This document shows positions 1-64,000 of a stretch of DNA of 64,000 nucleotides, piece by piece. The notes beneath the pieces were generated by a model. That model was not told where the DNA came from and made no database searches. It worked only from the letters and a program-made list of their open reading frames with translations. The translations under genes and the position numbers were made by a program. The number at the start of each line of letters is the position of its first letter. Position 1 is the stretch's first letter. This DNA comes from Patescibacteria group bacterium. GTDB taxonomy: Bacteria; Patescibacteriota; Microgenomatia; JAMCYU01. The DNA lies in NCBI GenBank assembly GCA_023473585.1, contig JAMCYU010000004.1:66033-130032 (forward strand). Reading direction: 5' to 3'.

Positions 1-1
1 T

Positions 2-478
2 AAGCTCCGGGTCTTAACGCCAAAGTATATAGATGGAGAAGTAACTTATTATCCATTCATGGAAAAAGCACAAACTCTAGACAGGTTTTTCCAGAAACCA
101 TTTTTGCAACCGGAGATCGTAGTTGGTCAACTTCTCGAAGATCTTCGTGCTGCCCACACTTTGGGTGTTAACTATGGAGATCGTTGGCACCCAAACATAT
201 TGGTTGTTCCCAATATTGGCATAATGCATATAGATTTTGATATTGAGATATCTGGGTCATGCGCAAAAGAATTTGAGACTGCCCAAGTAGTTTATTACAC
301 AGTGCTTTCAGGTAAAAATAAGGTTATTTCTCTAATAAGTGATTTTTTAGCTTACAGATTGTGGTGCAACTCCAAACTGGTCGCACATTTCCTTGAGGCA
401 AAAATAGCCTTTTTCCAAGGGACAGATTATGGCGGGATAGAAGACTCTATTAGGGCTATTATTCAAAAGACACTCTAA
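2..478 (+). CDS. protein kinase-like fold phosphotransferase, 5'-truncated at window edge
   Basis: Frame stays open back to base 2, so the 59..478 ORF continues upstream. Motifs GDRWHPNILV and IDFD resemble a kinase catalytic loop and DFG-like motif. Confidence 0.4.
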   Translation, partial: KLRVLTPKYIDGEVTYYPFMEKAQTLDRFFQKPFLQPEIVVGQLLEDLRAAHTLGVNYGDRWHPNILVVPNIGIMHIDFDIEISGSCAKEFETAQVVYYTVLSGKNKVISLISDFLAYRLWCNSKLVAHFLEAKIAFFQGTDYGGIEDSIRAIIQKTL

Positions 479-539
479 AAAGAGTTTTGGGCAACGGAAC
501 TTGACATTGTATACCTATTAGGTATATATTCTTGGTTGT

Positions 540-1352
540 ATGTTAGCAGAAAAGAGGACTTTGGCGCTTTCATATCAGGAAATAACTCATCCCGAAATAT
601 CATCTATTCGTGTGTTCCCGACTCCTGAAGAAACAGCAAGAGGTGCAGCGGAAGAAATTGTCAGAGTGGTTCAAGCAAATCCATCCGCCGCTATAACTTA
701 TGCCACAGGAGATACGATGATTCCAGTTTATGCGCATTTGACCCAAGCGGTACAAGGAAGACAGGTCAGCTTTGCCGAAACTATAGGTTTTCACTTGGAT
801 GAGTATTATCCTACAGGACCGGAACCTGATAAGTACCCACATAGTTTTGTTAGTTATTTGAGACAACGAGTTTTTGGTCCGTTACAGATTGCAATGGCCA
901 ATGAGCTTAATGGTCTTGCTCCTGATCCCGAGGCGGAAGTGCGTCGATATGACGGTCTTCTGAGCGCTCAGCTCATTGACTTAGCAATTTTAGGGATCGG
1001 TCCATGGTCTGATACAAGACAAAGCGGTTGCCATATTGCCCTTAATGAATCGGGTACGCCGTTTAGCACTCGAACACACGTTGCCGAACTCAATGAAGTT
1101 ACGGTTTCGCGTGACAGACAAGAACGTGGTCAAGATACGCCCAGCCGGGCACTTACTCAAGGAATTGCTAATATATTAGAGGCAAAACAAATTTATCTTA
1201 TTGCTTATGGAGAGAATAAAGGCATGTCACTTCGGGAGGCCCTATATGGAGAAGTCGGTGTTCGACGACCGGCCTCCGCTCTTCGTGTGCAAGGACATAA
1301 AGTTAAAATGTTTATTGATCGGGCTGCCGCATCACAACTTAAGGAGAGTTAA
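540..1352 (+). CDS. nagB: glucosamine-6-phosphate deaminase
   Basis: 270 aa. GRQVSF...GFHLDEY, NGLAPDPEAE and GIGP...HIALNESG align to NagB motifs (GQVSF..NMDEY, NGNAPD, G.DGHIAFNEP). Confidence 0.75.
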   Translation: MLAEKRTLALSYQEITHPEISSIRVFPTPEETARGAAEEIVRVVQANPSAAITYATGDTMIPVYAHLTQAVQGRQVSFAETIGFHLDEYYPTGPEPDKYPHSFVSYLRQRVFGPLQIAMANELNGLAPDPEAEVRRYDGLLSAQLIDLAILGIGPWSDTRQSGCHIALNESGTPFSTRTHVAELNEVTVSRDRQERGQDTPSRALTQGIANILEAKQIYLIAYGENKGMSLREALYGEVGVRRPASALRVQGHKVKMFIDRAAASQLKES

Positions 1353-1363
1353 GACACGGACCA

Positions 1364-1657
1364 TTGGCCTTGGTGGAGAAAGGCACTCCTTGTCTTGTTT
1401 TTCTTCCTAACGATGAAACTTACGGCGCCAATTTGGCCGGAGCCATGGAAATGAAAGCCAGGGGCGGTTATGTCATCGGTATCTCGTATAAAAAACACGA
1501 ACTTTTCGATGATTTTCTGCCGGTTGATGACGCCAGTGAGGCAACGATTATTCCGAATATCATTACCGGTCAGACGCTTGCCTATTATCTAACCATGGAA
1601 AAAGGCCTTGATCCGGATAAACCCAGGAATTTGGCCAAAAGCGTCACCGTCAAATAA
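1364..1657 (+). pseudogene. glmS: 3' remnant of glmS (glutamine--fructose-6-phosphate aminotransferase C-terminal SIS region)
   Basis: 97 aa ending ...TLAYYLTMEKGLDPDKPRNLAKSVTVK, essentially identical in pattern to the GlmS C-terminus (..LQLLAYH..KG.DVDQPRNLAKSVTVE). No upstream in-frame start; stop 22 nt upstream in frame. Confidence 0.6.
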
Positions 1658-2095
1658 ATGATAAAGAAGATCGTCAACTTCAGCCTTACTTTCTTTATTC
1701 CTCTTTTGTATTTTTTGGGATTAATCGTGATTTTACAAACCATGAAAATAACCAATTTCCCCTTGGCGATTTTAGGATTAATAGTTACTTTTTTGGGTTT
1801 ATTTTTTTGGGGCTTGGGTTTTTATTTTTTAGGCCGGCCGTCTTTCGCGGTTTTACCGAAAGCCAAAAAACTGCAAACCAAGGGTCTTTATAAATATTTT
1901 CGCCATCCGATTTATCTTGGCATTACTTTAACTCTTTTGGGTTTATCCTTAAGCACGTCTTCGCTTTTGGGTTTTATCTACACCATAATCATTATTATCC
2001 CCTTAAATATTCTAAGAGCCAAAAGAGAAGAAAGAGTTTTAATCGCTAAATTCGGCCCAGAGTATTTAGAATATCAGGAAAAAACCCTAATTTAA
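1658..2095 (+). CDS. isoprenylcysteine carboxyl methyltransferase (ICMT)/phospholipid methyltransferase family membrane protein
   Basis: 145 aa, multiple TM segments, signature GLYKYFRHPIYLG (RHPxY motif). Confidence 0.6.
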   Translation: MIKKIVNFSLTFFIPLLYFLGLIVILQTMKITNFPLAILGLIVTFLGLFFWGLGFYFLGRPSFAVLPKAKKLQTKGLYKYFRHPIYLGITLTLLGLSLSTSSLLGFIYTIIIIIPLNILRAKREERVLIAKFGPEYLEYQEKTLI

Positions 2096-2104
2096 AATTA
2101 AGAC

Positions 2105-2133
2105 TTGACACGGTTTCTTTATTTTTATAACAT
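2105..2133 (+). promoter_or_regulatory. sigma70-like promoter for the metK leader
   Basis: TTGACA (2105-2110) followed by TATAAC/TAACAT-like -10 at 15-17 nt spacing. Confidence 0.3.
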
Positions 2134-2156
2134 CAATTTAATTGAATATTTATATC

Positions 2157-2210
2157 GAAGATAAATGAGCAAATATCTTCGATTAATTTCGCTTTGCTCA
2201 TTATCAAGAG
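2157..2210 (+). repeat. copy of dispersed 47-bp inverted-repeat module (family also at 37237-37367 and 39721-39779)
   Basis: gataaatgagcaaatatcttcgattaatttcgctttgctcattat is ~80% identical to unit gattaattcgtttcgctcattatatcaaagataaatgagtgaacttt. Arms ATAAATGAGCAAA and TTTGCTCATTAT are inverted complements. Confidence 0.5.
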
Positions 2211-2430
2211 CGGTAGGTAGTCCCTCCCAATCTTACTTTTCGCCTTATTAGATTTCTACTGCGGCTCAAAGAGCGATTTTGGAAGGGCGCGGGAACTAGC
2301 CCGTTAATCTACCCAGCAACCCGTAAAGACGGGTGCTAAATCTAGACCCCGGCGAGGGGAGAGATAGGGTTACCGCCATCAGGTAACAATCTTAACCAGA
2401 CAACTCTCTCCAGGGAGAGTTTTTTTATGT
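2197..2430 (+). ncRNA. putative SAM-I-type riboswitch in the metK 5' leader
   Basis: Immediately upstream of metK. CAUUAUCAAGAGCGG matches SAM-I P1/J1-2 consensus YUCUUAUCAAGAGNGG; CCCAGCAACC resembles CCCGGCAACC. Candidate P1 partner GAUAG lies inside GGGGAGAGAUAGGG (2351-2364), which can alternatively pair with CUCUCUCC of the terminator (antiterminator logic). Confidence 0.45.
2403..2426 (+). terminator. intrinsic terminator of riboswitch expression platform
   Basis: ACUCUC-UCCAGG-GAGAGU hairpin followed by UUUUUU, 22 nt before the metK ATG. SD AAAGGAGG lies between. Confidence 0.5.
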
Positions 2431-2448
2431 TTTAAAGGAGGTTTTTTT

Positions 2449-3555
2449 ATGACTTATCAATATTTTACTTCCGAGTCCGTAGCCGCCGGACATCCCGATA
2501 AAATTTGTGACCAGATTTCCGACAGTATTTTGGATGAGGCGATAAAAGTTGATCCCCAAAGCCGCGTCGCTTTGGAAACAATGGTGACCAAACAAAGAAT
2601 CGTTTTGGCCGGAGAGGTAACCTGTTTGGCTAAATTGGATTTTAAAAAAATTGCCAGAAAAAAGATTAAAGAGTTGGGCTACATCGATAAAATCTATCAA
2701 TTTACCGATCGATCCCCGATTTCCGTTTATATCCACAAACAATCGCCGGATATTGCCAGGGGCGTTGATGATGGTGGTGCCGGTGATCAGGGGATGATGT
2801 TCGGTTATGCCTGCAGGGAGACGCCGGAGCTGATGCCCCTGCCTATTACCTTGGCTCATCGGTTGGTGGAAAAAATGGATGAATTAAGAGAAAAAAAAGT
2901 GCTTGCCTATCTTCGGCCCGATGGTAAAAGCGAAGTTAAGGTTAAATATTTAAACGGCATCCCAAAATCTGTCGAACAAATAATTTTGGCGGTTCCCAAT
3001 CGTCCGGAAATTTCAAAAGAAAAACTGGCAAGAGATTTATTTATAAAGGTCATTAGTCCTGTACTCAAAAATTACGGTTACACGGTAACCCAAGATAAAG
3101 TGATTATTAACGGTACGGGAAGATGGGAAATCGGCGGACCGGTCTCCGATACCGGCGTCACGGGCAGAAAAATTGCGGTTGATACTTATGGCGGCATGGG
3201 AAGGCTTGGCGGCGGTTGTTTTTCCGGTAAAGATCCGACTAAGGTCGATCGTTCCGGTGCTTATGCGGCCAGGTTTATCGCTAAAAACATTGTCGCCAAA
3301 AATTTGGCTGATCGTTGTGAGGTTCAATTGGCCTACGTAATTGGCTATCAAAAACCGGTAACTTATGCGCTGGAAACCTTTGGAACCGAAAAAGTTAAAA
3401 TCAGCAAAATTAAAAAATTAAGCCTGGAAATCTTAGATCTTTCCGTATCGGGCATCGTCAATAATTTAAAATTGCGGCAGCCAATTTATGCGCAGAGCGC
3501 TTGTTACGGGCATTTTGGCCGGGATATTTTTCCTTGGGAAAAAATTGTTGTATAA
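2449..3555 (+). CDS. metK: S-adenosylmethionine synthetase
   Basis: 368 aa. N-terminus FTSESVAAGHPDKICDQISD and GGGCFSGKDPTKVDRSGAYAAR match bacterial MetK. Confidence 0.9.
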   Translation: MTYQYFTSESVAAGHPDKICDQISDSILDEAIKVDPQSRVALETMVTKQRIVLAGEVTCLAKLDFKKIARKKIKELGYIDKIYQFTDRSPISVYIHKQSPDIARGVDDGGAGDQGMMFGYACRETPELMPLPITLAHRLVEKMDELREKKVLAYLRPDGKSEVKVKYLNGIPKSVEQIILAVPNRPEISKEKLARDLFIKVISPVLKNYGYTVTQDKVIINGTGRWEIGGPVSDTGVTGRKIAVDTYGGMGRLGGGCFSGKDPTKVDRSGAYAARFIAKNIVAKNLADRCEVQLAYVIGYQKPVTYALETFGTEKVKISKIKKLSLEILDLSVSGIVNNLKLRQPIYAQSACYGHFGRDIFPWEKIVV

Positions 3556-3598
3556 TAATGAGTGAAACGAATTAATCAAAGATGAGGAGGTGATAATT

Positions 3599-3850
3599 AT
3601 GAGCGATAAAAAAATTGGCAAGATAACTCATTTTTACGATAAAATCGGAGTCGCGGTTGTTTCCTTGTTCGGAGGATTAAAGGTTGGTGACCAGATAAAA
3701 ATTTCCGGACACGATCAGGAATTTTCCCAAACTGTCTCGTCAATCCAAATAGAACACGAAAAAATTAACGAAGCCAAAAAGGGACAGATTGTCGGTTTAA
3801 AAGTCGAAAAGCCGGTTAAGGAAAGCGACGAAATTTTTAAAGTTGAATAG
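3599..3850 (+). CDS. hypothetical small protein, EF-Tu domain-2-like beta-barrel
   Basis: SD GAGGAGG at 3583-3589. GGLKVGDQIKI...IVGLKV pattern resembles the beta-barrel of translation GTPase domain II. Confidence 0.3.
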   Translation: MSDKKIGKITHFYDKIGVAVVSLFGGLKVGDQIKISGHDQEFSQTVSSIQIEHEKINEAKKGQIVGLKVEKPVKESDEIFKVE

Positions 3851-3944
3851 CTGTTTTTCCTGCTTTTTGGTCGTTTTAGGCGAAGGCCCCTCTTTTCCTC
3901 TTTTTAAGCTTGCTTATGGAAGTCAAAAAGACTAAAATCCTCTT

Positions 3945-4367
3945 ATGAAAATGGAAATTTCGGCCGGAGGTGTTATCTATACTCAAAAAGGCCCAAAAAA
4001 AATTAAAATTCTGCTTTTGCTGGATAAGAATAATCATTGGACATTCCCTAAGGGTTTAATTGAAAAGGGCGAAGAAAAGATCGAAGCGGCCAGAAGAGAA
4101 ACCAAAGAAGAGGTCGGACTGCAAAGATTAAAGATGAAGGTTGCTCTTTCGCCTATTAAATATTGGTATAAATGGAAAGAACAAATTGTCAGAAAAACCG
4201 TCTATTATTTTCTTTTTGAAGGAGACGAGACCGAAAAACTTAAACCTCAGGAAGAAGAAGGGATTAAAGAAGTCAAGTGGGTTTCTCTTGAGAAGACGTT
4301 TGAAATCATCGGTTATCCCAAAACAAACGAGCCGATTTTAAAAGAAGTTAAACAACAATTGCTTTAA
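3945..4367 (+). CDS. NUDIX hydrolase
   Basis: Nudix box GLIEKGEEKIEAARRETKEEVGL (Gx5Ex7REUxEExGU). Confidence 0.7.
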   Translation: MKMEISAGGVIYTQKGPKKIKILLLLDKNNHWTFPKGLIEKGEEKIEAARRETKEEVGLQRLKMKVALSPIKYWYKWKEQIVRKTVYYFLFEGDETEKLKPQEEEGIKEVKWVSLEKTFEIIGYPKTNEPILKEVKQQLL

Positions 4368-4372
4368 AATCT

Positions 4373-4747
4373 ATGGATTGGTTTTTTGCCTCAGACATTC
4401 AAGAGTCTATTAAAAAAATCGTGGCTTCGTTAATGATGGGTCATGTTGATCCCAAAAGAGTGATTTGTTTCCGAAGCCAGGGTTCCAAAGCTCACGCCAG
4501 GGCCAGGATTTGGAGTTTGCCGCGCGTTTGGCAAAAAGCTTTAAATCTGCCCGCCCACTACGTTTTGGAGGTTATTTCGGAAAAGTTTGATCATTTGTCC
4601 GACGATGACCAAAAGCGCATTCTTATTCATGAACTTTTGCATATTCCTAAAAACTTTTCCGGCTCGCTTCTTCTCCACCGGGGAAGAGGAAGAAGGATTG
4701 ACACGCACAAAGTAGAGCAACTTTTTCAGGAATATAAAAAAAGATGA
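4373..4747 (+). CDS. putative Zn-metallopeptidase-like protein (HExxH)
   Basis: LIHELLHIP contains HExxH; small soluble protein. Family assignment uncertain. Confidence 0.35.
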   Translation: MDWFFASDIQESIKKIVASLMMGHVDPKRVICFRSQGSKAHARARIWSLPRVWQKALNLPAHYVLEVISEKFDHLSDDDQKRILIHELLHIPKNFSGSLLLHRGRGRRIDTHKVEQLFQEYKKR

Positions 4748-5439
4748 TCACGATTCTTCACGGCGAAAATCATTTGGCTTCAAGAAACCAGCTCGAAGCT
4801 TTGAAAAAAGAACAAAAGAACGAGGAAATTCTTTCTTTGGACGGCAAAAAAATCACCCTAAATGATTTAATCCAGGCTCTTGAAGCGCCTTCATTACTAG
4901 CTTCCTCCCGACTGGTGGTTATCGAACGCTTCTTCTCTTTGAAAAAAAGCGAAGAAAAACAAAAGATGATCACCTATCTTGTCGAAAATCAAAAAAAGGT
5001 CAATTTGCTTCTTTGGGAAGATGAGGAAGTTGCCAAAACCACGCTTGCTCAATTTTCTGGCGCGAAAATCCTGCTTTTTAAGAATGAGGGCGTTATTTTT
5101 AAGTTTTTAGAATCTCTAAAACCAGGTTGCACAGAAGAAATGCTTGCCCTTCTTAAAAAAGCCTTAGATTCGGAAATTCCCGAAATAATTTTTTCTTTGC
5201 TTATCAGACAATTAAGGTTACTTTTGTTGATGACCACTGAAACAAAAGAAGAAGCAGAGGATCTTAAGCGTTTGGCAACATGGCAAAAGGAAAAATTGGC
5301 AAGGCAAGCCAAGGACTTTACCCAGAAACAATTAATAAGCTCTTACCATGAACTTTTGGAAATTGATTCTCAGCAAAAAACCGGCCAAAATGCCTTTGAT
5401 TTAAAGAAAACTCTTGAAATTTTTATCATGAACCTCTAA
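4744..5439 (+). CDS. holA: DNA polymerase III delta subunit-like (short)
   Basis: N-terminus ILHGEN..L....LDGKKITLNDLIQALEAPSLLASSRLVVIE resembles HolA (YLLYGEE...FD..E.SL.EL.EALETLPFFSDRRLVIL). ATGA overlap with the upstream gene. Confidence 0.45.
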   Translation: MITILHGENHLASRNQLEALKKEQKNEEILSLDGKKITLNDLIQALEAPSLLASSRLVVIERFFSLKKSEEKQKMITYLVENQKKVNLLLWEDEEVAKTTLAQFSGAKILLFKNEGVIFKFLESLKPGCTEEMLALLKKALDSEIPEIIFSLLIRQLRLLLLMTTETKEEAEDLKRLATWQKEKLARQAKDFTQKQLISSYHELLEIDSQQKTGQNAFDLKKTLEIFIMNL

Positions 5440-5449
5440 GATAAAAATA

Positions 5450-6835
5450 ATGGAAAAAATCGACCCTGCAATTTTTAAGGCCTATGACATCAGGGGCATT
5501 TACCCCGTCGCTTTGGACGAAGACTTGGCCTATAAAATCGGCCGCGTTTTTGCCCAAATGATTAAAAAAGAAAACCCCGGCAAAAAGATCGTCATTGTTC
5601 TGTCGCGCGATATGCGCTTATCTTCTCCTTCTTTGCACGAGCAAGTTCTCCAGGGTTTTGCCGACGAAGAGGTTGAGGTTATTGATATCGGCCTGGCCTC
5701 AACGCCGCTGTTTTATTTTGCCGTCGCGACTTTTAAAGCCGACGCCGGCATGCAGATTACCGCCTCTCATAATCCTAAAGCCTATAACGGTTTTAAAATG
5801 ACCCGCCAAAAGGCCAGTCCGGTTAACGGCGATAACGGTATTTACCAAATGCGCGACGCCATTTTATCTTCAAATTTTGAGAAATTAAATAAACCCTTAA
5901 AAGTTCAAGATCGGGAGATTCTGGCTCTTTACCTTGAGCACGCGAGACAATACGTCAAAGACAAAGGGATGACCAAAAAAATTATTATTGATTCAGCCAA
6001 TGCCATGGCCGGGATTGATTTGGCTTCATTTTTCCAAAGTTTTCCCAACATAGAAGTGACTTATCTTAACCAAAAACTTGACGGTTCTTTTCCCGCCCAT
6101 GAAGCCAACCCCTTAAAAGAAGAAACCCTAGAGACTTTGAAAAAACAGGTGCTTGAGAGAAAAGCCGATTTTGGGATCGCGACGGACGGGGATGGTGACC
6201 GATATATGTTTATTGACGAGAAGGGACAATATGTCCGGTCTGACCTTGTTAATGCTCTTCTGGCCAGAAAAACGGTTACCGAGGGCAAAGGAGAACCCAT
6301 ACTTTACGATTTAAGAAGCAGCAAGGTCGTTGCGGAGGAAGTGGAAAAATACGGCGGTAGGGCTTTAAAATGCCGGGTGGGTCACTCGTTTATTAAAAAA
6401 CAAATGCGGGAAGTTGACGCTTATTTTGCCGCCGAATTATCGGGGCACTTCTACTTGGAAGTCATGCCTGATTCCTATTTTGAGTTTCCCTTATTTGTGG
6501 TCGCGAAATTAATGGAAATTCTTGAAGAGGCAAAAAAACCATTATCGGAAATGATTAAGCCTTTGAGAAAATATTTCCACACCAATGAGTTTAATTTCAA
6601 AATTGAAGATAAAGAAAAGGCCATGGCGGCCTTTGAAAAAAAATATCAAGACGGTCAACAGTTTAAGCTGGACGGTTTATCAATCGAATACCCGAGCTGG
6701 TGGTTTAACGTCCGCATGTCTAACACGGAACCCTTATTAAGGTTTAATTTGGAAAGCGACACCGAAGAAGAAATGCAAAGAAAAAAAGAAGAAGTCAGCC
6801 AAATAATTTTATCTTTAGGCGGCGAAAAAGAGTAA
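5450..6835 (+). CDS. phosphomannomutase/phosphoglucomutase
   Basis: 461 aa. Active-site TASHNP motif; the whole protein is alpha-D-phosphohexomutase family-like. Confidence 0.75.
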   Translation: MEKIDPAIFKAYDIRGIYPVALDEDLAYKIGRVFAQMIKKENPGKKIVIVLSRDMRLSSPSLHEQVLQGFADEEVEVIDIGLASTPLFYFAVATFKADAGMQITASHNPKAYNGFKMTRQKASPVNGDNGIYQMRDAILSSNFEKLNKPLKVQDREILALYLEHARQYVKDKGMTKKIIIDSANAMAGIDLASFFQSFPNIEVTYLNQKLDGSFPAHEANPLKEETLETLKKQVLERKADFGIATDGDGDRYMFIDEKGQYVRSDLVNALLARKTVTEGKGEPILYDLRSSKVVAEEVEKYGGRALKCRVGHSFIKKQMREVDAYFAAELSGHFYLEVMPDSYFEFPLFVVAKLMEILEEAKKPLSEMIKPLRKYFHTNEFNFKIEDKEKAMAAFEKKYQDGQQFKLDGLSIEYPSWWFNVRMSNTEPLLRFNLESDTEEEMQRKKEEVSQIILSLGGEKE

Positions 6836-6841
6836 AAAACC

Positions 6842-7894
6842 ATGATTGACTTAAACGACGAAAAGTTGGTGTCAAGTCTGGATAAGGCGAGGATGCTTGA
6901 GTCCATCAGGTTGCTACCCGATCAGTGTCGTCAGGCTTGGGAAGAAACCAAAAAAATTCAAATACCCTCTTCTTATATGGCGCAAACCTCGCAAATTATC
7001 GTTTCCGGTATGGGTGGTTCCGCCCTTGGAGCCCACATTATTAAAAGTCTTTTTCACCAAGATTTATCTTTACCCGTCGAAATTATTAATGACTATCATC
7101 TGCCGGGATACGTTGATTCCCGAACCCTTCTCCTTCTTTCTTCCTACTCGGGTTCAACCGAAGAAACGCTTTCTACGGCTTTCGAGGGCCTAAAAAGACA
7201 AGCTAAAATTGTCGGGATTACCACCGGAGGTAAATTAGGCAGTTTTCTTGAGGAAAATCATTTTCCCGCTTATATTTTTAAACCTCAATTTAATCCCTGC
7301 GGCCAACCGAGAATCGGTTTAGGCTATTCTATTGTCGGCCAAATCGGTTTGTTAAGAAAAATCGGTCTCTTAAAACTAGACGAAAATGATTTTTATCAGA
7401 CGATTGACTCATTGAGCCGGGAAAGCGAAACTCTCAAGAAAGAAGCCAAAGCCATGGCGGCAAAAATACAGGATAAAATCGTTGAAGTTATTGGGGCGAG
7501 TCATTTATCCGGCAATGCCCACGTTTTGGCTAATCAATTAAATGAAAACAGCAAAAACTTCGCCGGGTTTTTCTTCTTGCCGGAGTTGAATCATCACCTG
7601 ATGGAAGGACTAAAAAATCCAAAACAGAATAAATTAATTTTTCTTTTTCTTAGGTCCTTATTTTATGATGAAAAAATTAAGTTGCGATTAAAATTAACAC
7701 AGGAAATCATTGCCAAAAACAATTTGCCGTTTTTAGAATTTGAGTCCCACGGTGAAAATAAATTGGCGGAAGTTTTTCAAACTCTGCTCTTCGGCAGTTT
7801 TTTAAGTTTCTATTTATCTATAATTTACAATCAGGATCCCTCGGTCATTCCCTGGGTTGATTATTTTAAGGAAAAACTGGCAAAAGCCTCTTGA
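6842..7894 (+). CDS. bifunctional phosphoglucose/phosphomannose isomerase (archaeal-type PGI/PMI, SIS domain)
   Basis: 350 aa. SIS motif VSGMGGSALGA and overall similarity to the PGI/PMI family. Confidence 0.55.
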   Translation: MIDLNDEKLVSSLDKARMLESIRLLPDQCRQAWEETKKIQIPSSYMAQTSQIIVSGMGGSALGAHIIKSLFHQDLSLPVEIINDYHLPGYVDSRTLLLLSSYSGSTEETLSTAFEGLKRQAKIVGITTGGKLGSFLEENHFPAYIFKPQFNPCGQPRIGLGYSIVGQIGLLRKIGLLKLDENDFYQTIDSLSRESETLKKEAKAMAAKIQDKIVEVIGASHLSGNAHVLANQLNENSKNFAGFFFLPELNHHLMEGLKNPKQNKLIFLFLRSLFYDEKIKLRLKLTQEIIAKNNLPFLEFESHGENKLAEVFQTLLFGSFLSFYLSIIYNQDPSVIPWVDYFKEKLAKAS

Positions 7895-7926
7895 ATCTTT
7901 CTCCTTTGTCTTGCTATACTGAAATT

Positions 7927-10230
7927 ATGGAAGGAAAATTTATCCTGTGGTTTAATGAGGTAGGAAAGGATGATATTCCTTTGGTGGGCGGTAAGGGAGC
8001 TAACTTAGGAGAAATGGCTAAATTTGGTATTCCCGTTCCCGCAGGCTTTATCGTTACGGCCCAGGCCTATTTTTATTTTTTGGAGAAAGCAAATTTACGC
8101 ACGAAAATTAAGAATTATCTTTCTTCTTTAAACCTTAATGAACCCGACTCCCTGGAACAGGTCTCTTCTCATATTAAAAGACTGATTTTAACTTCTCCGG
8201 TGCCTAGGGATTTAGCGCAAGCGATCTCTGAAAATTACGCCAAACTGGGAACCTTTTTAAAACCGGCTTTAGTCGCGGTCCGTTCTTCGGCCACCGCCGA
8301 AGATTTGCCGACCGCCTCTTTTGCCGGTCAACAGGAAACCTTCTTAAATATCTCCGGCGATGCTTCGGTCGTGGAAAAAGTACGCCAGTCCTGGGCCTCT
8401 CTTTTTACTCCCCGGGCGATTTTTTATCGCGAAGAGCAAAAATTTGATCATTTTAAAGTCGGAATTGCGATCCCTATACAGAAAATGATTCAATCGGAAA
8501 CTTCCGGCATCATGTTTACGATTGATCCTCTCTCTTCGGATAAATCAAAAATTATTATCGAAGCGATTTATGGCCTAGGCGAAATGATCGTTCAGGGACA
8601 AGTTATTCCCGACCGCTACGAGATTTCTAAAAAAGACCTTAAAATTTTAAAAAAAGATATCTCGACACAAGATAAAATGCTTGTTGGGCAAAAACATCAG
8701 AATAAGCTTTTGGAAGTGCCTAAAAAAAATAGGAGTTTACAAAAAATAAAAGATCGGGAAATTACAGAACTGGGTGTTTTGGGCAAAAAAATTGAGCGTC
8801 ATTATTTTTTCCCTCAAGACATTGAATGGGCCATTGAAAACGGGAAGATTTATATTGTCCAAACAAGACCCGTAACCACGATGGCCAGTGTTGCCAGGGG
8901 TAAAGAAGAAGCTAAAGATATTAAATTAATTAATCCAAAATTAAAACCGATTTTTACGGGCGTTGGCGCCTCACCGGGTATTGCTTCAGGGCCGGTTAGG
9001 GAAATTCATTCGCCCAAAGAAATAAATCGGGTTATTTTAGGTGATGTTTTGGTGACGGAAATGACTAATCCTGACTTTGTTCCGGCGATGAAAAAAGCCG
9101 TGGCCATTGTTACCGATCAGGGAGGCAGAACCGCCCACGCGGCCATTGTCAGCCGGGAACTGGGTATTCCTTGTGTGGTCGGCGCAAAAATCGCCACGAA
9201 GCTTCTTAAAACCGGTCAGGTGGTCACGGTCAACGGTGAAACAGGGGAAGTCTTCAGGGGCGGAATTTTGCAAAGTCAAAAAATCGCCCATGAATTTAAA
9301 AAACAAGATCAAATCTTAGCAAAAAAACACGAGATCCCCATAAAAACCGCCACGAAGATTTATCTTAACTTGGCGGAGGCAGAAAAAGTCAAAGATTTGG
9401 CGAAAATGCCGGTTGAGGGCGTGGGTTTATTGAGAGCCGAATTTGTCATGGCGCAAATCGGCATTCATCCGAAGAAAATTATTCATGATCAAAAACAAAA
9501 AATGTTTATTGAGAAACTCGCTTCTTTCCTCGCCACTTTCTGCGAGGCGTTCAGTCCTCGTCCTGTCGTTTATCGAACTTCTGATTTTAAAACCAACGAA
9601 TATCGCAATCTTACGGGCGGTCAAGATTTTGAACCCGAAGAACAAAATCCCATGATCGGTTATCGCGGCGCCTATCGCTACCGATCTGACCCGGCGGTTT
9701 TAGAATTGGAACTTGAAGCGATCAAAGAAGTTCGCAAGAAAAAAGGCTTTACCAATTTATGGTTAATGCTGCCCTTTGTCCGAACTCCGCAAGAACTTTT
9801 GGAAGTCAAAAAGATTATCGCCAGCGCCGGCCTTCTTCGGTCGCCTTCCTTTAAACTGTGGCTGATGGTGGAAATTCCCGCCAACGTGATTTTGTTGGAT
9901 AAGTTTATCGAAATGGGCATTGACGGAGTTTCGATCGGTTCTAATGATTTAACGATGTTAACCTTAGGGGTTGACCGAGACAACGCCGAACTGGCCCAGG
10001 CTTTTAACGAGCAGGACCCGGCCGTTCTTTGGGAACTAGAAAAAATTATTAAAACCTGTCATCAATATAAAATAACCTCGTCCATTTGTGGTCAGGCGCC
10101 GTCTGATTACCCTTCCTTGGTGGAAAAATTAGTACACTGGGGAATAACCAGCGTCTCGGTAAACCCCGATGCCGTAGAAAGAACCAGAGAAACGATTTAT
10201 GAAGAGGAGAAAAAATTGTGCCAAAAATAA
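7927..10230 (+). CDS. ppsA: phosphoenolpyruvate synthase (pyruvate, water dikinase)
   Basis: N-terminus LWFNEVGKDDIPLVGGKGANLGEM and phosphohistidine domain GGRTAHAAIVSRELGIPCVVG. TATACT -10 lies 6 nt before the ATG. Confidence 0.85.
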   Translation: MEGKFILWFNEVGKDDIPLVGGKGANLGEMAKFGIPVPAGFIVTAQAYFYFLEKANLRTKIKNYLSSLNLNEPDSLEQVSSHIKRLILTSPVPRDLAQAISENYAKLGTFLKPALVAVRSSATAEDLPTASFAGQQETFLNISGDASVVEKVRQSWASLFTPRAIFYREEQKFDHFKVGIAIPIQKMIQSETSGIMFTIDPLSSDKSKIIIEAIYGLGEMIVQGQVIPDRYEISKKDLKILKKDISTQDKMLVGQKHQNKLLEVPKKNRSLQKIKDREITELGVLGKKIERHYFFPQDIEWAIENGKIYIVQTRPVTTMASVARGKEEAKDIKLINPKLKPIFTGVGASPGIASGPVREIHSPKEINRVILGDVLVTEMTNPDFVPAMKKAVAIVTDQGGRTAHAAIVSRELGIPCVVGAKIATKLLKTGQVVTVNGETGEVFRGGILQSQKIAHEFKKQDQILAKKHEIPIKTATKIYLNLAEAEKVKDLAKMPVEGVGLLRAEFVMAQIGIHPKKIIHDQKQKMFIEKLASFLATFCEAFSPRPVVYRTSDFKTNEYRNLTGGQDFEPEEQNPMIGYRGAYRYRSDPAVLELELEAIKEVRKKKGFTNLWLMLPFVRTPQELLEVKKIIASAGLLRSPSFKLWLMVEIPANVILLDKFIEMGIDGVSIGSNDLTMLTLGVDRDNAELAQAFNEQDPAVLWELEKIIKTCHQYKITSSICGQAPSDYPSLVEKLVHWGITSVSVNPDAVERTRETIYEEEKKLCQK

Positions 10231-11483
10231 AAGAAATTAAAGCCCGGGAAATTTTAGATTCACGGGGAAATCCCACGATCGAAACCAAAATAACTCTCGA
10301 TAACGATATTTTGGGCATCGCTTCTGTTCCTTCCGGAGCCTCGTTAGGCAAGTATGAAGCGCTTGAACTTCGTGACGCTGACATGAACCGCTATTTTGGG
10401 TTGGGCGTTTTGAAAGCCGTAGGAAACGTTAACCAGGTCATTGGTCCAAAACTTCTTGGGTTTGATCCAACCAAACAGCAGGAAATTGACAGGTTAATGA
10501 TTGATCTTGACGGCACAGAAAATAAGAGTAAGCTTGGCGCTAACAGTCTCTTGTCGGTTTCTTTAGCCGTAGCTTCTGCTGCTTCTAAGTCTCAAAAATT
10601 ACCATTGTACCGGTATCTTAATTCTTTATATGGGGAGACATTGCCAACCACGATTGAAAAAATGCCTACCCCGACTTTTAATATCATTAACGGCGGAAAA
10701 CACGGAGCCGGTAATTTAGATTTTCAGGAATTTCATGTCGTCCCCGCAACAACGAAACCATATCATGAGGCACTCCGCATCGGCGAAGAAATCTACCAAA
10801 AACTAAAAGAGGTTTTAATTCACCGCAACGCCATTCGTTCCGTTGGCGACGAAGGAGGTTTTGCGCCAAATCTTTTTACCAATTTAGACACCCTGGAGAT
10901 CATTCTGGAAGCTGTCAAATTAACGCCCCATGTTTTCGGCCGAGATGTTTTTTTAGGACTTGACATCGCCGCTTCCAATTTCAAAAAGGCTGATGGTTAC
11001 CAAATTAAAGATAAACCGAATTCACTTTCAGCCAATGAGTTTATTGAGTATTTGATTAATCTTAATAAGGAATACCAGCTTTTGATTTTAGAAGATCCTT
11101 TAGACGAGGACGATTGGGAGGATTGGGCAAGACTGACTCAACTCTTGGGCAAAGGAACTTTAATTGTCGGCGACGATTTGTTGGCGACTAACCTTCTAAG
11201 ATTAAAGCAGGCCATCGATAAGCGTCTTTGCACCACCATTCTTATTAAACCTAACCAGGCAGGAACTTTATCGGAAACTCTGGAAGTCGTTAAAACCGCG
11301 CGTGCGGGAGGGTTTAAGGTTATTGTTTCTCATCGCTCCGGGGAAACCAACGATACTTTTATTGCCGATTTTGCCGTGGCGGTTGGTTCGGACTACGTCA
11401 AATTCGGGGCTCCGGCCAGAGGCGAAAGGGTCGCTAAATATAATCGGCTTTTGGAAATTGAGGAAGAATTAAATTTAAAATGA
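10218..11483 (+). CDS. eno: enolase
   Basis: MPKIKEIKAREILDSRGNPTIE... classic enolase N-terminus; GTG start overlapping the ppsA end. Confidence 0.95.
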   Translation: MPKIKEIKAREILDSRGNPTIETKITLDNDILGIASVPSGASLGKYEALELRDADMNRYFGLGVLKAVGNVNQVIGPKLLGFDPTKQQEIDRLMIDLDGTENKSKLGANSLLSVSLAVASAASKSQKLPLYRYLNSLYGETLPTTIEKMPTPTFNIINGGKHGAGNLDFQEFHVVPATTKPYHEALRIGEEIYQKLKEVLIHRNAIRSVGDEGGFAPNLFTNLDTLEIILEAVKLTPHVFGRDVFLGLDIAASNFKKADGYQIKDKPNSLSANEFIEYLINLNKEYQLLILEDPLDEDDWEDWARLTQLLGKGTLIVGDDLLATNLLRLKQAIDKRLCTTILIKPNQAGTLSETLEVVKTARAGGFKVIVSHRSGETNDTFIADFAVAVGSDYVKFGAPARGERVAKYNRLLEIEEELNLK

Positions 11484-13105
11484 CTAATCCTGTCGTGTTG
11501 ATTATTTTAGACGGTTGGGGGTTAGCGCCTGCCGGTCCGGGAAACGCTGTTTCTCAAGCCTCGGTGCCTAATTTTAACCGGTTTTGGGCCTCATATCCTC
11601 ATGCCAAATTAACCGCTTCGGGGGAACCCGTGGGTTTGCCTCATGGCGAACGAGGTAATTCCGAAACCGGTCATCTCAATTTAGGGGCCGGAAGAATTGT
11701 TTATCAGGACCTACCCCGCATTAATATGAGTATTGCCGACGGCTCCTTTTTCAAAAATCAAGCTTTTCTCGCCTGTTTTGAACATGTAAAGAAAAATAAT
11801 TCGGCTTTGCATCTTATGGGCCTCATCGGTCAAGGCGGCGTTCATTCGTCCAATGAACATCTTTATGCCCTTTTACGTTTAGCTAAAGAGGCTGGCCTTA
11901 AAAATCTTTTTCTGCAGCTTTTTACTGACGGAAGAGATTCACCGCCGACCTCGGCCAGACTCTACTTGAGTCAAATTGAGACCAGGCTTAAAGAAGAAGG
12001 CTTGGGGAGAATCGCTTCTTTGTGCGGCCGTTATTTTGCTTTGGATCGTGATAACCGTTGGGAACGAACCCAGAAAACCTATGAACTTTTGGTTGATGGT
12101 CTAGGGGAAAAAGCCTTTTCGGCTGAAGAAGCTGTTCAGGCGGCTTACGATCATGGCAAAACCGATGAATTTATCGAACCGACCTTAATCGTGGAAAAAA
12201 ACGGACAACCGTTAGGTCCCATCAAAGATCAAGACGCGGTTATCTTTTTTAATTATCGTATTGATCGGCCAAGACAATTAACCAAGGCTTTTATTTTACC
12301 GGATCTTGAGCATATCGCCATTACTAAGCCGACTTTTGACCCTTACGCGGAAAAATATTTTAAAAAAACCTATATTGAACCGTCTCGGTTAAGAAAAACT
12401 TTTCCCCGAAAAAAGGTCCTTTCTGATCTTTTCTTTGTGACGATGACTGAATACGAAAAGGGTTTACCTGCCAAGGTTGCTTTTCCACCGATTTCCGTCA
12501 ACATGACTTTATCCCGCGTTTTATCGGAACGTAATCTAAGACAGCTTCATATTACCGAAACCGAAAAAGAAAGATTTGTTACTTATTATTTTAATGGTCA
12601 AAGAGAAATACCGTATTCAGGAGAAGAGTGGAAAACCGTACCTTCACCTAAGGTTCCGACCTATGATTTGCAGCCGGCGATGTCGGCGACGGAAATTACC
12701 GAAATCGTCCTTGAGAAAATCAACCACAAATTTTATGATTTTATTTTGATTAATTTTGCGAATCCCGATATGGTTGGTCATACCGGCGTTATTCCGGCAG
12801 GAATTACCGCCTGCGAGGTCGTTGATACCTGTTTAGGCAAAATTGCCAACGCCGTGAATATTTCTAACGGAACTTGCATCGTTACGGCAGACCATGGTAA
12901 TGTAGAAGAAATGATTAATCCCTTAACGGGTGGAGTTGACACCGAGCATTCAAGTAATCCGGTTCCCTTCATCTTAATTAACCGAAAATATCAGGGAGAT
13001 TTACGGGAACTTTCAAGTGGTATCTTAGCGGATGTGGCACCGACTGTTTTAACAGCCTTACAAATTCCTAAGCCCAGCGAACTTTCCGGTCGCAGTTTAA
13101 TTTAA
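11480..13105 (+). CDS. gpmI: 2,3-bisphosphoglycerate-independent phosphoglycerate mutase
   Basis: VVLIILDGWG...NSETGHLNLGAGR typical of iPGM; ATGA overlap with eno. Confidence 0.9.
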   Translation: MTNPVVLIILDGWGLAPAGPGNAVSQASVPNFNRFWASYPHAKLTASGEPVGLPHGERGNSETGHLNLGAGRIVYQDLPRINMSIADGSFFKNQAFLACFEHVKKNNSALHLMGLIGQGGVHSSNEHLYALLRLAKEAGLKNLFLQLFTDGRDSPPTSARLYLSQIETRLKEEGLGRIASLCGRYFALDRDNRWERTQKTYELLVDGLGEKAFSAEEAVQAAYDHGKTDEFIEPTLIVEKNGQPLGPIKDQDAVIFFNYRIDRPRQLTKAFILPDLEHIAITKPTFDPYAEKYFKKTYIEPSRLRKTFPRKKVLSDLFFVTMTEYEKGLPAKVAFPPISVNMTLSRVLSERNLRQLHITETEKERFVTYYFNGQREIPYSGEEWKTVPSPKVPTYDLQPAMSATEITEIVLEKINHKFYDFILINFANPDMVGHTGVIPAGITACEVVDTCLGKIANAVNISNGTCIVTADHGNVEEMINPLTGGVDTEHSSNPVPFILINRKYQGDLRELSSGILADVAPTVLTALQIPKPSELSGRSLI

Positions 13106-13132
13106 TTAAAATAATCAAAGAGGAGGTTTCAA

Positions 13133-14236
13133 ATGAAAATTACACTCTCGGTCATCAAGGCAGATATCGGTTCCATCGGCGGTCATGAATGTCCCAGTCA
13201 GGCTGTTTATGAGACAGTCAAAGACTATATTGAAAAGAACAGTCAGGGGTTGCTGATTGATTATTTCCAAACTTTTTTAGGCGACGATATTGCTCTTTTA
13301 ATGACCCATACCAAAGGCGAGGGAAACTCTGATATTCATAAACTGGCCTGGGATAGTTTTAAGGCGGGGACGGAGGTCGCAAAAAAACAGGGTCTTTATG
13401 GAGCCGGACAAGATTTGCTGAAAGAATCTTTTTCGGGCAATGTTAAAGGGATGGGCCCGGGTGTTTGCGAAATGGAAATTGAAGAAAGACCTAACGAGCC
13501 TTTTGTTTTTTTCCAGGCCGATAAAACCGACCCGGGAGCTTTTAATCTGCCGCTTTATTTAAGTTTTGCTGATCCGATGTATTCGCCGGGGCTTTTTATT
13601 TCCAAATCAATGAGGAAGGGATTCGAGTTTACGGTCATGAACGTTTACCATACCGAAGGCGATAAAATTGTGACTTTAAAAGCACCGGAAGAACTTTACA
13701 GTATTGCTGTCTTACTAAGGGATTTAGAAACTTATGTTATTGAATCGGTGCACTCGCGCGACAACGGCGAAATTGCCGCCGTGGTTTCCACTTCAAGGCT
13801 TCATAATATCGCCGGAACTTATGTGGGAAAAGATGACCCCGTGGCTTTGGTTCGGGCGCAAAAATTATTTCCCGATACGGGTGAAATTCTTTCTCCTTAT
13901 GCCATCGGTTATTTTGTCGCCGGCGACAATCGGGGAAGCCACAATACGCCTTTAATGCCGATTAAAACCCGCTCGACGGTGGCTTATTTTGACGGGCCGG
14001 CCTGTGTTTCGGCATTGGGCTTTTGTGTCCATGAAGGAAAATTGACCGAACCCGTGGATCTTTTTGATCATCCGGTTTGGGAAAGAGTCCGCAGCAAAAT
14101 TTCCGACAAAGCCATCGAGCTTAGGAAACAGGGATTTTTTGGTGCGGCGATGCTGGGCATGAATGAGCTTGAATATACGGAAATCGTTGATCATATCAAA
14201 GAGCTCGACAGTCGTTTTAAAGTAAGAAATAAATGA
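13133..14236 (+). CDS. fbp: fructose-1,6-bisphosphate aldolase/phosphatase (archaeal-type bifunctional FBP A/P)
   Basis: MKITLSVIKADIGSIGGH N-terminus is the hallmark of the class V FBPase/aldolase family. SD GAGGAGG upstream. Confidence 0.7.
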   Translation: MKITLSVIKADIGSIGGHECPSQAVYETVKDYIEKNSQGLLIDYFQTFLGDDIALLMTHTKGEGNSDIHKLAWDSFKAGTEVAKKQGLYGAGQDLLKESFSGNVKGMGPGVCEMEIEERPNEPFVFFQADKTDPGAFNLPLYLSFADPMYSPGLFISKSMRKGFEFTVMNVYHTEGDKIVTLKAPEELYSIAVLLRDLETYVIESVHSRDNGEIAAVVSTSRLHNIAGTYVGKDDPVALVRAQKLFPDTGEILSPYAIGYFVAGDNRGSHNTPLMPIKTRSTVAYFDGPACVSALGFCVHEGKLTEPVDLFDHPVWERVRSKISDKAIELRKQGFFGAAMLGMNELEYTEIVDHIKELDSRFKVRNK

Positions 14237-15939
14237 TCCAGGTCGTTAAGAAACCAAAAAATCCGAAAATTGTTCCTAATCTTACTGATTATACAAAAGT
14301 CTATAGCCATTTTTTATGGAAGAATTATCAGCAAGAACTGAAATGGTTTGCCCCCGATAAAATTAACGCCGCCTACAACGCCGTTGACCGTCATTTGGGA
14401 ACCTGGAGAAAGAATAAAATTGCCCTCTATTGGGAAGGTGAAGACGGCAGCCAAAAAAAATACACTTTTGAAGAAATAGCCAATCTCTCTTCCCAGTATG
14501 GTCGTTTTTTAAAAAAACTCGGCGTTAGGCGTGGGGACAGAGTTTTTATTTTTCTGCCACGGGTTCCGGAACTTTACTTCTCTTTTTTGGGAATCTTAAA
14601 AATCGGGGCGATCGCCGGAGCTCTTTTTTCCGCTTTTAAAGAACAGGCTCTTTATGACCGCTTGGATAATAGCGGTGCCAGCATTTTAATTACCAACAGT
14701 AAGCTTAAAAACCGTGTTGAAAAAATCAGGCAGAAATTAAAAAATCTCAAACACATTCTGGTCATTGATGATCCCCAGTTTCAGGATAAATTTAAAAAAA
14801 CCTCGTCTAAACTTCGTGTTTTGGAAATGGATCCGCAGGATCCGGCTTTCATGCTTTACACTTCGGGAACAACGGGGAAACCGAAAGGTGTCGTTCATCG
14901 GCATTTAGCCATTCTTCAGGAACATCTTACGGCCAAATGGGTTTTAGATCTTAAAGATACCGATACTTATTGGTGTACGGCCGATCCGGGTTGGGTAACG
15001 GGAATTGCCTACGAAATTCTTGGTTCCTGGTCAAACGGCGTGGCGACCATCGTTTATGAAGGCCGCTTTGATCCTAAGCGTTGGTACCAAATCTTAGAGA
15101 AATACAAAGTGACTATCTGGTATACCGCTCCTACGGCCATCAGAATGCTCATGTCGGCCGGCAGTCATCTTTTTAAAAACCATAACTTAACAAGCTTAAG
15201 ACATTTAGCCTCGGTGGGTGAACCTTTAAATCCCGAAGCGATTAGGTGGGGTCTTAAAGTTTTTAATCTTCCGTTCCATGACAATTGGTGGCAAACGGAA
15301 ACGGGCGGCATTTGCATTGCCAATTATCCGTGTCTTGATATCAAACTTGGCTCTATGGGTAAGCCGGTGCCGGGCGTTGAGGCGGGAATTGTTGATGATC
15401 ATGGCAAAGAACTTCGTCTTGGCCAGGAAGGAAATTTAGCCTTAAGACCTGGGTGGGCTTCAATGATGATTAAAATTTGGCGCCGGCCGAAAAAATATAA
15501 AAGTTATTTTACTCACGGTTGGTATTTAAGCGGGGATCGGGCCTATAAAGATAAAGACGGTTATTTTTGGTTCATCGGCAGAGCCGACGACGTGATTAAA
15601 ACCGCAGGAGAGCGGGTTGGACCGTTTGAAGTTGAATCTTCCCTGGTCGAACATGACGCCGTTGTCGAGGCCGGCGTTATCGGCAAACCCGATAAAATCA
15701 GAGGTGAAATTATTAAGGCTTTTGTCGTTTTAAAAAAGGGTATTTCGCCTTCAGAAAAATTAAAAGAAGAGCTTTCTTTGTATGTGAAGACGCACTTGGC
15801 CGGTCATGCTTATCCTCGGGAAGTTGAATTTATTGATAAGCTCCCCAAAACCCGCTCGGGGAAAATCATGCGCCGCGTTCTTAAGGCGAAAGAGCTTGGT
15901 CTGCCGGTAGGCGACCTTTCGACTCTTGAAGAATATTAA
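14233..15939 (+). CDS. acs: acetyl-CoA synthetase (AMP-forming)
   Basis: MLYTSGTTGKPKGVVHRH AMP-binding motif; YWCTADPGWVTGIAYEILG resembles the ACS core. Confidence 0.7.
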   Translation: MIQVVKKPKNPKIVPNLTDYTKVYSHFLWKNYQQELKWFAPDKINAAYNAVDRHLGTWRKNKIALYWEGEDGSQKKYTFEEIANLSSQYGRFLKKLGVRRGDRVFIFLPRVPELYFSFLGILKIGAIAGALFSAFKEQALYDRLDNSGASILITNSKLKNRVEKIRQKLKNLKHILVIDDPQFQDKFKKTSSKLRVLEMDPQDPAFMLYTSGTTGKPKGVVHRHLAILQEHLTAKWVLDLKDTDTYWCTADPGWVTGIAYEILGSWSNGVATIVYEGRFDPKRWYQILEKYKVTIWYTAPTAIRMLMSAGSHLFKNHNLTSLRHLASVGEPLNPEAIRWGLKVFNLPFHDNWWQTETGGICIANYPCLDIKLGSMGKPVPGVEAGIVDDHGKELRLGQEGNLALRPGWASMMIKIWRRPKKYKSYFTHGWYLSGDRAYKDKDGYFWFIGRADDVIKTAGERVGPFEVESSLVEHDAVVEAGVIGKPDKIRGEIIKAFVVLKKGISPSEKLKEELSLYVKTHLAGHAYPREVEFIDKLPKTRSGKIMRRVLKAKELGLPVGDLSTLEEY

Positions 15940-15963
15940 TTTTTCTCCTAAAATAGATCAATT

Positions 15964-16584
15964 ATGCTGGAAACATTAGGGACTTTTGTTATCAATATCA
16001 TTTCCGACACCGGCTACCTGGGAATTTTTCTTCTTATGGCTCTTGAGTCGGCCTGCATCCCTATTCCTTCGGAGGCTACCATGCCTTTTTCGGGTTCACT
16101 GGTGGCCTTGGGCAGGTTCAATTTATGGATGGTCGTCCTAATCGGCGCTTTGGGCAATTTGGCCGGATCGCTTTTGGCTTATGCCGTGGGTTATTGGGGT
16201 CAGGATAAAATTGTGAGAATCTTGATTGTCAAATACGGCCGTTATTTTTTAATTTCCGAACACGAATATGATCGGGCGCAAAAATGGTTTTTAAAATACG
16301 GAGAGATCATTGTTTTTGCCAGCCGCATGCTGCCTGTCGTCCGGACCTTCATTTCCCTGCCGGCCGGTATCGCCAAGATGAATTTAACCAAATTCATTCT
16401 CTACACGACCATCGGTTCTTTTTTCTGGTCGCTGGTTTTAACCTCTGTCGGCATGATTTTAGGCCAAAATTGGCAGTCTTTGGAAGTCTATTTTCGGCAA
16501 TTTGATGTTTTGATTGTGGCAGGACTGACGGTTGGGGGGTTGTTTTATCTTTACCACAAATACAAGCAATTAAAAAAGCGTTAA
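15964..16584 (+). CDS. DedA family membrane protein
   Basis: 206 aa polytopic membrane protein with a DedA/VTT-like pattern. Confidence 0.6.
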   Translation: MLETLGTFVINIISDTGYLGIFLLMALESACIPIPSEATMPFSGSLVALGRFNLWMVVLIGALGNLAGSLLAYAVGYWGQDKIVRILIVKYGRYFLISEHEYDRAQKWFLKYGEIIVFASRMLPVVRTFISLPAGIAKMNLTKFILYTTIGSFFWSLVLTSVGMILGQNWQSLEVYFRQFDVLIVAGLTVGGLFYLYHKYKQLKKR

Positions 16585-16585
16585 A

Positions 16586-17230
16586 TTAATATTTACGAAT
16601 GACGCCGACGACTTTGCCCTGTATTTTTACCTCGGTAACATAAATAGGCGACATCTGCGAGTTGGCCGGCTGCAATCTGATTCGTCCCTCTTCAAAAAAG
16701 ATTCTTTTTAAAGTGGCCAAACCGTTTCTCAAAACGGCCACGACGATATCGCCGTTTTGAGCGTCTTCCTGATGCTGGATAACGACATAATCGCCGTCGA
16801 AAATACCCTCTTCGATTAAAGATTGGCCTTTAACCTGTAAAATATAAGACGGCTTTCCCGAAGAAAGCAAACTCGGGGCGACGGAAAAATAAAGATTGGG
16901 GTCAGTGTGGGGTTCCAGAGGCTCTCCGGCAGCAATAAAACCCAAAACCGGCAATTCGACCGCTACCTCTTCTTGAGTATTGTTTGGTTTGCCGGCTCGG
17001 CTTATCAGTTCAATGCCTCTTTTGGTCCCGGTCGTTAATTTAATAAAGCCCTTTCCTTCAAGACTTCTTAAATGTTCATAAATCGTGGCGACCGCCCGAA
17101 CCCCAACGGCATCAGCCATTTCCTGAAGTGTCGGAGCAAAACCGTATCTTTGAATAAATTGCCCAATAAAATCCAAAAGATGTCTTTCTTTACTGTATAA
17201 AATAGGAGGCATATACCTATAAAAAACCAT
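16586..17230 (-). CDS. lexA: LexA repressor
   Basis: N-terminal winged HTH and C-terminal S24 peptidase domain (AAG cleavage region, GQSLIEEGI, LATLKR). Confidence 0.75.
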   Translation of the reverse strand: MVFYRYMPPILYSKERHLLDFIGQFIQRYGFAPTLQEMADAVGVRAVATIYEHLRSLEGKGFIKLTTGTKRGIELISRAGKPNNTQEEVAVELPVLGFIAAGEPLEPHTDPNLYFSVAPSLLSSGKPSYILQVKGQSLIEEGIFDGDYVVIQHQEDAQNGDIVVAVLRNGLATLKRIFFEEGRIRLQPANSQMSPIYVTEVKIQGKVVGVIRKY

Positions 17231-17250
17231 AAAAAACCCGAAATGTCAAG

Positions 17251-17266
17251 ATCATCAAACTATGAT
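17251..17266. promoter_or_regulatory. candidate SOS operator palindrome ATCAT-N6-ATGAT
   Basis: Palindrome sits in the spacer between the uvrB -35 (ATGTCA, 17243-17248) and -10 (TAAAAT, 17266-17271), in the divergent lexA/uvrB intergenic region. Confidence 0.3.
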
Positions 17267-17277
17267 AAAATAGAACA

Positions 17278-19260
17278 ATGATGTTTAAGTTGCGTTCTTC
17301 TTTTAAGCCGATCGGCGACCAGCCGCAGGCCATTAAAGGCCTAATTGACGGCCTTAAGAAAGACTATTCTGATCAGGTTCTTCTGGGTGTGACCGGTTCC
17401 GGGAAAACCTTTACCTTGGCTAATGTCATCGCCCATCTTCAAAAACCGACTTTGGTTATTTCCCATAACAAAACTTTGGCCGCCCAGCTTTATCAGGAAT
17501 TTCGCGATTTCTTTCCCCAAAACGCCGTTTCTTATTTTGTTTCTTATTATGATTATTATCAACCGGAATCATATCTTCCCCAAACCGATACCTATATCGA
17601 AAAGGAAACGGAAATCAACGATTTAATCGATAAGCTAAGGCTTCAGGCAACGACGAATTTAATGACCAGAAAAGATACGATTATTGTGGCTTCGGTTTCA
17701 TGTATTTACAATATCGGCTCGCCGAAAGAATACGGTCATTTTGTTCTTAATCTTGAATTAGGCCAAAGTATCGAAAGAGAACAAATTTTAAAAAAATTGG
17801 TAAGGCTTCAATATGAAAGATCGGACTATGTCTTTATTCAGGGAACTTATCGTGTCAGAGGAGAAACTTTGGATATTTTTCCGGCTTACGAAGATTTTGC
17901 TTACCGTGTGGAATTGGAAAACGCCCGGGTTAAAATGATTTCTAAAATTGACCCTTTAAATAGTCAGAAACTTAAAAGTGCCAAGGCAGAAGTTAAAACT
18001 CTGGTTATCTATCCGGCCAAACATTATATGACTGACCCGGAAACAACGGAAAAATCTTTTGGTCAGATAAGGGAAGATTTAGAAAAACAGTTGCAAAAAT
18101 TTAAAAAAGAAAGAAAATTTTTAGAAGCCCAAAGGCTTAAAAGCCGGGTTAACTACGATTTGGAAATGATTAAGGAAGTGGGTTTCGTCAACGGCATTGA
18201 AAATTATTCAAGATATTTCGACGGTAGGCAAGCAGGAGATCCGCCCTTTACCCTTTTGGATTATTTTAACGAGCCTTATAAAAAAGACTGGTTATGCGTG
18301 ATTGATGAATCTCATATGACGGTGCCGCAACTTAACGGCATGTATCGTGGTGACCGCTCGCGCAAGGAAACCTTAATCAATTTTGGTTTTCGACTACCCG
18401 CGGCTTTGGATAACCGGCCCCTGAAATTTGACGAATTTACAAGACGTCTTCCTCAAACCATTTACGTTTCCGCCACCCCTTCTCCTTGGGAAATCAGCCG
18501 TTCTCAACAGGTTGTCGAACAACTGATAAGGCCGACCGGTCTTTTGGATCCGGAAATTATTCTTAAAGAAAGCCAGGGACAAATTGATGATTTAATCCAA
18601 AGAATTGACGAAAGAGTTAAAGCCGGTGAAAGAGTTTTGGTGACGACCTTAACAAAAAGAATGGCAGAGGATTTAGCTGCCTATCTGGAGGAAAGAGGCA
18701 CCAAAGTTCATTATCTTCATGCGGACGTTGAGACTTTGGACCGAACGGACATTCTTGATGACTTAAGAGAGGGAAAATATGATGTTTTGGTTGGTATCAA
18801 TCTCTTAAGAGAGGGTCTTGATTTACCGGAAGTTTCGCTGGTGGCCATTCTGGATGCTGATAAGGAAGGTTTTTTACGTTCGGAAACAAGCTTAATTCAA
18901 ACCATGGGCCGGGCGGCCCGTCATCTTCACGGACAAGTTGTCATGTACGCTGATAAAATTACCGGATCAATGCAACGGGCCATTGATGAGGTTGGGCGCC
19001 GGCGAAAAAAACAATTGGCTTATAATCTAAAATTTAAGATCACACCTGCGTCAATTAAAAAACCCATCAGGGAAAAATTAGTCAAAAGACCCAAAATAAA
19101 GGAAGAAAAGGAAAAACTTTCTAAAATTGAAGTTGACCAGCTGACGCCTGAAGATAAAAAGAGATTACTGGCAAGGTTAAATCGGCAAATGCGGGAGGCT
19201 TCAAAAAATTTAGATTTTGAACTGGCGGTAAAAATTAGAGATCAAATTAAGAAATTGTGA
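17278..19260 (+). CDS. uvrB: excinuclease ABC subunit B
   Basis: 660 aa; VTGSGKTF Walker A, helicase motifs, C-terminal UVR domain. Confidence 0.9.
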   Translation: MMFKLRSSFKPIGDQPQAIKGLIDGLKKDYSDQVLLGVTGSGKTFTLANVIAHLQKPTLVISHNKTLAAQLYQEFRDFFPQNAVSYFVSYYDYYQPESYLPQTDTYIEKETEINDLIDKLRLQATTNLMTRKDTIIVASVSCIYNIGSPKEYGHFVLNLELGQSIEREQILKKLVRLQYERSDYVFIQGTYRVRGETLDIFPAYEDFAYRVELENARVKMISKIDPLNSQKLKSAKAEVKTLVIYPAKHYMTDPETTEKSFGQIREDLEKQLQKFKKERKFLEAQRLKSRVNYDLEMIKEVGFVNGIENYSRYFDGRQAGDPPFTLLDYFNEPYKKDWLCVIDESHMTVPQLNGMYRGDRSRKETLINFGFRLPAALDNRPLKFDEFTRRLPQTIYVSATPSPWEISRSQQVVEQLIRPTGLLDPEIILKESQGQIDDLIQRIDERVKAGERVLVTTLTKRMAEDLAAYLEERGTKVHYLHADVETLDRTDILDDLREGKYDVLVGINLLREGLDLPEVSLVAILDADKEGFLRSETSLIQTMGRAARHLHGQVVMYADKITGSMQRAIDEVGRRRKKQLAYNLKFKITPASIKKPIREKLVKRPKIKEEKEKLSKIEVDQLTPEDKKRLLARLNRQMREASKNLDFELAVKIRDQIKKL

Positions 19261-19474
19261 TTTTATGCCAACGATTTCTTCTTGGTTCACTTTTTTCGAG
19301 TCCACCAGAATTCGGATTCTGAGAACAAAGACCGAGGCATTTATTTCTTAAAGCAGCGTTTTTATGACCTAAGCGATTTTCTGGGTCTTTGTGGCTCCAA
19401 TAATTATAAATTTGTGAACATTTTCGAGAGATAACACCGCCAAAATAACCTTGTTCACTCGTATTGTGACCCAT
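19247..19474 (-). CDS. hypothetical small Cys/His-containing protein
   Basis: 75 aa ORF antisense between uvrB and uvrA. Perfect SD AAGGAGG 5 nt upstream of the ATG on the minus strand. Confidence 0.35.
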   Translation of the reverse strand: MGHNTSEQGYFGGVISRKCSQIYNYWSHKDPENRLGHKNAALRNKCLGLCSQNPNSGGLEKSEPRRNRWHKITIS

Positions 19475-19573
19475 CTTTTCCTCCTTATGCAGTTTCTTAC
19501 TGACGGATTATACCACATAACCGTAAACCCTTTCTAATCTTTCTCTTTTCTGGTATAATTTTACGTCCTTTAT

Positions 19574-22489
19574 ATGCAAGATGAAATTATTATCCGGGGA
19601 GCCAGGGTTCATAATCTCAAAAACGTTGATGCAAAGATTCCCAAAAATAAACTCGTCGTTTTTACGGGTTTATCCGGCAGCGGCAAGTCTTCCATGGCTT
19701 TTGATACCATTTACGCCGAGGGACAAAGACGCTACGTTGAATCCCTTTCTGCTTATGCCCGGCAATTCTTAGGCGTTATGGATAAACCCGACGTTGATTC
19801 TATCGAGGGACTTTCTCCGGCCATTTCGATTGATCAAAAATCCGTCTCTCATAACCCGCGCTCCACGGTCGGAACCGTCACCGAAATTTATGATTATTTA
19901 AGGTTGCTTTTTGCCCGCATCGGTCATCCTCATTGTCCGAATTGCGGTCGGGAAATCAGCCAGCAGTCAAGTCAACAGGTTGTTGAACAAACCCTAAGTT
20001 TAACCACAAAAATTTTAGACTCAAAAAAACAAGTCCGACTAATGATTCTTTCGCCGGTGGTCAGGGATCGCAGGGGAGAATTTAAGGAACTTTTTAAAAA
20101 TCTTCAAAGCAAAGGTTTCCAAAAGATAAGAATTGACAAACAAACTTATTCCCTAACAGACGACCTTACCCTTATCAAAACCAATAAACACACGATCGAG
20201 GCGGTTATTGACCAGCTGACGATTGATAAAATCCTTCTGCGGCATCAGGATAAATTACTTAATCTTAAAACCCGGTTAAACGACAGTATTGAACAGGCGT
20301 TAAAATTAGCCGATGGCTTAGTTATCGTGGCTGAAGTTTTGGATGCTGATTTTAATTTTCCGGAAAAACCCCAAAAATTTGCCGATCATCTTTTTTCCGA
20401 ACATTTCTCCTGTCCTGTCTGTAACTTAAGTTTACCACCCCTTGAACCCCGAACTTTTTCTTTTAATTCGCCTTACGGCGCCTGTCCTCAATGCTCCGGA
20501 TTGGGAACTCTTTTGAAAGTTGATGAAACTTTAGTTTTAAATCCCAATTTATCCATTACCGAAGGCGGTCTTCTTCCTTTTGCGAAGGCTTTTTTCCATG
20601 AAACTTGGTTTTCCCGAATTATTTTAAACGTCTGTCAAAAACAAAACATCAACCCGCGTTTGCCGCTTTCTTCTTTATCGGCAGAACAAAAAAGAATTCT
20701 TCTTTACGGAACCGGGGAGGAAATCCATGTTGTTGAAGGAAAAAATCGTTTCGGCAGTTTAACTCATATCCATGAAACTTTTGCCGGGATTATCTTTGAA
20801 TTAGAAAGACACTATCGGGAAACCGAATCTGATTATGTGAGGCTTGAAATAGAAAAATACATGCGGCGGGAAATTTGTCCCGAATGCCGGGGCGGAAGAC
20901 TTAAAAAGGAAGTCCTGTCGATCACGATTAACGGGCAATCAATTATTGAAATCACCAATTTATCAATCAGGGAAGCTTTGTCCTGGATTAACAATCTAAG
21001 CCTTCATCTTTCCGTTAGGGAGCAAACCATTGCTCACTTGGTGATCAAGGAAATTAAAACCCGGCTTAGCTTTTTAAACTCGGTCGGTTTGGATTACTTA
21101 ACCGTCGATCGGGGAACCCAAACCCTAGCCGGTGGGGAAGCCCAAAGAATCAGACTGGCTTCTCAAATCGGTTCCGGACTTTCCGGTGTTTTATATGTTT
21201 TAGATGAGCCGTCCATTGGTTTGCATCCAAGGGACAATCACAAGCTCATTGAGACCTTAAGAAATCTTCGCGATTTAGGCAATACCGTTATCGTCGTCGA
21301 GCACGACCGGGAGATGATCGAATCCGCCGATTTTATTTTTGATTTTGGGCCGGGTGCCGGTGATCATGGCGGTCAAATTGTGGCGACGGGAACTTTAAAC
21401 CAGATAAAAAATCATCAAGATTCTTTAACGGGGGCGTATTTGGCGGAAAGGAAAAAGATTAAAGTCGAACCGTCTTCCGCTTCTTCCGCCGCTCATTTTT
21501 TAAAAATTAACGGCTGCCAACAGTTTAATCTTAAAAAGATTGATGTCTCTTTTCCTTTAGGCAAGTTTATTTGCGTTACCGGCGTTTCCGGTTCCGGCAA
21601 ATCAACCCTCATTGTGGAAACCCTTTATCACGCTTTAGCCCAAAAAATTAATCCCTACCATCGGGAAAAACCAGGCAAATTTGAAAGCCTTGAAGGTCTG
21701 GATTATGTCAATAAAATTATTTTGATTGATCAGTCGCCGATTGGCCGGACACCAAGATCAAATCCGGTAACTTATACCGGCGCTTTTAATTTTATCCGCG
21801 ATTTATTCGCTCAAACACCCGAAGCTAAAGTCCGCGGCTATAAAACCGGAAGATTTTCCTTTAATGTTAAGGGGGGAAGATGTGAAGCCTGTGAGGGCGA
21901 AGGTCAAATAAAAATCGAGATGCAATTTTTACCCGATGTTTATGTGGATTGCGAAGTCTGCCATGGTCAAAGATATAACCATGAAACTCTCGAAGTCACC
22001 TTTAAGGGCAAAAACATCGCCGAAATCTTAGACATGACCGTTGAGGAAGCTTTAGTTTTCTTTACCCATATCCCGACGCTTGTTGATAAACTGCAAACTT
22101 TAACCGATGTTGGTTTGTCTTACATGCATTTAGGGCAGCCGGCGCCAACTCTGTCAGGCGGGGAGGCGCAAAGAGTTAAATTGGCCAGTGAGCTTTCCAA
22201 GAGAGCCACGGGGAAGACTTTGTATATTTTAGACGAACCTACCACGGGACTTCATTTTGCCGATTTAGAAAAATTGCTCCTGGTTCTCAAACAATTAGTG
22301 CAAAAGGGCAATACGGTCGTTATCATCGAACATAATCTTGATGTCATCAAAAACGCCGATTATCTTATTGATTTAGGCCCCGAGGGCGGAGACAAAGGAG
22401 GATACTTAGTTGCCAGCGGGACACCTTACGAGGTATCCTTAAAAAGGAAAGAGTCTCAAACAGGCCAATTTCTGGCAAGAATACTTTAG
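19574..22489 (+). CDS. uvrA: excinuclease ABC subunit A
   Basis: 971 aa, two ABC ATPase modules, zinc-finger cysteines; N-terminus IIRGARVHNLKNVD typical. Confidence 0.95.
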   Translation: MQDEIIIRGARVHNLKNVDAKIPKNKLVVFTGLSGSGKSSMAFDTIYAEGQRRYVESLSAYARQFLGVMDKPDVDSIEGLSPAISIDQKSVSHNPRSTVGTVTEIYDYLRLLFARIGHPHCPNCGREISQQSSQQVVEQTLSLTTKILDSKKQVRLMILSPVVRDRRGEFKELFKNLQSKGFQKIRIDKQTYSLTDDLTLIKTNKHTIEAVIDQLTIDKILLRHQDKLLNLKTRLNDSIEQALKLADGLVIVAEVLDADFNFPEKPQKFADHLFSEHFSCPVCNLSLPPLEPRTFSFNSPYGACPQCSGLGTLLKVDETLVLNPNLSITEGGLLPFAKAFFHETWFSRIILNVCQKQNINPRLPLSSLSAEQKRILLYGTGEEIHVVEGKNRFGSLTHIHETFAGIIFELERHYRETESDYVRLEIEKYMRREICPECRGGRLKKEVLSITINGQSIIEITNLSIREALSWINNLSLHLSVREQTIAHLVIKEIKTRLSFLNSVGLDYLTVDRGTQTLAGGEAQRIRLASQIGSGLSGVLYVLDEPSIGLHPRDNHKLIETLRNLRDLGNTVIVVEHDREMIESADFIFDFGPGAGDHGGQIVATGTLNQIKNHQDSLTGAYLAERKKIKVEPSSASSAAHFLKINGCQQFNLKKIDVSFPLGKFICVTGVSGSGKSTLIVETLYHALAQKINPYHREKPGKFESLEGLDYVNKIILIDQSPIGRTPRSNPVTYTGAFNFIRDLFAQTPEAKVRGYKTGRFSFNVKGGRCEACEGEGQIKIEMQFLPDVYVDCEVCHGQRYNHETLEVTFKGKNIAEILDMTVEEALVFFTHIPTLVDKLQTLTDVGLSYMHLGQPAPTLSGGEAQRVKLASELSKRATGKTLYILDEPTTGLHFADLEKLLLVLKQLVQKGNTVVIIEHNLDVIKNADYLIDLGPEGGDKGGYLVASGTPYEVSLKRKESQTGQFLARIL

Positions 22490-22498
22490 TTTAAAAAA

Positions 22499-24298
22499 AT
22501 GATCAAGTTTTTTTTCGTCGTTTTCTCTTTTTTCTTTTCTTTTCTTTTCTTCTTTGCCAAAGACGCCCGGGCTTCTAATGAATTTTCTTCAGCTTATGAT
22601 CTGACTTTCGAGGTCAAAAATGACGCCAAAACTTTTGTTTTACAAAATATCCATTTAACAAATTTAACGACCAATTATTACGCTTCCGAATACACCCTGA
22701 TTTTGGGAACCGATAAAATTGAACAAATAGAAGCTTTTGACGGTCAAGGACCATTAAAAATCAAGGTGGAAAAAAATTTCGAGCAAACCAAAATTCATGT
22801 TCAATTTAACGAAAAAATTGTCGGTTTGGGGAAAATTTTAAACTGGACTTTAAAATACCAAAGTTTGGAAATTGCCAAAAAATTAGGCAGAATCTGGGAA
22901 ATTAACATTCCCAGATTGTCTGCCGAAGAGAACCCGACCTTCTATAACGTTTCTCTCCTCGTCCCTCCGGTTTTTAATGAGCCGGCCTATGTTTTCCCGC
23001 AGCCTAAAAATCGCTATTACTGGACGCTTCATGAGGGTTCAAAAGACGGGATCAGTCTGGCTTTCGGTGACTGGCAAGGATTTAAATTTGATCTTAATTA
23101 TCATCTTGAAAATAAGCAACTTCTTTCCGGAAAAACGGAAATTGCTTTACCGGCAGACACACCTTACCAAAAGATAATTCTTAAAAATATTAACCCCAAA
23201 CCTAAAAAAATCAGGGTTGATCATGATGGCAATTGGTTAGCCGAGTATTTTCTTTTACCCAAACAAAAACTTGACGTTAAGGTTTCCGGTTCGGTGAAGA
23301 TTTTTGCCCAAGAACAACCCGATTACCCGAAAGACGACGGCGCTTCTGTTTACCATAATTATTTAAAGACGGAAGAATTTTGGGAGCAAAATGAAAAGAT
23401 AAAAGAGCTTGCTAAGCAATTAAAAACGCCGCGCGAGATCTATGATTACGTTATTAAAACTCTAAATTATGATTACGAACGCGCTAATCAGGAAACCAAG
23501 CGTCTGGGAGCGGCGGCAATTTTAACCCAGCCTCAAAAGGCTATTTGTATGGAATTCACTGATCTTTTCATTGCTTTAGCCAGAAGTTCAAATCTTCCCG
23601 CGCGTGAAGTTGATGGTTTTGCTTACACCAGCAATTCAAAACTAAAACCTCTGTCTTTAGTCACCGATGTTTTACATTCCTGGCCGGAATATTGGGATAA
23701 AGATAAAAATCTTTGGGTGCAAATTGATCCGACCTGGGGGAAAACCAGCCAGATGAATTATTTTGACCGCTTTGATTTTAATCATTTTGCTTTTGTCATC
23801 AGGGGTTTAAGTTCTAAAGAACCCTATCCCGCCGGTTCCTATCGAAGCCAAAGTGGCGGTAAAGACGTCCTGGTTGAATTTAGCGATGATATCCCGCAAG
23901 AAACGACGCAAAACCCAAAGGTCGAAATCGTTTTCCCCAAAAAATATCTTGCCGGTTTGCCCTTAAAAGGCAAAGTTATTATTTCTAACCCGAACCGGAC
24001 CGCTCTTTATAATTTAAAACCAAGCCTTAATTCCTCGTTCCAAATCAAGAATCATGATCTTGAAATCCCCATTTTGCCGCCTCAAGCCGAAAAAATCATG
24101 GAGATAGAAATTCCTAATAACGATTTTTTCCTTAATGCTTTAGGCTTGGTAACTTTAAGCTTGGATGGCCGACCTTACACGGCCAGGATAAACATTATTT
24201 CTTTGCCATTATTAATCATCCCGCTCGTTATTTTAATCGTCAGCTTAGGTTTTCTCCTTTGTCATGTTGGGAAAAAAATATGGACCAGAATCTTTTGA
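22499..24298 (+). CDS. transglutaminase-like domain protein, signal peptide and C-terminal TM anchor
   Basis: Catalytic-core-like AICMEFTDLF (Cys), HSWPEYW (His), DPTW (Asp). Confidence 0.5.
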   Translation: MIKFFFVVFSFFFSFLFFFAKDARASNEFSSAYDLTFEVKNDAKTFVLQNIHLTNLTTNYYASEYTLILGTDKIEQIEAFDGQGPLKIKVEKNFEQTKIHVQFNEKIVGLGKILNWTLKYQSLEIAKKLGRIWEINIPRLSAEENPTFYNVSLLVPPVFNEPAYVFPQPKNRYYWTLHEGSKDGISLAFGDWQGFKFDLNYHLENKQLLSGKTEIALPADTPYQKIILKNINPKPKKIRVDHDGNWLAEYFLLPKQKLDVKVSGSVKIFAQEQPDYPKDDGASVYHNYLKTEEFWEQNEKIKELAKQLKTPREIYDYVIKTLNYDYERANQETKRLGAAAILTQPQKAICMEFTDLFIALARSSNLPAREVDGFAYTSNSKLKPLSLVTDVLHSWPEYWDKDKNLWVQIDPTWGKTSQMNYFDRFDFNHFAFVIRGLSSKEPYPAGSYRSQSGGKDVLVEFSDDIPQETTQNPKVEIVFPKKYLAGLPLKGKVIISNPNRTALYNLKPSLNSSFQIKNHDLEIPILPPQAEKIMEIEIPNNDFFLNALGLVTLSLDGRPYTARINIISLPLLIIPLVILIVSLGFLLCHVGKKIWTRIF

Positions 24299-25572
24299 AC
24301 GACCTAAAAGGTTTGCCACAAACGCCGGGGGTTTATTTGTTTGCCGACAAAGAAAACCAAATTCTTTATGTCGGCAAGGCTCTGAATCTTCAGCATAGAG
24401 TCCGAAGTTATAAAAACGTCCTTGACCCAAAAACAAAACTTTTGTTCAGTCAGGTTGCCAAAATCAACCATATCAAAGTCTTTTCGGAATTTGAAGCGCT
24501 TTTGCTGGAAAGCTCCTTAATCAAAAAATATCAACCCAAATATAATTTAAGATTAAAAGACGATAAAAGTTTTTTATACATCGCCGTAACGCCGGAAGAA
24601 TATCCTAAGGTTTTAAGCGTCAGAAAAAACGATTTGACCCAAACCAAATATCTCTTTGGCCCTTTTCCTTCTGCAAAAACCGTTAAAGAGGTTTTGTTTT
24701 TTTTAAGAAAGATTTTTCCTTACTGCAGCCAGAAAGGCAAAAACTTAAAACCGTGTTTTTGGCATCATCTAAAACTCTGCGACCCTTGCCCCGGTGAAAT
24801 TAATAAATTAATTGGGGAAGAAAAGAAAAAACAAAAACAAATTTATCTTCGCAATCTAAAAAATTTGGCGGCTGTTTTATCGGGTGAATCCAAGAACTTA
24901 ATCAAAAATTTAACCTCGCAAATGCAATTGGCAGCCAAACAACAAAATTTCGAACAGGCCTTAACATTGCGCGATCAAAGAGAAAAACTAAACTGGTTAA
25001 CCGGTTCTTATTATCGAACCGGTCTTTATTTGGAAAAACCCAATTTTTTTGAAGAAGAACAGCAAAATGAGTTAAAAACTCTGAAAAAATTATTGAAGTT
25101 GCCCTCGTTAAAAAAAATTGAGGGTTATGATCTTTCCAATCTTTCCGGTCTTTTTGCCTCCGGCTCAATGGTCGTCTTTGCTGATGGCATCATGGCTCCT
25201 GATCAATACCGGCGCTTTAAAATAAAAAGAATCGGTCAGCCTAACGACGTCGGCATGCTCACCGAGGTTTTAACCCGGCGGCTTAAGCATCAAGAATGGA
25301 CTTATCCAGATTTAATTATGGTTGACGGCGGTCAGACTCAAGTTTCCGCGGCCTTAAAAATCATTAATTTGGCCAATTTAGATATTCCGGTGATCGGCTT
25401 AGCTAAAAAAATGGAGCGGATTATCTATAAAGATGGTCTTCTTTGGCGAAAACTAAAATTGGACGAAACCGATGCCGGCCTTAACCTTTTAAAAAGAATC
25501 AGAGACGAATCGCACCGTTTTGCTTTAGCTTATCATTTTAAGCTAAGAGAGAAAACTTTGGGTTTGACATAA
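24280..25572 (+). CDS. uvrC: excinuclease ABC subunit C (short form lacking C-terminal HhH)
   Basis: N-terminal GIY-YIG domain (GVYLF...ILYVGKA), UVR motif, RNase H-like endonuclease region. Only ~431 aa. Confidence 0.7.
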   Translation: MDQNLLNDLKGLPQTPGVYLFADKENQILYVGKALNLQHRVRSYKNVLDPKTKLLFSQVAKINHIKVFSEFEALLLESSLIKKYQPKYNLRLKDDKSFLYIAVTPEEYPKVLSVRKNDLTQTKYLFGPFPSAKTVKEVLFFLRKIFPYCSQKGKNLKPCFWHHLKLCDPCPGEINKLIGEEKKKQKQIYLRNLKNLAAVLSGESKNLIKNLTSQMQLAAKQQNFEQALTLRDQREKLNWLTGSYYRTGLYLEKPNFFEEEQQNELKTLKKLLKLPSLKKIEGYDLSNLSGLFASGSMVVFADGIMAPDQYRRFKIKRIGQPNDVGMLTEVLTRRLKHQEWTYPDLIMVDGGQTQVSAALKIINLANLDIPVIGLAKKMERIIYKDGLLWRKLKLDETDAGLNLLKRIRDESHRFALAYHFKLREKTLGLT

Positions 25573-25602
25573 AATAGGATCTTTGTTAGCATTAAGGGGT
25601 TC

Positions 25603-26004
25603 ATGAAGACATTATTAAGGTTATTTCTCTACAGTACCTTTGCTCTGTGGCTGACCCAGGTTGTTTCCGGCGGCTTAAAAATAGCCGGCGGTTTAGAAAC
25701 GCAAATTATTGCCGGCGCCGCCTTAGCCTTTATTTATCTTTTCGTTAAACCCATCTTAAAACTCTTTTTTTTACCCATCAATCTTCTTTCTTTAGGACTC
25801 TTATCTTGGCTTATTAACGTGGCGATTTTATATGTGTTAACCCTGATGGTTCCCCAAATTACCATCTCGGCTTGGCAATTTTCTGGTTTATCTTATCAGG
25901 GATTTTCCCTCCCTTCTTATTATTTCAGCCAGACGACTTCTTTTGTGGCCTCCGCTCTTATCTTAAGCTTTTTTATTAATTTTTTAGTTTGGCTTTCTAA
26001 ATGA
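25603..26004 (+). CDS. DUF360/YvlD-like membrane protein (phage holin superfamily IV-like)
   Basis: 133 aa, four TM segments with a YvlD-like pattern. Confidence 0.4.
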   Translation: MKTLLRLFLYSTFALWLTQVVSGGLKIAGGLETQIIAGAALAFIYLFVKPILKLFFLPINLLSLGLLSWLINVAILYVLTLMVPQITISAWQFSGLSYQGFSLPSYYFSQTTSFVASALILSFFINFLVWLSK

Positions 26005-27011
26005 ATAATCAACCCAAAATTGTCTGCATCGGCGGCGGCACGGGAACTTTTGTTGTCCTAAGGGGCCTTAAATATCATCCTTATAAGCTTTCGGCCATTG
26101 TCAGCATGAGTGATTCCGGAGGCAGCAATAAAAGAATCAGAGACGAATTTGGTTTGTTGCCGACTTCTGATTTACGTCAATGTCTGGTGGCTCTTTCCGA
26201 GGAAAATGGCGGGGTAGGACTTTTAAGAAAATTGTTCATGTATCGCTTTGAAAAAGGCCAGGGTATTTCCGGAATGACTTTTGGGAATCTTTTCATGGCG
26301 GCGCTTGCTGATATTTTAGGCTCCCAGGAAGAAGCCATCAAGCAAACCGGCAAAGTTTTGCGGATTCACGGCACGGTGATTCCGGTCACCTTTACCAAGA
26401 CGAATTTATACGCTGAATACGAAAATGGTCAAGTTCTTAAAGAAGAGCATCTGATTGATGAACCGCCCCATGATGGCACTTTAAAAATTACCGATATCTA
26501 CCTTAAACCCAAGGCCAAAGCCAACCCCGAAGCGTTAAATGTGCTCAGGGAAGCCGACCTTATTGTTTTAGGTCCGGGCGATCTTTATACCAGTCTTTTA
26601 CCTAATTTATTAATTGGCGAAATTTCGAACTCTCTTAAAAAAGCTCGGGGCAAAATTGTTTACGTCATGAATTTAATGACAAAATACGGTCAAACCTATA
26701 ATTACTCGGCCATGGATCATTTAAGAGTCATTGAGCAATTGATCGGCAAATCTGTCAATTATATTATTTTGAATAACGGGCGTTTAAACGAAACGACTTT
26801 AAAGGTCTACGCGAAATATCACGAATCTCCGGTTTTAAACGACTTAAGCGAAAATGACTATTTTAAAATCATTAAAGCTGACGTTGCCAATCGAGGCACT
26901 TTTAAGAAGTCTAGGGCCGATGCCTTGGTTCGCAGTTTAATTCGTCATGACAGTAAAAAATTAGCCCAAACGCTTGTTGATATTATTTCATCAGAAAGAG
27001 GTAACTTATGA
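26001..27011 (+). CDS. gluconeogenesis factor YvcK/CofD-like (UPF0052)
   Basis: N-terminus IVCIGGGTGTFVVLRGLK is the family signature. Confidence 0.65.
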   Translation: MNNQPKIVCIGGGTGTFVVLRGLKYHPYKLSAIVSMSDSGGSNKRIRDEFGLLPTSDLRQCLVALSEENGGVGLLRKLFMYRFEKGQGISGMTFGNLFMAALADILGSQEEAIKQTGKVLRIHGTVIPVTFTKTNLYAEYENGQVLKEEHLIDEPPHDGTLKITDIYLKPKAKANPEALNVLREADLIVLGPGDLYTSLLPNLLIGEISNSLKKARGKIVYVMNLMTKYGQTYNYSAMDHLRVIEQLIGKSVNYIILNNGRLNETTLKVYAKYHESPVLNDLSENDYFKIIKADVANRGTFKKSRADALVRSLIRHDSKKLAQTLVDIISSERGNL

Positions 27012-27223
27012 ATAACATCCTGTTAATTATCCAAATTATTGTCTCTGTCCTTTTAATTGCCGCCATTTTATTACAAAATAGGGGACAAGGACTCTCGGCA
27101 AGTTTTGGCGGCAGCGGCGAATTTTACCGTTCTAAAAGAGGCCTGGAAAAAATTCTTTTTTGGTTGACGGTTATTTTGGTTGGTCTCTTCCTAATAACTT
27201 CTCTGGTTAATCTCGTGCTTTAG
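27008..27223 (+). CDS. secG: preprotein translocase subunit SecG
   Basis: 71 aa, two TM segments, LLQNRGQGLSASFGG motif. Confidence 0.65.
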   Translation: MNNILLIIQIIVSVLLIAAILLQNRGQGLSASFGGSGEFYRSKRGLEKILFWLTVILVGLFLITSLVNLVL

Positions 27224-27232
27224 AATGAGAAT

Positions 27233-28573
27233 ATGAAGTTTTTTGTTCGTTATTTACGTTTGTTCTCTTGGTTTGTACGGGCTTTTGTTACTAAACACCG
27301 AAGTCTTATCTCTTTTAGTTTTATCGCCGGTTTCTTAATCTTTTTACTTTTTGTGGAACTTTATCCGATTGTCATCAAACCCTTGTTTCACCAAAAAACC
27401 AAAGTTATTGCCGTTATCGGTAATTATACCCCAACAACCCTTCCCTCTTATCTTCAAAATCTTATCAGTTTTGGTCTAACTTCCATTGATCAATCAGGCG
27501 AAGCAACTTCGTCAATTGCCTTAAATTGGGAAATAAAAGACGACGGCAAAACTTATCTTTTTAAAATTAAAAACGATTTATTTTGGCACGATAAAACAAA
27601 GTTTAAAGCTTCTGACATTAATTATAATCTTAAAGATGTCACCTTTGAGTTTATCACTCAAGATCTTCTGAAGATTAGCTTAAAGGAGCCTTTTTCTCCT
27701 TTACCAACCATTCTTTCCCGTCCGATTTTTAAACGCGGCTTAGTCGGTTTGGGCCCTTATAAGGTCACGAAAATAAAACTTAAAGGCGATACTTTGCAAA
27801 ATATGTCCTTAACCCCCTTAACCGCGGATTTTCCTCCGCTTGAGTTTAAGTTTTATTCTACGGAAGCGGCGGCGATAACGGCTTTTAAACTTGGCGAAGT
27901 TAATATCCTCGATCGAGTCAGCGACGTCAATGGTTTTAAAAATTGGCCGAATTTAAAGATAAGCTCACAAATTTATGAGAATTACAATATTATTCTTTTT
28001 TTCAATACCCGGCTGCCGTTACTCCAAAAAAGAGCCGTTCGCCAAGGTTTGGCTTACGCCGTTCCCTCTTTTTCGCAAGAAACCTCCAACAGTCCTCTTA
28101 ATCCTCATTCCTGGGCGTATAATCCGAATGTCAAAAATTATTCGCAAAATCAGGAACTGTCTAAAAGTTTATTGATAAAAGAGGGGATCGCCACGGCCTC
28201 GGCTAACCTGACCATCTCAACTTTTACTTCCTTTTTGCCTTACGCTCAAAAAATTGCCCAGTCCTGGGATTCCCTGGGCCTAAAAACCAATATCAGGGTC
28301 GAAAATTCCGTTCCGGGAAGCTTTGACGTTTTACTCATGAGTCAGGAGATTCCGCCTGACCCCGACCAGTATCACCTCTGGCATTCAACCCAAACCACGA
28401 ATATCACCGGTTTTGGCAGTCCCAAGATTGATAAACTTTTAGAAGACGGGAGAAAAACGACCGATAAGGAAAAAAGAACGCTAATTTATAAGGATTTTCA
28501 GCGTTACTTGCTTGAAGAAGCTCCCGCGGTTTTCCTCTTCCATCCCAAGCTCTACACCATTGAAAGAAGTTAG
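27233..28573 (+). CDS. ABC transporter substrate-binding protein family 5-like (membrane anchored)
   Basis: N-terminal TM anchor; C-terminal region similar to SBP_bac_5. Confidence 0.45.
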   Translation: MKFFVRYLRLFSWFVRAFVTKHRSLISFSFIAGFLIFLLFVELYPIVIKPLFHQKTKVIAVIGNYTPTTLPSYLQNLISFGLTSIDQSGEATSSIALNWEIKDDGKTYLFKIKNDLFWHDKTKFKASDINYNLKDVTFEFITQDLLKISLKEPFSPLPTILSRPIFKRGLVGLGPYKVTKIKLKGDTLQNMSLTPLTADFPPLEFKFYSTEAAAITAFKLGEVNILDRVSDVNGFKNWPNLKISSQIYENYNIILFFNTRLPLLQKRAVRQGLAYAVPSFSQETSNSPLNPHSWAYNPNVKNYSQNQELSKSLLIKEGIATASANLTISTFTSFLPYAQKIAQSWDSLGLKTNIRVENSVPGSFDVLLMSQEIPPDPDQYHLWHSTQTTNITGFGSPKIDKLLEDGRKTTDKEKRTLIYKDFQRYLLEEAPAVFLFHPKLYTIERS

Positions 28574-28584
28574 AAAAGAGCGGT

Positions 28585-28613
28585 TTGTGAGCAAAACGTC
28601 TTTCTGATATAAT
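28585..28613 (+). promoter_or_regulatory. sigma70-like promoter of tRNA cluster
   Basis: TTGTGA, 17 nt spacer, TATAAT; 14 nt upstream of tRNA-Leu. Confidence 0.4.
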
Positions 28614-28626
28614 TCTTTTTGCCTTT

Positions 28627-28713
28627 GGGCAAGTGGCGAAACTGGCAGACGCGCAGGCTTCAGGAGCCTGTTCCCTTTAACAAGGAATGGAGGTTCGAGT
28701 CCTCTCTTGCCCA
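28627..28713 (+). tRNA. tRNA-Leu (CAG)
   Basis: Class II cloverleaf: acceptor GGGCAAG/CUUGCCC, anticodon loop UUCAGGA, long variable arm, T-loop UUCGAGU. Confidence 0.8.
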
Positions 28714-28718
28714 CTTAA

Positions 28719-28805
28719 GCCGAGGTGGTGAAATCGGTAGACACGCAGCCTTGAGGAGGCTGTACCCTTAAACAAGGTGTGCAGGTTCAAATCCTGTCCT
28801 CGGCA
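28719..28805 (+). tRNA. tRNA-Leu (GAG)
   Basis: Acceptor GCCGAGG/CCUCGGC, anticodon loop UUGAGGA, long variable arm. Confidence 0.8.
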
Positions 28806-28888
28806 CAGCATAAGTGGGAGTTCGTTTACCCCGCTGATTGCGGAGCAATTTTGCGGGGAGTCTCCCCGAGAGCACTTAAAATAGAGAA

Positions 28889-29066
28889 TGACCGCTTAGC
28901 TCAACGGTGGAGCGCGACATTTACACCGCGCCTGCACTGGCCGGTTAGTTCAGTTGGTAGAACGCCTCGTTTACATCGAGGAAGTCGGAGGTTCGAGTCC
29001 TCCATCGGCCACAGTTTCGGCGGGCAGGTCGAAGAGGTTGGTGGTTCGAATCCACCAGCGGTCACC
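28889..29066 (+). other. two tRNA-half-like segments flanking tRNA-Val (5' half 28889-28938, 3' half 29012-29066 ending in encoded CCA)
   Basis: GACCGCU (5') and AGCGGUC-A-CCA (3') are perfectly complementary acceptor-like strands. The 5' piece has a canonical D-arm, the 3' piece a canonical T-arm GGUGGUUCGAAUCCACC. No canonical anticodon arm can be assembled. Confidence 0.3.
28939..29011 (+). tRNA. tRNA-Val (UAC)
   Basis: Acceptor GGCCGGU/AUCGGCC, anticodon loop UUUACAU, T-loop UUCGAGU. Confidence 0.8.
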
Positions 29067-29072
29067 AGAAGC

Positions 29073-29933
29073 TTATATTTTCGTTTTTTTCCATCGGCGG
29101 TAAAGAATAACTCCACCCAAAACCGGCACCCAGATAACCCCATAAACCATAATCCAAATTCCCTTTTCGGCCAAACCTCTTCCGGTATTGATTAAGGATC
29201 TGACGGCTAATTTAAAGACGACGGCCGGTCTAAAAGCCTGGCTTGGAGCGTAGGGAAGAGCCATTTCGTCTGAAGATAAATAAATCGTGATTTTTGATAA
29301 ACTGGCGGTTTGTTCCAAATATTTTTGCCTGCCTTTTAAAGCATCAATTTGATCCTGAAGACCAATCAGCTCCCGTTGAACCGTTAAGAGGTCCTGAACT
29401 TGTGCCGCCTTGTTCATAATTTCTTCAAATTTACTTTTGGTCGCTTCCAAAGTTTTTAAACGGGCCTCCAAATCAACATATTGGTCGGTTACGTCTGTTC
29501 CCATAACATTTTCTGAAGTAACCTTAACGGCAAGTTTTCGGTATTCGTCAATCGTCCCTTTAACTTTATCGGCGGGTATTCTTACCACAACTGTGGCAAA
29601 AGGCGCTTCTTCGGGTTGGCTAATAGTGCTTGAAACCATAAAACCGCCGTTCGTTTTGGCCAGATCGATGATTTTGTCAGCAACTTCCTTGACTTTTAAA
29701 ACGACCAAAGACATTGAGGTTTCTTCAACGATAATTCTTTTAGCCTGGTTCGTCGGCGCCGATTCTTGCTGAAAAGAAAGACGCGAAGGAAGGGGAGCGG
29801 AAGAAAAAAATTCGGAATAATTGGTTACCCTAGATAAACCGAAAGGAGAAACGCCAAAATAGGGCCGTAAGATAAAATAAACCAGGGCTATAAGAAGAAG
29901 GGAAGAGAGTTTGTGATTTTTAATCCAATCCAT
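29073..29933 (-). CDS. DUF4349-like membrane-anchored coiled-coil protein
   Basis: Start assigned to the internal Met (MDWIKNHK...) because the longer ORF runs into tRNA-Phe. N- and C-terminal TM segments with a central coiled coil. Confidence 0.45.
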   Translation of the reverse strand: MDWIKNHKLSSLLLIALVYFILRPYFGVSPFGLSRVTNYSEFFSSAPLPSRLSFQQESAPTNQAKRIIVEETSMSLVVLKVKEVADKIIDLAKTNGGFMVSSTISQPEEAPFATVVVRIPADKVKGTIDEYRKLAVKVTSENVMGTDVTDQYVDLEARLKTLEATKSKFEEIMNKAAQVQDLLTVQRELIGLQDQIDALKGRQKYLEQTASLSKITIYLSSDEMALPYAPSQAFRPAVVFKLAVRSLINTGRGLAEKGIWIMVYGVIWVPVLGGVILYRRWKKTKI

Positions 29934-29968
29934 AACTTCATGATAAAATTGAATAAAGTGTTTGTCAA

Positions 29969-29997
29969 GTAAACCCAAATTTGGTAGAATAAGTCGT
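29969..29997 (+). promoter_or_regulatory. sigma70-like promoter upstream of tRNA-Phe
   Basis: TTGTCA, 17 nt spacer, extended -10 TGgTAGAAT. Confidence 0.4.
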
Positions 29998-30023
29998 GTA
30001 CTTCCAAAACAAAGTTTGTACAT

Positions 30024-30096
30024 GCCGAGGTAGCCAAGGCGGTCACGGCGCGTGTCTGAAAAACATGAGATGACAGTTCGATTCTGTCCCTCGGCA
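30024..30096 (+). tRNA. tRNA-Phe (GAA)
   Basis: Acceptor GCCGAGG/CCUCGGC, anticodon loop CUGAAAA, T-loop UUCGAUU. Confidence 0.75.
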
Positions 30097-30162
30097 CTAG
30101 AAATTTACTCAGGAAACGTCTTTTGCGAAAATTATTTTTCGCAAGTAAATTTCTAGTGTGAA
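30094..30162 (+). repeat. ~65-nt palindromic hairpin element (paralog at 39277-39337)
   Basis: CACTAGAAATTTACT...AGTAAATTTCTAGTG outer 15-bp inverted repeat with a nested CTTTTGCGAAAA/TTTTTCGCAAG inverted repeat; begins at the 3' end of tRNA-Phe. Confidence 0.5.
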
Positions 30163-30213
30163 CACGTTTTAAAAGAAGATGTTTACACTGAAAAATCGTT
30201 TAGATTTTTTAGT

Positions 30214-30284
30214 GCGGGTGTGGTTTAATGGTAAAATAACTCCCTTCCAAGGAGTTGACGGCAGTTCGATTCTGCTCACCCGCT
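30214..30284 (+). tRNA. tRNA-Gly (UCC)
   Basis: Acceptor GCGGGUG/CACCCGC, anticodon loop CUUCCAA. Confidence 0.8.
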
Positions 30285-30349
30285 CAAGTCGTTGAGCGAG
30301 GCTCGCTAAAGGCGGCCCGCTCCCGAGTCAAACTCGGTTCGTAAAAGTT

Positions 30350-30420
30350 TTCGGGATCGTCTAGCGGTAGGACAGCAGCCTTTGGAGCTGCGAACCTAGG
30401 TTCGAATCCTAGTCCCGAAG
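30350..30420 (+). tRNA. tRNA-Gln (UUG)
   Basis: U1-A72 start as in bacterial tRNA-Gln, D-loop AGCGGUA, anticodon loop CUUUGGA. Confidence 0.7.
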
Positions 30421-30454
30421 CCGATTCGACTCGCGAAAGAATCATATTAATTAT

Positions 30455-30540
30455 GCCGGGGTGGCGGAACTGGCAGACGCGCAGGACTTAAAATCCTGTG
30501 ATGCTAACACATCGTGAGGGTTCGAGTCCCTCTCTCGGCA
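30455..30540 (+). tRNA. tRNA-Leu (UAA)
   Basis: Class II; anticodon loop CUUAAAA, long variable arm, T-loop UUCGAGU. Confidence 0.75.
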
Positions 30541-30598
30541 CAAAGGATGTTAATAATTATCACTTGCTAAATAGCGTGAGGTAATATACACTTAAGAC

Positions 30599-31024
30599 GT
30601 GAAAGACCTTAAGGAAATAAGAAGTGTTATACCGCTAATCATATGGTGGTGTGAAGGGACAAAACCCAGACGTGATAAGAGGTGGAAAAACGCAGTCCTT
30701 TGCCCAATAGAGGTTAGCAACACTGATCCAAAAATTATTAAAATATTTAGAGATTATCTTGTACAAGAATTGGGGGTTTCAGAAAAAGGTATAAAGGGTC
30801 AACTGCAAGTTCATGAAGGAGATAATAAAAGTGAACTTGAGATTTATTGGTCAAAAATAACCGATATTCCATTGAGTCAATTCAATAAAACTATCATAAG
30901 AAAAATCGGAAATAAACCTGGAAAGAGTAAAGGAACTTTCAAATTAAGATTTTACAATAAAAGAGTATATAAAAAACTAGAAAGCTCTTTAACTAAATTT
31001 TTGAAGCTCTTTAACGGAGTGTAG
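30599..31024 (+). CDS. hypothetical protein embedded in tRNA cluster
   Basis: 141 aa ORF, GTG start 8 nt after a TATACA -10. Its stop codon lies inside the 5' end of tRNA-Pro. No recognisable domain. Confidence 0.3.
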   Translation: MKDLKEIRSVIPLIIWWCEGTKPRRDKRWKNAVLCPIEVSNTDPKIIKIFRDYLVQELGVSEKGIKGQLQVHEGDNKSELEIYWSKITDIPLSQFNKTIIRKIGNKPGKSKGTFKLRFYNKRVYKKLESSLTKFLKLFNGV

Positions 31025-31091
31025 CGCAGTTGGCTAGCGCGCCTCGTTTGGGACGAGGAGGTCCCCGGTTCAAGTCCGGGCACTCCGACCA
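31015..31091 (+). tRNA. tRNA-Pro (UGG), CCA encoded
   Basis: C1-G72 pair typical of bacterial tRNA-Pro, anticodon loop UUUGGGA, 3' end ...CACUCCG-A-CCA. Confidence 0.8.
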
Positions 31092-31140
31092 ACTTAAAAG
31101 TGAGGGTTTGGTTCATAGCAGAACAATTCACTAGGGTTAC

Positions 31141-31212
31141 GCGGGAGTAGTTCAGCAGTAGAACGTTTCCTTGCCAAGGAAAAGGTCGCGGGTGCGAATC
31201 CCGTCTCCCGCT
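31141..31212 (+). tRNA. tRNA-Gly (GCC)
   Basis: Acceptor GCGGGAG/CUCCCGC, anticodon loop UUGCCAA. Confidence 0.8.
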
Positions 31213-31278
31213 CAAGCGCCTTTGGCGACTTGAGCGAGGCTCGCCTCGCCTGAAAGGCGGGCGGCCCGCTCTATATTT

Positions 31279-31530
31279 ATGTTTATTGTTTACGTCCTTC
31301 AAAGTCTCAAAGATAACAAGACATACGTTGGATATACCGACAATTTTGAGAGACGATTCAAACAGCATAATTCAGGGAAATCAAAATCTACAAAAAATCG
31401 AGCGCCATTTAAATTACTCTTCGAAGAAGAATTTGAAAATTCAGTTGAAGCGAAAAAACGAGAGTTGTGGTGGAAAAGCGGAATTGGAAGAAAGAAACTG
31501 AAGGAGTATTTTGATAAGATCAAGAAATGA
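31279..31530 (+). CDS. GIY-YIG nuclease family small protein (YhbQ/UPF0213-like)
   Basis: 83 aa; IVYVLQSLKDNKTYVGYTDNFERRFKQHN matches the GIY-YIG (GIY...YVG..R...H) pattern. Follows tRNA-Gly and a GC-rich hairpin. Confidence 0.65.
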   Translation: MFIVYVLQSLKDNKTYVGYTDNFERRFKQHNSGKSKSTKNRAPFKLLFEEEFENSVEAKKRELWWKSGIGRKKLKEYFDKIKK

Positions 31531-31853
31531 CAGAAAAGATATGTTTTAAGCGAGGGCTCTTTGGAGCGCTTCCCGGATATTTTTGCCGCCAAACCAACCT
31601 TTAAGATATAAAATTGTGTGTTTGTTCCGATGCCAGTCCTGAAGATAATATTTATCAATACGTCCACCCCTTTTTAAGAAAATAGCGATTAGTTCATCGA
31701 TAGAGGATTTTGTATTTATACCTTATTATAACACACCCAAAATTTAATTTCTCCGAGAGCTTGATAAGCTTCTTGTAACTTGATAAAATAGTTTTAATTG
31801 CCTCGAGCAGACGCGTTACAACGCGATTTGGTATAATCAAATCGCTAGTTTTT

Positions 31854-31927
31854 GCTCTCGTAGCTCAATTGGATAGAGCAGAGGGTTTCTAACCTTCAGG
31901 TTGCGTGTTCGAATCACGCCGAGAGCG
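31854..31927 (+). tRNA. tRNA-Arg (UCU)
   Basis: Acceptor GCUCUCG/CGAGAGC, anticodon loop UUUCUAA. Preceded by extended -10 TGgTATAAT embedded in the 8-bp inverted repeat GCGATTTG...CAAATCGC. Confidence 0.75.
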
Positions 31928-32047
31928 CAAAAAGAAGCGCGCGGTTGGGGGGTTCGCTTGCCCCGTAGACGACTTTAAGGAGTTCTTCGGGGAGTCCCTC
32001 TGGAGGCGCACGATAAGTTGGGAAAAGACAGGTGTTTTATCCCATAT

Positions 32048-32120
32048 GGTGGATGTAGCTCACCAGTAGAGCGCCCGCCTGTGAAGCGGGAGGAAGCGGG
32101 AGCATCACCCGTCATCCACC
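32048..32120 (+). tRNA. tRNA-His (GUG) with encoded G-1; atypical D- and T-loops
   Basis: 8-bp acceptor including G-1:C73 (His hallmark) and anticodon loop CUGUGAA. D-loop ACCAGUA lacks G18G19; T-loop AGCAUCA lacks the UUC motif. Confidence 0.5.
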
Positions 32121-32153
32121 CATAAAGACTTAGGCCGTTACGACGACATATAG

Positions 32154-32182
32154 TTGACATATTTCCTCCTAATTGCTATCAT
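32154..32182 (+). promoter_or_regulatory. sigma70-like promoter
   Basis: TTGACA, 17 nt spacer, TATCAT. Confidence 0.35.
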
Positions 32183-32193
32183 TCAAACACTTT

Positions 32194-32439
32194 ATGATAA
32201 TCAGATATGAGGGAAGAGAAGTTTTTCACGAGACAACCGTTGGCGCGAAAGGCGCTTTACTTGGCGCCTTAATGGGTGGACCAAGAACGGTTAGTTTAAG
32301 GCTTGTGCCTGACCGCGACGAACCCTTAAACGATACTGTCGTTGTTAGTGCCAGTTATGGCTCTTACGAGGTAAGGGGATCAGATATAAACACGAATTCT
32401 ACCTGCCTCAGAAATCACGTAAGGTGGTCTTGTTATTAA
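32194..32439 (+). CDS. hypothetical small glycine-zipper protein (uncertain; may be non-coding)
   Basis: 81 aa ORF 11 nt after the -10, no SD. GAKGALLGALMGG motif. Local GC higher than surroundings. Confidence 0.25.
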   Translation: MIIRYEGREVFHETTVGAKGALLGALMGGPRTVSLRLVPDRDEPLNDTVVVSASYGSYEVRGSDINTNSTCLRNHVRWSCY

Positions 32440-32527
32440 GTTGTAACCCGCCTCTCTTCAAACCTTCGAAATAACATTCTCCCTGCAATAAGCAGAGCTT
32501 TTACTTCGTAATAAATTGCAGGGTTTC

Positions 32528-32610
32528 AACCCTAAAGGAGAACGTTTTCTTTGCTTCAATTCATCCTCGCAATAAATTGTGAGGTATTCTTGAAGCGCCG
32601 AATAAAAAAT
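32528..32610 (+). ncRNA. candidate structured RNA element (paralog at 47527-47619)
   Basis: CCCUAAAGG..GUUUUCUUUG-GCUUCAA-UUCAUCC-[hairpin CCUCGCAA/UUGUGAGG]-UAUUC-UUGAAGC-GCCGAAUAAAAAA. The second copy has a different but self-complementary inner hairpin and a compensatory outer-stem change. Confidence 0.35.
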
Positions 32611-32689
32611 CCTGTTTAAAGGCTATCTTTTAAGTTGGCGGTTGGGTTATAATAAATTCGTAGATCGTTTATAAGGCTTCTTCCACGAA

Positions 32690-33808
32690 TTAAGCGATGA
32701 AATATCCCCTTGTAAAAAGAGCCACCAACAGAAACTGCAGAATTAAGAAAACAATAATTGTCAGGTAAAATTGCCATTTTGTTTTTGTCAAAAGCCCCAT
32801 GGCGATAAAGGCCGGAAAAAGATGAAGAATATACCTGGGCATGCTTTGCAAGGTTCCGGTAAAAGTGGGAATCAGTAGCGAGACGATCATCCAGACCCCA
32901 TAGGAAACTCTGACCTTTTTAAGAACATAAAAACCTAAGAAGAAGTAAAAAAAAGTCGAACCTAATTCTAAAATGGCAGTAAAATAAGTAATGTTTTTAG
33001 AAGCGAAGATAATTATCTTTAAGTATCTAAAAAGAACCTGAAAGGGAGAAATAAAATTTGCCTGTCCCCAATGAATCATTGATTTTTGAAAAAGAAAGAA
33101 ATCGCCGAAGTTTATTTGCAAATATAACCCGTAGAGAATCATCCCTAAAGGAATCAGAAAAATAAAATAAACTTTTCTTTTGAAAAAATTTTCAAGTAAA
33201 TTGCCATGTTTGTCTTTATTTTGCCAATACCATTCCACCAGTAGGGCTACAATCAGGGAAAGACCCACAAGTCTGGCTAGTCCCGCCATTAAGCCAAAAA
33301 TACCCGCCAACGGCCACCGACTTTTCCTGGCACAGTAAAAACTCAGGGTGGCAAAAAGAAAATAGAGCGATTCGGTGTAAACCGCGCCATAAAAAAACGA
33401 TACCGGAAAAACCAAAAGCAAGATGAGTGTTCGCCAAGCGATTTTTTGATCAAAGTCGAAAAGAATAATTTTGTAAAAAACGAAAAGAGAAAGAAAAAAA
33501 ACAAAATTAGTTATCAGCAATCCGGAGGTGAGAAAAGAAAAAGACGTTAGTTTATGAAGAATTGAAACAAGAAATGGCAAGAGCGGAAAATAGGCAAAAT
33601 TCGGATAATGGTAACCATCACGGGCAATATTAAGATAATTCGCTCCGTCAAAATTAGCCCAAATTCCCAAGAAATAGTTTAAGGAATTAAGATAGTTCAA
33701 AGAAAACCCATGAGTCGGATTAAAACGAAGAATAAAAACCGCCAGCAGGGAAAAAAAGAAGATAAGAATCTTCCAGCCGATAAAAAAAGAGGCTATTCGT
33801 TTAAACAT
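32690..33808 (-). CDS. GT-C fold integral membrane glycosyltransferase (ArnT/PMT/DUF2029-like)
   Basis: 372 aa, >=10 TM segments. WANFDGANYLNIARDGY resembles the conserved periplasmic loop of GT-C mannosyl/arabinosyl transferases. Confidence 0.45.
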   Translation of the reverse strand: MFKRIASFFIGWKILIFFFSLLAVFILRFNPTHGFSLNYLNSLNYFLGIWANFDGANYLNIARDGYHYPNFAYFPLLPFLVSILHKLTSFSFLTSGLLITNFVFFLSLFVFYKIILFDFDQKIAWRTLILLLVFPVSFFYGAVYTESLYFLFATLSFYCARKSRWPLAGIFGLMAGLARLVGLSLIVALLVEWYWQNKDKHGNLLENFFKRKVYFIFLIPLGMILYGLYLQINFGDFFLFQKSMIHWGQANFISPFQVLFRYLKIIIFASKNITYFTAILELGSTFFYFFLGFYVLKKVRVSYGVWMIVSLLIPTFTGTLQSMPRYILHLFPAFIAMGLLTKTKWQFYLTIIVFLILQFLLVALFTRGYFIA

Positions 33809-33850
33809 TATTTAATAGTGTATAATGGCAGCAACAAATAAGTTTCTAAA

Positions 33851-34537
33851 ATGAAAAAACTTTCTAGTCTTTCGGTTGTCTATCCGGTTTTTAATGACAG
33901 TTACTCTCTTTCTCAATTGATTAAGAAAACCGTTGGGTTTCTGCCTTTTGTCGCCAACGAGTACGAAATCATTATAGTCAATGACGGCAGTGATGACAAG
34001 ACAACCAAAATCTTATTAAGCGAATTTGAGGAGAAAATTCCGTTTTTAAGCGTAATTAACCATAAGAAAAACTTGGGTTATGGAGCCGCTCTCGCAACGG
34101 GATTTGCAAAAGCGAAGTCTGATTTTATTTTTTATACCGACAGTGATGGTCAATATGATCCTCTGGAACTTAAGAAATTAGTCGCCAAATTTAATGATAA
34201 GGTCGATTTAGTTACCGGTTTTAAGCTTAATCGAGCCGACACATGGTTCAGAAGAATAATCGGATTTTTATATAATCATTTCGTTAAAATTCTCTTCAAT
34301 CTTAATGTCCGTGATGTTGATTGCGACTTTAGACTTTTCCGCCGAAGTCTTCTTCAGGGGCTGAACTTTAAAATCGCCAGCGGCGCCTTTGACGTTGATT
34401 TTATGAAAAAGCTGCAACAAAAGAAGGTTCGTTTCCGAGAAGTCCCCGTGCATCATTATAAAAGACAATACGGAAAATCGCAATTTTTTAGTTTCTTAAA
34501 TATTGCTAGAAGTTTGTTTGATTTAACAAAAATATGA
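33851..34537 (+). CDS. family 2 glycosyltransferase (polyprenyl-phosphate sugar synthase, ArnC/DPM1-like)
   Basis: GT2 motifs IIIVNDGSDD...YTDSDGQYD. Confidence 0.7.
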   Translation: MKKLSSLSVVYPVFNDSYSLSQLIKKTVGFLPFVANEYEIIIVNDGSDDKTTKILLSEFEEKIPFLSVINHKKNLGYGAALATGFAKAKSDFIFYTDSDGQYDPLELKKLVAKFNDKVDLVTGFKLNRADTWFRRIIGFLYNHFVKILFNLNVRDVDCDFRLFRRSLLQGLNFKIASGAFDVDFMKKLQQKKVRFREVPVHHYKRQYGKSQFFSFLNIARSLFDLTKI

Positions 34538-35640
34538 AACCCAAAATAAAAATACCCATTGTCAACTTGCAAAAAAATTATCAAGGTCTTCAAAAAGAAA
34601 TAAACCAAACCGTTCATAAAATTTTCCGGAAGGGTAATTTTATTCTCGGAGAAAATGTTTATTTTTTTGAAAAGGAATTCAGTCAATACCTGGGGGTAAA
34701 ATACGCCATCGGTGTGGCTTCGGGAACGGACGCTTTAATCTTAGCCTTCAAATCACTCGGAATCCGCTCAGAAGATGAGGTTATTATCCCTGCCAACAGT
34801 TACCCGACCGCTTTTGCGGTTGCTTCGGTAGCCACGCCAAAACTTGTCGATATTGATCCGCGGACTTTTAATATGGATGTTTCAAAGATAGAAAAAGCCA
34901 TCACCGTTAGGACCCGCGCCATTGTGCCCGTTCATCTTTTTGGTTTGGCCGCGGAAATGAAATCAATTCTCAAAGTGGCCAAAAAACACCATCTTTTTGT
35001 CATCGAAGACGTCGCCCAAGCCCACGGAGCCAGTTATGAGGGTAAAAAATTAGGCACTTTAGGAGATTTGGGTTGTTTCAGTTTTTATCCCACCAAAAAT
35101 TTAGGTTGTTGCGGCGACGGGGGAATGGTGGTCACCAATAATAAAAAATTGGCCGCATTAATTCGGCAGTTAAGAACCTATGGAGAAAAGAAACGTTATC
35201 AAAGCCTAAGGCCGGGAGTAAATAGTCGACTTGATGAACTCCAGGCTGGGATATTGCGCGTTAAACTTAAAAGACTCGATTCTTATAATCAATTACGACA
35301 AAAAGTTGCTTCCCATTATTTCTCCTGTCTTAAAAACGAGAAGATTATTCTTCCTCCCGAAAAATCTGACGGCAGCCACGTTTACCATCTTTTTACGATA
35401 CGCGCCAGGGAAAGAGACAGACTCAAAAGATATCTGAAAAAACATGGGGTCGAAACAAACATTCATTATCCATTACCTGTCCATCTTGTTAAAGCTTTTT
35501 CCTCTTTAAAATATAAAAAGGGAGATTTCCCGCAGGCCGAAAAGGCGTGCAAAGAAATACTTTCCCTTCCTTGCTATCCAGAACTCACCACCAGCCAAAT
35601 AACAAATATTTGCAATCTTATTAAATCTTCATTAAAATGA
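34534..35640 (+). CDS. DegT/DnrJ/EryC1/StrS family PLP-dependent sugar aminotransferase (ArnB-like)
   Basis: 368 aa, family-typical N-terminus and PLP-lysine region. ATGA overlap with the GT2 gene. Confidence 0.8.
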   Translation: MKPKIKIPIVNLQKNYQGLQKEINQTVHKIFRKGNFILGENVYFFEKEFSQYLGVKYAIGVASGTDALILAFKSLGIRSEDEVIIPANSYPTAFAVASVATPKLVDIDPRTFNMDVSKIEKAITVRTRAIVPVHLFGLAAEMKSILKVAKKHHLFVIEDVAQAHGASYEGKKLGTLGDLGCFSFYPTKNLGCCGDGGMVVTNNKKLAALIRQLRTYGEKKRYQSLRPGVNSRLDELQAGILRVKLKRLDSYNQLRQKVASHYFSCLKNEKIILPPEKSDGSHVYHLFTIRARERDRLKRYLKKHGVETNIHYPLPVHLVKAFSSLKYKKGDFPQAEKACKEILSLPCYPELTTSQITNICNLIKSSLK

Positions 35641-35644
35641 TTAC

Positions 35645-36205
35645 ATGAAAATCAATTTTCTTAGCGTTAACAATCAAGATGGTCTTATTGAAGGAATTAA
35701 GCTCTTTAAACTCAAAGTTAACCGCGATTCAAGAGGCATCCTCATGGAAACCTTTAAAACAAGCTGGCCAGAGGTTTTTGGTCCGGATCTTCCCTTCGGC
35801 CAAAGTTATTGTTCGGTAACCAACCCGGGTTTTGCCCGTGATGAGGATCGCTGGCATTATCACCCGACCAAACAAACGGATAGATTTGTTGTTGTCAAAG
35901 GAAGCGCCGTTTTCGCTATTTACGATTCGCGAAAGGATTCGAAAACTCGCGGACATTTAAATCTTTTTTTGATGGGGGATATAAATGGGGACAAAGGACA
36001 CTATCTTTTGGTTATTCCCCGTAATGTTCTGCACGGATTTTGCGTGGTAAGCAGGGAGCCTTGTTATCTTATCTCTTATATTTCCACCCTGTACGATCCC
36101 AATGAAGAGGGGAGAATTTCCTTTACGGAATCAGGCGTGGTCTTTCCTGACGGAACACCATTCTCTTGGAAACCGGTAAGAGAACAGTTTATCTCCCAAA
36201 AGTGA
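35645..36205 (+). CDS. RmlC-like cupin (dTDP-4-dehydrorhamnose 3,5-epimerase/sugar ketoisomerase family)
   Basis: 186 aa. [17 protein letters not shown]...HGF pattern typical of RmlC/FdtA cupins. Confidence 0.5.
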
Positions 36206-37232
36206 GAATATCTTCATCCGCAAGTTTATGATTAAGACCGACGTTTTGGCCTGGAAATTTCACCGATTGACCCCAGACTTTGGCCTCTTTAACTTGCAAT
36301 TCTTGAGAAATCTTAAAAACGGCGTCTTTAACGGTTTGCCCTTTTTTTAAGATTAACGGTTTGTCTTTATCGGCTTCACAACCTGGCGTTTTTAAATACA
36401 CTCTGATTAAATTTAATTCTTGCCAGATTTTTTCTTTTAGTTCTTCAACCCCTTGGCCTAAAAGTCCGGAAAGATAAAGAAAATCGGGGTTTTTTTCATA
36501 ATTATTCCGCTGATCTATTTTGTTGATAACGGTTAAAGCCGGCAGATAAACCCGGTTGCCTAAAAAGGCATCAATTAATTGGTTAACGTTTAGGTCTTCT
36601 TTCACCTGAATTTCCGCGTTGACCAAACGAAATTCCGAAGCTATGGCCAAAGCCAGACTGACGTTACTTCTTAAACCACCCTTGGCTTTCTTTTTGATCA
36701 GGACAAGCGGCGGCTTTTGATTAATTCTGACACCGGCGGCATAAAGCTCTGTTTCGATGCTTTTTAACTGTTCTTCACTTTTTTGAATGTCCAAAATTAA
36801 AAGCAAAAGATCGGCTGATCTGACCACGGAGAGAATCTCCCGGCCCCGTCCCTTGCCCTTGGCGGCGCCTCCGACCAAGCCCGGCAAATCCAAAATCTGG
36901 ATTTTCGCCCCCTTATAATCCATCATCCCCGGAATCACGGTTATGGTCGTAAAGGCATAAGGCGCCACCCTGGAATTGGCCTCGGTCAGAAGGTTTAAAA
37001 GCGTTGATTTACCCACCGAAGGATAACCGACCAAAACGACGGTCGCGTCACCCTGCTTGGCCACGGCAAAAGCCGCCCCACCGCCGCCTTTTTTACTTTG
37101 TTTTTCGGCCAGTTCGTCTTCGAGTCTGGCAATCCGCGCCCGCATTTTTCCCAGATAATGATCGGTTCCCTTATGATGAGGGGTTTTTCTGATCTCTTCT
37201 TCAATTTGGGCAATTCTTTCCTGAATTTCCAT
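36189..37232 (-). CDS. DRG-family Obg-like GTPase with C-terminal TGS domain (archaeal/eukaryotic-type)
   Basis: Near-colinear match to DRG1: [11 protein letters not shown]...[42 protein letters not shown]...YAFTT...PG...[13 protein letters not shown]...[10 protein letters not shown]. Confidence 0.8.
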
Positions 37233-37236
37233 AAGT

Positions 37237-37367
37237 TGATAAATTATTAATTCGTTTCGCTCATTATATCAAAGATAAATGAGTGAACTTTGATTAATTC
37301 GTTTCGCTCATTATATCAAAGATAAATGAGTGAACTTTGATTAATTCGTTTCGCTCATTATATCAAA
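37237..37367 (+). repeat. tandem array (~2.7 copies) of 47-bp inverted-repeat module
   Basis: Unit gattaattcgtttcgctcattatatcaaagataaatgagtgaacttt repeats exactly at 37292-37338 and 37339-37367, with a variant first copy. On the minus strand each unit reads TGaTATAAT (extended -10) facing the DRG gene. Confidence 0.85.
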
Positions 37368-37412
37368 AAAGCCTCTCTTGAAAAGAATCGATAATTAGCG
37401 TATAAAAGATTC

Positions 37413-38228
37413 ATGAGGAAAAAAACGAAAAACGCGAACTTTTCTTCTCAAGATTTAATCCGCATCCCGACGGAAAGTAACGAACTTTTGGAAAAAGTTC
37501 TTCAGGAAATAAACCGAAATGTTGAGGTTAAAACGCTTTGGCGGGTCATGAACGTTAACGCTATCGAACGCCTGCACATGACCGATCACGGCTCGGTCCA
37601 TTTTCAGATTGTGGCCAACAGCGGGCTTCGCTTATTGCGGCTTTTGGTTAAAAGAAAAATTGAAATGTCCGTGACCAAAAATTATAAACTTTCCCATAAA
37701 TACGCCGAACTTGTGGTTTTGCTGGCCAGTCTTTTTCATGATTTGGGCATGTCGATTAATCGGGAAGGCCATGAAGACTTTAGTTTGTTTTTGACGGAAA
37801 ATCTTCTTAAAGATTTTTTATCTTTTCTACCGACCGAGGAAAGAGTCATCATTAAATCAGAAGTTTTACACGCCATTATCAGCCACCGCAGTGACGGCCG
37901 GCCTATTACCGTTGAAGCGGGGATTATGAGAGTGGCCGACGCTTTGGATATGAGTCAGGGACGCTCCCGGATTCCTTTTGAGGCCGGAAATATCGACATT
38001 TACTCCATCTCCGCCTACGCCATCGATAACGTCGAAATCAAGGAGGGTAAGGAAAAACCGGTCCAGATTAATGTTTATATGAATAATTCCTCGGGTATTT
38101 TCCAGGTTGACCAGCTTTTGAAAAGCAAGTTGGAAAACTCGGGTATTTCGCAATATATTGGGATTAAAGCTTTTGTCGTCGGCGAAGCGGAGAAGAAATT
38201 AATCAACGAGTTTGATCTAACGCCCTAA
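37413..38228 (+). CDS. HD-domain phosphohydrolase-like protein
   Basis: H..H...HDLG...H pattern (HGSVHFQ, FHDLGMS). Confidence 0.4.
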   Translation: MRKKTKNANFSSQDLIRIPTESNELLEKVLQEINRNVEVKTLWRVMNVNAIERLHMTDHGSVHFQIVANSGLRLLRLLVKRKIEMSVTKNYKLSHKYAELVVLLASLFHDLGMSINREGHEDFSLFLTENLLKDFLSFLPTEERVIIKSEVLHAIISHRSDGRPITVEAGIMRVADALDMSQGRSRIPFEAGNIDIYSISAYAIDNVEIKEGKEKPVQINVYMNNSSGIFQVDQLLKSKLENSGISQYIGIKAFVVGEAEKKLINEFDLTP

Positions 38229-39155
38229 TTTATTTTTTAATCCTTCGTACATAACCTTAGTTAATTTTGCCAGGTCATACTTGGGTTTCCAGTTCCAGTC
38301 TTTTCTCGCTTTTCTATCATCAATCGAATTCGGCCAGGAATCGGCAATTTTCTGCCGGTCGTCAGGTTTATAATTATAAGTAAAATCAGGCGCCAATTTA
38401 ACAATTTCCCCAATTAATTCTCTTGGGGTAAAACTGATGGCGGCAAAATTATAACTGGTTCTTATAGTTATTTTCTTTGCCGGCGCTTCCATAAGTTTGA
38501 TGGTTCCGTCAATCGCGTCGTCAATATACATCATGGGCAAACGCGTGTTCTCTTTTAAAAAGACAGTGTAGTGTTTTTGCCGTATGGCTCCATAGAAAAT
38601 ATGAACGGCATATTCGGTTGTGCCGTCACCCGGAGGGGCTTTATAACCGATAAGCCCCGGGTAGCGAAGGCTGCGGACATCCAGCCCGTATTTTAAAAAA
38701 TAATATTGGCATAAGAGTTCACCGGCAACTTTATTGACTCCGTACATTGTCGTCGGTTCAAGAATCGTCGATTGAGGAGTATTGATTTTCGGCGTCGTCG
38801 AACCAAAAGCAGCGATAGAGCTTGGCCAGAAAACCTTTGCTTTATATTTGACTGCCAAATCAAGAATATTTTTAAGACCACCCAAATTGACATCCCAGGC
38901 AAGTTGAGGATTTTTTTCACTGCCAACCGATAACAAACCGGCAAGGTGGTAAATCTCGTTTATCTTGTGTTTTTTAATGATTTTATCTAAGGAAAGGAGA
39001 TCGGTGACATCGCCATTTTCAACAATTGTCTGAGAATCTCTTGTGGCTTTATGAGCAAGGGTAACGATATTTTTTGCAGAATACTTTTTAGTTAAAGCTT
39101 CGACCAGGTCCGTACCAACTAATCCAAACGCGCCGGTAACCAGTATCTTTTTCAT
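38217..39155 (-). CDS. NAD-dependent epimerase/dehydratase (extended SDR; L-threonine dehydrogenase/GalE-like)
   Basis: N-terminal Rossmann VTGAFGLVG and catalytic YGVNK (YxxxK). Confidence 0.6.
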   Translation of the reverse strand: MKKILVTGAFGLVGTDLVEALTKKYSAKNIVTLAHKATRDSQTIVENGDVTDLLSLDKIIKKHKINEIYHLAGLLSVGSEKNPQLAWDVNLGGLKNILDLAVKYKAKVFWPSSIAAFGSTTPKINTPQSTILEPTTMYGVNKVAGELLCQYYFLKYGLDVRSLRYPGLIGYKAPPGDGTTEYAVHIFYGAIRQKHYTVFLKENTRLPMMYIDDAIDGTIKLMEAPAKKITIRTSYNFAAISFTPRELIGEIVKLAPDFTYNYKPDDRQKIADSWPNSIDDRKARKDWNWKPKYDLAKLTKVMYEGLKNKLGR

Positions 39156-39201
39156 CGGTTCATTTTAACGCATATTAATTCGGATTACTTACGATATTTT
39201 G

Positions 39202-39274
39202 TGAGCGACCAGGGGCTCGAACCCTGAACCTATTCCTTAAGAGGGAATTGCTCTACCAATTGAGCTAGTCGCCC
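39202..39274 (-). tRNA. tRNA-Lys (CUU)
   Basis: Reverse complement gives acceptor GGGCGAC/GUCGCUC, anticodon loop CUCUUAA, T-loop UUCGAGC. Confidence 0.8.
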
Positions 39275-39276
39275 TA

Positions 39277-39337
39277 AAAATTTGCTTGCAAAAAATCCTT
39301 TTTGCAAAAGTCGTTTCGCGAGTAAATTTTCAGGGTA
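39277..39337 (-). repeat. ~62-nt palindromic hairpin element (paralog of 30094-30162)
   Basis: Minus strand CCTGAAAATTTACTCGCGAAACGACTTTTGCAAAAAGGATTTTTTGCAAGCAAATTTTTAGG is ~80% identical to the 30.1 kb element. Overlaps the GIY-YIG stop codon and abuts the 5' end of tRNA-Lys. Confidence 0.5.
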
Positions 39338-39596
39338 AACCCTTCTTTTTATTTAAAATTAGTTTAATTTTATAATCCCTAGCCCATTTTTTAATAGCGC
39401 TTTCTCTTTTTCGTGCCTCTGATTGATTATTATATTCTTCAAAATATTTGAGTGTTACTGGTCTCTTTGGTCTAAGTGATTTTGCGCCTTTAATATTATC
39501 ATTATTATGTTCTATTATCCTTCTTTTGATATCGGTCGTTATTCCTGTGTAAAGGGACCCATCACTACATTCTACAATATAAACATACCACTTCAT
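39330..39596 (-). CDS. GIY-YIG nuclease family small protein (YhbQ/UPF0213-like)
   Basis: 88 aa; YVYIVECSDGSLYTGITTDIKRRIIEHN is a GIY-YIG motif. No SD; the ATG is 6 nt after a hairpin. Confidence 0.7.
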   Translation of the reverse strand: MKWYVYIVECSDGSLYTGITTDIKRRIIEHNNDNIKGAKSLRPKRPVTLKYFEEYNNQSEARKRESAIKKWARDYKIKLILNKKKGLP

Positions 39597-39602
39597 CGTG
39601 TT

Positions 39603-39635
39603 CGCACTGTAAAATCGTCAAAATTTTACAGTGCG
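39603..39635 (-). promoter_or_regulatory. perfect 13-bp stem hairpin overlapping the tRNA-Arg 3' end and preceding the GIY-YIG start
   Basis: CGCACUGUAAAAU-uuugacg-AUUUUACAGUGCG; no U-tract follows. Confidence 0.45.
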
Positions 39636-39705
39636 CCCCTGGCAGGAATCGAACCCGCATTACTGGTTCCGAAGACCAGAGCTTTATCCGTTAAGCTACA
39701 GGGGC
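39634..39705 (-). tRNA. tRNA-Arg (UCG)
   Basis: Acceptor GCCCCUG/CAGGGGC, anticodon loop CUUCGGA, T-loop UUCGAUU. Confidence 0.8.
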
Positions 39706-39720
39706 TTAACTTATTTTGTA

Positions 39721-39779
39721 AAAAATGAGCAAAATTATTGATATTTCTTTGATTAATTCGTTTCGCTCATTATATCAAA
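39721..39779 (+). repeat. partial copy (~1.3 units) of the 47-bp inverted-repeat module
   Basis: gattaattcgtttcgctcattatatcaaa (39751-39779) is identical to the 37.3 kb unit; preceded by the aaaaatgagcaaaa arm. Minus-strand TGaTATAAT faces tRNA-Arg. Confidence 0.6.
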
Positions 39780-40386
39780 TTTGTTCTTTTTTTGCTTCGC
39801 CGATGGTCGAAACTTCGCCGTGGCCGGGGTAGAGAATGGTTGCTTTGGGTAATTTAAATATTTTGTTTAAAGATTGATCCAGATCTTTTTTGGAGCTATA
39901 AGAAAAATCCGTGCGGCCCAAACCGTTGGCAAATAACGTATCACCGGAAAAAATAACCCCTTGACCCAAAAGACTGATCCCGCCTGGCGTATGGCCGGGC
40001 GTTTCCATAACTTTTAAAACCTCTTGCCCGAACTTAATTTTTTCTTTCTCTTTTAAAAAACGGTCAGCCGAAGGAGCCGGATCAACGCTAATGCCTAAAA
40101 AATATTGGGCGCTTTTTTGCGCCTGTTTTAATAAAAAGAGATCTTTTGCATGAATCAAAAAGGGGATTTGGTAGGCTAATTTAAGCTCCAAAGCCGCCAG
40201 GACATGATCAAAATGAGCGTGAGTTGCCAAAAGGGCCGTGGGTTTGAGCTTAAGGTCGGCAATTTTAGCCTCGATATAAGCGGCCGCCTCGCCCGGATCA
40301 ATAATCAAGGTTTCTTTGGTTTTTTCGTCCCAGACAAGATAACAATTCGTTGCCAACTGTCCAACGCTCAGTCTTTGCACCTTCAT
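39775..40386 (-). CDS. MBL-fold metallo-hydrolase (glyoxalase II-like)
   Basis: THAHFDH zinc motif; 203 aa. Confidence 0.7.
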   Translation of the reverse strand: MKVQRLSVGQLATNCYLVWDEKTKETLIIDPGEAAAYIEAKIADLKLKPTALLATHAHFDHVLAALELKLAYQIPFLIHAKDLFLLKQAQKSAQYFLGISVDPAPSADRFLKEKEKIKFGQEVLKVMETPGHTPGGISLLGQGVIFSGDTLFANGLGRTDFSYSSKKDLDQSLNKIFKLPKATILYPGHGEVSTIGEAKKEQI

Positions 40387-40465
40387 GATTTGATTTTAGC
40401 ATATTGACAATCTTTAGGGAATCTTGACTTGACACTTTTAAAAAGTTATGTAAGTATAGGGACAC

Positions 40466-41059
40466 ATGAAAAAAGTGCTACTCGTAGTTCTTTGGTTTCC
40501 GCTCACCATGGCAACTTTAAGCGGCGCCCTCTTGACTCTTTATTTCTTCGATAATGTCAGGGCCGGAGATTTGCTTTTTGCTAAACAAGCTAAGGAGTTG
40601 GCTTTGAAAAATCAATACGAGTTTTATGCCGCCCTCCCTCAAGTCTTGGGCTCATTGACAACCGTCGTTGAGGCGGCTGACGCCCGGCCGGAATTGATTC
40701 GACAATATCTTACTAAATACAATTCGCCGCTCTTACCCTACGCTGATTTAATCGTCAAGTTATCTGATCAGTATAATTTGGATTTCCGTCTGATCGTTTC
40801 CATCGCTCAATGCGAATCAAATGTTTGTAAAAGAATACCGGAAGGATCCTATAATTGTTGGGGGTTTGAAAATGGCGCAACCCATTTTCAATCCTTCGAA
40901 CAGGCTTTGGAACAAGTCGCCAAAACTTTAAAAGAAGGTTACATCGATCAGGGATTAACTACTCCGGACTTAATAATGCCCAAATATGCTCCACCGTCAG
41001 TGGCCAAAGGCGGCCCCTGGGCCAAATGCGTTAACCAATTTATGGAAGAACTTAAATAA
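40466..41059 (+). CDS. secreted GH73-like glucosaminidase-domain protein (putative peptidoglycan hydrolase), paralog 1
   Basis: Signal peptide; IAQCESN..NCWGFENG resembles the glucosaminidase ESGWG...NN.FG core. Paralogous to 41291..41833. Confidence 0.4.
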   Translation: MKKVLLVVLWFPLTMATLSGALLTLYFFDNVRAGDLLFAKQAKELALKNQYEFYAALPQVLGSLTTVVEAADARPELIRQYLTKYNSPLLPYADLIVKLSDQYNLDFRLIVSIAQCESNVCKRIPEGSYNCWGFENGATHFQSFEQALEQVAKTLKEGYIDQGLTTPDLIMPKYAPPSVAKGGPWAKCVNQFMEELK

Positions 41060-41077
41060 AGATTTCCTCCCCGAAAC

Positions 41078-41106
41078 TTGACAAGCCTATAATATTATGA
41101 TATAAT
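41078..41106 (+). promoter_or_regulatory. consensus sigma70 promoter
   Basis: TTGACA, 17 nt spacer, TATAAT (perfect consensus). Confidence 0.5.
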
Positions 41107-41112
41107 CCCCGC

Positions 41113-41290
41113 CAGATCCTGAGGTACGGAGGTATTTCACTTCCTACTTTAGGATTTTTTTATGGGCTTGTTAATGAGCCGGTAGGCAAGTTTTTACAAG
41201 CCCAAATCCTGCCAAAGCGCCCCTCGGAGGCAAGGACATAAGACTTTGCGACGAGGCAAGCGGAGGCGGATAGGAAGAGAGGTCAAGCTT
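41113..41290 (+). promoter_or_regulatory. ~180-nt structured 5' leader of the second GH73-like gene
   Basis: Long hairpin GAUCCUGAGGUA...UACUUUAGGAU followed by U7 (41124-41160); 7-codon uORF MGLLMSR (41162-41185); 8-bp stem GGGCUUGU/ACAAGCCC; three GGCAAG repeats; SD GAAGAGAGG before the ATG. Confidence 0.3.
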
Positions 41291-41833
41291 ATGAAAAAAC
41301 AGATCTGGTTGGCAGTTTTCGTTTTAACTGCCCTAATGATTCTTATCTCTCCCTCCTTTGTTATGGCTTCGGAGGGTAAAGAAGCCGCCAGCTCGGCTGA
41401 TATCTTTGTGGGTCAAGCGCCAAATCCTAATGTTGATAGATTGCGCCGGTTTTTGGCCTATTACGATTCGCCTTTGGCAAACTATGCGCCGGTTTTTGTT
41501 GAAAAGGCTTCTCGGTATAACTTAGACTGGAAATTGATTCCGGCCATTACGGGTGTGGAATCGACCTTCGGCAAGGCCATTCCTTTTAACTCCTATAACG
41601 CCTATGGCTGGGCTAACGGGGAATACTCTTTTAAGTCCTGGGAAGAATCAATTGAGGTTGTTTCAAAAACCTTAAGAGAAAACTATGCCAATAGGGGTGC
41701 TGATACCGTTGAAAAAATAGCGCCGATTTATGCTCCTCCTTCCCAAACCTGGGCCGGCAAGGTTTTGTATTTTATGGACAAAATTGAAAATTTTGCTCCT
41801 AACAAAACGATTGCTTTGGAACTTTCACTATAA
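41291..41833 (+). CDS. secreted GH73-like glucosaminidase-domain protein, paralog 2
   Basis: Signal peptide MKKQIWLAVFVLTALMILIS; ITGVEST..NAYGWANG core; conserved YAPPS near the C-terminus shared with paralog 1. Confidence 0.4.
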   Translation: MKKQIWLAVFVLTALMILISPSFVMASEGKEAASSADIFVGQAPNPNVDRLRRFLAYYDSPLANYAPVFVEKASRYNLDWKLIPAITGVESTFGKAIPFNSYNAYGWANGEYSFKSWEESIEVVSKTLRENYANRGADTVEKIAPIYAPPSQTWAGKVLYFMDKIENFAPNKTIALELSL

Positions 41834-41851
41834 TATAATGGCGTAAACCAT

Positions 41852-41933
41852 GCCGCGATGGCGGAATTGGCATACGCATACGGCTTAGGACCGTATCCCG
41901 CAAGGGTTGGGGGTTCAAGTCCCTCTCGCGGCA
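41852..41933 (+). tRNA. tRNA-Leu (UAG)
   Basis: Class II; acceptor GCCGCGA/UCGCGGC, anticodon loop CUUAGGA; TATAAT upstream. Confidence 0.75.
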
Positions 41934-41943
41934 CTTGCTCTTT

Positions 41944-43458
41944 ATGACAAATTTAACACCAGCAGCGCAGGAATTGATTGCCGCTGTTTCGAAAAATTAT
42001 CAAGAAAAACAATCTTGGGAAAGAGAAGCCAAGATTCATAGTCAGGAAACAATTTCTTTTTTTGCTTTTCTTTATGAGAAGCTAAGAAATTTTGTGGACT
42101 ATCAGGAAGAACATCTTTTGCGCCGTCGTGCCATTACCAGAGCCTTAAGCCGGCGCCTCATCTTTCCTCAGCCAAGCGAAGAAACGGCCAGAGCTTTAAT
42201 TTTAGAGCTTATCAGGGCCCGCTATTTTCCCAATAATAAAATTCCTGAAAATAAAATCTTGGCAGTTTCTCAAATCATTGATAAGTTTTCCGGTCTTATT
42301 AAGGTCCTTCCTGAAATAAAAGAACTCTTAATCGGTTTTGCGGCGAGAGAAATTGAGGAAATTTTAACGCTCGATCATGAAACCGCCCTGCTTTTATTTG
42401 CCCAGAAGGTCTTTAAAGAAAGACTTTTGGTTAAAGACGACGCGATTCTTTTTATTGCCCTGGAGGAGGCTCTATCCCGCGCTGATGAAACGACAATCCG
42501 CTACCATTTAATCAAGTTCTCTTTGCCCAACTGGGATAACGCCGAACGCCTTGAAAAAATTAATCAGGAAATCACTCATAGACTCGCTTCCCCGGATAAA
42601 GAACCTCTGGCAAGACGCGTCAGAAAAGAAATCGCTCCCTATGTTATTTTGCGTGACTTAATCAATCAAAATGAGGCTGATTTAACCAGTATTTTTGCCA
42701 ATCCTGATCTTTTGGATAAAGTTGTCACTCAAGTGGCCTCAAACCGCTACCGTCAAGCCGCCACTAATTTACGGACGGCCGCCATTCAGAGTTTTATTTA
42801 TATCTTTTTAACGAAAATGGTTTTTGCTTTTATTATCGAGGTTCCTTATGATCTTTATATTTTACGCCGGTTTAATTTATTGCCTTTGGTTGTCAATTTG
42901 CTTTTCCCGCCGGCTTTTATGGTGATGACGACCCAAACCGTGACGATCCCTGGTTTTGGCAATACCCAAAAAATCATGAGAGAACTTAAATCGGCGATTT
43001 ATTTTCAACCGGGATTAACCATACCCAGGATTAATCTTGATCTTTTAAGCCGGGTCAGACCCTTTTTAGATCTGACTTTCAGGCTTTTTTATCTCTTAAC
43101 GTTTGTCCTGGTTTTCGGTTCCGTCGTTTATATCTTAAAGAAACTTGAATTTAGTTTAGCCTCGATGGCCGTTTTCTTCTTTTTTGTTTCCACCGTTGCC
43201 TTTTTTGCTTTTAGAATTCGCCGCAACTTCGGTGATTTAACGATTGCCGAAGAAAAAGAAGGACTTTTGAGCGGACTTTTCAATTTTATCTCTTATCCTT
43301 TTATACGACTGGGTCTGGTCTTTTCCAAAGCTCTCTCCCGGTTTAACATTTTTATCTTAATTTTGGATCTTTTAATTGAAACACCTTTAAAAATGGTTTT
43401 TGAATTAATTGAGGAATGGTTTGCTTTTATTAGAAGAAAACAAGAGGAGATTCTTTAA
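41944..43458 (+). CDS. hypothetical membrane protein (N-terminal soluble domain, C-terminal multi-TM)
   Basis: ~505 aa, no recognisable motif. Confidence 0.4.
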   Translation: MTNLTPAAQELIAAVSKNYQEKQSWEREAKIHSQETISFFAFLYEKLRNFVDYQEEHLLRRRAITRALSRRLIFPQPSEETARALILELIRARYFPNNKIPENKILAVSQIIDKFSGLIKVLPEIKELLIGFAAREIEEILTLDHETALLLFAQKVFKERLLVKDDAILFIALEEALSRADETTIRYHLIKFSLPNWDNAERLEKINQEITHRLASPDKEPLARRVRKEIAPYVILRDLINQNEADLTSIFANPDLLDKVVTQVASNRYRQAATNLRTAAIQSFIYIFLTKMVFAFIIEVPYDLYILRRFNLLPLVVNLLFPPAFMVMTTQTVTIPGFGNTQKIMRELKSAIYFQPGLTIPRINLDLLSRVRPFLDLTFRLFYLLTFVLVFGSVVYILKKLEFSLASMAVFFFFVSTVAFFAFRIRRNFGDLTIAEEKEGLLSGLFNFISYPFIRLGLVFSKALSRFNIFILILDLLIETPLKMVFELIEEWFAFIRRKQEEIL

Positions 43459-43462
43459 AGAA

Positions 43463-44512
43463 ATGAAAAAATTTATTCTTTTTATTTTTATTATTTTTGT
43501 CGCTTCAATTATCTTTATTGCCAGATTAACTCGACAGGGAACTTCTGCTCTTAAAACGGAAAAAGTGCAAAGGGGAACAATTACGAAAAGCGTGTCTGCT
43601 TCCGGAGAAATAACCTCGGAAGAAATTGCCGAATTGAAATTTCAAACCTCAGGGCAACTTGCCTGGGTTGGGGTTAAAGAAGGTGAACAAGTCCAGGCTT
43701 AGCAAGCCCTTGCCCAACTTGACACCAGAGAACTTCAGAAAACTTTAGAAAAATACTTAAGGGATTATGCCAAACAAAGAAACGATTTCGAGGAGATGAA
43801 TCGGGAAACCTATCGCGGACAAACACCCTCAACCGCTCTCACTAATACCGTGAGGCGAATTTTAGAAAAAAACCAGTGGGACATGGATAAAGCGGTTTTG
43901 GATGTTGAATTAAAGGATATCGCCTTAAAATATGCCACTTTGGTAACGCCCATCTCGGGCATCGTCACGCAAGTGGAAACACCTCTCGCGGGAATAAATA
44001 TTACCCCGTCAACGGCCGTTTTTAAAGTCTCTAATCCCGAAAAAATGATTTTTAAGGCTAATCTCGACGAGACCGATATTGCCGGCGTTGTCCCCGGTCT
44101 TAAAGCCCAAGTGACACTCGATGCCTATCCTGAAGAAAAATTTGCCGGAGAAATAACTAAAATTGCTTTCCAGGCAATCACAACTTCGGGCGGCGGAACG
44201 GCTTTTCCCACCGAAATAACTTTGCCGCAAAATGAGAATTTTAAATTTAAATTAGGGATGAACGGTGATGCCGAAATTATCTTGCAAACAAAAGATGATG
44301 TCCTTAAGGTCTCTTCGGAAGTTTTAATGAAAAGTGACGATAAAAATTACGTTTGGTTAGTTGTCGGTAAAAAAGCCAAAAAACAGGAAGTTCAAACCGG
44401 CATCGAGGGAGAAGAAGCCGTCGAAATTACCAGTGGCTTAAAAGAGAATGATATTGTTATTAAGTCGGGAACCTCCAAAATCAAAGAAGGTCAAAAAATT
44501 GACAGCCAATGA
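43463..44512 (+). pseudogene. HlyD/MacA-family periplasmic adaptor subunit interrupted by an in-frame TAG at 43700-43702
   Basis: ORFs 43409..43702 and 43796..44512 share a frame. Sequence ...VGVKEGEQVQA*QALAQLDTRELQ spans the stop and fits the adaptor pattern V.EG..V..G..LA.LD. N-terminal TM anchor; beta-barrel/MP domains downstream. Confidence 0.55.
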
Positions 44513-45186
44513 CAGATGACAAACTTCTCCTGCGGATTCAAAATGTAAGCAAGATCTTTCGATTAGACGGTCTTGAGGTTAAAGATCTTAATAATGTTTC
44601 CTTAGAAATAAAAAAAGGTGAATTTGTTTCGATTATGGGGCCCTCCGGTTGCGGTAAGTCAACTTTAATGTATTTACTGGGCTGTCTTGATAAACCAACC
44701 TCCGGAAAAATAATTCTTGAGGACAAAGACTTTTCTTCACTCTCGGAAATCGAACTGGCTAAAATCAGAAATCAAAAAATCGGTTTTGTTTTTCAAATGT
44801 TTAATCTTTTACCCAGAACTTCAGCCTTAACTAATGTTGAGTTGCCTCTTGTTTATTCTAATTTAAATTCCGAAACCAGGCATCAAAAAGCTAAAGAAGC
44901 GTTAGAAAGAGTTGGTCTGGGAAATAGAATCTCGCATTTCCCAAATCAGCTCTCCGGAGGACAGCAGCAAAGAATTGCGATTGCCAGGGCCTTAATTAAT
45001 CATCCCTCTTTAATTTTAGCTGATGAACCGACAGGGAATATCGATTCTAAAGCCGGTAAGGAAATTATGGATTTATTGAAAAATCTTAACAAACAAGGCA
45101 ATACCATTATTTTGGTTACTCATGATATCGAAATCGCTAATTATGCCCAAAGAATAATCTCAATGCGCGATGGACGAATTGTTTGA
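44509..45186 (+). CDS. ABC transporter ATP-binding protein (MacB/LolD-like)
   Basis: Walker A GPSGCGKST, signature LSGGQQQRIAIARAL, Walker B ILADEPTGNID. Confidence 0.85.
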   Translation: MTDDKLLLRIQNVSKIFRLDGLEVKDLNNVSLEIKKGEFVSIMGPSGCGKSTLMYLLGCLDKPTSGKIILEDKDFSSLSEIELAKIRNQKIGFVFQMFNLLPRTSALTNVELPLVYSNLNSETRHQKAKEALERVGLGNRISHFPNQLSGGQQQRIAIARALINHPSLILADEPTGNIDSKAGKEIMDLLKNLNKQGNTIILVTHDIEIANYAQRIISMRDGRIV

Positions 45187-46378
45187 AATTATTAAAATAG
45201 CTTTTACCGCTTTAAGAGCCAATAAAATGCGCTCTCTTTTAACGATGCTGGGCGTTATTATTGGGGTTTCTTCAGTCATCCTTCTGGTTTCTATCGGCAG
45301 CGGCTTACAGGGCTATATTACGAAACAACTTGAGGATTTGGGGGCAAAAAACATTATGCTGATGCCGGGAAATATCGGCTTAGGACAAGGCGGCAGCGGC
45401 GGAGGGGTTCCCGGAGCCGGCATGATGGCTTCAAAATTTGACATGGAACAGGTAAAGGCTTTGGAAAAAGCCGATCTGGTCAGTCTCGTTATGCCCTACA
45501 CGGAAAACAACAGCACTTTGCGTTTTGGCAAAAATTCCCATATTACGCAAATCGCCGGCGTCAGCGTCGATTATCCGGAAATTAGAAACCAGAAAATTGC
45601 CGCCGGGCGCTTTTTTAATCACAATGAACAAAATTCGGCTAAAAAAGTCGTGGTTTTGGGAAAAACCGTGGCGGAAAAATTATTTGCGGAAGAAAACCCC
45701 GTCAATAAAAAAATTACGATTGGGGATGGCCGTTATACTGTCTTGGGGATCTTGGAAGAAAAGGGAGGAATGAGCGGTGTTGATATGGACGATCAGGCGT
45801 TTATTCCCGCCACGACCGCCCTTCGCGAATTCGACATGGAGCATTTTATCGCCATCTGGGTTCAGGCAAAATCACAAGAAAATATGGAAGAAACGAAAAC
45901 CCAAGTTAAAAAAATTATGCTGAAGTTTCTTAAAGATGATGAGTTTTCCGTTTTAGACACGAAAAGTCTTTTAAATACGATTGCCACGATTCTTAGTGCC
46001 TTAACTTTAGCTTTAGGTGGAATTGCCGCTATTTCTCTTTTAGTCGGCGGCATTGGCATCGCCAACATCATGCTTGTTTCCGTAACCGAAAGAACCAGAG
46101 AAGTTGGTTTAAGAAAAGCCGTCGGCGCCACGCCACGATTAATTTTATTACAATTCTTAATTGAGGCCATGATTCTTTCCATAACGGGCGGTCTTATCGG
46201 CATTATTATTGGGGGAGGGGGCAGCTTTCTTTTAAGTAAATTTATCCCCAGCGCCGTCACTTTTTGGTCTATTTTAATCGCTTTTGTCGTTTCCGCCTTA
46301 GTCGGTATTGTTTTTGGCTTAGCGCCGGCCATGCGAGCGTCTCGGCTGACACCAGTTGACGCTTTAAGATACGAGTGA
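45170..46378 (+). CDS. ABC transporter permease (MacB/FtsX-like)
   Basis: 402 aa. N-terminal TM, large periplasmic domain, C-terminal FtsX-like 3-TM bundle. Confidence 0.8.
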   Translation: MDELFEIIKIAFTALRANKMRSLLTMLGVIIGVSSVILLVSIGSGLQGYITKQLEDLGAKNIMLMPGNIGLGQGGSGGGVPGAGMMASKFDMEQVKALEKADLVSLVMPYTENNSTLRFGKNSHITQIAGVSVDYPEIRNQKIAAGRFFNHNEQNSAKKVVVLGKTVAEKLFAEENPVNKKITIGDGRYTVLGILEEKGGMSGVDMDDQAFIPATTALREFDMEHFIAIWVQAKSQENMEETKTQVKKIMLKFLKDDEFSVLDTKSLLNTIATILSALTLALGGIAAISLLVGGIGIANIMLVSVTERTREVGLRKAVGATPRLILLQFLIEAMILSITGGLIGIIIGGGGSFLLSKFIPSAVTFWSILIAFVVSALVGIVFGLAPAMRASRLTPVDALRYE

Positions 46379-46392
46379 TAGACTAAAAATTA

Positions 46393-47175
46393 ATGAGAAA
46401 AGTTCTGCCCGTTTTCGTCTTGGTTTTCCTTCTCTTTTTCCCTTTTGTGACTTCTTCGGTTTTTGCTGATTTTGATAAAACCTACCAGACTTATATTTCT
46501 CAATATGACGAGTACCGGATAAGTTTGACTAATTTTTTAACGAGCAAAAATCGTTATCTCACGTACAAAACCTTGACGGCTCAAACCGAAGCTCTAACGG
46601 CCACCAAGGTTTTTCTTGAGGACCGCGACCAAACCCTAATTAATTTCATGACCATGATTTTGGAGAAAAATCCTTCGGAAAGTTTTAAAAAATTAATAAG
46701 TGATGAAATTGTCTTTTTTTCAGATCATAAAAAATTAGTTACCGCCGTCGCTTCTTTGGAAGACAGCGTTCAGGTTTCCGAAACTTTTACTAACCGTTTT
46801 CCCACCACTGAAGTTTTATTAAGGCAAACAATCGCCAATGTCTTGCTTTCTAAAGTAAAAAGTTTCGACGAACAAATCGTCGATCTTATGGCGCGCTTTG
46901 AAGAAAAAATTAATTTTCTTAAAAGTCAGGGAAAAGACGTTTCCACCCTGGAACGCTGGCTTTTAGAAACAAAAAACAAACAATTATTAGCTCACGAAAA
47001 ACTAACCACAGCTCAATTGATGGCTGATCAATTTCAAACAAATAATAACCCCGCGAAGATCTCTGAAGATTTCAGAAAGGTTCAGGTTTTGATTTTTGAA
47101 GCCAATCAATATCTTAAGGAATCAACGGCTTATCTTCGGGAAATAAAGGAAGAACTCAAATATGGAAATTATTGA
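46393..47175 (+). CDS. hypothetical secreted protein
   Basis: Signal peptide MRKVLPVFVLVFLLFFPFVTSSVFA. Confidence 0.4.
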   Translation: MRKVLPVFVLVFLLFFPFVTSSVFADFDKTYQTYISQYDEYRISLTNFLTSKNRYLTYKTLTAQTEALTATKVFLEDRDQTLINFMTMILEKNPSESFKKLISDEIVFFSDHKKLVTAVASLEDSVQVSETFTNRFPTTEVLLRQTIANVLLSKVKSFDEQIVDLMARFEEKINFLKSQGKDVSTLERWLLETKNKQLLAHEKLTTAQLMADQFQTNNNPAKISEDFRKVQVLIFEANQYLKESTAYLREIKEELKYGNY

Positions 47176-47536
47176 AAATAACATTCCTGGTCCGGAGGTA
47201 AATAATTCAGAAAAAATAAGATTAGATTTACATCCCGATCGGAAAAAAATCTTTATATTTTTAGGCTTAATTATCCTTATCGGCCTAATCGCCATCGGCA
47301 GCATCGCTCTTTTTTTTGTGAAAAAACCCGCGACGGAAATTTCTTCTTCGCCTAATCCTTCCGTTGAGGCAACACCAAGTGCTAAAAGAAATCTCTCGGC
47401 GATTGCGACCGACGCGGCTTTTTTAAAACTTGAGGAAGATCTTAATAATTTGGAAAAAAATATTGGCACCGTTGATCTGACGGAACCAAAACTGACGCTG
47501 CCGATTTTGGAAATGAAAATTAGTTTCGAAAAATAA
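47162..47536 (+). CDS. hypothetical single-pass membrane protein
   Basis: 124 aa with central TM IFIFLGLIILIGLIAIGSIALFFV. Confidence 0.35.
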   Translation: MEIIENNIPGPEVNNSEKIRLDLHPDRKKIFIFLGLIILIGLIAIGSIALFFVKKPATEISSSPNPSVEATPSAKRNLSAIATDAAFLKLEEDLNNLEKNIGTVDLTEPKLTLPILEMKISFEK

Positions 47537-47619
47537 CATTCACCCTTAAGGCTAAATGTTTTCTTTGTTTCAACTCATCCCCGCCAGAGGCGGGGTATTC
47601 TTGAAACGCCAAATAAAAA
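47527..47619 (+). ncRNA. candidate structured RNA element (paralog of 32528-32610)
   Basis: UUCGAAAAAUAACAUUCACCCUUAAGG..GUUUUCUUUG-GUUUCAA-CUCAUCC-[CCCCGCC-AGA-GGCGGGG]-UAUUC-UUGAAAC-GCCAAAUAAAAAG. Lies immediately upstream of the rarA -10. Confidence 0.35.
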
Positions 47620-47641
47620 GAGAAGTGTTATACTTGTCTCC

Positions 47642-48793
47642 ATGTTAACGCCGTTAGCAGACAGGCTACGACCTAAAACTTTAGCTGACTTTGTCGGACA
47701 AGAACATTTAATTGGTCCACATGGCCTTCTTCGAAAAATGATTGATAGCGACCAGTTGGTTTCGATGATTTTTTGGGGACCTCCGGGTTCTGGTAAAACT
47801 ACTTTAGCGCAAATTATCGCTAATGCGACAAAAAATCATTTTGTTATGTTCTCGGCCGTCACTAATAATTTGGCGGATCTAAGAAAGATTGTCGAAGAAA
47901 CGAAAGAGAGATTAGACCAAAACCTACAAAAAACGGTTCTTTTTGTTGATGAAATTCATCGTTTTTCCAAGGCCCAACAGGATGCTTTTTTGCCGATTGT
48001 CGAAAAAGGAACGATTATTTTAATCGGCGCAACCACGGAGAATCCTTCTTTTGAAGTGATCGGCCCGCTTTTATCAAGATGTAAGGTTTTGTTATTAAAT
48101 CAGTTAAACAACCAAGATTTGAGTATTATTTGTGAACGAGGACTAAAAGAACTCAAAATTAGCCTCAAAGACGATGCTAAAAACTTTTTGATCGAATTTG
48201 CCAATGGCGACGCCAGGGTTGTTCTTAATACCCTGGAAATTGCTAAAATCATTTCCCGTCAAAAAAAGATTAATTTATTAACCGTTCAGGAAGCATTACA
48301 GTCAAAACTTCTTTATGATCGTTTGGGAGAGGAACATTACAACACGATCAGTGCTTTTATTAAAAGCATGAGAGCCGGTAATGTTGATGCCAGCCTTTAT
48401 TATCTGGCCAGAATGGTCGAGGCCGGTGAGGACCCGCTGTTTATTGCCCGAAGAATGGTAGTTTTTGCCTCCGAAGATGTGGCTTCTCCTACGGCCTTAG
48501 TTGTCGCCAATGCCGTCTTTGCGGCCTGTCAGCAAATTGGCTATCCGGAATGTCAGGAGAATCTGGCGGCCGGAACCGTTTATCTTGCCAAAGCTTCCAA
48601 AGACCGTTCCTCTTATAACGCTTACATGCAAGCTTTAAGTGATGTCAAAAGATACGGTAATCTTCCCATTCCTCTTAATCTTAGAAATGCCCCAACCAAG
48701 CTCATGAAGGAAATTGGGTATGGTAAGGGTTATGAACAATACACCAAAGAAGATTTATTTCCCGAGAAATTAAGGGGTAGGAAATACTTTTAA
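47642..48793 (+). CDS. rarA: replication-associated recombination protein A (AAA+ ATPase)
   Basis: Walker [16 protein letters not shown], conserved RarA/MgsA C-terminal region. Confidence 0.85.
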
Positions 48794-48813
48794 AAAATGT
48801 TATAATTCCCCCC

Positions 48814-49689
48814 ATGACTATTGCCGTCAATAAGTTAGCCAACGGGACTATTGAATTAACGATCACCATTCCCTGGTCGGAGATTAAATCTGCCTATGAT
48901 TTGGTCGTTGATGATCTGATTAAAGAGACTGAATTACCGGGCTTTCGAAAAGGAAAAGCCCCGCGAAACCTCGTGGAAGAAAAAATGGACAAGAGCAAAG
49001 TTTATGAGGAAGTTTTGAAAAAAATCGTGCCGCAATATTACGCGACGGCCATTAAACAAGAAAATCTTGCCCCCATTGTTTCCCCGCAAATAGAAATAAT
49101 CGCCGCCAAAGAAAAAACCGACTGGCAATTTCGGGCCAAAACCTGTGAAAAACCAGAAGTTAAGTTGGGAAATTATCAGGAAGCGATCGCTTCTCTTAAA
49201 AAAGAAAAACAAACGAAAATCTGGGTCTCGGGCAAAGAAGAAAAACCGGAGAAACCCGCCGCTTTGACTCTCGATGAAATCGTTAAGGCCCTGCTTTCGG
49301 TTTGTCAGGTTCAAGTACCCGACCTTTTGATCGAAGACGAAGTCAATCGCATGCTTTCAAGACTGGTTGATCAAACGCAAAAACTTGGCCTAACCATTGA
49401 ACAATACTTGGTTTCGCAAAATAAAACCTCGGAGAGTCTTCGCGAAGAATATAAATTTCAAGCGCAACAGACTTTAGCTCTAGAGTTTATTTTGGAAGCG
49501 ATTGCCGATCAGGAAAAAGTTGAAGTCAACGATGCGGAAATTGAAAAAATTATTCAGGAAGTTAAAGACCCGAGAGAACAGGCCGCCTTAAAATCACAAA
49601 AATATTATTTAGCCACAATTTTGCGTCGACAAAAAACGCTGGAGAAATTAAGCGGCTCCCTTGACACTGCCTCTAAACCCATAGTATAA
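48814..49689 (+). CDS. tig: trigger factor (short form, no recognisable PPIase domain)
   Basis: Ribosome-binding signature GFRKGKAP near the N-terminus; 291 aa. Confidence 0.65.
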   Translation: MTIAVNKLANGTIELTITIPWSEIKSAYDLVVDDLIKETELPGFRKGKAPRNLVEEKMDKSKVYEEVLKKIVPQYYATAIKQENLAPIVSPQIEIIAAKEKTDWQFRAKTCEKPEVKLGNYQEAIASLKKEKQTKIWVSGKEEKPEKPAALTLDEIVKALLSVCQVQVPDLLIEDEVNRMLSRLVDQTQKLGLTIEQYLVSQNKTSESLREEYKFQAQQTLALEFILEAIADQEKVEVNDAEIEKIIQEVKDPREQAALKSQKYYLATILRRQKTLEKLSGSLDTASKPIV

Positions 49690-49700
49690 TACGGCCGTTT

Positions 49701-50288
49701 ATGGCTACGCCAAAGAAAAAACAGACCATCGGCAATAAAGATTCTGCTCTTGAGCAATTGCGTGATTTGGGTACGGATGTCGTCAAAAGTGCGCAAAGTG
49801 ACCTCGTGGCCGGCGTGGCCGGTGGTATTCTCAACGATTTGTTTGCCCCAAAAAGTCAAGACTTAAAACCGAATCAGGAAGTTTTTGTCTCTTCAGAAAC
49901 AACTTTGCGACCAAGACAACCGGAGGGACAAAGACCGGAGTTTGTTTTATTTACCGCCCAAGAAGCTAATTTGGCCCATGAAGTTGAGGCCGTCAGAACC
50001 GAACTGAAAAGAACCGTTGAGGAATTAAAGGCATTAAATACGGCCGTCATTGAAGTTGAGAAGGCTGTAGCTTTAACTCCTGTTAAAGCCGGCAAATATC
50101 ATCTGTCCTTTTTCGGAAAGCTCCAAGCCATTTTAAGACTTTTCCGTCAGCAGGTTTCCGAATCCCGAGTTTGGTTGGAAGAGACCTTTGCGAAAAAAAG
50201 AAAGAAACAATATTGGTCCATGTTTAAAAAACACGGCACGACTTTCGGTTTATCTTCAGAAAGAGCTCTGGCCAGTCAAGCTGGTTAA
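49701..50288 (+). CDS. hypothetical protein
   Basis: 195 aa, higher GC than neighbours, no recognisable motifs. Confidence 0.3.
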   Translation: MATPKKKQTIGNKDSALEQLRDLGTDVVKSAQSDLVAGVAGGILNDLFAPKSQDLKPNQEVFVSSETTLRPRQPEGQRPEFVLFTAQEANLAHEVEAVRTELKRTVEELKALNTAVIEVEKAVALTPVKAGKYHLSFFGKLQAILRLFRQQVSESRVWLEETFAKKRKKQYWSMFKKHGTTFGLSSERALASQAG

Positions 50289-50334
50289 CTCTCCTTGAAT
50301 AAATCTTTCTTTTCGGATAAAATTGTCTTATTAA

Positions 50335-50408
50335 GGGCGCATAGCTCAGTTGGCTAGAGCGTTGCATTGACATTGCAGAGGTCTCAGGTTCGAGTCCTGA
50401 TGCGCCCA
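50335..50408 (+). tRNA. tRNA-Val (GAC)
   Basis: Acceptor GGGCGCA/UGCGCCC, anticodon loop UUGACAU, T-loop UUCGAGU. Confidence 0.8.
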
Positions 50409-50411
50409 CTC

Positions 50412-52163
50412 ATGGATAATGATGATTTGAAAAAAATAAGACATTCCTGCGAGCACGTCTTAACTCAGGCCATGCTCAAACTTTACCCAAAGATTAAGAT
50501 GGCTATGGGGCCGGCGACGGAAAACGGTTTTTATTTTGATTTTGACAGTCAAAAGATAAAAATTAACGAAGACGATTTAACGAGAATTGAAGAAGAGATG
50601 AGAAAAATCGCCAAAGCCGATCTTCCCATCAGACAGGAAAAAGTCACAGTTACCAAAGCCAGACAACTTTTTAAGGGAAATCCTTACAAACAAGAATGGC
50701 TTGATGAAATTGATAAAAGAAACGAAGAAGTCAGTCTTTACTGGACAGGTCAAGAATTTGTTGATCTTTGTTCGGGTCCTCATGTGTCTTCAACCGGAAA
50801 GATCGGTTATTTTAAACTCCTCTCCGTAGCCGGAGCTTATTGGCGCGGCGACGAAAAAAACAAAATGCTGACCCGTATTTATGGCACCAGTTTCGCAACT
50901 AAGGAGGAACTCGATTGTTATCTTTGGCAAATTGAAGAGGCGAAAAAAAGAGATCATCGCAAATTGGGCAAAGAATTGGGTTTGTTTATTCTCACCGACG
51001 AAGTTGGTCCGGGACTGATTATTTGGACGCCTAAAGGAGCCACTTTAAGAAGGGAAGTTGAAAATTTCATTATTGAAGAACAAACCAAAAGAGGTTATCA
51101 GCATGTCTATACACCGCATATCGGTAAAAAATCCTTATGGGTTACCTCGGGCCATTGGGATTTGTATCGAGACAAGATGTATGCCCCTATGAAAATTGAC
51201 AACGAAGATTATTTAGTGAAACCCATGAATTGTCCGATGCACATGATGGTTTATAAAAGCCAACTGCGAAGTTATAAAGACCTACCCGTGCGCCTTGCCG
51301 AAAATGCCACGGTTTATCGTTACGAACAAACCGGAGAACTTTCCGGCATGGTCAGAGTTCGCTATATCACTCAGGACGATGCCCATCTTTTTTGCCGGGA
51401 AGATCAGGTTATTCAAGAGTTCGTCGGTGTCGTTGATTACATTATGTTTCTTTTGAAAACATTTCAAATTAATGACTTTTACTTAAGACTCTCTTTAAGA
51501 GATCCCAAAAATAAAGACAAATATCTGGGAAATGACGAGATTTGGCAAGAAGCCGAAACGAAAATCGAAGAGGCGGTTAAAAAAACAGGTTTAACCCCCA
51601 AAAAAGCCGAAGGAGAAGCGGCTTTTTACGGACCAAAACTGGATGTCATGGTTAAAGATTCCTTGGGCCGGGAGTGGCAGTGCGGCACGGTTCAGGTTGA
51701 TTTTATGCTGCCCGAAAGGTTTAATCTTGAGTATGTTGATAGGGATGGTCAGAAGAAAAGACCGGTTTTAATTCATCGGGCCCCCCTGGGAGCCCTAGAG
51801 AGATGGGTTGGCCTTTTGATTGAACACTACGCCGGTAATTTCCCCCTTTGGCTTTCTCCAGTGCAGGTTACCATTATTCCCATTGCCGAAAGACATGCAG
51901 ATTACGCCTCTGAGGTTAAAAAACTTCTTGCCGAACAAAAAATTCGCGTGGAAATTGACGACCGCAACGAAACAATGCAGGCTAAAGTGAGGGAAGCGAC
52001 TTTACAAAAAGTTCCGTATATGGTAATAATAGGGGATAAGGAAGCGAAAAACAAAACGATTGCGGTCCGAACCAGAAAGGGCCAGGACCAAGGAGAGACA
52101 GAATTAAATAAATTTATCTTAAAAATCGCGGAGGAAATAAAATCCAAAAGTATTACCGACTAA
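50412..52163 (+). CDS. thrS: threonine--tRNA ligase (lacking N-terminal TGS domain)
   Basis: Begins at the second (editing) domain ...IRHSCEHVL; class II core; ~584 aa. Confidence 0.85.
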   Translation: MDNDDLKKIRHSCEHVLTQAMLKLYPKIKMAMGPATENGFYFDFDSQKIKINEDDLTRIEEEMRKIAKADLPIRQEKVTVTKARQLFKGNPYKQEWLDEIDKRNEEVSLYWTGQEFVDLCSGPHVSSTGKIGYFKLLSVAGAYWRGDEKNKMLTRIYGTSFATKEELDCYLWQIEEAKKRDHRKLGKELGLFILTDEVGPGLIIWTPKGATLRREVENFIIEEQTKRGYQHVYTPHIGKKSLWVTSGHWDLYRDKMYAPMKIDNEDYLVKPMNCPMHMMVYKSQLRSYKDLPVRLAENATVYRYEQTGELSGMVRVRYITQDDAHLFCREDQVIQEFVGVVDYIMFLLKTFQINDFYLRLSLRDPKNKDKYLGNDEIWQEAETKIEEAVKKTGLTPKKAEGEAAFYGPKLDVMVKDSLGREWQCGTVQVDFMLPERFNLEYVDRDGQKKRPVLIHRAPLGALERWVGLLIEHYAGNFPLWLSPVQVTIIPIAERHADYASEVKKLLAEQKIRVEIDDRNETMQAKVREATLQKVPYMVIIGDKEAKNKTIAVRTRKGQDQGETELNKFILKIAEEIKSKSITD

Positions 52164-52171
52164 ATCAATAT

Positions 52172-52690
52172 ATCTTATCACCGAAGTTACGCGTTTTGGA
52201 CGAAAAGGGTAAGCAAATCGGTGTTTTGACTAAAGACGAAGCCCTACAAAAGGCCAGAGACTTAGAACTTGATTTGGTGGAGTTTGCTCCTAACGCCCAA
52301 CCGCCGGTGGCTAAAATTATTGATTTTAAAAAATTTCGGTACCTGGAAAATAAAAGGGATCAAGAAATAAAGAAAAAAACCCATGAGGTTGAAGTTAAAG
52401 AAATCAGATTAAGACCGTTTATAGGCAACCACGATTTTGAAGTCAGGGTTAAACAAGCCGAAGGGTTTATTAAGGAAGGAAATCGTCTCAAAGTTGTCGT
52501 TAAATTTCAGGGAAGAGAATTCACCAAAAAAGAATTCGGGTTTAATATTATTAAAAAATTTACGGAGGCATTGGCCAAAGTGGCCGAACCTCAAGGGTTA
52601 GTTCATTTTGAGGGACGGGCTTTAATCTCGCACTTTGCACCGGTGAAACAAGCATATGCCAAAAATGAAGACGAAAAAAGTCGTCAGTAA
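52172..52690 (+). CDS. infC: translation initiation factor IF-3
   Basis: LDLVEFAPNAQPPVAKIIDFKKFRYLENK and the C-terminal domain match IF-3. First in-frame canonical start is TTG at 52196, but homology (..LRVLDEKGKQIGV) extends upstream, consistent with a rare AUU/AUC-type start. Confidence 0.75.
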   Translation: MLSPKLRVLDEKGKQIGVLTKDEALQKARDLELDLVEFAPNAQPPVAKIIDFKKFRYLENKRDQEIKKKTHEVEVKEIRLRPFIGNHDFEVRVKQAEGFIKEGNRLKVVVKFQGREFTKKEFGFNIIKKFTEALAKVAEPQGLVHFEGRALISHFAPVKQAYAKNEDEKSRQ

Positions 52691-52856
52691 AAGATTTAAA
52701 ATTACCAAAAACGGGAAAATCATTCGCGGCCGACAAATGGGTCGGCATTTAAGAATTAACAAAAATAAAACCCATCAGCGCCGTTTAAAAGAACCGGGGA
52801 AAGTTGCCGGCAAATTAGCTAAATCCGTCAGAAGATTTTTACCGTATGGGCAATAA
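52656..52856 (+). CDS. rpmI: 50S ribosomal protein L35
   Basis: MPKMKTKKVVSKRFKITKNGKI... Confidence 0.85.
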   Translation: MPKMKTKKVVSKRFKITKNGKIIRGRQMGRHLRINKNKTHQRRLKEPGKVAGKLAKSVRRFLPYGQ

Positions 52857-53008
52857 ATCAAATATTAATTATCGGCAAACTAATTCCAGCCGATCGGCTA
52901 ATAAATCGGCAGTAAGTTTTGGCCATTTCCAAAGAATGGCGCCTTTTACCAAGGTCAAGGATTTTTTTACCAAATTTAATCTTAAGAATAAAGGAGGCTT
53001 CTAAACCT

Positions 53009-53356
53009 ATGGCACGAGTAAAAAGAGGCACGATCAGCCGCCAACGTCATAAAAAGATTTTTGAGCTTAATAAGGGTTACCGGATGACCCGCCGAAGACT
53101 GATTAAGGTCGCTTCGGAATCGGCTCTCCATGCGGGAGAGTATGCTTTTGCCGGCCGAAAAAATAAAAAAAGAGACCTTCGCCGTTTGTTTATAACCAGA
53201 ATTAACGGCGCTTGCGAAAATCTTGGCCTTTCTTACAGTCAATTCATCGCCGGTTTAAAAAAGGCAAAGATTACTCTTGACCGAAAAATTTTAGCCGAAT
53301 TAGTAAGTTCTGATTTTGAGACTTTTAAAAAGGTGGTCGAAAAGGCCAGGGCTTAA
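53009..53356 (+). CDS. rplT: 50S ribosomal protein L20
   Basis: MARVKRGTISRQRHKKI...; SD AAGGAGG. Confidence 0.9.
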   Translation: MARVKRGTISRQRHKKIFELNKGYRMTRRRLIKVASESALHAGEYAFAGRKNKKRDLRRLFITRINGACENLGLSYSQFIAGLKKAKITLDRKILAELVSSDFETFKKVVEKARA

Positions 53357-53383
53357 AAATTTTGGCCCTCCTTCGACCACTTA

Positions 53384-53410
53384 ACCTACGTTAGACGAAC
53401 GTAGGTTTTT
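53384..53410 (+). terminator. intrinsic terminator after rplT
   Basis: CCUACGUU-agacg-AACGUAGG followed by UUUUUU. Confidence 0.6.
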
Positions 53411-53429
53411 TGTTGTAAAATAGTAAAGT

Positions 53430-54455
53430 ATGGAAGAAAAATTAATGGCTCTTAAAAACGAGGCAATCGCCATCATCTGGCAAACCAAAGATTTGGCTGA
53501 CTTGGAAAATTTACGAATAAAATACTTTGGAAAAAACGGTGAGTTAACCAACACCCTTAGAGAGTTGCCTAAACTTGAAATTACCGAACGCCGGCGCTTG
53601 GGGGTTTTGGCCAATGACGTTAAAACCGCAATCGAACACGCCATAACTGAAACTAAGGAAAAAATTTTAGGAGAAGAAAAGAAAGAGGAATGGTTTGACG
53701 TCACTAAACCCGGCTTCAAATTTCCCTTGGGCCATCTTCATCTTATTTCCCAAACGATTGCGGAAATTGACCTCATTTTTGCAAAAATCGGCTTTACCAG
53801 AGTGGCTTATCCTGAGGTCGAATGGGACTGGTACGCTTTTGAGGGTTTAAATATGAGCCAAAACCATCCGGCCAGGGACGAATGGGAAACTTTTTTTATT
53901 GAAAATTTGTTTCATCAAAAATACGGCGTCGGTCTTTTAACGCCTCACACGTCTTCGGGGCAACTTCGGGAAATGGAGAGAAAGAAAAAACCACCGATAA
54001 GGATGCTCAATATCGCCAAATGTTACCGACGACAATCGGATGTTTCTCATGCCCCCATGTTTTATCAGTTTGAGGGTTTAGTTGTTGATCAAAACATTAA
54101 TATCACCCATCTTAAGGGAACCTTGGATTATTTTGTCAAAGAATTTTTTGGAAAGACTAGGAAAACGAGGATTCGTCCCTTTCATTTTCAATTTACCGAA
54201 CCTTCTTTTGAAGTTGACGTCACCTGTATGGTTTGTCAGGGAAAGGGTTGCCGAGCCTGTAAAGAGGGTTGGATGGAAATAGGGGGCGCGGGAATGGTTC
54301 ATCCGACGGTTTTGCGAAACGGCGGTTTTAATCCCAAACTTTATAGCGGTTTTGCTTTCGGTTGGGGAGTCGAAAGGGTTCTGATGATGAAATACGGCAT
54401 TCCCGATATCAGACTTTTATTTAACGGCGACTTACGATTTTTAAACCAATTTTAA
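53430..54455 (+). CDS. pheS: phenylalanine--tRNA ligase alpha subunit
   Basis: Class II motifs; C-terminus GFAFGWGVERVLMMKYGIPDIRLLFNGDLRFLNQF. Confidence 0.9.
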   Translation: MEEKLMALKNEAIAIIWQTKDLADLENLRIKYFGKNGELTNTLRELPKLEITERRRLGVLANDVKTAIEHAITETKEKILGEEKKEEWFDVTKPGFKFPLGHLHLISQTIAEIDLIFAKIGFTRVAYPEVEWDWYAFEGLNMSQNHPARDEWETFFIENLFHQKYGVGLLTPHTSSGQLREMERKKKPPIRMLNIAKCYRRQSDVSHAPMFYQFEGLVVDQNINITHLKGTLDYFVKEFFGKTRKTRIRPFHFQFTEPSFEVDVTCMVCQGKGCRACKEGWMEIGGAGMVHPTVLRNGGFNPKLYSGFAFGWGVERVLMMKYGIPDIRLLFNGDLRFLNQF

Positions 54456-54458
54456 GAT

Positions 54459-56474
54459 ATGAATATTTTGATCAGTGACTCATGGTTAAGGGATTTTCTT
54501 AAAACTAAAGCTACGGCTTACGAAATCGGGCAGTCTCTGTCTTTATGCAGTCAATCGGTCGAAAGAATTAAAAAAGTTGGTCATGATTTTCTTTATGATA
54601 TTGAAATCACGACCAACCGGCCGGATTGTTTTTCCGTTTATGGTCTGGCCAGAGAATTGGCGGCCATCCTCCCAAGATTTAACTTTCCGGCAAAATTCAA
54701 CGCAGGGGAAGTAGCTAAAATTCAAGAACCTGAAGGAAAAAATGCTTTGCCCCTGGAGGTTAAAATTACCGACCCAAATTTATGTCCGAGATTTACGGCT
54801 CTCATTTTTGAAATCCCAAAACTTGGCCCCTCACCAAAGATTGTCCAGGAAAGGTTAGAAAAAGCGGGCATAAGAGCCCTAAATAATGTCGTCGACATCT
54901 CCAATTATCTGATGATTGAACTTGGCCAGCCAATGCATACTTTTGATTACGACAAAATTAAAGGGGCTAAAATGACTCTTCGCTCAACCCAAAAGGAAGA
55001 AAAAATTACAACTTTGGATAAACAAACAAGAATCCTGCCTAAGGAAACAATCATTATTGAAGACGGGGAAGAAAGAATTATCGACCTTTGCGGGATTATG
55101 GGAGCTTATAATTCCGCGGTTGATGAAAAAACCCGAAGGGTTCTTCTCTTTGTGCAAACTTATGATCCCGCCAGAATCCGCCGCACCTGTCAACTTTTAG
55201 GTTTCCGAACCGAAGCCGCCTCAAGGTTTGAAAAAGGAGTTGATCCTGAAAGTGTTCCTTTAGCTATTGGCAAAGCCCTAAAGATGTTTGAGGAAAATTG
55301 CCAGGCTAAAATCGTGAGCCGCTTAATTGATCTTTATCCTAAAAAGCAAAAAGTGAAAAAAGTTCGGCTGGACCTGACTTTACTTGCAAGAATCATGGGT
55401 CTAGAAATTCCTAAAAAGGAAATTACGGAAATCCTCGAATCTTTAGGCTTTCTCCTCAAAATGAATGATCCCTCACTTATAACGGCGACGGTTCCTCACT
55501 GGCGCTATCAGGATATTTCCATTCCCGAGGACTTAATTGAGGAAGTTGCCAGAATTTACGGTTACAACCGACTCCCGAATACTCCTTTGCCGGTTCTTGC
55601 TGACAACGAAAGCCAGGAAAAATTTTTCTGGGAGGGAAGCATCAAAACAGCTTTGAAGTATTGGGGGTTTACCGAAATTACCAATTATTCCCTAATCGAT
55701 GAGAACTCGTTAAAAAAAGTTAATCTTGAACCTTGTGATTATTTGAAAATTGCCAATCCCTTAACCGAAGACCTCCTCTATTTAAGACCAAGTCTTCTGC
55801 CCTCGCTTCTGCGGATTATTTCTCAAAATCAAGCTAATTTTTCGGCCATGAGAATTTTTGAAATCGCTAATGTTTATCTGCCACAAGGAGAAAATCATTT
55901 ACCGGATGAAATTAAAATGTTTTCAGGGCTTTATACCGGTCATGATTTTTTTGCTCTTAAAGGACTTCTTGAAAATCTTTTGGAGAATTTAGGGATAACC
56001 GATTATCAATTTGCAACTTCGTTGCCAACGACGAGCATTTTTAATTCCCAAAAAACAGCCGAAATCTTAATCAAAGGCAAGTCAATCGGCCTTTTGGGAG
56101 AGATTAACCAAAAAATCTCACATTCTTTTTCTGTAACTTCAAAATTAATCGGTTTTGATATCGAACTTGAGTCTTTAATAAAAAACGCGACAAAAATAAA
56201 AAAATATCAACCGCTTATTTCTTTTCCTCCCATTATCGAGGATCTTTCTTTTGTCATTAAAAATAAAATTGAGGTGGCCAAAATAATCGTGGCCATTAAG
56301 TCCGTTGATAGATTAATTACCCAGGTTGATTTCCTGGGCAGTTTTGAAGACACCCAAACGTTTCGAATCAGTTATCAATCAAGAACCAAAACCTTACAAA
56401 GCCAGGAAGCAGAAAAAATAAGAAACAAAATTATAAACGAAATCAAACAAAAATTCGGCGCTTATCTTAAATAA
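54459..56474 (+). CDS. pheT: phenylalanine--tRNA ligase beta subunit
   Basis: N-terminus MNILISDSWLRDFL like the E. coli PheT start; B3/4 and B5 domains; 671 aa. Confidence 0.85.
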   Translation: MNILISDSWLRDFLKTKATAYEIGQSLSLCSQSVERIKKVGHDFLYDIEITTNRPDCFSVYGLARELAAILPRFNFPAKFNAGEVAKIQEPEGKNALPLEVKITDPNLCPRFTALIFEIPKLGPSPKIVQERLEKAGIRALNNVVDISNYLMIELGQPMHTFDYDKIKGAKMTLRSTQKEEKITTLDKQTRILPKETIIIEDGEERIIDLCGIMGAYNSAVDEKTRRVLLFVQTYDPARIRRTCQLLGFRTEAASRFEKGVDPESVPLAIGKALKMFEENCQAKIVSRLIDLYPKKQKVKKVRLDLTLLARIMGLEIPKKEITEILESLGFLLKMNDPSLITATVPHWRYQDISIPEDLIEEVARIYGYNRLPNTPLPVLADNESQEKFFWEGSIKTALKYWGFTEITNYSLIDENSLKKVNLEPCDYLKIANPLTEDLLYLRPSLLPSLLRIISQNQANFSAMRIFEIANVYLPQGENHLPDEIKMFSGLYTGHDFFALKGLLENLLENLGITDYQFATSLPTTSIFNSQKTAEILIKGKSIGLLGEINQKISHSFSVTSKLIGFDIELESLIKNATKIKKYQPLISFPPIIEDLSFVIKNKIEVAKIIVAIKSVDRLITQVDFLGSFEDTQTFRISYQSRTKTLQSQEAEKIRNKIINEIKQKFGAYLK

Positions 56475-56840
56475 TTAATAATTGGCGATTTTGGAACGCT
56501 GTTTTTCCGTTTGCCCCCTAACAAAAGAGGCAATCTCACTTAAAAGTCTTCCTTCCCGATTTTCCAATTCCCGAAAATCCTGATTATTATCTAAACCCCT
56601 GAAGATTCTTGAAGCTCTCTTGGTGCTGCCCTCGGCGATTTTTCTTTGGGCACGATAATAACCTCTTAAAAGCCGTAGCTCTCTTGGATCAAAATTTGAA
56701 AGCTGGCAATAGCCAATCACTTCGGCCCACCCGGGAATAAAACCGTTCTTTTTGTACGGGGGAAGTTCACAAAATTTTCTTTCGGTATCGGGCAAAGGTA
56801 TGGTGGTGTTTTTTAATCGATCCTGCGCTTCAAGTGTCAT
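56475..56840 (-). CDS. hypothetical protein
   Basis: 121 aa ORF downstream of the PBP gene on the minus strand. Confidence 0.3.
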   Translation of the reverse strand: MTLEAQDRLKNTTIPLPDTERKFCELPPYKKNGFIPGWAEVIGYCQLSNFDPRELRLLRGYYRAQRKIAEGSTKRASRIFRGLDNNQDFRELENREGRLLSEIASFVRGQTEKQRSKIANY

Positions 56841-56902
56841 GGTTTTAACTTGAACTTATTCTAACACAAAAGTCAAACGCTTGACGATTTTAGGGTAAGG
56901 AG

Positions 56903-59554
56903 TTAAAGCGGGGACGGCGTCGGCGCCGGGGTGGGGACAGGGGTCGGCGTCGGCGCCGCCCAATCCCAGGGAACAAAAACACCAAATTTAATTTCCGCAT
57001 CAGAAGCGTTGCCTTTGGAATCCTGGGCTTTAATTTTAAGAGTGTGTGTTCCTTTAGCCATGTTTATTCTTTCGGAAAATTTATTGGTGGAAAGCGTCCG
57101 ATTGACTAAACCATCAATAATTATTTCCAGTTTGACAATTTCTCCAACCGCCGAATAAGCTTCGGTTTCAACCAAGACATCATTGTCGTTTATCTGCGAC
57201 CGATCGCCGGGACTCTTAATTTTGACAATGGCTCGATCAAGTTTATCCTGCGAAGTTTCTTTCGGGGGATGATATTTGCTGTCGGTATTTGAAGCTAACC
57301 AAGCGTCAATGCCCTCCTGCCAGCGATTTTTCCCGTCGGTTGAGACCGGGTCCTGTTCAGTTAAGACAATAAAGTCTTTCTCCTCGTATTCTCCCATGGC
57401 AATTTCACTTTGATTAGCTAATTTACCATTATTTTTGGAAATTTTAAGTTTTTGATAAATTGCGGCTGGCTGTGTCGGTTCGGTACCGGAGATAAAATAT
57501 TCACTTCTGGTCGGAAAACCCTCTTTAGGCAACCCTCCACCAAAAGCATCGATCGTTGAGGCAACAACATTTGCGGGAACGATAGGTGGCTCGTCCGGTT
57601 TATCTTTTAAAATAAAGCGCATAATTTTATTCCAAATTGGCGCGGCGCCGGTAACCCCGGAAGCCAAAGAAGGATGCATGGCCGAATTATCGTTATTGCC
57701 AACCCACACGCCAACCACAAAACTGGGAGTAAAACCAACAGTCCAATTGTCTTTTTTATCATCGGTCGTTCCGGTCTTGACCGAGACGGTTTTCCCCGGC
57801 ACAACCAACCAGGAACTTGGACCAAAAATTTCTTTTCTGGCTTCATTGTCTAAAAGAATATGAGAAATTAAAAAAGAGACTTCCGGTGACAAAACTTTTT
57901 GTCCGGAGGTCGGTTTCGTTTCGAAAAGAGTTTTACCGCGCGAATCCTGAACTTTAAGAATAGAGGTCGGTTCATGCCGAACGCCGCTTTGGCCAAAAAC
58001 GCCGAAAGCGCTGGTTAGATCTAAAAGCTTAACTTCGCCGCCACCAAGGGTTAAAGCCAAACCGAAACGGCTCAAGTTTTCATTCGTCGGCTGAAGCGTT
58101 GTCAACCCCATATCATAAGCGGTCACTAAAGCTTCTTTAACCCCGACCATCGCCAACATCTTAACGGCCGCAATGTTAATTGAATTAGCCAAAGCAAATC
58201 TGACCTGAACCGGACCTCTGAATTTCCCGTCATAATTTTTAGGAATATAGTCGGGCTTATTCTCGCCACCAGGGAAATGAGTTTCCGTATCCATTAAAAG
58301 CGTGGCCGGTGTGTATCCTTTCTGAAAAGCGGTCGCGTAAATAATCGGTTTAATCGCCGAGCCCGGCTGGCGCAATCCCTGGGTCACGACGTTAAATTTA
58401 AAACCAGAAGAATCCGTCGCATTATAGTCCTTAGAACCAACCATCGCCAAAATCTGACCGGTTTTAGGATCCAAAACCGCGGCGGCGCCGTTGGTGACCT
58501 TAAGACTTTTAAGTTTCCCAATCTCTTCCTTGACGATTTTTTCCGCCTCTTCCTGAATCTTCCAATCTAGTGTCGTTGTGACTTTAAGACCGCCCTGTTC
58601 GATCATCTTCTCGCCGAATTGGGCAATCAATTTTTCCTTAACGTACATGACAAAATGAGGCGCCCGAAAATTGGTATCGGTTTCAGAAAACTTAACGTTA
58701 GTAATGTCTTTTTTGGCCTGTTCTTCCTGATCTTTTGAGATATAACCGTCCTCACGCATTCTTCGCAAAACCTGTCCGGTCCGCCAAATATAGGCCTTAG
58801 GATCCGAACCGAAAAGGGGAGAGTATTTGGTCGGCGCGTTCGGCAGTCCGGCCAAAATGACCGACTCTAAAAAACTTAAATCTTTGGTGTGTTTGCCAAA
58901 ATAGGTTTGGGAGGCTGTCTCGACCCCCCAAGCCGTCCCGCCATAGGGAGCCTCGTTTAAATACATCTGCAAAATCTCGTCTTTGGAATATTTTCTTTCA
59001 ATCTGAATCGCCAAAATAAACTCTTTAATTTTCCGAGGCAAGGTCCGTTCGCTTGTTAACAAGACGTTTTTCACCAGCTGTTGAGTTAAGGTCGAACCGC
59101 CCTGAAGGTTTCTAAAAACAAAGATGTTAACCAAGGCCCTCCCCATACCGCTAAAGGAAAAACCCTGATGTTTATAAAATTCTTTATCCTCAATGGCCAC
59201 GGTCGCCTGACGCAAAGATTGGGGCATATCGGCAAAAGAAACCGGAACCCGATTTTGATCCCCGTAAATGTCGTATAAAACCTCGCCGTTTTTGTCGGTA
59301 ATAACCGTTGATAAACCTTCAACCCGATGAACCTTATCCGGACGGGGCAAATCTTTACTGTACCAGGCAAAAAGGAAAACCACGAAAAAAACTAAAGCCA
59401 AACTTCCCAAAAGAACCAGGGTGCTTAACTGCGACCAGCGCTTGATCCGTTCCAGTCTTGAAGAAGAACCGAAATGGGAGCGTTTCCAGCGTTTTTCCTG
59501 AAAAACATCAAGCATATCTTCACTTGGAGAAATTTTGGTTTCGATTTTCTCCAT
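56903..59554 (-). CDS. class A penicillin-binding protein (PBP1A-like) with C-terminal Ig-like/Pro-Thr-rich extension
   Basis: GT51 motifs EDKEFYKHQGF and GGSTLTQQ; transpeptidase SAIKP, SIN, KTGTT; C-terminal TPTPVPTPAPTPSP. Confidence 0.85.
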   Translation of the reverse strand: MEKIETKISPSEDMLDVFQEKRWKRSHFGSSSRLERIKRWSQLSTLVLLGSLALVFFVVFLFAWYSKDLPRPDKVHRVEGLSTVITDKNGEVLYDIYGDQNRVPVSFADMPQSLRQATVAIEDKEFYKHQGFSFSGMGRALVNIFVFRNLQGGSTLTQQLVKNVLLTSERTLPRKIKEFILAIQIERKYSKDEILQMYLNEAPYGGTAWGVETASQTYFGKHTKDLSFLESVILAGLPNAPTKYSPLFGSDPKAYIWRTGQVLRRMREDGYISKDQEEQAKKDITNVKFSETDTNFRAPHFVMYVKEKLIAQFGEKMIEQGGLKVTTTLDWKIQEEAEKIVKEEIGKLKSLKVTNGAAAVLDPKTGQILAMVGSKDYNATDSSGFKFNVVTQGLRQPGSAIKPIIYATAFQKGYTPATLLMDTETHFPGGENKPDYIPKNYDGKFRGPVQVRFALANSINIAAVKMLAMVGVKEALVTAYDMGLTTLQPTNENLSRFGLALTLGGGEVKLLDLTSAFGVFGQSGVRHEPTSILKVQDSRGKTLFETKPTSGQKVLSPEVSFLISHILLDNEARKEIFGPSSWLVVPGKTVSVKTGTTDDKKDNWTVGFTPSFVVGVWVGNNDNSAMHPSLASGVTGAAPIWNKIMRFILKDKPDEPPIVPANVVASTIDAFGGGLPKEGFPTRSEYFISGTEPTQPAAIYQKLKISKNNGKLANQSEIAMGEYEEKDFIVLTEQDPVSTDGKNRWQEGIDAWLASNTDSKYHPPKETSQDKLDRAIVKIKSPGDRSQINDNDVLVETEAYSAVGEIVKLEIIIDGLVNRTLSTNKFSERINMAKGTHTLKIKAQDSKGNASDAEIKFGVFVPWDWAAPTPTPVPTPAPTPSPL

Positions 59555-59583
59555 TCTTTAAGTTTATCAGAACAAGGCTCTAT

Positions 59584-59612
59584 TTGACAAGTCAAAAAGC
59601 AATCGGTATAAT
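59584..59612 (+). promoter_or_regulatory. consensus sigma70 promoter
   Basis: TTGACA, 17 nt spacer, TATAAT. Confidence 0.5.
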
Positions 59613-59619
59613 TAAACCC

Positions 59620-59703
59620 ATGTTGTCAACCACCCAAACTCTTTTTTGGTTTTATTATACCTTCCAAAAAGGGAGGTTGGTTGACGTGGTTATAGAACAC
59701 TAA
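59620..59703 (+). CDS. putative leaderless leader peptide (27 aa, aromatic-rich) of a racemase-tyrS attenuator
   Basis: ATG 7 nt after the -10. Encodes MLSTTQTLFWFYYTFQKGRLVDVVIEH. Codons 17-22 form the hairpin ACCUUCC-AAAAA-GGGAGG. Confidence 0.35.
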   Translation: MLSTTQTLFWFYYTFQKGRLVDVVIEH

Positions 59704-59728
59704 ACATTAATCATTAAATTAAAACCAG

Positions 59729-59752
59729 CCTCCCAAAAAGGGAGGTTTTTTT
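59729..59752 (+). terminator. intrinsic terminator (attenuator) upstream of the racemase gene
   Basis: CCUCCC-AAAAA-GGGAGG followed by UUUUUUU. The 5' arm can alternatively pair with GGGAGG at 59671-59676. Confidence 0.6.
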
Positions 59753-59769
59753 GTGGAAAAAGGAGAATT

Positions 59770-60468
59770 ATGAAAACAGCTGGAATTATCGGTGGTTTTG
59801 GACCGGAGACAACGACTAAGTTTCAACTAGAAATAGTTGAGATTTTTCGTGCTTTAAAGATCAAAGAAAGACCAGCTCTTCTAATTTGGCAAACACCTAT
59901 CCCCGTAAAAATTGAACAAAGAATGATTCTTCAGGGCCAGGGAATCTCAAAATTTTTACCTTTTTTAATTGACGGGGCTCAAAAATTAGAAAATGGTGGG
60001 GCTGATTTTTTGGTTCTACCGTGCAATACGTTGCACATCTTAATTGATGACTTACGGAAATCAATTAATCTTCCGCTTATAAACCTTATTGAAGAAACGG
60101 CCAAAGACCTGGTTCGCAAAAAAATTAAAAGCATCGGGATCCTTGGAAGCCAAGAAACAATCAAAAGCCGTCTGCATCAGCAATTATTATCTAGAAAAGG
60201 AATCATTCCCATCTTGCCAAACGAAAACGAACAAAAGTTAATTAATAAAGTCATTAGCCAAATCCTGACTAATAAAAACTTAAGCGAAACCGAAAAGACC
60301 TTAAGAAGAGTAGTTAAAAACCTAGAGGCTAGGGGAACGAAAAACATTCTCCTGGCCTGCACCGATTTACAACTTGTTTTCCCCAAAATAAAAGGCATTG
60401 AAATCCACGATACATTGTCGATTTTAGCCCAAGCAACCGCAAGAGAAATTCTTAAAAAGAAGCTTTAA
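59770..60468 (+). CDS. aspartate/glutamate racemase family protein (aspartate racemase-like)
   Basis: 232 aa with the two catalytic Cys motifs LPCNTLH and LACTDL. SD AAAAAGGAG. Confidence 0.7.
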   Translation: MKTAGIIGGFGPETTTKFQLEIVEIFRALKIKERPALLIWQTPIPVKIEQRMILQGQGISKFLPFLIDGAQKLENGGADFLVLPCNTLHILIDDLRKSINLPLINLIEETAKDLVRKKIKSIGILGSQETIKSRLHQQLLSRKGIIPILPNENEQKLINKVISQILTNKNLSETEKTLRRVVKNLEARGTKNILLACTDLQLVFPKIKGIEIHDTLSILAQATAREILKKKL

Positions 60469-60490
60469 TTTAAAAGGAGTTTGATTTATA

Positions 60491-61726
60491 ATGAATTTAT
60501 CTATGGACAACATTGACGAACTTTTAACCAGGGGGGTAGAGAAAATATACCCTTCCAAAGAAGCTCTTGAAACCGTTTTGAGAACCGGGAAAAAATTGCG
60601 GATCTATCAGGGCTTTGACCCAACCGCCCCGGAATTACATCTCGGCCACATGATCGGTTTAAGAAAACTTCGCCAATGGCAAGACCTGGGACACGAAGTT
60701 ATCTTCTTAATCGGTGACTTTACCGGGATGATTGGCGACCCGTCCGGAAAAGATAAAACCCGTATCCCCCTAACCCGTGAACAGGTTTTATTAAATGCCA
60801 AAACCTATCAAGAACAAGCGAGAAGAGTTCTGCGTTTTAGCGGAGAAAATCCGGTCCAACTTAAATTTAACAGCACCTGGTTGGGCAAATTATCGGCAGA
60901 AGAACTTTTAAGATTAACCTCAAACTTAACCTATCAACAGGTTATTGAAAGAGATATGTTCCAAAAGCGGCTTGAGAAAAAGATGGATATTTCGCTCGTT
61001 GAATTTTTCTATCCCTTCATGCAGGGATACGATTCGGTCGCTATGGATATTGACGTGGAAGTTGGAGGCAGCGATCAATTATTTAACATGATGACCGGAC
61101 GAGACCTGATGCGTAAATTAAAAAAGAAAGAAAAATTCGTGATGACAACGCCTCTTTTGACGGATTCTTCCGGCCGTAAAATTGGCAAAACCACAGGCAA
61201 TATTATTACCCTAACGGCGCCTGCCAATGACTTTTACGGCCTGATTATGAGTTTGGGAGATGACGTGATCGTCAGGTGTTTTGAATACTTAACGGATTTA
61301 CCCTTGGATGAAGTCAATGAAATTAGGGAAAAAATCAAAAAGGGCGAAAACCCTATGGTTTACAAGAAAAAGCTCGCCCGCAAACTCACGGCCATGCTAA
61401 ATAGCGAGGCATCGGCCGAAGAAGCAGAAAAGGAATTCGAAAGAGTCCACCAGAAAGGGCAGATTCCAGAACAAGTCTCCATATTTAAACTCTCAAACAA
61501 GATAACTGACTTTTATGATTTGTTAGTTAAAAGTCAGATAGCGAGTTCTAGGGGAGAAGCTAAAAGACTTATCGAACAAAGGGCAATTAAAGTTAACGGT
61601 AAAACTGTTAAAAACAGTTGGGATTATAAAATCTCACAGGGGACAATTATGGAGAATTCTCAACCTATTACCGGAGGGATCACTATCCAGAAGGGACCCA
61701 CAAAATTTATTAAAATAGAATCTTAA
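60491..61726 (+). CDS. tyrS: tyrosine--tRNA ligase
   Basis: HLGH (HIGH) motif, KIGKT (KMSKS-like), C-terminal S4 domain. Confidence 0.9.
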   Translation: MNLSMDNIDELLTRGVEKIYPSKEALETVLRTGKKLRIYQGFDPTAPELHLGHMIGLRKLRQWQDLGHEVIFLIGDFTGMIGDPSGKDKTRIPLTREQVLLNAKTYQEQARRVLRFSGENPVQLKFNSTWLGKLSAEELLRLTSNLTYQQVIERDMFQKRLEKKMDISLVEFFYPFMQGYDSVAMDIDVEVGGSDQLFNMMTGRDLMRKLKKKEKFVMTTPLLTDSSGRKIGKTTGNIITLTAPANDFYGLIMSLGDDVIVRCFEYLTDLPLDEVNEIREKIKKGENPMVYKKKLARKLTAMLNSEASAEEAEKEFERVHQKGQIPEQVSIFKLSNKITDFYDLLVKSQIASSRGEAKRLIEQRAIKVNGKTVKNSWDYKISQGTIMENSQPITGGITIQKGPTKFIKIES

Positions 61727-61728
61727 CG

Positions 61729-61833
61729 ATGAATAAATTCAGAAAATATCACTGGGTTTGGACAATCATTGTTATTTTTGCCTCGCTGGCTTTAATCTTA
61801 ACCTCCTTTTTACCTTTGCTAACCTTGCGTTAA
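61729..61833 (+). CDS. hypothetical 34-aa single-TM peptide
   Basis: MNKFRKYHWVWTIIVIFASLALILTSFLPLLTLR. Starts 2 nt after the tyrS stop; no SD. Confidence 0.25.
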   Translation: MNKFRKYHWVWTIIVIFASLALILTSFLPLLTLR

Positions 61834-61855
61834 AACCTTGTGCTATACTAGCCTC

Positions 61856-63886
61856 ATGGAGCTCGCAACGCCCGTTCAAAACGTCTACATGGTCGGTCCG
61901 ACTTACGCAAAAAGACTGGAAAAATTAGGTCTTAAAACCGTCGAGGATTTGCTGTTTCATTTTCCCCACCGCTACGAAGACTATTCTTTAATTTCCAAAA
62001 TTAACCAGATTAAACCCGGAGAAACAGTTACCATTCAGGGAATCGTTAACGAAATTAAAAATGAATACACGAAAAACGGCAAAAAAATCCAAAAAGCCTT
62101 AGTTTCTGACGGGACAAAAATTTTAGAAGTTACCTGGTTTAATCAGCCTTTTTTGATAAGAACGATTAAAGTGGGGGAGACCTACAATTTTTCCGGCAAA
62201 GTCAATTGGTTCGGCCATAAAGTAAGCTTAATCAGCCCCGAATACGAACAGGTCTCGGGTCAAAGATATGAAACTTTGGGCTCAATTCATACCGGCAGAC
62301 TCGTTCCCATCTATTCGGAAACTTACGGCGTTACCTCCAAATGGTTGCGTTCAAGAATTGCCCCCCTTTTAAATGAATACCTGCCTTTATTTACCGAATA
62401 TCTGCCGGATAAGGTTATCAGTAAAAATCAACTTTTGGCTTACCAAAAAGCGATTAGGCAAATTCATTTCCCCGATAATCAATATTTCGCGGATGCGGCT
62501 AAAAAGAGACTGGCTTTTGACGAATTATTTCTTATTCAACTGGCCTCTCTTAAAAGAAAAAAAAGGCAAGAAAAAGAAAAAGTTAAATATCAATTTAAAA
62601 TAGACCCGTACCAAACCTCAATCGAAACCTTTATCAAAAAATTACCGTTTGTCTTAACTAGAGCGCAACAAAGAGTCGTACGGGAGATATTTCATGATCT
62701 TGCTCAACCCAAACCTATGAATCGTCTGCTTGAGGGCGACGTCGGTTCCGGAAAAACGGTGGTCGCCGCAATCAGCATGTATTTTTCTTATCTTAACGGC
62801 TGTCAGTCCCTTTTGCTGGCACCGACCGAAATTTTAGCCAACCAGCATTTTAAGACCCTGAAAGACCTGCTTTCTCCTTTCGGCGTGAAAGTTAATTTGC
62901 GAAGCGGAAGCTTCAAAAAAGAGGAAGAATTTGATATTTTAGTCGGGACTCACGCTCTTTTATCGGAAAAAATTAAGATTCAGAAATTAGGCCTGGTTGT
63001 TGTTGACGAACAACACCGCTTCGGGGTTGAGCAAAGAAAACAAATTCGAGAGAAAGGAGTTAATCCGCATCTTTTGTCGATGACCGCCACCCCTATTCCC
63101 CGAACCGTAGCCTTGACTTTATACGGCGATCTTGATCTGTCTTTTTTAGACGAAATGCCCAAGGGTCGAATGAAGGTCAAAACCTGGGTTGTCCCCTCAT
63201 TAAAAAGAGAGGCGGCTTATGCCTGGATAAAAAAACGGGTAAAAGGAACCAAAGAACAGGCTTTTATTATCTGCCCCCTAATTGAAGAGTCGGAAACTTT
63301 AGTTTCCGTTAGGGCGGCCACTCAGGAATTTGAAAGTCTGCAAAAGAAAATTTTTCCGGATCTTCGCTTGGGCCTTCTTCATGGCCGGATGAAAGCTCGG
63401 GATAAAGATTTGGAAATTGAACGCTTTCGGTCGGGCAAATTGGATATTTTGGTTGCCACGCCGGTCGTTGAGGTCGGGATTGATATTCCCCAGGCAACCA
63501 TCATGATGATTGAGGGAGCGGAAAGATTCGGCTTGGCGCAACTGCATCAATTAAGAGGTCGGGTCGGCCGGGCAAATCTTGTCTCTTATTGTCTTCTTTT
63601 TAGTGAATCCGAGCAAAATCAAAGACTTAAGGCCATGGAAAAAATCCATATCGGCGCCAATTTGGCCGAAGTCGACCTGCAGATGCGCGGTCCGGGTGAA
63701 GTTTTAGGAACCAAACAACACGGCATCCCTGATTTGAGAGTTGCCTCCTTAACCGATAAGCTTTTGATTACCGAAACGAGGTTGGCCGCTCAAGAAACCA
63801 TCAATGAAGATTTGTCTTTGAAGAAATTTCCCCTCTTGAAAGAAAAGCTTGAAAGATTTACAATAAAAGCGGTTTCATCTGATTAG
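61856..63886 (+). CDS. recG: ATP-dependent DNA helicase RecG
   Basis: N-terminus MELATPVQNVYMVGPTYAKRLEKLGLKTVEDLLFHFPHRYED; helicase motifs GDVGSGKT, DEQHRFG. Confidence 0.9.
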   Translation: MELATPVQNVYMVGPTYAKRLEKLGLKTVEDLLFHFPHRYEDYSLISKINQIKPGETVTIQGIVNEIKNEYTKNGKKIQKALVSDGTKILEVTWFNQPFLIRTIKVGETYNFSGKVNWFGHKVSLISPEYEQVSGQRYETLGSIHTGRLVPIYSETYGVTSKWLRSRIAPLLNEYLPLFTEYLPDKVISKNQLLAYQKAIRQIHFPDNQYFADAAKKRLAFDELFLIQLASLKRKKRQEKEKVKYQFKIDPYQTSIETFIKKLPFVLTRAQQRVVREIFHDLAQPKPMNRLLEGDVGSGKTVVAAISMYFSYLNGCQSLLLAPTEILANQHFKTLKDLLSPFGVKVNLRSGSFKKEEEFDILVGTHALLSEKIKIQKLGLVVVDEQHRFGVEQRKQIREKGVNPHLLSMTATPIPRTVALTLYGDLDLSFLDEMPKGRMKVKTWVVPSLKREAAYAWIKKRVKGTKEQAFIICPLIEESETLVSVRAATQEFESLQKKIFPDLRLGLLHGRMKARDKDLEIERFRSGKLDILVATPVVEVGIDIPQATIMMIEGAERFGLAQLHQLRGRVGRANLVSYCLLFSESEQNQRLKAMEKIHIGANLAEVDLQMRGPGEVLGTKQHGIPDLRVASLTDKLLITETRLAAQETINEDLSLKKFPLLKEKLERFTIKAVSSD

Positions 63887-63900
63887 AAAAGCAAGATTTT

Positions 63901-64000
63901 ATGACACCACTACCAAAAAGACGTTTATCAACAGCCAGATCAAGCAAAAGAACCAGGGCTCTTAAGTTAGCTCGTACTTCTTTGGTGACTTGTCCTCATT
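63901..64000 (+). CDS. rpmF: 50S ribosomal protein L32, 3'-truncated at window edge
   Basis: MTPLPKRRLSTARSSKRTRALKLARTSLVTCPH resembles the L32 N-terminus (basic region followed by the C-x2-C zinc-ribbon start). Confidence 0.55.
   Translation, partial: MTPLPKRRLSTARSSKRTRALKLARTSLVTCPH

Follow-up and report, generated by a model that had tools for sequence, protein, structure and literature searches.

The window, a stretch of 64,000 nucleotides, carries genes that fall into distinct classes according to the signal preceding their start codons (Table 1). Its host is a Patescibacteria (CPR) MAG of Microgenomates/Gottesmanbacteria-like affiliation, with 41% GC and a small genome. Among 59 window genes, approximately 20 have a −10-like hexamer separated from the ATG by 6–8 nt (the gap) and about nine more have one at 9–11 nt. 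A further 14 are led by a Shine–Dalgarno (SD) sequence and 16 contain neither signal, most of the latter being tightly coupled to the preceding gene or lying against a tRNA. The first-pass annotation had named nine hexamer sites, and all nine hexamers and ATGs were found where it placed them, with a gap of 6 for NUDIX, ppsA, uvrB, SBP, MBL and recG and of 7 for rarA, tig and the leader ORF. GGAG, GAGG and AGGA are all missing within 20 nt upstream of these nine starts, and TG occupies the extended −10 position in six of them (TG frequency 0.049; binomial P ~1e-6), in keeping with their description as often TG-extended. The list was incomplete, as it missed at least 10 further sites together with the class with gaps of 9–11 nt, for which leaders of 2–4 nt are predicted.

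Table 1. Start-site features of the window, with promoter or SD elements, gaps and start codons.
Feature	Class	Coordinates	Strand	Elements
NUDIX gene	leaderless candidate	3933..3947	+	TAAAAT, 6 nt, ATG 3945
ppsA	leaderless candidate	7912..7929	+	TGcTATACT, 6 nt, ATG 7927
uvrB	leaderless candidate	17263..17280	+	TGaTAAAAT, 6 nt, ATG 17278
SBP_5 gene	doubtful leaderless candidate	27221..27235	+	TAGAAT, 6 nt, ATG 27233
Metallo-beta-lactamase (MBL) gene	leaderless candidate	40384..40401	−	TGcTAAAAT (40401-40393), 6 nt, ATG 40386
rarA	leaderless candidate	47626..47644	+	TGtTATACT, 7 nt, ATG 47642
tig (trigger factor without PPIase domain)	leaderless candidate	48798..48816	+	TGtTATAAT, 7 nt, ATG 48814; 20 nt past rarA stop
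Leader ORF	leaderless candidate	59584..59703	+	perfect promoter TTGACA-17-TATAAT, 7 nt, ATG 59620; 27 codons, aromatic-rich (MLSTTQTLFWFYYTFQKGRLVDVVIEH)
recG	leaderless candidate	61841..61858	+	TGcTATACT, 6 nt, ATG 61856
PGM/PMM	additional candidate	5414..5452	+	TTGAAA-17-TAAGAT, 7 nt, ATG 5450; hexamer TAA = holA stop
DUF4349 gene	additional candidate	29931..29968	−	TTGACA-17-TATCAT, 6 nt, ATG 29933
dTDP-sugar isomerase-like gene	additional candidate	35633..35647	+	TAAAAT, 6 nt, ATG 35645; hexamer within DegT 3' end
NAD-dependent epimerase	additional candidate	39153..39167	−	TAAAAT, 6 nt, ATG 39155
Hypothetical 260-aa gene (hyp260)	additional candidate	46356..46395	+	TTGACG-17-TGaTAGACT, 8 nt, ATG 46393
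pheS	additional candidate	53392..53432	+	TAAAAT, 8 nt, ATG 53430; directly past rplT terminator (53383-53407)
PBP1	additional candidate	59552..59590	−	TTGTCA-18-TGaTAAACT, 6 nt, ATG 59554
DUF5660 gene	near-leaderless	49661..49703	+	TTGACA-18-TATAAT, 10 nt, ATG 49701; predicted leader ~3 nt
Holin-like gene	near-leaderless	25564..25605	+	TTGACA-17-TGtTAGCAT, 10 nt, ATG 25603
6PGL/glucosamine-isomerase-like gene	near-leaderless	501..542	+	TTGACA-18-TATATT, 9 nt, ATG 540
VTT/DedA gene	near-leaderless	15926..15966	+	TTGAAG-17-TAAAAT, 9 nt, ATG 15964
FBPase_3	SD-led contrast	13115..13135	+	GAGGAGG 7 nt before ATG 13133
Other SD-led genes	SD-led			metK 2449; eno 10218 (GTG start); rplT 53009; racemase 59770; tyrS 60491

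The chosen ATGs agree with Pfam profiles and with the N-termini of orthologues. Trigger_N aligns from profile position 1 at residue 1 of tig, and the corresponding positions are 5 at residue 6 for NUDIX, 2 at residue 9 for MBL, 3 at residue 8 for recG (RecG_wedge) and 2 at residue 18 for ppsA; for uvrB and rarA the N-termini of orthologues are concordant. The public gene call for ppsA in the relative L166 uses an upstream TTG start that overlaps PGI.

The −35 element of ppsA (TTGAAT, 7891-7896) lies within the 3' end of PGI, and a GC-rich hairpin (47579-47595) is located upstream of the rarA promoter. The uvrB gene is divergent from lexA, with a palindrome (ATCAT-N6-ATGAT, 17251-17266) over the uvrB promoter, while the −35 of PBP1 overlaps that of the divergent leader-ORF promoter. 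The term ‘operon-leading’, as originally applied to these genes, is loose, since seven of the 20 lie 4–32 nt behind a gene on the same strand and have their promoter within the end of that gene; read-through transcripts would carry these seven starts internally without an SD.

The geometry is retained to different degrees in relatives. It is most constant at tig, where TGnTATAAT stands 6–8 nt before the ATG in 4/4 genomes despite a differing upstream neighbour and spacer sequence, at pheS (3/3; TATAAT-7 in L162, TATCAT-6 in L164) and at MBL (2/2; TGcTAAAAT-6-ATG in L161, TGaTAAGAT-6-ATG in L164). Orthologous rarA starts have TANNNT at 6–8 nt in 26 of 45 cases and at 9–11 nt in four more, and the hyp260 site is kept in 3/4 orthologues. 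The uvrB geometry is likewise kept in three of four orthologues (TAGAAT-6-ATG in L167), the first ATG being replaced by ACA in L166 to give a gap of 9, and uvrB loci of Patescibacteria, Chloroflexi and Bifidobacterium show the geometry of the window gene. PGM/PMM has TAAGAT-6-ATG in L168 and TAGAAT-8-ATG in L170. The NUDIX hexamer TAAAAT is found with a 7-nt gap in L168 and is lost in L169. For ppsA, L170 has TTGATT-17-TAAACT-6-ATG, and L168 and L169 differ, TATACT lying 41 nt upstream in L168. Of the near-leaderless sites, that of DUF5660 is conserved in L161 and L162, and in L167 the holin-like gene has TTGACA-17-TACCAT-11-ATG and the VTT/DedA gene TACAAT-6-ATG. The SBP hexamer is present in the window but recurs in neither of two orthologues (TAGAAA in L166, a 93%-identity relative; nothing in L167); because of this, and because its TAG is the secG stop codon, the site is doubtful.

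Between the leader ORF and racemase/tyrS lies a predicted attenuator with a terminator (59727-59753), whose duplicated CCAAAAAGGGAGGTT segments allow alternative pairings (1:2, 2:3 and 3:4) ahead of a U-tract terminator. Leaderless leader ORFs have been reported in mycobacterial attenuators. The element is reminiscent of trp/phe-type ribosome-mediated attenuators in its F/W/Y-rich 27-codon ORF, alternative pairings and terminator. It differs from them in scoring below threshold against the Rfam families for Phe leaders (26.5 bits) and Trp leaders (24.6 bits) and in its absence from the closest relative, L161, where leader ORF and racemase are both missing.

Starts were set mechanically at the first ATG of every long ORF (59 genes), and 2000 dinucleotide shuffles served as control. 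At a gap of exactly 6 nt, TANNNT was present in 12 genes, against a shuffle mean of 1.7 (maximum 8; 0/2000 reach 12). Counts of 16 at gaps 6–7 (3.4 in shuffles) and 24 at gaps 6–9 (6.6 in shuffles) were also never reached. The spacing is narrow, with no gene at gap 5 and 11–12 at gap 6; each gap of 12–30 accounts for ~1.7 genes, a baseline against which gap 6 has P ~1e-7, and the background rate over all 1479 window ATGs is 2.4%. Approached from the promoter side, the window contains 10 perfect TTGACA-N16-18-TANNNT sites. Five of these are followed at 6–11 nt by the ATG start codon of an ORF of ≥60 aa, and another by the leader ORF at 7 nt. A generic two-hexamer promoter scan gave no overall enrichment (45 vs 32.5 expected; 33 vs 34.6). 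About five of the 20 window genes with gaps of 6–8 correspond to chance expectation, and TGase, GT2 and GTPase are likely false positives among them.

Such counts could be produced by composition or annotation if upstream or in-frame stop codons and AT-rich spacers mimicked TANNNT, or if the ATGs were not the true starts. Nine of the 11 gap-6 hexamers in the window do start with TAA or TAG, the upstream stop codon is itself the hexamer triplet in SBP, TGase and PGM, and in-frame TAA/TAG is raised at codon −4 (10.3% vs ~5.5%). However, this excess is the expected product of −10 boxes placed there, both the shuffles and the all-ATG background give far lower values than observed, and the starts are concordant with profiles and conserved N-termini. 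In the related contigs, 84 of the 98 sites are free of any neighbouring gene in the 15 nt upstream, and the 44 sites whose hexamers do not start with TAA/TAG show TG-extension (34%) and a pyrimidine at −1 (77%) as in the full set. An artefact is therefore largely refuted and can be regarded as very improbable.

The comparison set consisted of 80 rarA-related metagenome contigs with 751 genes, in which the gap-6 peak is equally sharp (13% of genes vs ~3% baseline); 80 phylogenetically broad uvrB loci gave 3.7%. Relative to controls, the 98 gap-6 sites of these contigs are enriched in TG at −15/−14 (34% vs 8%), in A at hexamer positions 4 and 5 (59% and 68% vs 42% and 31%), in a pyrimidine at −1 (76% vs 46%) and in TTG within the −35 window (22% vs 6%). 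These percentages are unchanged after dropping TAA/TAG-starting hexamers or genes closely preceded by another gene. SD and gap signal occur together in only nine genes, where ~32 would be expected under independence, and the orthologue geometry persists while flanks and neighbouring genes change.

These properties also bear on whether the hexamer, instead of being a promoter, might serve translation of mRNAs with a leader or several cistrons, for instance as a Bacteroidetes ‘group B’-type RBS or an S1-binding enhancer. The genome is AT-rich, the seven sites close behind a same-strand gene would fit such a signal, and enrichment, though weaker, is also seen where the neighbouring gene is ≤15 nt away (10% at gap 6). 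Against this, information resides at T1, A2 and T6, in the TG one base upstream and in the TTG ~17 nt further upstream, which correspond to RNA polymerase contacts rather than rRNA pairing, and at several sites a perfect TTGACA is found at a spacing of 17–18 nt. Coupled internal genes lack the motif, which also excludes SD, whereas group B motifs stand before all genes, internal ones included (PMC6028130). A translation signal is accordingly improbable.

The hexamers are best explained, with a probability of about 0.8, as sigma-70-type promoters giving leaderless mRNAs with a 5'-terminal AUG. The peak spacing of 6 nt is the usual −10-to-TSS distance, and since their −10 box lies 6–8 bases before the ATG, roughly one quarter to one third of genes probably have messages that begin at the start codon. 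The promoters would be mostly of the extended −10 type (TGnTAnnnT) with −35 elements weak or absent, and RNA polymerase would start at the A of the ATG, 7–8 nt past the hexamer. The resulting mRNA would lack an SD and would enter the leaderless translation pathway, in which a 70S ribosome or 30S initiation complex binds the 5' AUG directly. We infer both the TSS positions and the translation mechanism at these sites; the proposal of the first-pass annotation, with +1 at the A of the ATG, is well supported in silico by spacing, promoter features, SD exclusivity and orthologue geometry. Counting against it are the weak −35 elements at most sites, the unenriched two-hexamer scan, the roughly five window hits attributable to chance, the seven sites exposed to read-through and the partial lability of the sites (SBP lost, uvrB with gap 9 in L166, ppsA TATACT shifted in L168).

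An unlikely variant is that the promoters are real but the TSS falls a few bases before the ATG, giving very short leaders (1–5 nt, no SD) and a +1 ahead of the start codon. If the TSS lay at a constant distance from the −10 while the position of the ATG varied, this would suit the gap-7 sites (rarA, tig, leader ORF) and the 8–11 nt shoulder, in which the DUF5660, holin-like and 6PGL-like genes all have a perfect TTGACA −35. The gap of 9 in L166 uvrB and the TGgTATAAT kept 13–14 nt before the uvrA ATG in three genomes also fit. However, the peak is sharp at gap 6 with gap 5 empty, and the pyrimidine at −1 and purine at +1 fall exactly at the ATG. As leaders of ≤5 nt are translated much like leaderless mRNAs, short leaders would represent a refinement rather than a different mechanism.

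We read the leaderless start as one of three initiation modes in this genome. Strong SDs had been ascribed to operon-internal genes, and fbp, rplT, racemase and tyrS do carry AGGAG or GAGGAGG, but the rule is not general given the 16 of 59 genes with neither signal. FBPase orthologues are SD-led in 4/4 cases and have the −10 geometry in 0/4.

Some starts resemble, in their geometry, the mitochondrial tRNA-punctuation model, in which mRNAs become leaderless by tRNA excision. The thrS ATG lies 3 nt past the tRNA-Val discriminator base, that of a 504-aa hypothetical gene 10 nt past tRNA-Leu, and related contigs provide two more cases; a literature search found no bacterial precedent. The Bacteroidetes group B non-SD RBS similarly places an AT-rich motif near the start of genes without SD, and stands before all genes so that it cannot be a promoter (PMC6028130), whereas the window motif has promoter features and excludes SD and coupled genes. 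Low GC and reduced genomes are shared with the leaderless code-4 genomes of the Mycoplasma type (GeneMarkS-2 group C), which have a promoter box at approximately −10 from the start in 30–60% of transcripts; unlike these, the window uses TGA as stop (DegT, MBL, MacB) and belongs to another phylum.

The leaderless −10/ATG arrangement is itself of a known kind. ‘TA-led’ genes have the first T of TANNNT ~12 nt ahead of the start site (PMC3160421), and in GeneMarkS-2 group C genomes a Pribnow box lies 6–8 nt from the start (PMC6028130). These systems, described in Actinobacteria and Deinococcus-Thermus, share with the window TANNNT 6–8 nt before the start, no SD there, SD-led starts at other genes and a proportion of ~20–40% of genes affected (PMC3160421, PMC6028130). 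Novelty appears to lie in the lineage and its GC range: no published description of leaderless starts in a low-GC Patescibacteria lineage was found, and high GC is reported for almost all code-11 group C genomes (MetaGeneMark-2 preprint). In contrast to the TA-led and group C systems, the window derives from a Microgenomates-like member of the Patescibacteria/CPR at 41% GC, its hexamer is informative at the middle positions (TAAAAT, TATAAT) and often TG-extended, and many of its promoters are embedded within the 3' end of the preceding gene.

The genes of the window show a sharp excess of the -10 hexamer TANNNT at one distance from their start codons, this distance (the gap) being the number of nucleotides between the end of the hexamer and the ATG. 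Starts were assigned by a mechanical rule, taking the first ATG within every long, non-overlapping ORF, which gave 59 genes, and 2000 dinucleotide-preserving shuffles served as the control. TANNNT lies at a gap of exactly 6 nt in 12 of the 59 genes (shuffle mean 1.7, maximum 8), at gaps of 6–7 nt in 16 genes (3.4 in shuffles) and at gaps of 6–9 nt in 24 (6.6 in shuffles). Offsets of 12–30 nt hold about 1.7 genes each, giving a P of about 1e-7 for gap 6; taken over all 1479 window ATGs, the TANNNT rate is 2.4%. The peak is narrow, with no gene at gap 5 and 11–12 genes at gap 6. The comparison of -10 distances with shuffled controls, which the first-pass annotation had proposed genome-wide as a check on leaderless transcription, comes out as enriched for the 59 genes of the window. 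Seen from the promoter side, there are 10 perfect TTGACA-N16–18-TANNNT promoters in the window; at five of them the ATG of an ORF encoding 60 aa or more lies 6–11 nt downstream, and at a sixth the ATG of a leader ORF (59620) lies 7 nt downstream. A generic two-hexamer promoter scan of the window was not enriched over shuffles, so the signal is one of position relative to the ATG and not of promoter number. The in-silico evidence supports, with a probability of about 0.8, transcripts that would be leaderless, arising from these -10 boxes with the A of the ATG as +1.

Nine such sites had been listed previously, and the coordinates of all nine hexamer/ATG pairs are correct. The gap is 6 nt for NUDIX, ppsA, uvrB, SBP (the SBP_5 gene after secG), MBL (a metallo-beta-lactamase gene) and recG, and 7 nt for rarA, tig and leader ORF 59620. 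Their description as lacking a Shine–Dalgarno (SD) sequence and as often TG-extended also holds: none of the nine has GGAG, GAGG or AGGA in the 20 nt scanned upstream, and TG stands one base ahead of the hexamer at six. Pfam profiles and ortholog N-termini place the predicted protein starts at these ATGs. Position 1 of Trigger_N aligns with residue 1 of tig, and the corresponding profile position/residue is 5/6 for NUDIX, 2/9 for MBL, 3/8 for recG and 2/18 for ppsA; the uvrB N-terminus MMFKL corresponds to MxFxL in relatives, and the rarA start is likewise backed by ortholog N-termini. The nine sites exist, but SBP is doubtful and many others in the window had been missed. SBP was rejected as a leaderless start: the TA of its hexamer is the secG stop, the sequence is TAGAAA in the 93%-identity relative and the next relative has none. 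Additional sites at gaps of 6–8 nt precede PGM, a dTDP-sugar isomerase-like gene, the NAD epimerase, hyp260 (a hypothetical gene of 260 aa), pheS and PBP1, and the DUF4349 gene has TTGACA-17-TATCAT-6-ATG. The sites at the TGase (TAGTTT), GT2 (TAAGTT) and GTPase (TAATTT) genes are probable chance matches.

Across the 59 genes, 20 fall at gaps of 6–8 nt (about 5 of the 20 being expected by chance), 9 at gaps of 9–11 nt, 14 are SD-led and 16 carry neither signal. The gap 9–11 class, which includes excellent promoters at DUF5660, a holin-like gene, a 6PGL-like gene and VTT, is predicted to have mRNA leaders of 2–4 nt. Translational coupling is suggested for most of the 16 genes with neither signal, as they overlap the preceding gene or lie almost against it. 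The dichotomy of leaderless and SD-led genes drawn initially was right in that both classes are present, but with these 16 it is actually a trichotomy. The placement of leaderless genes at the head of operons appears to be a loose description of the class, as 7 of the 20 gap 6–8 genes sit 4–32 nt behind a same-strand gene. In these seven the promoter lies within the 3' end of the upstream gene, and at PGM and SBP the TA of the hexamer also belongs to the stop codon of the gene upstream; promoters could routinely be accommodated inside the 3' end of the preceding gene, whose stop codon would sometimes supply the TA of the -10 hexamer. The rate of the gap class is highest at intergenic distances of 16–100 nt (33–36%) and is 17% at 15 nt or less. 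All 20 gap 6–8 sites start with ATG, and the non-ATG starts of the gene list all lie outside the gap class (eno, GTG and SD-led; infC and hyp97, a hypothetical gene of 97 aa, both TTG with neither signal); start-codon usage in relatives is biased by the first-ATG rule.

The nature of the motif is illustrated by a pool of 80 rarA-related metagenome contigs with 751 mechanically called genes. TANNNT is found at gap 6 in 13% of these genes against a baseline of ~3%, and in 3.7% of cases in 80 phylogenetically broad uvrB loci. The 98 gap-6 sites were compared with control hexamers further upstream: TG is present at -15/-14 in 34% versus 8%, A at hexamer positions 4/5 in 59%/68% versus 42%/31%, TTG in the -35 window in 22% versus 6%, and a pyrimidine directly before the ATG in 76% versus 46%. 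A pyrimidine at -1 with a purine at +1 is the classic preference of transcription start sites, and the -1 base of the gap-6 sites matches it. SD and -10 geometry coincide in 9 genes of the related contigs, compared with ~32 expected under independence, and several sites of the window have a perfect TTGACA at 17–18 nt spacing. Leaving out TAA/TAG-initial hexamers, or genes whose neighbour is no more than 15 nt away, does not change the promoter-feature values, and an artefact of stop codons or of the first-ATG rule is thereby disposed of. The motif might instead be a translation signal, acting by rRNA pairing or of the S1 type. Such a signal would not show this pattern, which would be expected of a sigma-70 promoter with +1 at the A of the ATG.

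Syntenic loci from three related genomes (tig identity 93%, 69% and 67%) show that the predicted initiation class of a gene is inherited, whereas its local sequence is not. For tig, TGnTATAAT lies 6–8 nt ahead of the ATG in all four genomes with a spacer of varying sequence, and the upstream neighbour is rarA in two of them (20 nt and 73 nt away), a minus-strand gene that has been inserted there in another and an inserted RidA-like gene in the fourth. Gaps are 6, 6 and 6 for the MBL orthologs, 8, 8, 7 and 6 for pheS (each after a hairpin and T-run at the rplT end), and 7, 7, 10 and 7 for rarA, for which 26 of 45 orthologous starts in metagenome contigs also lie at 6–8 nt. The geometry is kept in uvrB (3/4), hyp260 (3/4), PGM (2/3) and ppsA (2/5), and SD-led genes remain SD-led (FBPase 4/4, eno 5/8, secG 2/2). 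The same uvrB geometry is found in Shapirobacteria, other Patescibacteria, Chloroflexi, Omnitrophota and Bifidobacterium loci.

In three genomes uvrA has an extended -10 box further from its ATG and no SD, which predicts a leader of ~7 nt, intermediate between the leaderless and leadered classes. The divergent lexA and uvrB genes are ~65 nt apart, their -35 elements overlap (TTGACA for lexA, ATGTCA for uvrB) and the spacer is conserved in two relatives (L166 and L167). Across the uvrB -10 box lies the palindrome ATCAT-N6-ATGAT, a candidate LexA operator for an SOS gene predicted to be leaderless.

At thrS and hyp504 (a 504-aa hypothetical gene) neither an SD nor a -10 box is found upstream, and the ATG follows closely on a tRNA 3' end. 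The tRNA-Val next to thrS does not encode CCA and is preceded by a promoter-like TTGAAT-17-TAAAAT. Both arrangements are conserved in the closest relative (L161); the thrS of two other relatives (L162 and L164) has an SD and encodes 11 more residues. Related metagenome contigs provide two further, independent cases at real genes, which encode an HlyD-like protein and a methyltransferase. It is conceivable, though unlikely, that some mRNAs become leaderless or nearly so by processing of a tRNA 3' end rather than from a promoter, an idea drawn from this geometry. If true, bacteria would have their own equivalent of the tRNA punctuation of mitochondria.

An Rfam scan of the whole window at gathering thresholds matched tRNAs only. 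The best promoter in the window is that of leader ORF 59620, an aromatic-rich frame of 27 codons (LFWFYYTF) that contains duplicated CCAAAAAGGGAGGTT segments and has a terminator behind it. The CCAAAAAGGGAGGTT segments can form terminator/antiterminator alternatives before an Asp/Glu-racemase-family gene and tyrS, and the fold z-score is -2.95. Against the Rfam Phe/Trp leader families it scores only below threshold, mainly via the terminator, and in the closest relative (L161) the leader and racemase are deleted, leaving it there without comparative support. It is plausible that the element is a ribosome-mediated, aromatic-codon attenuator read from a leaderless transcript. The SD-led glucosaminidase-like gene has a leader of ~180 nt behind a perfect TTGACA-17-TGaTATAAT promoter. 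In four genomes its first hairpin and U7 tract are nearly invariant; in the helices that follow, 16 of 53 pairs carry compensatory changes when three sequences are compared. Its fold has a z-score of -5.7, and Rfam gave no match even at E<=1. This leader is a candidate for an undescribed cis-regulatory or small RNA. The 353-nt metK leader, with a TTGACA-17-TAACAT promoter and a terminator just before the SD, matches SAM-I at 19.5 bits against a gathering score of 44.4. Since the metK leaders of three relatives score 44–49 bits, it is probably a SAM-I riboswitch that has diverged too far to be picked up by the standard Rfam scan.

A repeated element was also noted, ATGAGYGAAACGAATTAAT, of which the window holds five exact copies against 0.08 expected by chance. 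It is embedded in a module, TTGATATAATGAGYGAAACGAATTAATCAAAG (with TTGTATAATAATG in its place at 3551), made up of an extended -10 box and ~23 conserved nt with which the transcript would begin. Downstream of the copies lie a gene for an EF-Tu-domain-2-like protein of 83 aa, a DRG/Obg-like GTPase gene and tRNA-Arg, and the MBL stop codon is overlapped by the last copy; the one upstream of the 83-aa gene is not conserved in two related loci (L168 and L169). The TTGATATAATGAGYGAAACGAATTAATCAAAG module looks like a strong promoter cassette reused for leadered, translation-related transcripts. At infC the listed start is TTG, with IF3_N beginning at profile position 14 and the frame open upstream. 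There, GGAGGA is followed 6 nt later by ATC, and the codons ATC CAA AAG are conserved in relatives, which points to SD-led initiation at a non-canonical AUC codon that overlaps the 3' end of thrS. In this it resembles E. coli infC, which has an autoregulated start of the AUU type. An L35 (rpmI)-like frame, RFKITKNGKIIRGRQMGRHLR, lies between infC and rplT, below the length cut-off of the ORF list. Finally, an HlyD/membrane-fusion gene is apparently broken into two ORFs (79 aa and 238 aa), although L161, L162 and L164 have it as one intact gene of 343–349 aa directly after hyp504; a frameshift, a pseudogene or an assembly error is possible.

Coordinates of the features discussed (window positions unless a locus is named; L161, L162 and L164 are orthologous loci in relatives, L089 and L106 related metagenome contigs)
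Feature	Interval	Elements
metK leader	2105-2448	promoter 2105-2133; SAM-I match 2273-2368; terminator 2402-2421
ATGAGYGAAACGAATTAAT copy	3551-3582 (+)	
ATGAGYGAAACGAATTAAT copies	37246-37367 (-)	three tandem 47-nt units
ATGAGYGAAACGAATTAAT copy	39745-39777 (-)	
lexA/uvrB spacer	17205-17285	palindrome 17251-17266
uvrA promoter	19551-19576	TGgTATAAT 13-14 nt before ATG
Glucosaminidase-like leader	41078-41290 (+)	promoter 41078-41106; ATG 41291
Its counterpart, L161	2307-2485	
Its counterpart, L164	1851-2084	
Its counterpart, L162	452-694	
tRNA-Leu/hyp504	41852-41946	ATG 41944, 10 nt past tRNA-Leu
HlyD/membrane-fusion gene	43463-44512	
Promoter-like site ahead of tRNA-Val	50295-50323	
tRNA-Val/thrS	50335-50414	ATG 50412, 3 nt past discriminator base (A, 50408)
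tRNA/gene, L089	~7346	ATG 1 nt past annotated tRNA end
tRNA/gene, L106	~11834	ATG 5 nt past annotated tRNA end
infC start region	52130-52200	GGAGGA 52130-52135; ATC 52142; TTG 52196
L35-like frame	~52690-52860	
Leader ORF 59620 region	59620-59769	

The window contains ~60 tightly packed genes, nearly all on the plus strand, and 15 tRNAs, at 41% GC. Its trigger factor shares 100% identity with a protein from an NCBI 'Patescibacteria group bacterium' MAG (locus tag M1575_01655), a match that fixed the taxonomy. The next named relatives of tig are Microgenomates and Candidatus Gottesmanbacteria, with which uvrB and PGM agree, and the PPIase-less tig, the DUF5660 protein and the compact layout are consistent with CPR. 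An exact protein look-up of uvrB returned no record, and a contig scan with it gave relatives at no more than 61% identity, with mixed labels. Leaderless initiation is probably a lineage-wide major mode of expression in Microgenomates-like Patescibacteria.

Public gene calls, in the 93%-identity relative (L161/L166, GCA_040960625.1) and in protein clusters, over-extend the N-termini of predicted leaderless genes. The ppsA call is 779 aa with a TTG start overlapping PGI, the rarA call is 395 aa against 383 aa, and the thrS call is 598 aa with a TTG start within tRNA-Val; public uvrB lengths range over 651–713 aa, a spread which hints that start choices differ. Callers that favour SD sequences or the longest ORF misplace starts in this lineage, and as a consequence CPR MAGs would run a systematic risk of errors in N-termini, in signal peptides and in the regulatory elements between genes. 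The rule TGnTAnnnT, 6–8 nt, ATG would be a cheap predictor of both promoters and starts for better CPR annotation, and could help in the design of expression constructs for those few CPR bacteria that can be cultured. A deep-branching, reduced-genome, low-GC lineage would join the short list of heavily leaderless bacteria, with a bearing on the evolution of translation initiation and on promoter placement in compact genomes without intergenic space.

The arrangement has two close precedents. In 'TA-led' genes the first T of TANNNT lies ~12 nt before the start site (Zheng et al., 2011; PMC3160421), and in GeneMarkS-2 'group C' a Pribnow box lies 6–8 nt from the start of first genes with SD elsewhere, a pattern common in Actinobacteria and Deinococcus-Thermus (PMC6028130). 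No description of leaderless genes in Patescibacteria/CPR, Saccharibacteria, TM7x or Parcubacteria was found in an incomplete coverage of the literature. The sole CPR set of transcription start sites found cited is the RNA-seq of Nanosynbacter lyticus, which is described as having a variable -10-to-TSS distance (PMC12641261). The window differs from group B, the non-SD ribosome-binding sites of Bacteroidetes, in that the motif is absent at 16 of 59 genes, mostly coupled ones, and carries promoter features. It shares with TA-led and group C genes the position of the box, the absence of SD beside SD-led genes, the promoter features of the motif and the AUG starts, and its genes match every sequence-level defining feature of these classes put to test. 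The kind is already known and no new mechanism is revealed; the lineage appears to be new. Code-11 group C genomes are reported to be almost all high-GC (MetaGeneMark-2 preprint), whereas the host here belongs to the Patescibacteria and has a GC content of 41%.

Follow-up and report, generated by a model that had tools for sequence, protein, structure and literature searches.

A conserved direct repeat as the most likely lexA operator in the core SOS/nucleotide-excision-repair locus of a Gottesmanbacteria-like Patescibacterium

Where LexA acts within a small divergent repair locus is the question raised by the short spacer between lexA and uvrB analysed here. A preliminary description of this DNA had assigned the LexA operator to a palindrome, ATCAT-N6-ATGAT, in that spacer. 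We present here an analysis of the locus within its window, the whole 64,000-nucleotide stretch of DNA from a Patescibacteria group bacterium (GCA_023473585.1, JAMCYU010000004.1:66033-130032). Positions 16586 to 25572 are the core SOS/nucleotide-excision-repair locus of a tiny, uncultured, Gottesmanbacteria-like Patescibacterium, with the following features.

16586-17212, minus strand: lexA (208 aa, corrected start); PF01726 and PF00717, TIGR00498 above cut-off, 100% identity to NCBI LexA P0001
17227-17242, minus strand: candidate LexA operator, direct repeat TTCGG-gttttt-TATGG with a period of 11; PWM rank 1, conservation and recurrence
17243-17271, plus strand: predicted uvrB promoter ATGTCA-17-TAAAAT with an upstream TG; promoter scan
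17244-17249, minus strand: lexA -35 TTGACA; read from the sequence, invariant in alignment A3
17251-17266, no strand: palindrome ATCAT-caaact-ATGAT; exact match, inside the uvrB promoter spacer
17278-19260, plus strand: uvrB (660 aa); Pfam UvrB_inter, Helicase_C, UvrB and UVR
19247-19474, minus strand: small gene (75 aa); own predicted promoter and GGAGG ribosome-binding site
19551-19559, plus strand: extended -10, TGGTATAAT, of the predicted uvrA promoter; promoter scan, LexA box absent nearby
19574-22489, plus strand: uvrA (971 aa); Pfam UvrA_inter, UvrA_DNA-bind and ABC_tran
22499-24298, plus strand: transglutaminase-like (TGase) gene (599 aa); PF01841 (Transglut_core)
24280-25572, plus strand: uvrC, short form (430 aa); Pfam GIY-YIG, UVR and UvrC_RNaseH_dom

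The gene content given in the preliminary description was confirmed, with lexA, uvrB, uvrA, the TGase-like gene and the short uvrC identified by Pfam and NCBIfam and the antisense small open reading frame by its promoter, Shine-Dalgarno sequence and homologue. The arrangement lexA<>uvrB-uvrA-TGase(-uvrC) is seen again in many Microgenomates loci. Neither recA, dinB nor any other SOS gene was found in the window, and the fetched loci also lack recA, so the recurrence of a LexA box could be tested on the uvr genes only.

LexA matches the NCBIfam equivalog TIGR00498 at 175.1 bits (cut-off, 110.95) and contains the Pfam domains PF01726 (winged-helix DNA-binding, residues 14-72) and PF00717 (S24 peptidase, residues 94-208). 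An AAG stretch (A94, A95 and G96), S131 and K169 are invariant in an alignment of 27 homologues (A1). We take the stretch to be the Ala-Gly cleavage site and S131 and K169 to be the Ser/Lys dyad (compare A84-G85, S119 and K156 in Escherichia coli). All LexA homologues begin MPPxLY, as does the NCBI protein identical to the window LexA (P0001, 208 aa); judged by these shared N termini, the true lexA start is the ATG at 17212, not the one first placed at 17230. The lexA-uvrB spacer is therefore 65 bp long rather than the 47 bp reported earlier. The ATG at 17228-17230 falls within a conserved, operator-like direct repeat.

Two back-to-back promoters share the spacer. On the lexA side, the -35 TTGACA is present in almost every lexA upstream region, and the -10, a weak element with a poor match to the consensus, is probably TTTTAT at 17224-17219; it lies only 6 nt ahead of the ATG, which suggests a leaderless lexA mRNA, as in relatives. 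The uvrB promoter has consensus geometry, with a -35 (ATGTCA, 17243-17248) that overlaps the lexA -35 on the opposite strand and an extended -10, TGATAAAAT, at 17263-17271. The distance from this -10 to the ATG is 6 to 9 nt, a geometry repeated at other promoters of the window, so the uvrB transcript is probably leaderless or carries a very short leader. Translation of uvrB possibly starts at the second ATG (17281), the sole one retained in L103. Many relatives have TGnTAnAAT 6 to 12 nt ahead of the uvrB or TGase start, and in six close relatives the divergent -10 and the lexA -35 are always 16 nt apart.

The direct repeat at 17227-17242 (minus strand), TTCGGGTTTTTTATGG, reads TTCGGgtttttTATGG from 17242 to 17227. 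It begins 2 nt past the lexA -35 and takes up most of the stretch ahead of the weak -10 and the start codon; the consensus of the recurring element is TTCGG-N6-T[TA][CT]GG, and the repeat lies 9 bp from the flagged palindrome. Seven close relatives have it identically or with one base changed (alignment A3). Where LexA is 74-81% identical, relatives keep the block TTGACA-TTTCGGGTTT(T/A)TTATGGT with one variable base, while its flanks vary. L103, whose genome is about 10% diverged overall, matches the whole 65-bp intergenic region exactly. Nearly all of 80 species-representative lexA loci contain TTGAC(A), then TTCGG-N6-TT[CT]GG, then a -10; most of 99 loci have the repeat ahead of lexA, and it is recognisable there across Microgenomates.

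A position weight matrix (PWM) was trained on lexA upstream sites only and scanned over 1.02 Mb of loci. Given that training set, the counts at lexA loci are circular, and only the uvrA and uvrB matches are independent. The strongest matches other than at lexA lie directly upstream of uvrB in L050, L053 and L069, with weaker ones in L028, L043 and L052; uvrA is directly preceded by matches in L018, L033, L043 and L053, and by 13-bit matches in L028 and L073. These are loci where uvrB or uvrA has a separate promoter of its own; where uvrA merely follows uvrB, the site was not found. Among the matches of at least 15 bits with a recognisable downstream gene (about 1 Mb), the element is specific to lexA, uvrB and uvrA. 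Scored with a PWM built without it, the window site ranks first of 127,970 positions at 19.2 bits, a score attained by 3% of shuffled windows. The PWM scan detected no second site within the window. The best score ahead of uvrA (19261-19573) is 7.9 bits, and a LexA box is absent near the uvrA promoter; the other extended -10 promoters of the window also lack the repeat. From the box to the uvrB ATG is 35 nt, and from the box to the TGase start in L100 to L102 is 35 to 41 nt. We conclude from conservation and recurrence that the direct repeat is most likely the lexA operator, to which LexA itself would bind. The earlier proposal of a lineage-specific SOS box unlike those of E. coli and Gram-positive bacteria holds in spirit for this repeat, but not for the palindrome as that box.

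The palindrome, ATCATCAAACTATGAT, is located at 17251-17266 as described and is the single exact match in the window. It lies within the predicted uvrB promoter; its right arm runs into the extended -10, supplying the TG and the first T of that element, and its remainder is promoter spacer. Perfect inverted repeats with 5-bp arms and a gap of 0 to 10 occur in 49% of the 65-bp tiles of the window (9% for a gap of exactly 6). With up to two mismatches, the palindrome has 36 matches in the window against 29 expected, and those with one or two mismatches lie mostly in coding sequence. The palindrome is real, but no more than chance expectation. In close relatives (A3), its left arm reads ATCAT, ATTAT, TAATC, CAATC or CCATC, and it is absent in L100. 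Of 90 lexA upstream regions from more distant loci (LexA below 70% identity), 0 have a copy with at most one mismatch, and none was seen among the uvrA and uvrB upstream sequences inspected in relatives.

These results bear directly on the original proposal that the palindrome is a lineage-specific LexA operator, acting on uvrB from within the promoter spacer and on lexA from upstream. The exactness of the inverted repeat inside that spacer, the identity of the entire spacer in L103 and a related perfect palindrome, TTATCA-N5-TGATAA, in L096 and L102 are in its favour, but we consider it extremely unlikely. Symmetry is lost among relatives with 74-81% identical LexA: L095, L098/L099 and L101 no longer have it and L100 lacks the region, yet these relatives have a 74-80% identical LexA and an unaltered direct-repeat box. 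The 90 distant loci lack it even with one mismatch allowed, and half of the 65-bp tiles hold a comparable inverted repeat. Recurrence at other DNA-damage genes, which the preliminary description had expected of an operator, was not observed; the window has no copy other than that at 17251-17266, and near-matches number about what chance predicts. A passage in PMC7739468, moreover, places patescibacterial LexA with the direct-repeat binders. The extended -10 accounts for the right arm, and as an operator the palindrome was rejected, half of it being the uvrB extended -10 and the rest promoter spacer.

The string ATCAAA[CA]T[AG]TG[AT]TAAAAT, which includes the palindrome core, is nevertheless conserved in close relatives, and the promoter explains this only partly. 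The palindrome or its surrounding string, ATCAAAnTnTGnTAAAAT, might accordingly be the site of a second regulator, or a low-affinity secondary LexA contact, tuning uvrB or the TGase-like gene in the Gottesmanbacteria clade only. ATCAAA and TG[AT]TAAAAT are kept at fixed spacing in six close relatives, the window, L096 and L102 all show ATCA-N5-TGAT symmetry, many distant loci have a related motif, TTGAYATAGTTTG, ahead of their lexA -35, and ATCAAA occurs in no other extended -10 promoter of the window. The arms, however, are just 4 to 5 bp long and overlap promoter elements that are conserved anyway, the related motif shifts relative to both promoters in distant loci, its distance to the -35 ranging between 6 and about 30 nt, L100 retains the direct-repeat box without the motif, and no candidate regulator was found, which leaves this reading unlikely. 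It is very unlikely, in turn, that the direct repeat is a promoter-spacer feature or the site of some other factor common to lexA, uvrA and uvrB promoters. The assignment to LexA is by association, and the repeat always lies between or beside promoter hexamers; against this, its specificity to lexA, uvrB and uvrA (matches of at least 15 bits with a recognisable downstream gene, about 1 Mb) and the lack of it at any other extended -10 promoter of the window argue for LexA. Autoregulated lexA genes as a rule contain their operator within their own promoter. A passage of PMC7739468 cites a 2017 Patescibacteria study among direct-repeat LexA motifs.

The reading that we consider probable is a core SOS/nucleotide-excision-repair locus in which LexA controls lexA and uvrB through the direct repeat and the palindrome is no operator. 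LexA would repress its own promoter by binding the repeat from 17242 to 17227 (minus strand), and one dimer, bound 1 bp from the shared -35, could plausibly shut the lexA and uvrB promoters together. A single site may in this way repress both divergent promoters. After DNA damage, RecA-stimulated self-cleavage of LexA would open both. The box lies upstream of the uvrB -35 and not across the core promoter, and the extended -10 may suffice without that -35, so LexA might repress uvrB only weakly or not at all. The genes uvrA, TGase-like and uvrC would form a second transcription unit with its own strong promoter, which has no box in this genome.

In E. coli, LexA is autoregulated and controls nucleotide-excision-repair genes through the palindrome CTGT-N8-ACAG. 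The logic of lexA, uvrA and uvrB control would be the same here, with an operator that likewise overlaps the core promoter. Differences from E. coli are the direct-repeat form of the candidate operator, the divergent orientation of lexA and uvrB, whose -35 elements overlap, the probably leaderless transcripts and the lack of a box at uvrA. The window has a single box common to two divergent promoters and none at uvrA; relatives have the 11-bp-period repeat at lexA, uvrA and uvrB promoters. The alphaproteobacterial LexA box, GTTC-N7-GTTC (PMC8565304), has the same direct-repeat layout and 11-bp period but belongs to a different phylum, and the half-sites in the window are TTCGG and TATGG; a Levybacteria-type variant, GTTCTACTTTTTTTCGTAT, shares the GTTC half-site with it. 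Direct-repeat recognition by LexA evolved independently several times (PMC7739468, 2020), and a passage of that paper cites the 2017 Patescibacteria study among such cases. That study of SOS/LexA motifs (Sanchez-Osuna, Barbe and Erill 2017, Environ Microbiol 19:3465, doi 10.1111/1462-2920.13826) concerns the same superphylum and canonical LexA; going by that citation, its motif would be of the direct-repeat kind like the window repeat, a likeness in kind rather than an established identity of its consensus with TTCGG-N6-TT[CT]GG. By the attribution in that passage of PMC7739468, the locus so belongs to the direct-repeat LexA kind already ascribed to Patescibacteria. The outcome is a correction of the operator assignment and of a start codon, with little significance for the finding as originally posed. 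The locus also offers a compact example, from a very small genome, of a pair of back-to-back and probably leaderless promoters possibly served by one LexA site.

The TGase-like gene starts 10 nt after uvrA, and its product matches PF01841 at 53.6 bits (Pfam), with Cys350, His393 and Asp410 invariant in an alignment of 25 homologues (A2). An AlphaFold model (pLDDT 85) has helices at residues 2-17 and 569-598, and the predicted layout is an N-terminal signal or anchor helix, beta-sandwich domains, a papain-like core and a C-terminal transmembrane helix. The best PDB match by Foldseek is the putative cysteine protease 3isr (E = 2e-9). The papain-like core and invariant Cys-His-Asp triad are those of bacterial transglutaminase-like cysteine proteases (PF01841; PDB 3isr and 3kd4), from which the window protein differs in being predicted extracytoplasmic, membrane-anchored and multi-domain and in having its gene within or next to the lexA/uvr cluster across Microgenomates. 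In every case examined the gene is linked to lexA or uvr genes, and the association with lexA persists where uvr genes are absent. No link of such a gene to SOS was found in the searchable literature. We tentatively suggest, as a possibility that remains doubtful, that this predicted membrane-anchored enzyme is a core LexA-controlled Microgenomates gene, placed third after lexA<>uvrB-uvrA or at the divergent box-adjacent promoter where no uvr gene intervenes, together with an HhH-less UvrC running excision repair among the closest UvrC relatives. LexA control of the TGase-like gene would imply an envelope- or surface-modifying SOS branch in reduced, probably episymbiotic bacteria. It would then be an unusual SOS output not directed at DNA in candidate-phyla-radiation bacteria, for which the locus gives a defined promoter fragment.

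The uvrC reading frame opens at 24259 and overlaps the end of the TGase-like gene; its 430 aa are counted from M8 (24280). The protein matches TIGR00194 at 347.6 bits (cut-off, 285.45). As the preliminary description had noted, it lacks the C-terminal HhH domain, ending 15 residues past the RNase H domain, and its alignment to Thermotoga maritima UvrC (2nrt) ends at chain residue 164 of 220, ahead of the HhH2 domain. The UvrC of E. coli or T. maritima, the canonical form of about 600 aa, shares with it the GIY-YIG 3'-incision, UVR (UvrB-binding) and RNase H-like 5'-incision domains but has in addition the C-terminal (HhH)2 DNA-binding domain; unlike Cho, the window UvrC still has its RNase H endonuclease domain. 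Among the best 150 UvrC cluster representatives, most are 410 to 460 aa long and aligned to their own ends, so that, judged by these alignments, an HhH-less UvrC is the norm among the closest relatives. This raises the question of how 5' incision proceeds without the HhH domain.

The 75-aa gene is convergent to uvrB and divergent from uvrA. A GGAGG lies 5 nt ahead of the ATG, and the predicted promoter is TAGAAA-18-TATAAT, with the element TGGTATAAT at 19515-19507. The protein retrieved only itself among 5.8 billion proteins and has no Pfam or NCBIfam match, and the gene is absent from L095 and L096. L103 has a 66-aa homologue at the same position, with 34 of 66 residues identical and no indels. 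The open reading frame and perfect Shine-Dalgarno sequence described earlier stand, but the Cys and His residues then pointed out are not conserved in this sole homologue. Differences between the two genes by codon position number 23/19/39, and the promoter and Shine-Dalgarno sequence are conserved; on this comparison, the open reading frame is a real, fast-evolving gene.

The preliminary description of positions 16586-25572 as an SOS/NER island is borne out by domain calls for each gene, and such an island is typical of the lineage. Pfam searches identified the following products:

16586-17230 as called, start corrected to 17212, minus strand: LexA (PF01726 and PF00717)
17278-19260: UvrB
19574-22489: UvrA
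22499-24298: Transglut_core protein (transglutaminase-like, TGase)
24259-25572: UvrC, with only GIY-YIG, UVR and RNase H domains

LexA and UvrC both pass the NCBI equivalog cut-offs, and the nearest database proteins come from "Patescibacteria group" and Candidatus Gottesmanbacteria MAGs. All LexA homologues, including an identical 208-aa NCBI protein, begin with MPPxLY; this sets the lexA start at 17212 and lengthens the gap to uvrB from the 47 bp first reported to 65 bp. The ATG at 17228-17230, taken as the lexA start by the ORF finder and in the earlier reading, is the ATG within TATGG, the second half-site of the direct repeat described below. LexA is 100% identical between the window and a sister genome (L103) despite a genome divergence of ~10% at the DNA level, so every difference in lexA is synonymous. 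The 65-bp spacer matches that of L103 at every position but the uvrB start, where ATGATG in the window corresponds to CAATG; this near-identity is consistent with a densely packed control region.

We fetched 80 species-representative lexA loci, 14 metagenome loci, and ten contigs with the closest LexA proteins (loci numbered with the prefix L). The closest relatives were obtained by exact-protein look-ups; a metagenome contig scan with a single LexA protein gave no match above 63% identity. In almost all fetched loci, read in the lexA direction, a TTGACA -35 element is directly followed by TTCGG-N6-TT[CT]GG (period, 11 bp) and then by the -10 element, with the lexA ATG often just 6 nt farther on. 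The minus strand of the window reads CTTGACA-TT-TCGGGTTTTTTATGG-TTTTTTATAGGTAT-ATG, in which the repeat (TTCGG-N6-T[TA][CT]GG, here called the box) occupies 17227-17242. In a comparison of lexA-upstream regions from seven close relatives with 74-81% identical LexA proteins (A3), TTGACA-TTTCGGGTTT(T/A)TTATGGT is conserved at all but one base, and the flanks differ.

A 16-mer position weight matrix (PWM) was trained on lexA-upstream sites alone and scanned over 1.02 Mb of fetched loci. Its strongest matches outside lexA lie directly 5′ of uvrB (L050, L053, and L069), and it also matches directly 5′ of uvrA (L018, L033, L043, and L053), all in loci where the gene lies away from lexA or under its own promoter. 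Direct reading of the uvrB upstream regions of L028, L043, L052, L053, and L069 placed the element against the -10. No direct-repeat site was found in fetched loci where uvrA simply follows uvrB. With a PWM built without it, the site at 17227-17242 ranks 1 of 127,970 positions in the window, and its score is reached by only 3% of shuffled windows. The LexA operator is thus likely this direct repeat, 9 bp from the palindrome proposed earlier. Kilic et al. 2020 (PMC7739468) names a 2017 Patescibacteria study among its sources for independently evolved direct-repeat LexA recognition, and the candidate box here is of the same direct-repeat kind as the patescibacterial motifs attributed there.

Other matches in the window were taken as chance: one at 22923 is antisense within the TGase coding sequence, one at 3745 is within a small ORF (3600-3851), and the rest score within the range of shuffled windows (16-20 bits). 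A TTTGAT 5′ of the lexA -35 was dismissed as a third half-site because it stands at 17 nt, where the register calls for 11 or 22. In L019 and L086-L091, the region 5′ of lexA carries tandem runs of three or four half-sites at this 11-bp period (e.g., TCTGGGTAATCTTTGGGCTTTATTTGG), hinting that LexA may bind higher-order arrays there. No recA was found in the window or the fetched loci with an approximate E. coli RecA query.

The palindrome ATCATCAAACTATGAT had been put forward as a lineage-specific SOS box. Its position, 17251-17266, is exact, and it occurs once in the window. It is statistically unremarkable: perfect inverted repeats with 5-bp arms occur in 49% of the window's 65-bp tiles at gaps of 0-10 and in 9% at a gap of exactly 6, and the pattern with two mismatches allowed has 36 occurrences versus 29 expected. 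A promoter scan found ATGTCA-17-TAAAAT with an upstream TG at 17243-17271 for uvrB, so the right arm, ATGAT, corresponds to the TG and first T of an extended -10, TGATAAAAT, 6-9 nt 5′ of the uvrB start. The left arm varies among relatives (ATCAT, ATTAT, TAATC, CAATC, and CCATC), and the region is missing in L100. With at most one mismatch, the palindrome is present in 4 of the 9 closest lexA loci and in 0 of 90 others. Lack of recurrence had been named as what would refute the proposal, and this pattern leaves the palindrome unsupported as an SOS box. Close relatives do keep ATCAAA[CA]T[AG]TG[AT]TAAAAT, beyond what the -10 accounts for, and a related string, TTGAYATAGTTTG, lies 5′ of the lexA -35 at varying distances in distant loci. 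ATCAAA is not common to the genome's extended -10 promoters and was rejected as a general feature of them.

The lexA -35 (17249-17244, minus strand) and the uvrB -35 (17243-17248, plus strand) fall on the same base pairs. The box begins 1-2 bp from this shared element and covers most of the stretch from the lexA -35 to the -10. Six relatives keep a constant 16 nt from the divergent -10 to the lexA -35, and the box lies 35 nt from the ATG of the divergent gene in the window and 35-41 nt in L100-L102. From the shared -35 position, the adjacent box, and these spacings, we infer, as for all binding and regulation considered here, that a single LexA dimer on the box would block its own promoter and probably also the -35 of the divergent promoter. 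Where the spacer is roomier (128 bp; L050), lexA and uvrB each have a separate box. At uvrA in the window, a strong TGGTATAAT promoter stands without a box (best score in 19261-19573, 7.9 bits). A second uvrB promoter inside the first lexA codons (TGTATAAAAT, 17194-17203), with the box as a roadblock, is kept as speculation only, since the conserved LexA N terminus puts its own constraint on these bases; such a roadblock arrangement is seemingly the case in L010 and L012. Rfam gave no meaningful match over 17100-19700.

The most interesting by-product of the locus analysis is the linkage of the TGase gene to lexA, found in at least 26 of the 80 genome loci and also in L095 and L100-L104. In some loci, the gene stands behind lexA<>uvrB-uvrA, in the order lexA<>uvrB-uvrA-TGase(-uvrC); in others, it is directly divergent from lexA with no uvr gene between and a single box in the 56- to 100-bp spacer. 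Three distant homologues from its own match list lie beside lexA (L105 and L106) or between uvrA and uvrC (L107). In the protein, an N-terminal signal or anchor helix and a C-terminal transmembrane helix accompany beta-sandwich domains and a papain-like core, in which Cys350, His393, and Asp410 are invariant. This predicted extracytoplasmic TGase is persistently linked to lexA across Microgenomates (many of L002-L074, L095, and L100-L107). Judged from gene arrangement, it is possibly a member of the SOS regulon; the linkage may also be plain synteny, because gene order is conserved on both sides (a VTT domain on one; holin-like, CofD, SecG, and SBP genes on the other).

As described earlier, UvrC lacks the C-terminal HhH domain: its alignment to Thermotoga maritima UvrC ends short of HhH2. 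Among its best 150 cluster representatives, most have lengths of 410-460 aa and align to their own C termini, so the short form is the norm among the closest relatives and not a truncation (449, 411, and 429 aa in L095, L103, and L107, respectively). Translation probably begins at M8 (24280).

The 75-aa ORF between uvrB and uvrA (19247-19474, minus strand) has GGAGG 5 nt ahead of its ATG, as noted before, and a predicted promoter. It has no homologue among 5.8 billion proteins and no match in Pfam (E ≤ 10) or NCBIfam; L095 and L096 lack it and have uvrB-uvrA gaps of 148 and 56 bp, respectively. L103 carries a 66-aa counterpart in the same place (L103:7738-7938), with 34/66 residues identical (about 50%). 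The ORF is probably a real, fast-evolving gene, given this counterpart, the lack of indels, an excess of third-position changes (23/19/39 by codon position), and a conserved promoter and ribosome-binding site. The DNA around it is 65-72% identical to L103, the fastest-evolving part of the aligned 15.9-19.6 kb. Its Cys/His character does not hold up, these residues being mostly unconserved in L103. Several Gottesmanbacteria uvrB-uvrA spacers (L001, L002, L004, L009, L010, L012, and L015) share a GC-rich hairpin-like sequence, …CCCCGG..CCACCCGAGG.C.TTTTTGC, just 5′ of uvrA, which is absent from the window and may be an attenuator or terminator.

Many relatives have TGnTAnAAT close to where uvrB or the TGase gene begins. 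In the window, this extended -10 stands 6-7 nt before an ATG without a Shine-Dalgarno sequence at three genes:

17263-17280: uvrB
40386-40401, minus strand: metallo-beta-lactamase-fold gene
48798-48816: trigger factor

The same geometry is found at lexA in roughly one-third of fetched loci, which suggests that leaderless mRNAs are widespread among window genes and fetched lexA loci.

An exact 18-mer, GAAACGAATTAATCAAAG, occurs four times in the window versus 0.27 expected:

3564-3581, plus strand
37288-37305, minus strand
37335-37352, minus strand
39747-39764, minus strand

At the three sites whose flanks were read, it follows a TATAAT -10 (TATAATGAG[CT]GAAACG...) and precedes either the small ORF at 3600-3851 or a GTPase gene at 36189-37232. 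The remaining copy is ~40 nt upstream of the gene for tRNA-Arg (39633-39705). The 18-mer may be a shared promoter/leader cassette. At ~37240-37370 (minus strand), 5′ of the MMR_HSR1/TGS GTPase gene, a 47-bp unit of TGATATAAT promoter plus 18-mer leader is repeated in tandem, twice in full and a third time in part. The window also holds a dense cluster of 11 tRNA genes in 3.5 kb (28627-32121) and four further tRNA genes elsewhere.

What the first reader, a model, noticed from the sequence alone, without database searches (positions are those of the whole stretch)
28585..32122. tRNA gene cluster (13 tRNAs on + strand) interleaved with protein genes and unusual tRNA-like fragments
Order of the cluster: Leu(CAG), Leu(GAG), [half], Val(UAC), [half], DUF4349 gene (minus), Phe, Gly(UCC), Gln, Leu(UAA), orphan ORF, Pro, Gly(GCC), GIY-YIG ORF, Arg(UCU), His.

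Around tRNA-Val:
- a 5' tRNA-half-like segment (28889-28938): acceptor strand GACCGCU, canonical D-arm, anticodon-loop-like UUUACAC
- a 3' half (29012-29066): canonical T-arm, acceptor strand AGCGGUC perfectly complementary to the 5' piece, encoded CCA

The two pieces flank an intact tRNA-Val. The sequences adjoining it (..CACUG / CAGU..) can also base-pair. This could be a disrupted tRNA (Val-like) gene into which a functional tRNA-Val was inserted, a split/intron-containing tRNA, or a tRNA-derived structured RNA.
Basis: seen in the sequence. Interest (0 to 1): 0.55.

Follow-up and report, generated by a model that had tools for sequence, protein, structure and literature searches.

The report
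tRNA-Val gene nested inside broken tRNA-Val
A working valine tRNA gene sits inside the two ends of a second, broken valine tRNA gene, and the same nested layout recurs in distant relatives, so this tRNA locus is repeatedly rebuilt by recombination and is probably not a spliced or split tRNA.

Summary
An intact tRNA-Val(UAC) (28939-29011) is flanked by a 5' tRNA piece (28890-28930: acceptor strand, D arm, UUUACAC loop) and a 3' piece (29035-29067: variable loop, T arm, perfectly complementary acceptor strand, ACCA). Joining the flanks gives ARAGORN tRNA calls in 456/864 arbitrary joins, against 0/864 for each of the other 14 tRNAs in the window.

Gene finders, including intron mode, call only the inner gene. 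No single splice point restores an anticodon arm.

At the syntenic locus in other Microgenomates-like contigs the nested layout recurs in L035, L036 and L042. L002 and L039 carry a 3' piece. The inner gene is 95-100% identical across them. The outer pieces belong to at least three acceptor types. They carry different D-loop insertions and different anticodon-arm defects, are mismatched in L036, and L042 lacks the 3' piece.

Best reading (about 0.6): the inner gene is the working tRNA. The pieces are the ends of a disrupted resident tRNA-Val gene, now transcribed as leader and trailer. Recombination within tRNA-like sequence spread and reshuffled the nested allele.

A spliced or split tRNA is unlikely. 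A scaffold role, or a homing-like mobile tRNA cassette, is not excluded.

The parts
28585..28613 (+). Promoter-like site (TTGTGA, 17 nt, TATAAT with TG) upstream of Leu(CAG). It probably drives one transcript covering Leu, Leu, the 5' piece, Val and the 3' piece.
   Evidence: No promoter-like site lies directly upstream of the 5' piece in the window. In L002, L005, L007, L036 and L042 a TATAAT-type promoter sits 17-20 nt before the first tRNA-like base.
28807..28889 (+). Structured spacer or leader between Leu(GAG) and the 5' piece.
   Evidence: It differs from L001 at only 2 positions, up to ...GAGAGCAC. Its 3' part (GAGUCUCCCCGAGAGCAC...) aligns with the leader that precedes the outer-type gene in L035 and L041. 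Fold z = -2.2.
28890..28930 (+). 5' piece of the outer (disrupted) tRNA-Val: acceptor 5' strand GACCGCU, U8 A9, D arm, G26, a defective anticodon stem, the UUUACAC loop, and CGCG.
   Evidence: Sequence; joining test. Homologous 5' pieces occupy the same position in L035, L036 and L042.
28931..28938 (+). Leader CCUGCACU directly before the inner gene. Together with the preceding UUUACAC-CGCG it is shared with L042 (17/19 identical).
28939..29011 (+). Inner tRNA-Val(UAC), the working gene.
   Evidence: ARAGORN. Rfam tRNA 70.4 bits, the best in the cluster. It is 95-96% identical to the inner genes of L035, L036 and L042.
29012..29034 (+). Trailer CAG plus the hairpin UUUCGGC-GGGCAG-GUCGAAG. This is the best-conserved flanking segment.
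   Evidence: It is 83-91% identical to L002, L035 and L036, against 63-69% for the T arm and acceptor that follow. There is only one copy in the window.
29035..29067 (+). 3' piece of the outer tRNA-Val: variable loop AGGUU, T arm GGUGG-UUCGAAU-CCACC, acceptor 3' strand AGCGGUC, A73, and an encoded CCA.
   Evidence: Sequence. Covariance-model search places it closest to tRNA-Val 3' parts. Homologues are present in L002, L035, L036 and L039.
29073..30023 (-). Convergent DUF4349 gene, used as the synteny anchor. It is context only, not part of the element.

Best explanation
**Proposed explanation**
- The inner tRNA-Val(UAC) is the functional gene.
- It lies inside the remains of a second tRNA-Val(UAC) gene, the 'outer' or resident gene. 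That gene was broken at the DNA level near the junction of its anticodon arm and variable loop.
- The inserted cassette consists of a short leader, the inner tRNA, and a trailer hairpin.
- The whole unit is transcribed from the upstream tRNA promoter.
- RNase P and the 3'-end machinery (an RNase Z-type nuclease or exonucleases, then the CCA-adding enzyme, because the inner gene does not encode CCA) release the inner tRNA.
- The outer pieces are the 5' leader and the 3' trailer. They do not yield a decoding tRNA.
- The nested allele is shared by several distantly related lineages in mosaic form. It has therefore been spread and reshuffled by homologous recombination whose crossovers fall inside the tRNA-like sequences.
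- Under this model, the outermost strands keep the recipient's own, mutually complementary sequence, while the segments next to the inner gene are donor-like.

**Shown**
- The anatomy of the locus.
- Its recurrence in relatives.
- The mosaicism of the outer pieces.
- The defects in the outer genes.

**Inferred**
- The processing route.
- The direction of the evolutionary events.
- Recombination as the means of spread.
For: 1. Only the inner gene is called, and it is the best-scoring tRNA of the cluster.
2. Both pieces are derived from tRNA-Val.
3. Uninterrupted genes with outer-type acceptor strands exist.
   - L002 carries GGUCGCU...AGCGACC.
   - L041 starts with GGCCACU and a normal D loop. 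Its 27-31 sequence, CUUCG, pairs perfectly with the CGAAG of the trailer hairpin that precedes the 3' piece.
4. The outer gene is damaged differently in every lineage.
   - Window: the anticodon stem has no complementary partner.
   - L035: a 31-nt D-loop insert plus a 54-nt insert, and the 3' strand of the stem is missing.
   - L036: the same D-loop insert, positions 27-31 deleted, loop mutated, and acceptor strands mismatched.
   - L042: a different D-loop insert of about 45 nt and no 3' piece.
   - Sources.
5. The pieces are mosaic.
   - The leader and acceptor strand of L035 match L041, but from the D loop onward L035 matches L036.
   - L036 joins a GGUCGCU-type 5' piece to a GGAC-type 3' piece.
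   - L040 is a chimeric single gene with only 3 of 7 acceptor pairs.
6. Segments next to the inner gene are 83-91% identical between the window and distant lineages. The distal T arm and acceptor are only 63-69% identical. That is the reverse of what constraint on a working tRNA would give, and it is what co-conversion around an insertion would give.
7. L042 shares the downstream trailer of L039. It therefore appears to have lost the hairpin and 3' piece by deletion between tRNA 3' ends, which suggests the 3' piece is dispensable.
8. L001, the closest relative found (88% amino-acid identity in DUF4349), has a plain tRNA-Val of a different sequence type at this locus, while its Leu(CAG) gene differs from the window's at a single base. 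This locus specifically turns over.
Against: - The pieces are conserved far above silent sites of the adjacent gene. Four-fold-site identity is 0.31-0.55 between the more distant lineages. In contrast, the 3' pieces of L002 and L035 are 92% identical, and the D arm plus insert is 49/51 identical between L035 and L036.
- In two lineages the outer acceptor strands pair 7/7 through two compensatory double changes: window GACCGCU/AGCGGUC, and L035 GGCCACU/AGUGGCC.
- T-stem pairing in the 3' piece is also kept through compensatory changes.
- These patterns would also be expected if selection maintains an outer tRNA-like fold.
- The mechanism that placed a tRNA inside a tRNA is not identified.
- Only seven lineages carrying any piece were sampled (window, L002, L035, L036, L039, L041, L042). 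No expression data are available.
Confidence: 0.6

Rival explanations
1. Leader-trailer scaffold. The outer pieces are retained by selection. They fold around the inner pre-tRNA into a tRNA-like shell (acceptor helix plus the D/T elbow). The shell gives RNase P and 3'-end enzymes extra cleavage signals that cut the Val unit out of the Leu-Leu-Val transcript, or it protects the precursor.
For: - The outer helix forms in the minimum-free-energy folds of the window (z = -2.6) and of L035 (z = -4.3).
- Acceptor strands pair 7/7 with two compensatory changes between the window and L035.
- T-stem pairing is kept in all four 3' pieces.
- The pieces are conserved far above silent sites.
- D stems and U8 A9 are intact in all four 5' pieces.
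Against: - L036 has non-complementary outer strands.
- L042 has no 3' piece and L002 has no 5' piece.
- L001, L005 and L007 do without any pieces.
- T loops of the 3' pieces in L002, L035 and L036 have lost the UUC motif.
- Large, different D-loop inserts would disturb an elbow.
- Complementarity can simply be inherited from an intact resident gene.
Confidence: 0.15
2. Interrupted functional tRNA. The outer gene is a real tRNA-Val whose intervening sequence contains another tRNA. Excision of the inner tRNA, followed by ligation or non-covalent association of the halves, yields a second working tRNA.
For: - The acceptor, D and T arms are intact, A73 and CCA are present, and the 5' piece carries a UAC loop.
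- Many artificial joins are called tRNA.
- Patescibacteria are rich in tRNA introns, all of them group I (PMC13011429).
Against: - ARAGORN intron modes fail to call it.
- No group I or other ribozyme matches, and the insert is only about 105 nt.
- No join restores a 5-bp stem with a 7-nt loop, and the called anticodon changes with the arbitrary join point.
- The outer anticodon arms are defective in all four lineages.
- D-loop inserts of 31-45 nt would also have to be removed.
- The outer strands are mismatched in L036 and the 3' piece is absent in L042.
Confidence: 0.05
3. Integration scars. The pieces are tRNA fragments displaced by tyrosine-integrase elements that targeted tRNA-Val. The elements were later deleted, leaving the fragments next to the regenerated gene.
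For: - Integration into tRNA genes leaves a regenerated gene and a displaced fragment (PMC4383910).
- Different genes are inserted on either side of tRNA-Val in L001, L039, L005 and L035, so the locus is an insertion hot spot.
Against: - Pfam-scanned neighbours and called genes around the locus (window about 26000-35600; L001/L002) show no integrase family.
- The 3' piece lies 3 nt from the inner gene and is not a repeat of its 3' part (65% identity over 26 nt, family D5).
- A 5' fragment upstream of a complete gene is not what integration produces.
- The trailer-hairpin loop (GGGCAG) is unrelated to the anticodon loop, which would be the crossover core.
Confidence: 0.08
4. Chance resemblance or assembly artefact.
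For: Metagenome assemblies can join strains at shared sequence.
Against: - The joining test gives 0/864 in 14 controls against 456/864 here.
- The same architecture appears in independent assemblies from different sources (Logan SRR22387830, JGI 3300069939, ENA ERZ27247832).
- Stretches shared between alleles are about 17 nt (e.g. the T arm shared by L002 and L007), and I judge that too short to mislead an assembler (inference).
Confidence: 0.02

Closest known systems
Displaced tRNA gene fragments at genomic-island integration sites (Islander database, PMC4383910)
   Same: A complete, working tRNA gene lies next to a non-functional fragment of a tRNA gene of the same identity, and the locus is a hot spot for gene insertion.
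   Different: - No integrase or island is present.
- There are fragments on both sides, nested rather than tandem.
- The incoming DNA carries a whole tRNA instead of a 3' part.
- The fragment is not a repeat of the working gene.
[quoted passage not shown]
   Same: Same phylum. A tRNA gene is interrupted in or near the anticodon arm and is missed by standard tRNA finders.
   Different: - The intervening sequence here is about 105 nt.
- It has no ribozyme match.
- It contains a tRNA.
- The interrupted gene cannot be restored by any single splice.
Archaeal split, tri-split and intron-containing tRNAs (Nanoarchaeum, Caldivirga; from my own knowledge, not checked here)
   Same: tRNA 5' and 3' parts are encoded separately and have complementary acceptor strands.
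   Different: - This organism is a bacterium.
- The pieces are adjacent and co-oriented around another tRNA.
- No bulge-helix-bulge junction or conserved splice point was found.
- The outer anticodon arms are defective.
Free-standing GIY-YIG homing endonuclease SegB in the phage T4 tRNA cluster (PMC2330249; also PMC13096335)
   Same: tRNA gene clusters carry small GIY-YIG genes, and a tRNA region can be inherited preferentially with co-conversion of its flanks. The mosaic gradient seen here resembles co-conversion.
   Different: - No cleavage activity or target is known for the 83-aa GIY-YIG ORF at 31279-31530.
- That ORF lies 2.2 kb from the nested gene.
- It has only the catalytic domain.
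Engineered 'tRNA scaffold' for RNA expression (Ponchon and Dardel; from my own knowledge)
   Same: A tRNA body with acceptor, D and T arms carries a foreign structured RNA in place of its anticodon arm.
   Different: That system is man-made. Here the cargo is itself a tRNA that RNase P would cut out, and the shell is incomplete in several lineages.

Membership tests
Canonical bacterial tRNA gene (inner Val) | Cloverleaf scoring above the Rfam tRNA gathering threshold, with a 7-nt anticodon loop. | tested here: met
   70.4 bits against a gathering score of 29; ARAGORN calls Val(UAC).
Canonical bacterial tRNA gene (outer pieces taken together) | A contiguous cloverleaf, or a cloverleaf restored by removing one defined insert. 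| tested here: not met
   Rfam reports nothing on the pieces even at E up to 10. ARAGORN intron modes call nothing. The anticodon assigned to artificial joins depends on the arbitrary join point.
tRNA with a group I intron | An intervening sequence that matches a group I ribozyme model and is at least about 200 nt long. | tested here: not met
   No group I match in 28400-32400 or in L035, L036, L040, L041 or L042 at E up to 1-10. The insert is about 105 nt.
Archaeal-type intron or split tRNA | A conserved exon-intron junction that gives a 5-bp anticodon stem after removal. | tested here: not met
   The junctions differ among the window, L035, L036 and L042. The outer 27-31 and 39-43 segments do not pair consistently.
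Archaeal-type intron or split tRNA | Presence of a tRNA splicing endonuclease and ligase. | not tested
   Only a few ORFs of the window were scanned. The whole genome is not available.
Integrase-generated attL/attR tRNA duplication | An integrase gene and an island between the regenerated gene and the displaced fragment. | tested here: not met
   The fragment lies 3 nt from the gene. No integrase family is seen among neighbours scanned or called around the locus.
Integrase-generated attL/attR tRNA duplication | The fragment is a direct repeat of the 3' part of the regenerated gene. | tested here: not met
   Only 65% identity over 26 nt (family D5). The hairpin loop is unrelated to the anticodon loop.
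tmRNA (one-piece or two-piece) | A tRNA-Ala-like acceptor with G3:U70, a tag reading frame, and detection by ARAGORN. | tested here: not met
   ARAGORN finds no tmRNA. The pair at 3:70 is C-G.
Homing element (endonuclease-driven) | A site-specific nuclease that cleaves the uninterrupted allele. | not testable with these tools
   Only a catalytic-domain GIY-YIG ORF is present in the cluster. A mosaic or co-conversion-like pattern is seen.

The most novel reading that the evidence does not exclude
The inner tRNA-Val, with its short leader and trailer hairpin, may be a mobile cassette that 'homes' into resident tRNA-Val(UAC) genes. It breaks the resident gene near the anticodon arm and replaces its function with its own tRNA. 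It then spreads between Microgenomates lineages by recombination, with co-conversion of the neighbouring tRNA sequence. Possible drivers are a nuclease such as the small GIY-YIG proteins found in these tRNA clusters, or selection for a tRNA-Val variant that escapes a tRNA-targeting toxin. That would be a self-compensating selfish tRNA gene, a kind of element not described so far.
Probability: 0.2. Interest if true: 0.8.

Novelty: new variant of a known kind. Interest (0 to 1): 0.5.

Why it matters
- **Annotation.** tRNA finders see only the inner gene. The flanking pieces look deceptively like a split or intron-containing tRNA and could be over-interpreted.
- **Evolution.** The tRNA-Val(UAC) locus of these reduced-genome bacteria carries three families of acceptor-stem types (GGAYYYG 'plain', GRYCRCU 'outer', GGYCGRU 'inner'). 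It also carries nested, chimeric and even broken genes, while neighbouring tRNAs stay nearly invariant. This points to strong, locus-specific recombination or conflict acting on one tRNA.
- **If the cassette is mobile.** It would be a new way for a gene to invade its own paralogue while paying for the damage it causes.
- **If the shell is functional.** It would be a natural counterpart of the engineered tRNA scaffold.

Tried and rejected
- **Hairpin pattern scans of genome contigs and metagenome contigs.** They returned only chance hits in GC-rich coding DNA, plus the contig already known (L027 = L003).
- **Viral and phage searches.** Nothing beyond generic phage tRNAs. The pattern was also mis-specified.
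- **Protein search with the 56-aa ORF called over the L035 5' piece.** It found only itself. The in-frame peptide LAQFRPEDDQPL shared with L036 is most likely a by-product of the conserved RNA-like insert.
- **ARAGORN intron and overlap modes at default and relaxed thresholds.** No outer gene was called in the window. Relaxed calls in the relatives are inconsistent.
- **Looking for one outer anticodon stem.** The registers CGAC/GUCG (window) and UUGCG/CGAAG (L035, L002) are not shared between lineages.
- **Bulge-helix-bulge-like pairing between the leader and the trailer.** It is not conserved.
- **tmRNA, permuted tRNA and group I intron readings.** All rejected; see the membership tests.
- **Relatives P0012, P0019 and P0006 (L009, L037, L039).** They lacked the synteny or were cut at the contig end.

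Full report
**What is in the window**

ARAGORN finds 11 tRNA genes on the + strand between 28627 and 32121: Leu-CAG, Leu-GAG, Val-UAC, Phe, Gly-UCC, Gln, Leu-UAA, Pro, Gly-GCC, Arg-UCU and His. Rfam confirms the same 11 and nothing else tRNA-like, even at E up to 10.

Around tRNA-Val(UAC) (28939-29011) the sequence reads as follows:
- GACCGCU-UA-GCUC-AACGGUG-GAGC-G-CGACA-UUUACAC-CGCG-CCUGCACU
- [inner Val]
- CAG-UUUCGGC-GGGCAG-GUCGAAG-AGGUU-GGUGG-UUCGAAU-CCACC-AGCGGUC-A-CCA

The 5' piece has an acceptor strand, a D arm and a UAC-type loop. The 3' piece has a variable loop, a canonical T arm, a 7/7 complementary acceptor strand, A73 and CCA. The minimum-free-energy fold of 28880-29075 closes the outer acceptor helix around an intact inner cloverleaf (z = -2.6).

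**Is it more than chance?**

I deleted the inner gene and joined the flanks at 864 arbitrary pairs of positions. ARAGORN called a tRNA in 456 of them. The same procedure on the flanks of each of the other 14 tRNAs in the window gave 0 of 864 every time.

A covariance model built from the 3' pieces finds tRNA-Val 3' parts as its next-best matches (32-40 bits). Other tRNAs score 25 bits or less. There is no second copy of the piece in the 64-kb window. The pieces are therefore genuine tRNA-Val-derived sequence.

**The pieces are not a clean split tRNA**

The 5' piece already contains an anticodon-arm-like region, and the trailer has its own hairpin ahead of the variable loop. There are thus two hairpins where one anticodon arm should be.
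- No join restores a 5-bp stem with a 7-nt loop, and the anticodon ARAGORN assigns changes with the arbitrary join point.
- ARAGORN intron modes call only the inner gene.
- No group I intron or any other RNA family matches the region.

**Organism and synteny**

Homologues of the neighbouring genes are labelled Patescibacteria or Microgenomates. I used the convergent DUF4349 gene (29073-30023) and, in relatives, a zinc-finger gene upstream of tRNA-Val as anchors. With these I fetched the syntenic locus from other lineages. These lineages are deeply diverged:

| Comparison | Four-fold-site identity in DUF4349 |
|---|---|
| Between the more distant lineages | 0.31-0.55 |
| Window vs its closest relative found, L001 | 0.75 |

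**What the relatives show**

| Locus | State at the tRNA-Val position |
|---|---|
| L001, L005, L007 | A single plain tRNA-Val with a GGAC/GGAU-type acceptor. No pieces. |
| L035 | Nested. 5' piece GGCCACU-UA-GCUC-AGUU[31-nt two-hairpin insert]GGUUA-GAGC-G-UUGCG-[54-nt insert]-UUUACAUC. Then the inner Val, CAG and the hairpin. Then AUGUC, a T arm and AGUGGCC. Outer strands pair 7/7. |
| L036 | Nested, with the same D-loop insert. Positions 27-31 are deleted and the loop is mutated. The 5' strand GGUCGCU faces a GGAC-type 3' strand CAAGUCC, so the strands do not pair. |
| L042 | 5' piece of the GGAUCCG type with a different D-loop insert of about 45 nt. The junction UUUACAC-CCG-CCUUCACU is 17/19 identical to the window's. 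Then the inner Val. No hairpin and no 3' piece. |
| L002/L003 | An intact GGUCGCU-type tRNA-Val followed by the hairpin and an AGUGGCC 3' piece. No 5' piece. |
| L039 | The same 3' piece, at a contig end. |
| L041 | The L035 leader, then GGCCACU with a normal D loop and 27-31 = CUUCG. The contig ends there. CUUCG is the exact complement of the CGAAG of the trailer hairpin. |
| L040 | A single chimeric gene with a GGUCGCU-type body and a CGGAUCC 3' strand. Only 3 of 7 acceptor pairs form. Rfam gives 47 bits, and default ARAGORN does not call it. |

The inner gene is 73/73 identical between L035 and L036, and 69-70/73 identical to the window's.

**Interpretation**

The inner gene is the conserved, working tRNA. 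The outer pieces belong to at least three acceptor types: GACCGCU, GGCCACU/GGUCGCU, and GGAUCCG/GGAC. Genes with two of these acceptor types also occur uninterrupted, so the outer gene was once an ordinary tRNA-Val.

In every nested lineage the outer gene is crippled in a different way: in the anticodon stem, by D-loop inserts, by mismatched strands, or by loss of a piece. That is how a pseudogene behaves, not an interrupted but functional gene.

L042 shares the downstream trailer CCACAAUU(U)AAAAGGUUG and the downstream gene with L039. It therefore seems to have lost the hairpin and the 3' piece by deletion between the two tRNA 3' ends. This argues that the 3' piece is dispensable.

**Why the pieces are nevertheless well conserved**

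- The 3' pieces of L002 and L035 are 92% identical.
- The D arm plus insert is 49/51 identical between L035 and L036.
- The window's 3' piece is 69-77% identical to the others. All three figures stand against near-saturated silent sites.
- The window and L035 each have a perfect outer helix, and the two helices differ by two compensatory pairs.

Two explanations fit these facts. One is selection on an outer fold. The other is spread of the nested allele by recombination into different resident genes, so that the outermost strands remain those of the recipient and are therefore still complementary.

The second is favoured by the mosaic structure:
- The L035 5' piece is L041-like up to the D loop and L036-like beyond it.
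- L036 and L040 are chimeras.

It is also favoured by the identity gradient. Segments next to the inner gene are 83-91% identical between the window and distant lineages. The T arm and acceptor are only 63-69% identical, although in a working tRNA they would be the most constrained parts.

The spacer upstream of the window's 5' piece also aligns with the L035/L041 leader. L001 shares that spacer up to ...GAGAGCAC and then diverges completely. Breakpoints therefore cluster at this gene.

**How it most likely works**

The promoter-like site at 28585-28613 would drive one transcript covering Leu, Leu, the 5' piece, Val and the 3' piece. The next tRNA, Phe, has its own promoter-like site at 29962-29990. 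RNase P and the 3'-end enzymes would release the inner tRNA, and CCA would have to be added because it is not encoded. The pieces would be the leader and the trailer. These processing steps are inferred from general bacterial tRNA biology. They were not tested here.

**Rivals**

| Reading | Estimate | Main point |
|---|---|---|
| Functional tRNA-like shell (processing or protection) | about 0.15 | Fits the conservation and the outer pairing, but is contradicted by L036, L042, L002 and the plain loci |
| Spliced or split tRNA | about 0.05 | No defined junction, and the outer anticodon arms are defective |
| Integrase scars | about 0.08 | No integrase, no island, no repeat relationship, and a 5' fragment is unexpected (PMC4383910) |
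| Chance or assembly artefact | about 0.02 | Excluded by the controls and by recurrence in independent assemblies |

**Known and new**

Full-text searches found group I introns in Patescibacteria tRNAs (PMC13011429) but nothing describing a tRNA gene nested within a tRNA gene. The closest established phenomena are:
- displaced tRNA fragments at island integration sites (PMC4383910);
- homing of the phage T4 tRNA region by the GIY-YIG enzyme SegB (PMC2330249).

A catalytic-domain-only GIY-YIG ORF lies in this cluster (31279-31530), and similar ORFs lie in the clusters of L001 and L005. Nothing links them to the nested gene.

I rate this as a new variant of a known kind, namely tRNA gene disruption or replacement that leaves fragments, with moderate interest. 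The most novel reading not excluded is a self-compensating, homing-like tRNA cassette (probability about 0.2).

**Limits**

- Only seven lineages carry any piece.
- There are no expression data.
- The direction of the evolutionary events is inferred.

Noticed in passing
window 28807-28875 and 31929-32010: Two related structured spacers follow Leu(GAG) and Arg(UCU). Both end like a tRNA 3' end (GGGGAGUC-YCYCY, then 7 nt, then AC). The second also has a T-arm-like hairpin, GGGGG-UUCGCUU-GCCCC. The first differs from L001 at 2 positions. They may be older tRNA remnants.
   Followed up: partly
window 30286-30340 and 31214-31272: GC-rich hairpin elements sharing UGAGCGAGGCUCGC...GGCGGCCCGCUC follow both tRNA-Gly genes (fold z = -3.7 and -4.5). 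This is a repeat family of unknown role in an AT-rich genome.
   Followed up: partly
window 31279-31530 (+); L001 5646-5906 (-); L005 2194-2481 (-): Small GIY-YIG ORFs (83-95 aa, catalytic domain only) sit at different positions inside the tRNA clusters of three lineages. They have weak matches to homing-endonuclease families.
   Followed up: partly
window 30599-31024 (+): A 141-aa ORF between Leu(UAA) and Pro has no Pfam or NCBIfam family and only a weak PHROG hit of unknown function.
   Followed up: partly
L035 2709-2754 (-), L036 1285-1330 (-), L042 about 1601-1648 (+): Hairpin-forming inserts lie in the D loop of the 5' pieces. A 31-nt insert with two hairpins is shared by L035 and L036 (1 loop change and 1 change from G-U to G-C). 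An unrelated insert of about 45 nt is in L042. L035 also has a 54-nt hairpin insert before the anticodon loop. No Rfam match, origin unknown.
   Followed up: partly
L040 3029-3101 (+): The only tRNA-Val at this locus is a chimera with 3 of 7 acceptor pairs (GGUCGCU against CGGAUCC). Default ARAGORN does not call it, and Rfam gives 47 bits against about 70 for the intact genes. It is probably a broken gene produced by recombination within the shared T arm.
   Followed up: partly
L035 2573-2646 (-), L036 1205-1278 (-): The inner tRNA-Val in these lineages has the T loop UCCGAGU (C at position 55) instead of UUCGAGU as in the window and L042. The 3' pieces of L002, L035 and L036 also read UCC.
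   Followed up: no
window 32049-32121 (+): By my reading of the sequence, tRNA-His has an unusual T arm (CGGG-AGCAUCA-CCCG) lacking the UUC motif. It has the lowest Rfam score of the cluster (51 bits).
   Followed up: no
window 30097-30156 (+): A 13-bp perfect inverted repeat (CUAGAAAUUUACU / AGUAAAUUUCUAG) encloses a second hairpin directly after tRNA-Phe. It accounts for the weak miRNA-family matches in Rfam.
   Followed up: no
L035 2637-2807 (-): A 56-aa ORF was called over the 5' piece on the tRNA strand. The peptide LAQFRPEDDQPL is also in frame behind an ATG in L036. It has no homologues in the protein collection, so it is probably a coincidence of the conserved RNA-like insert.
   Followed up: yes
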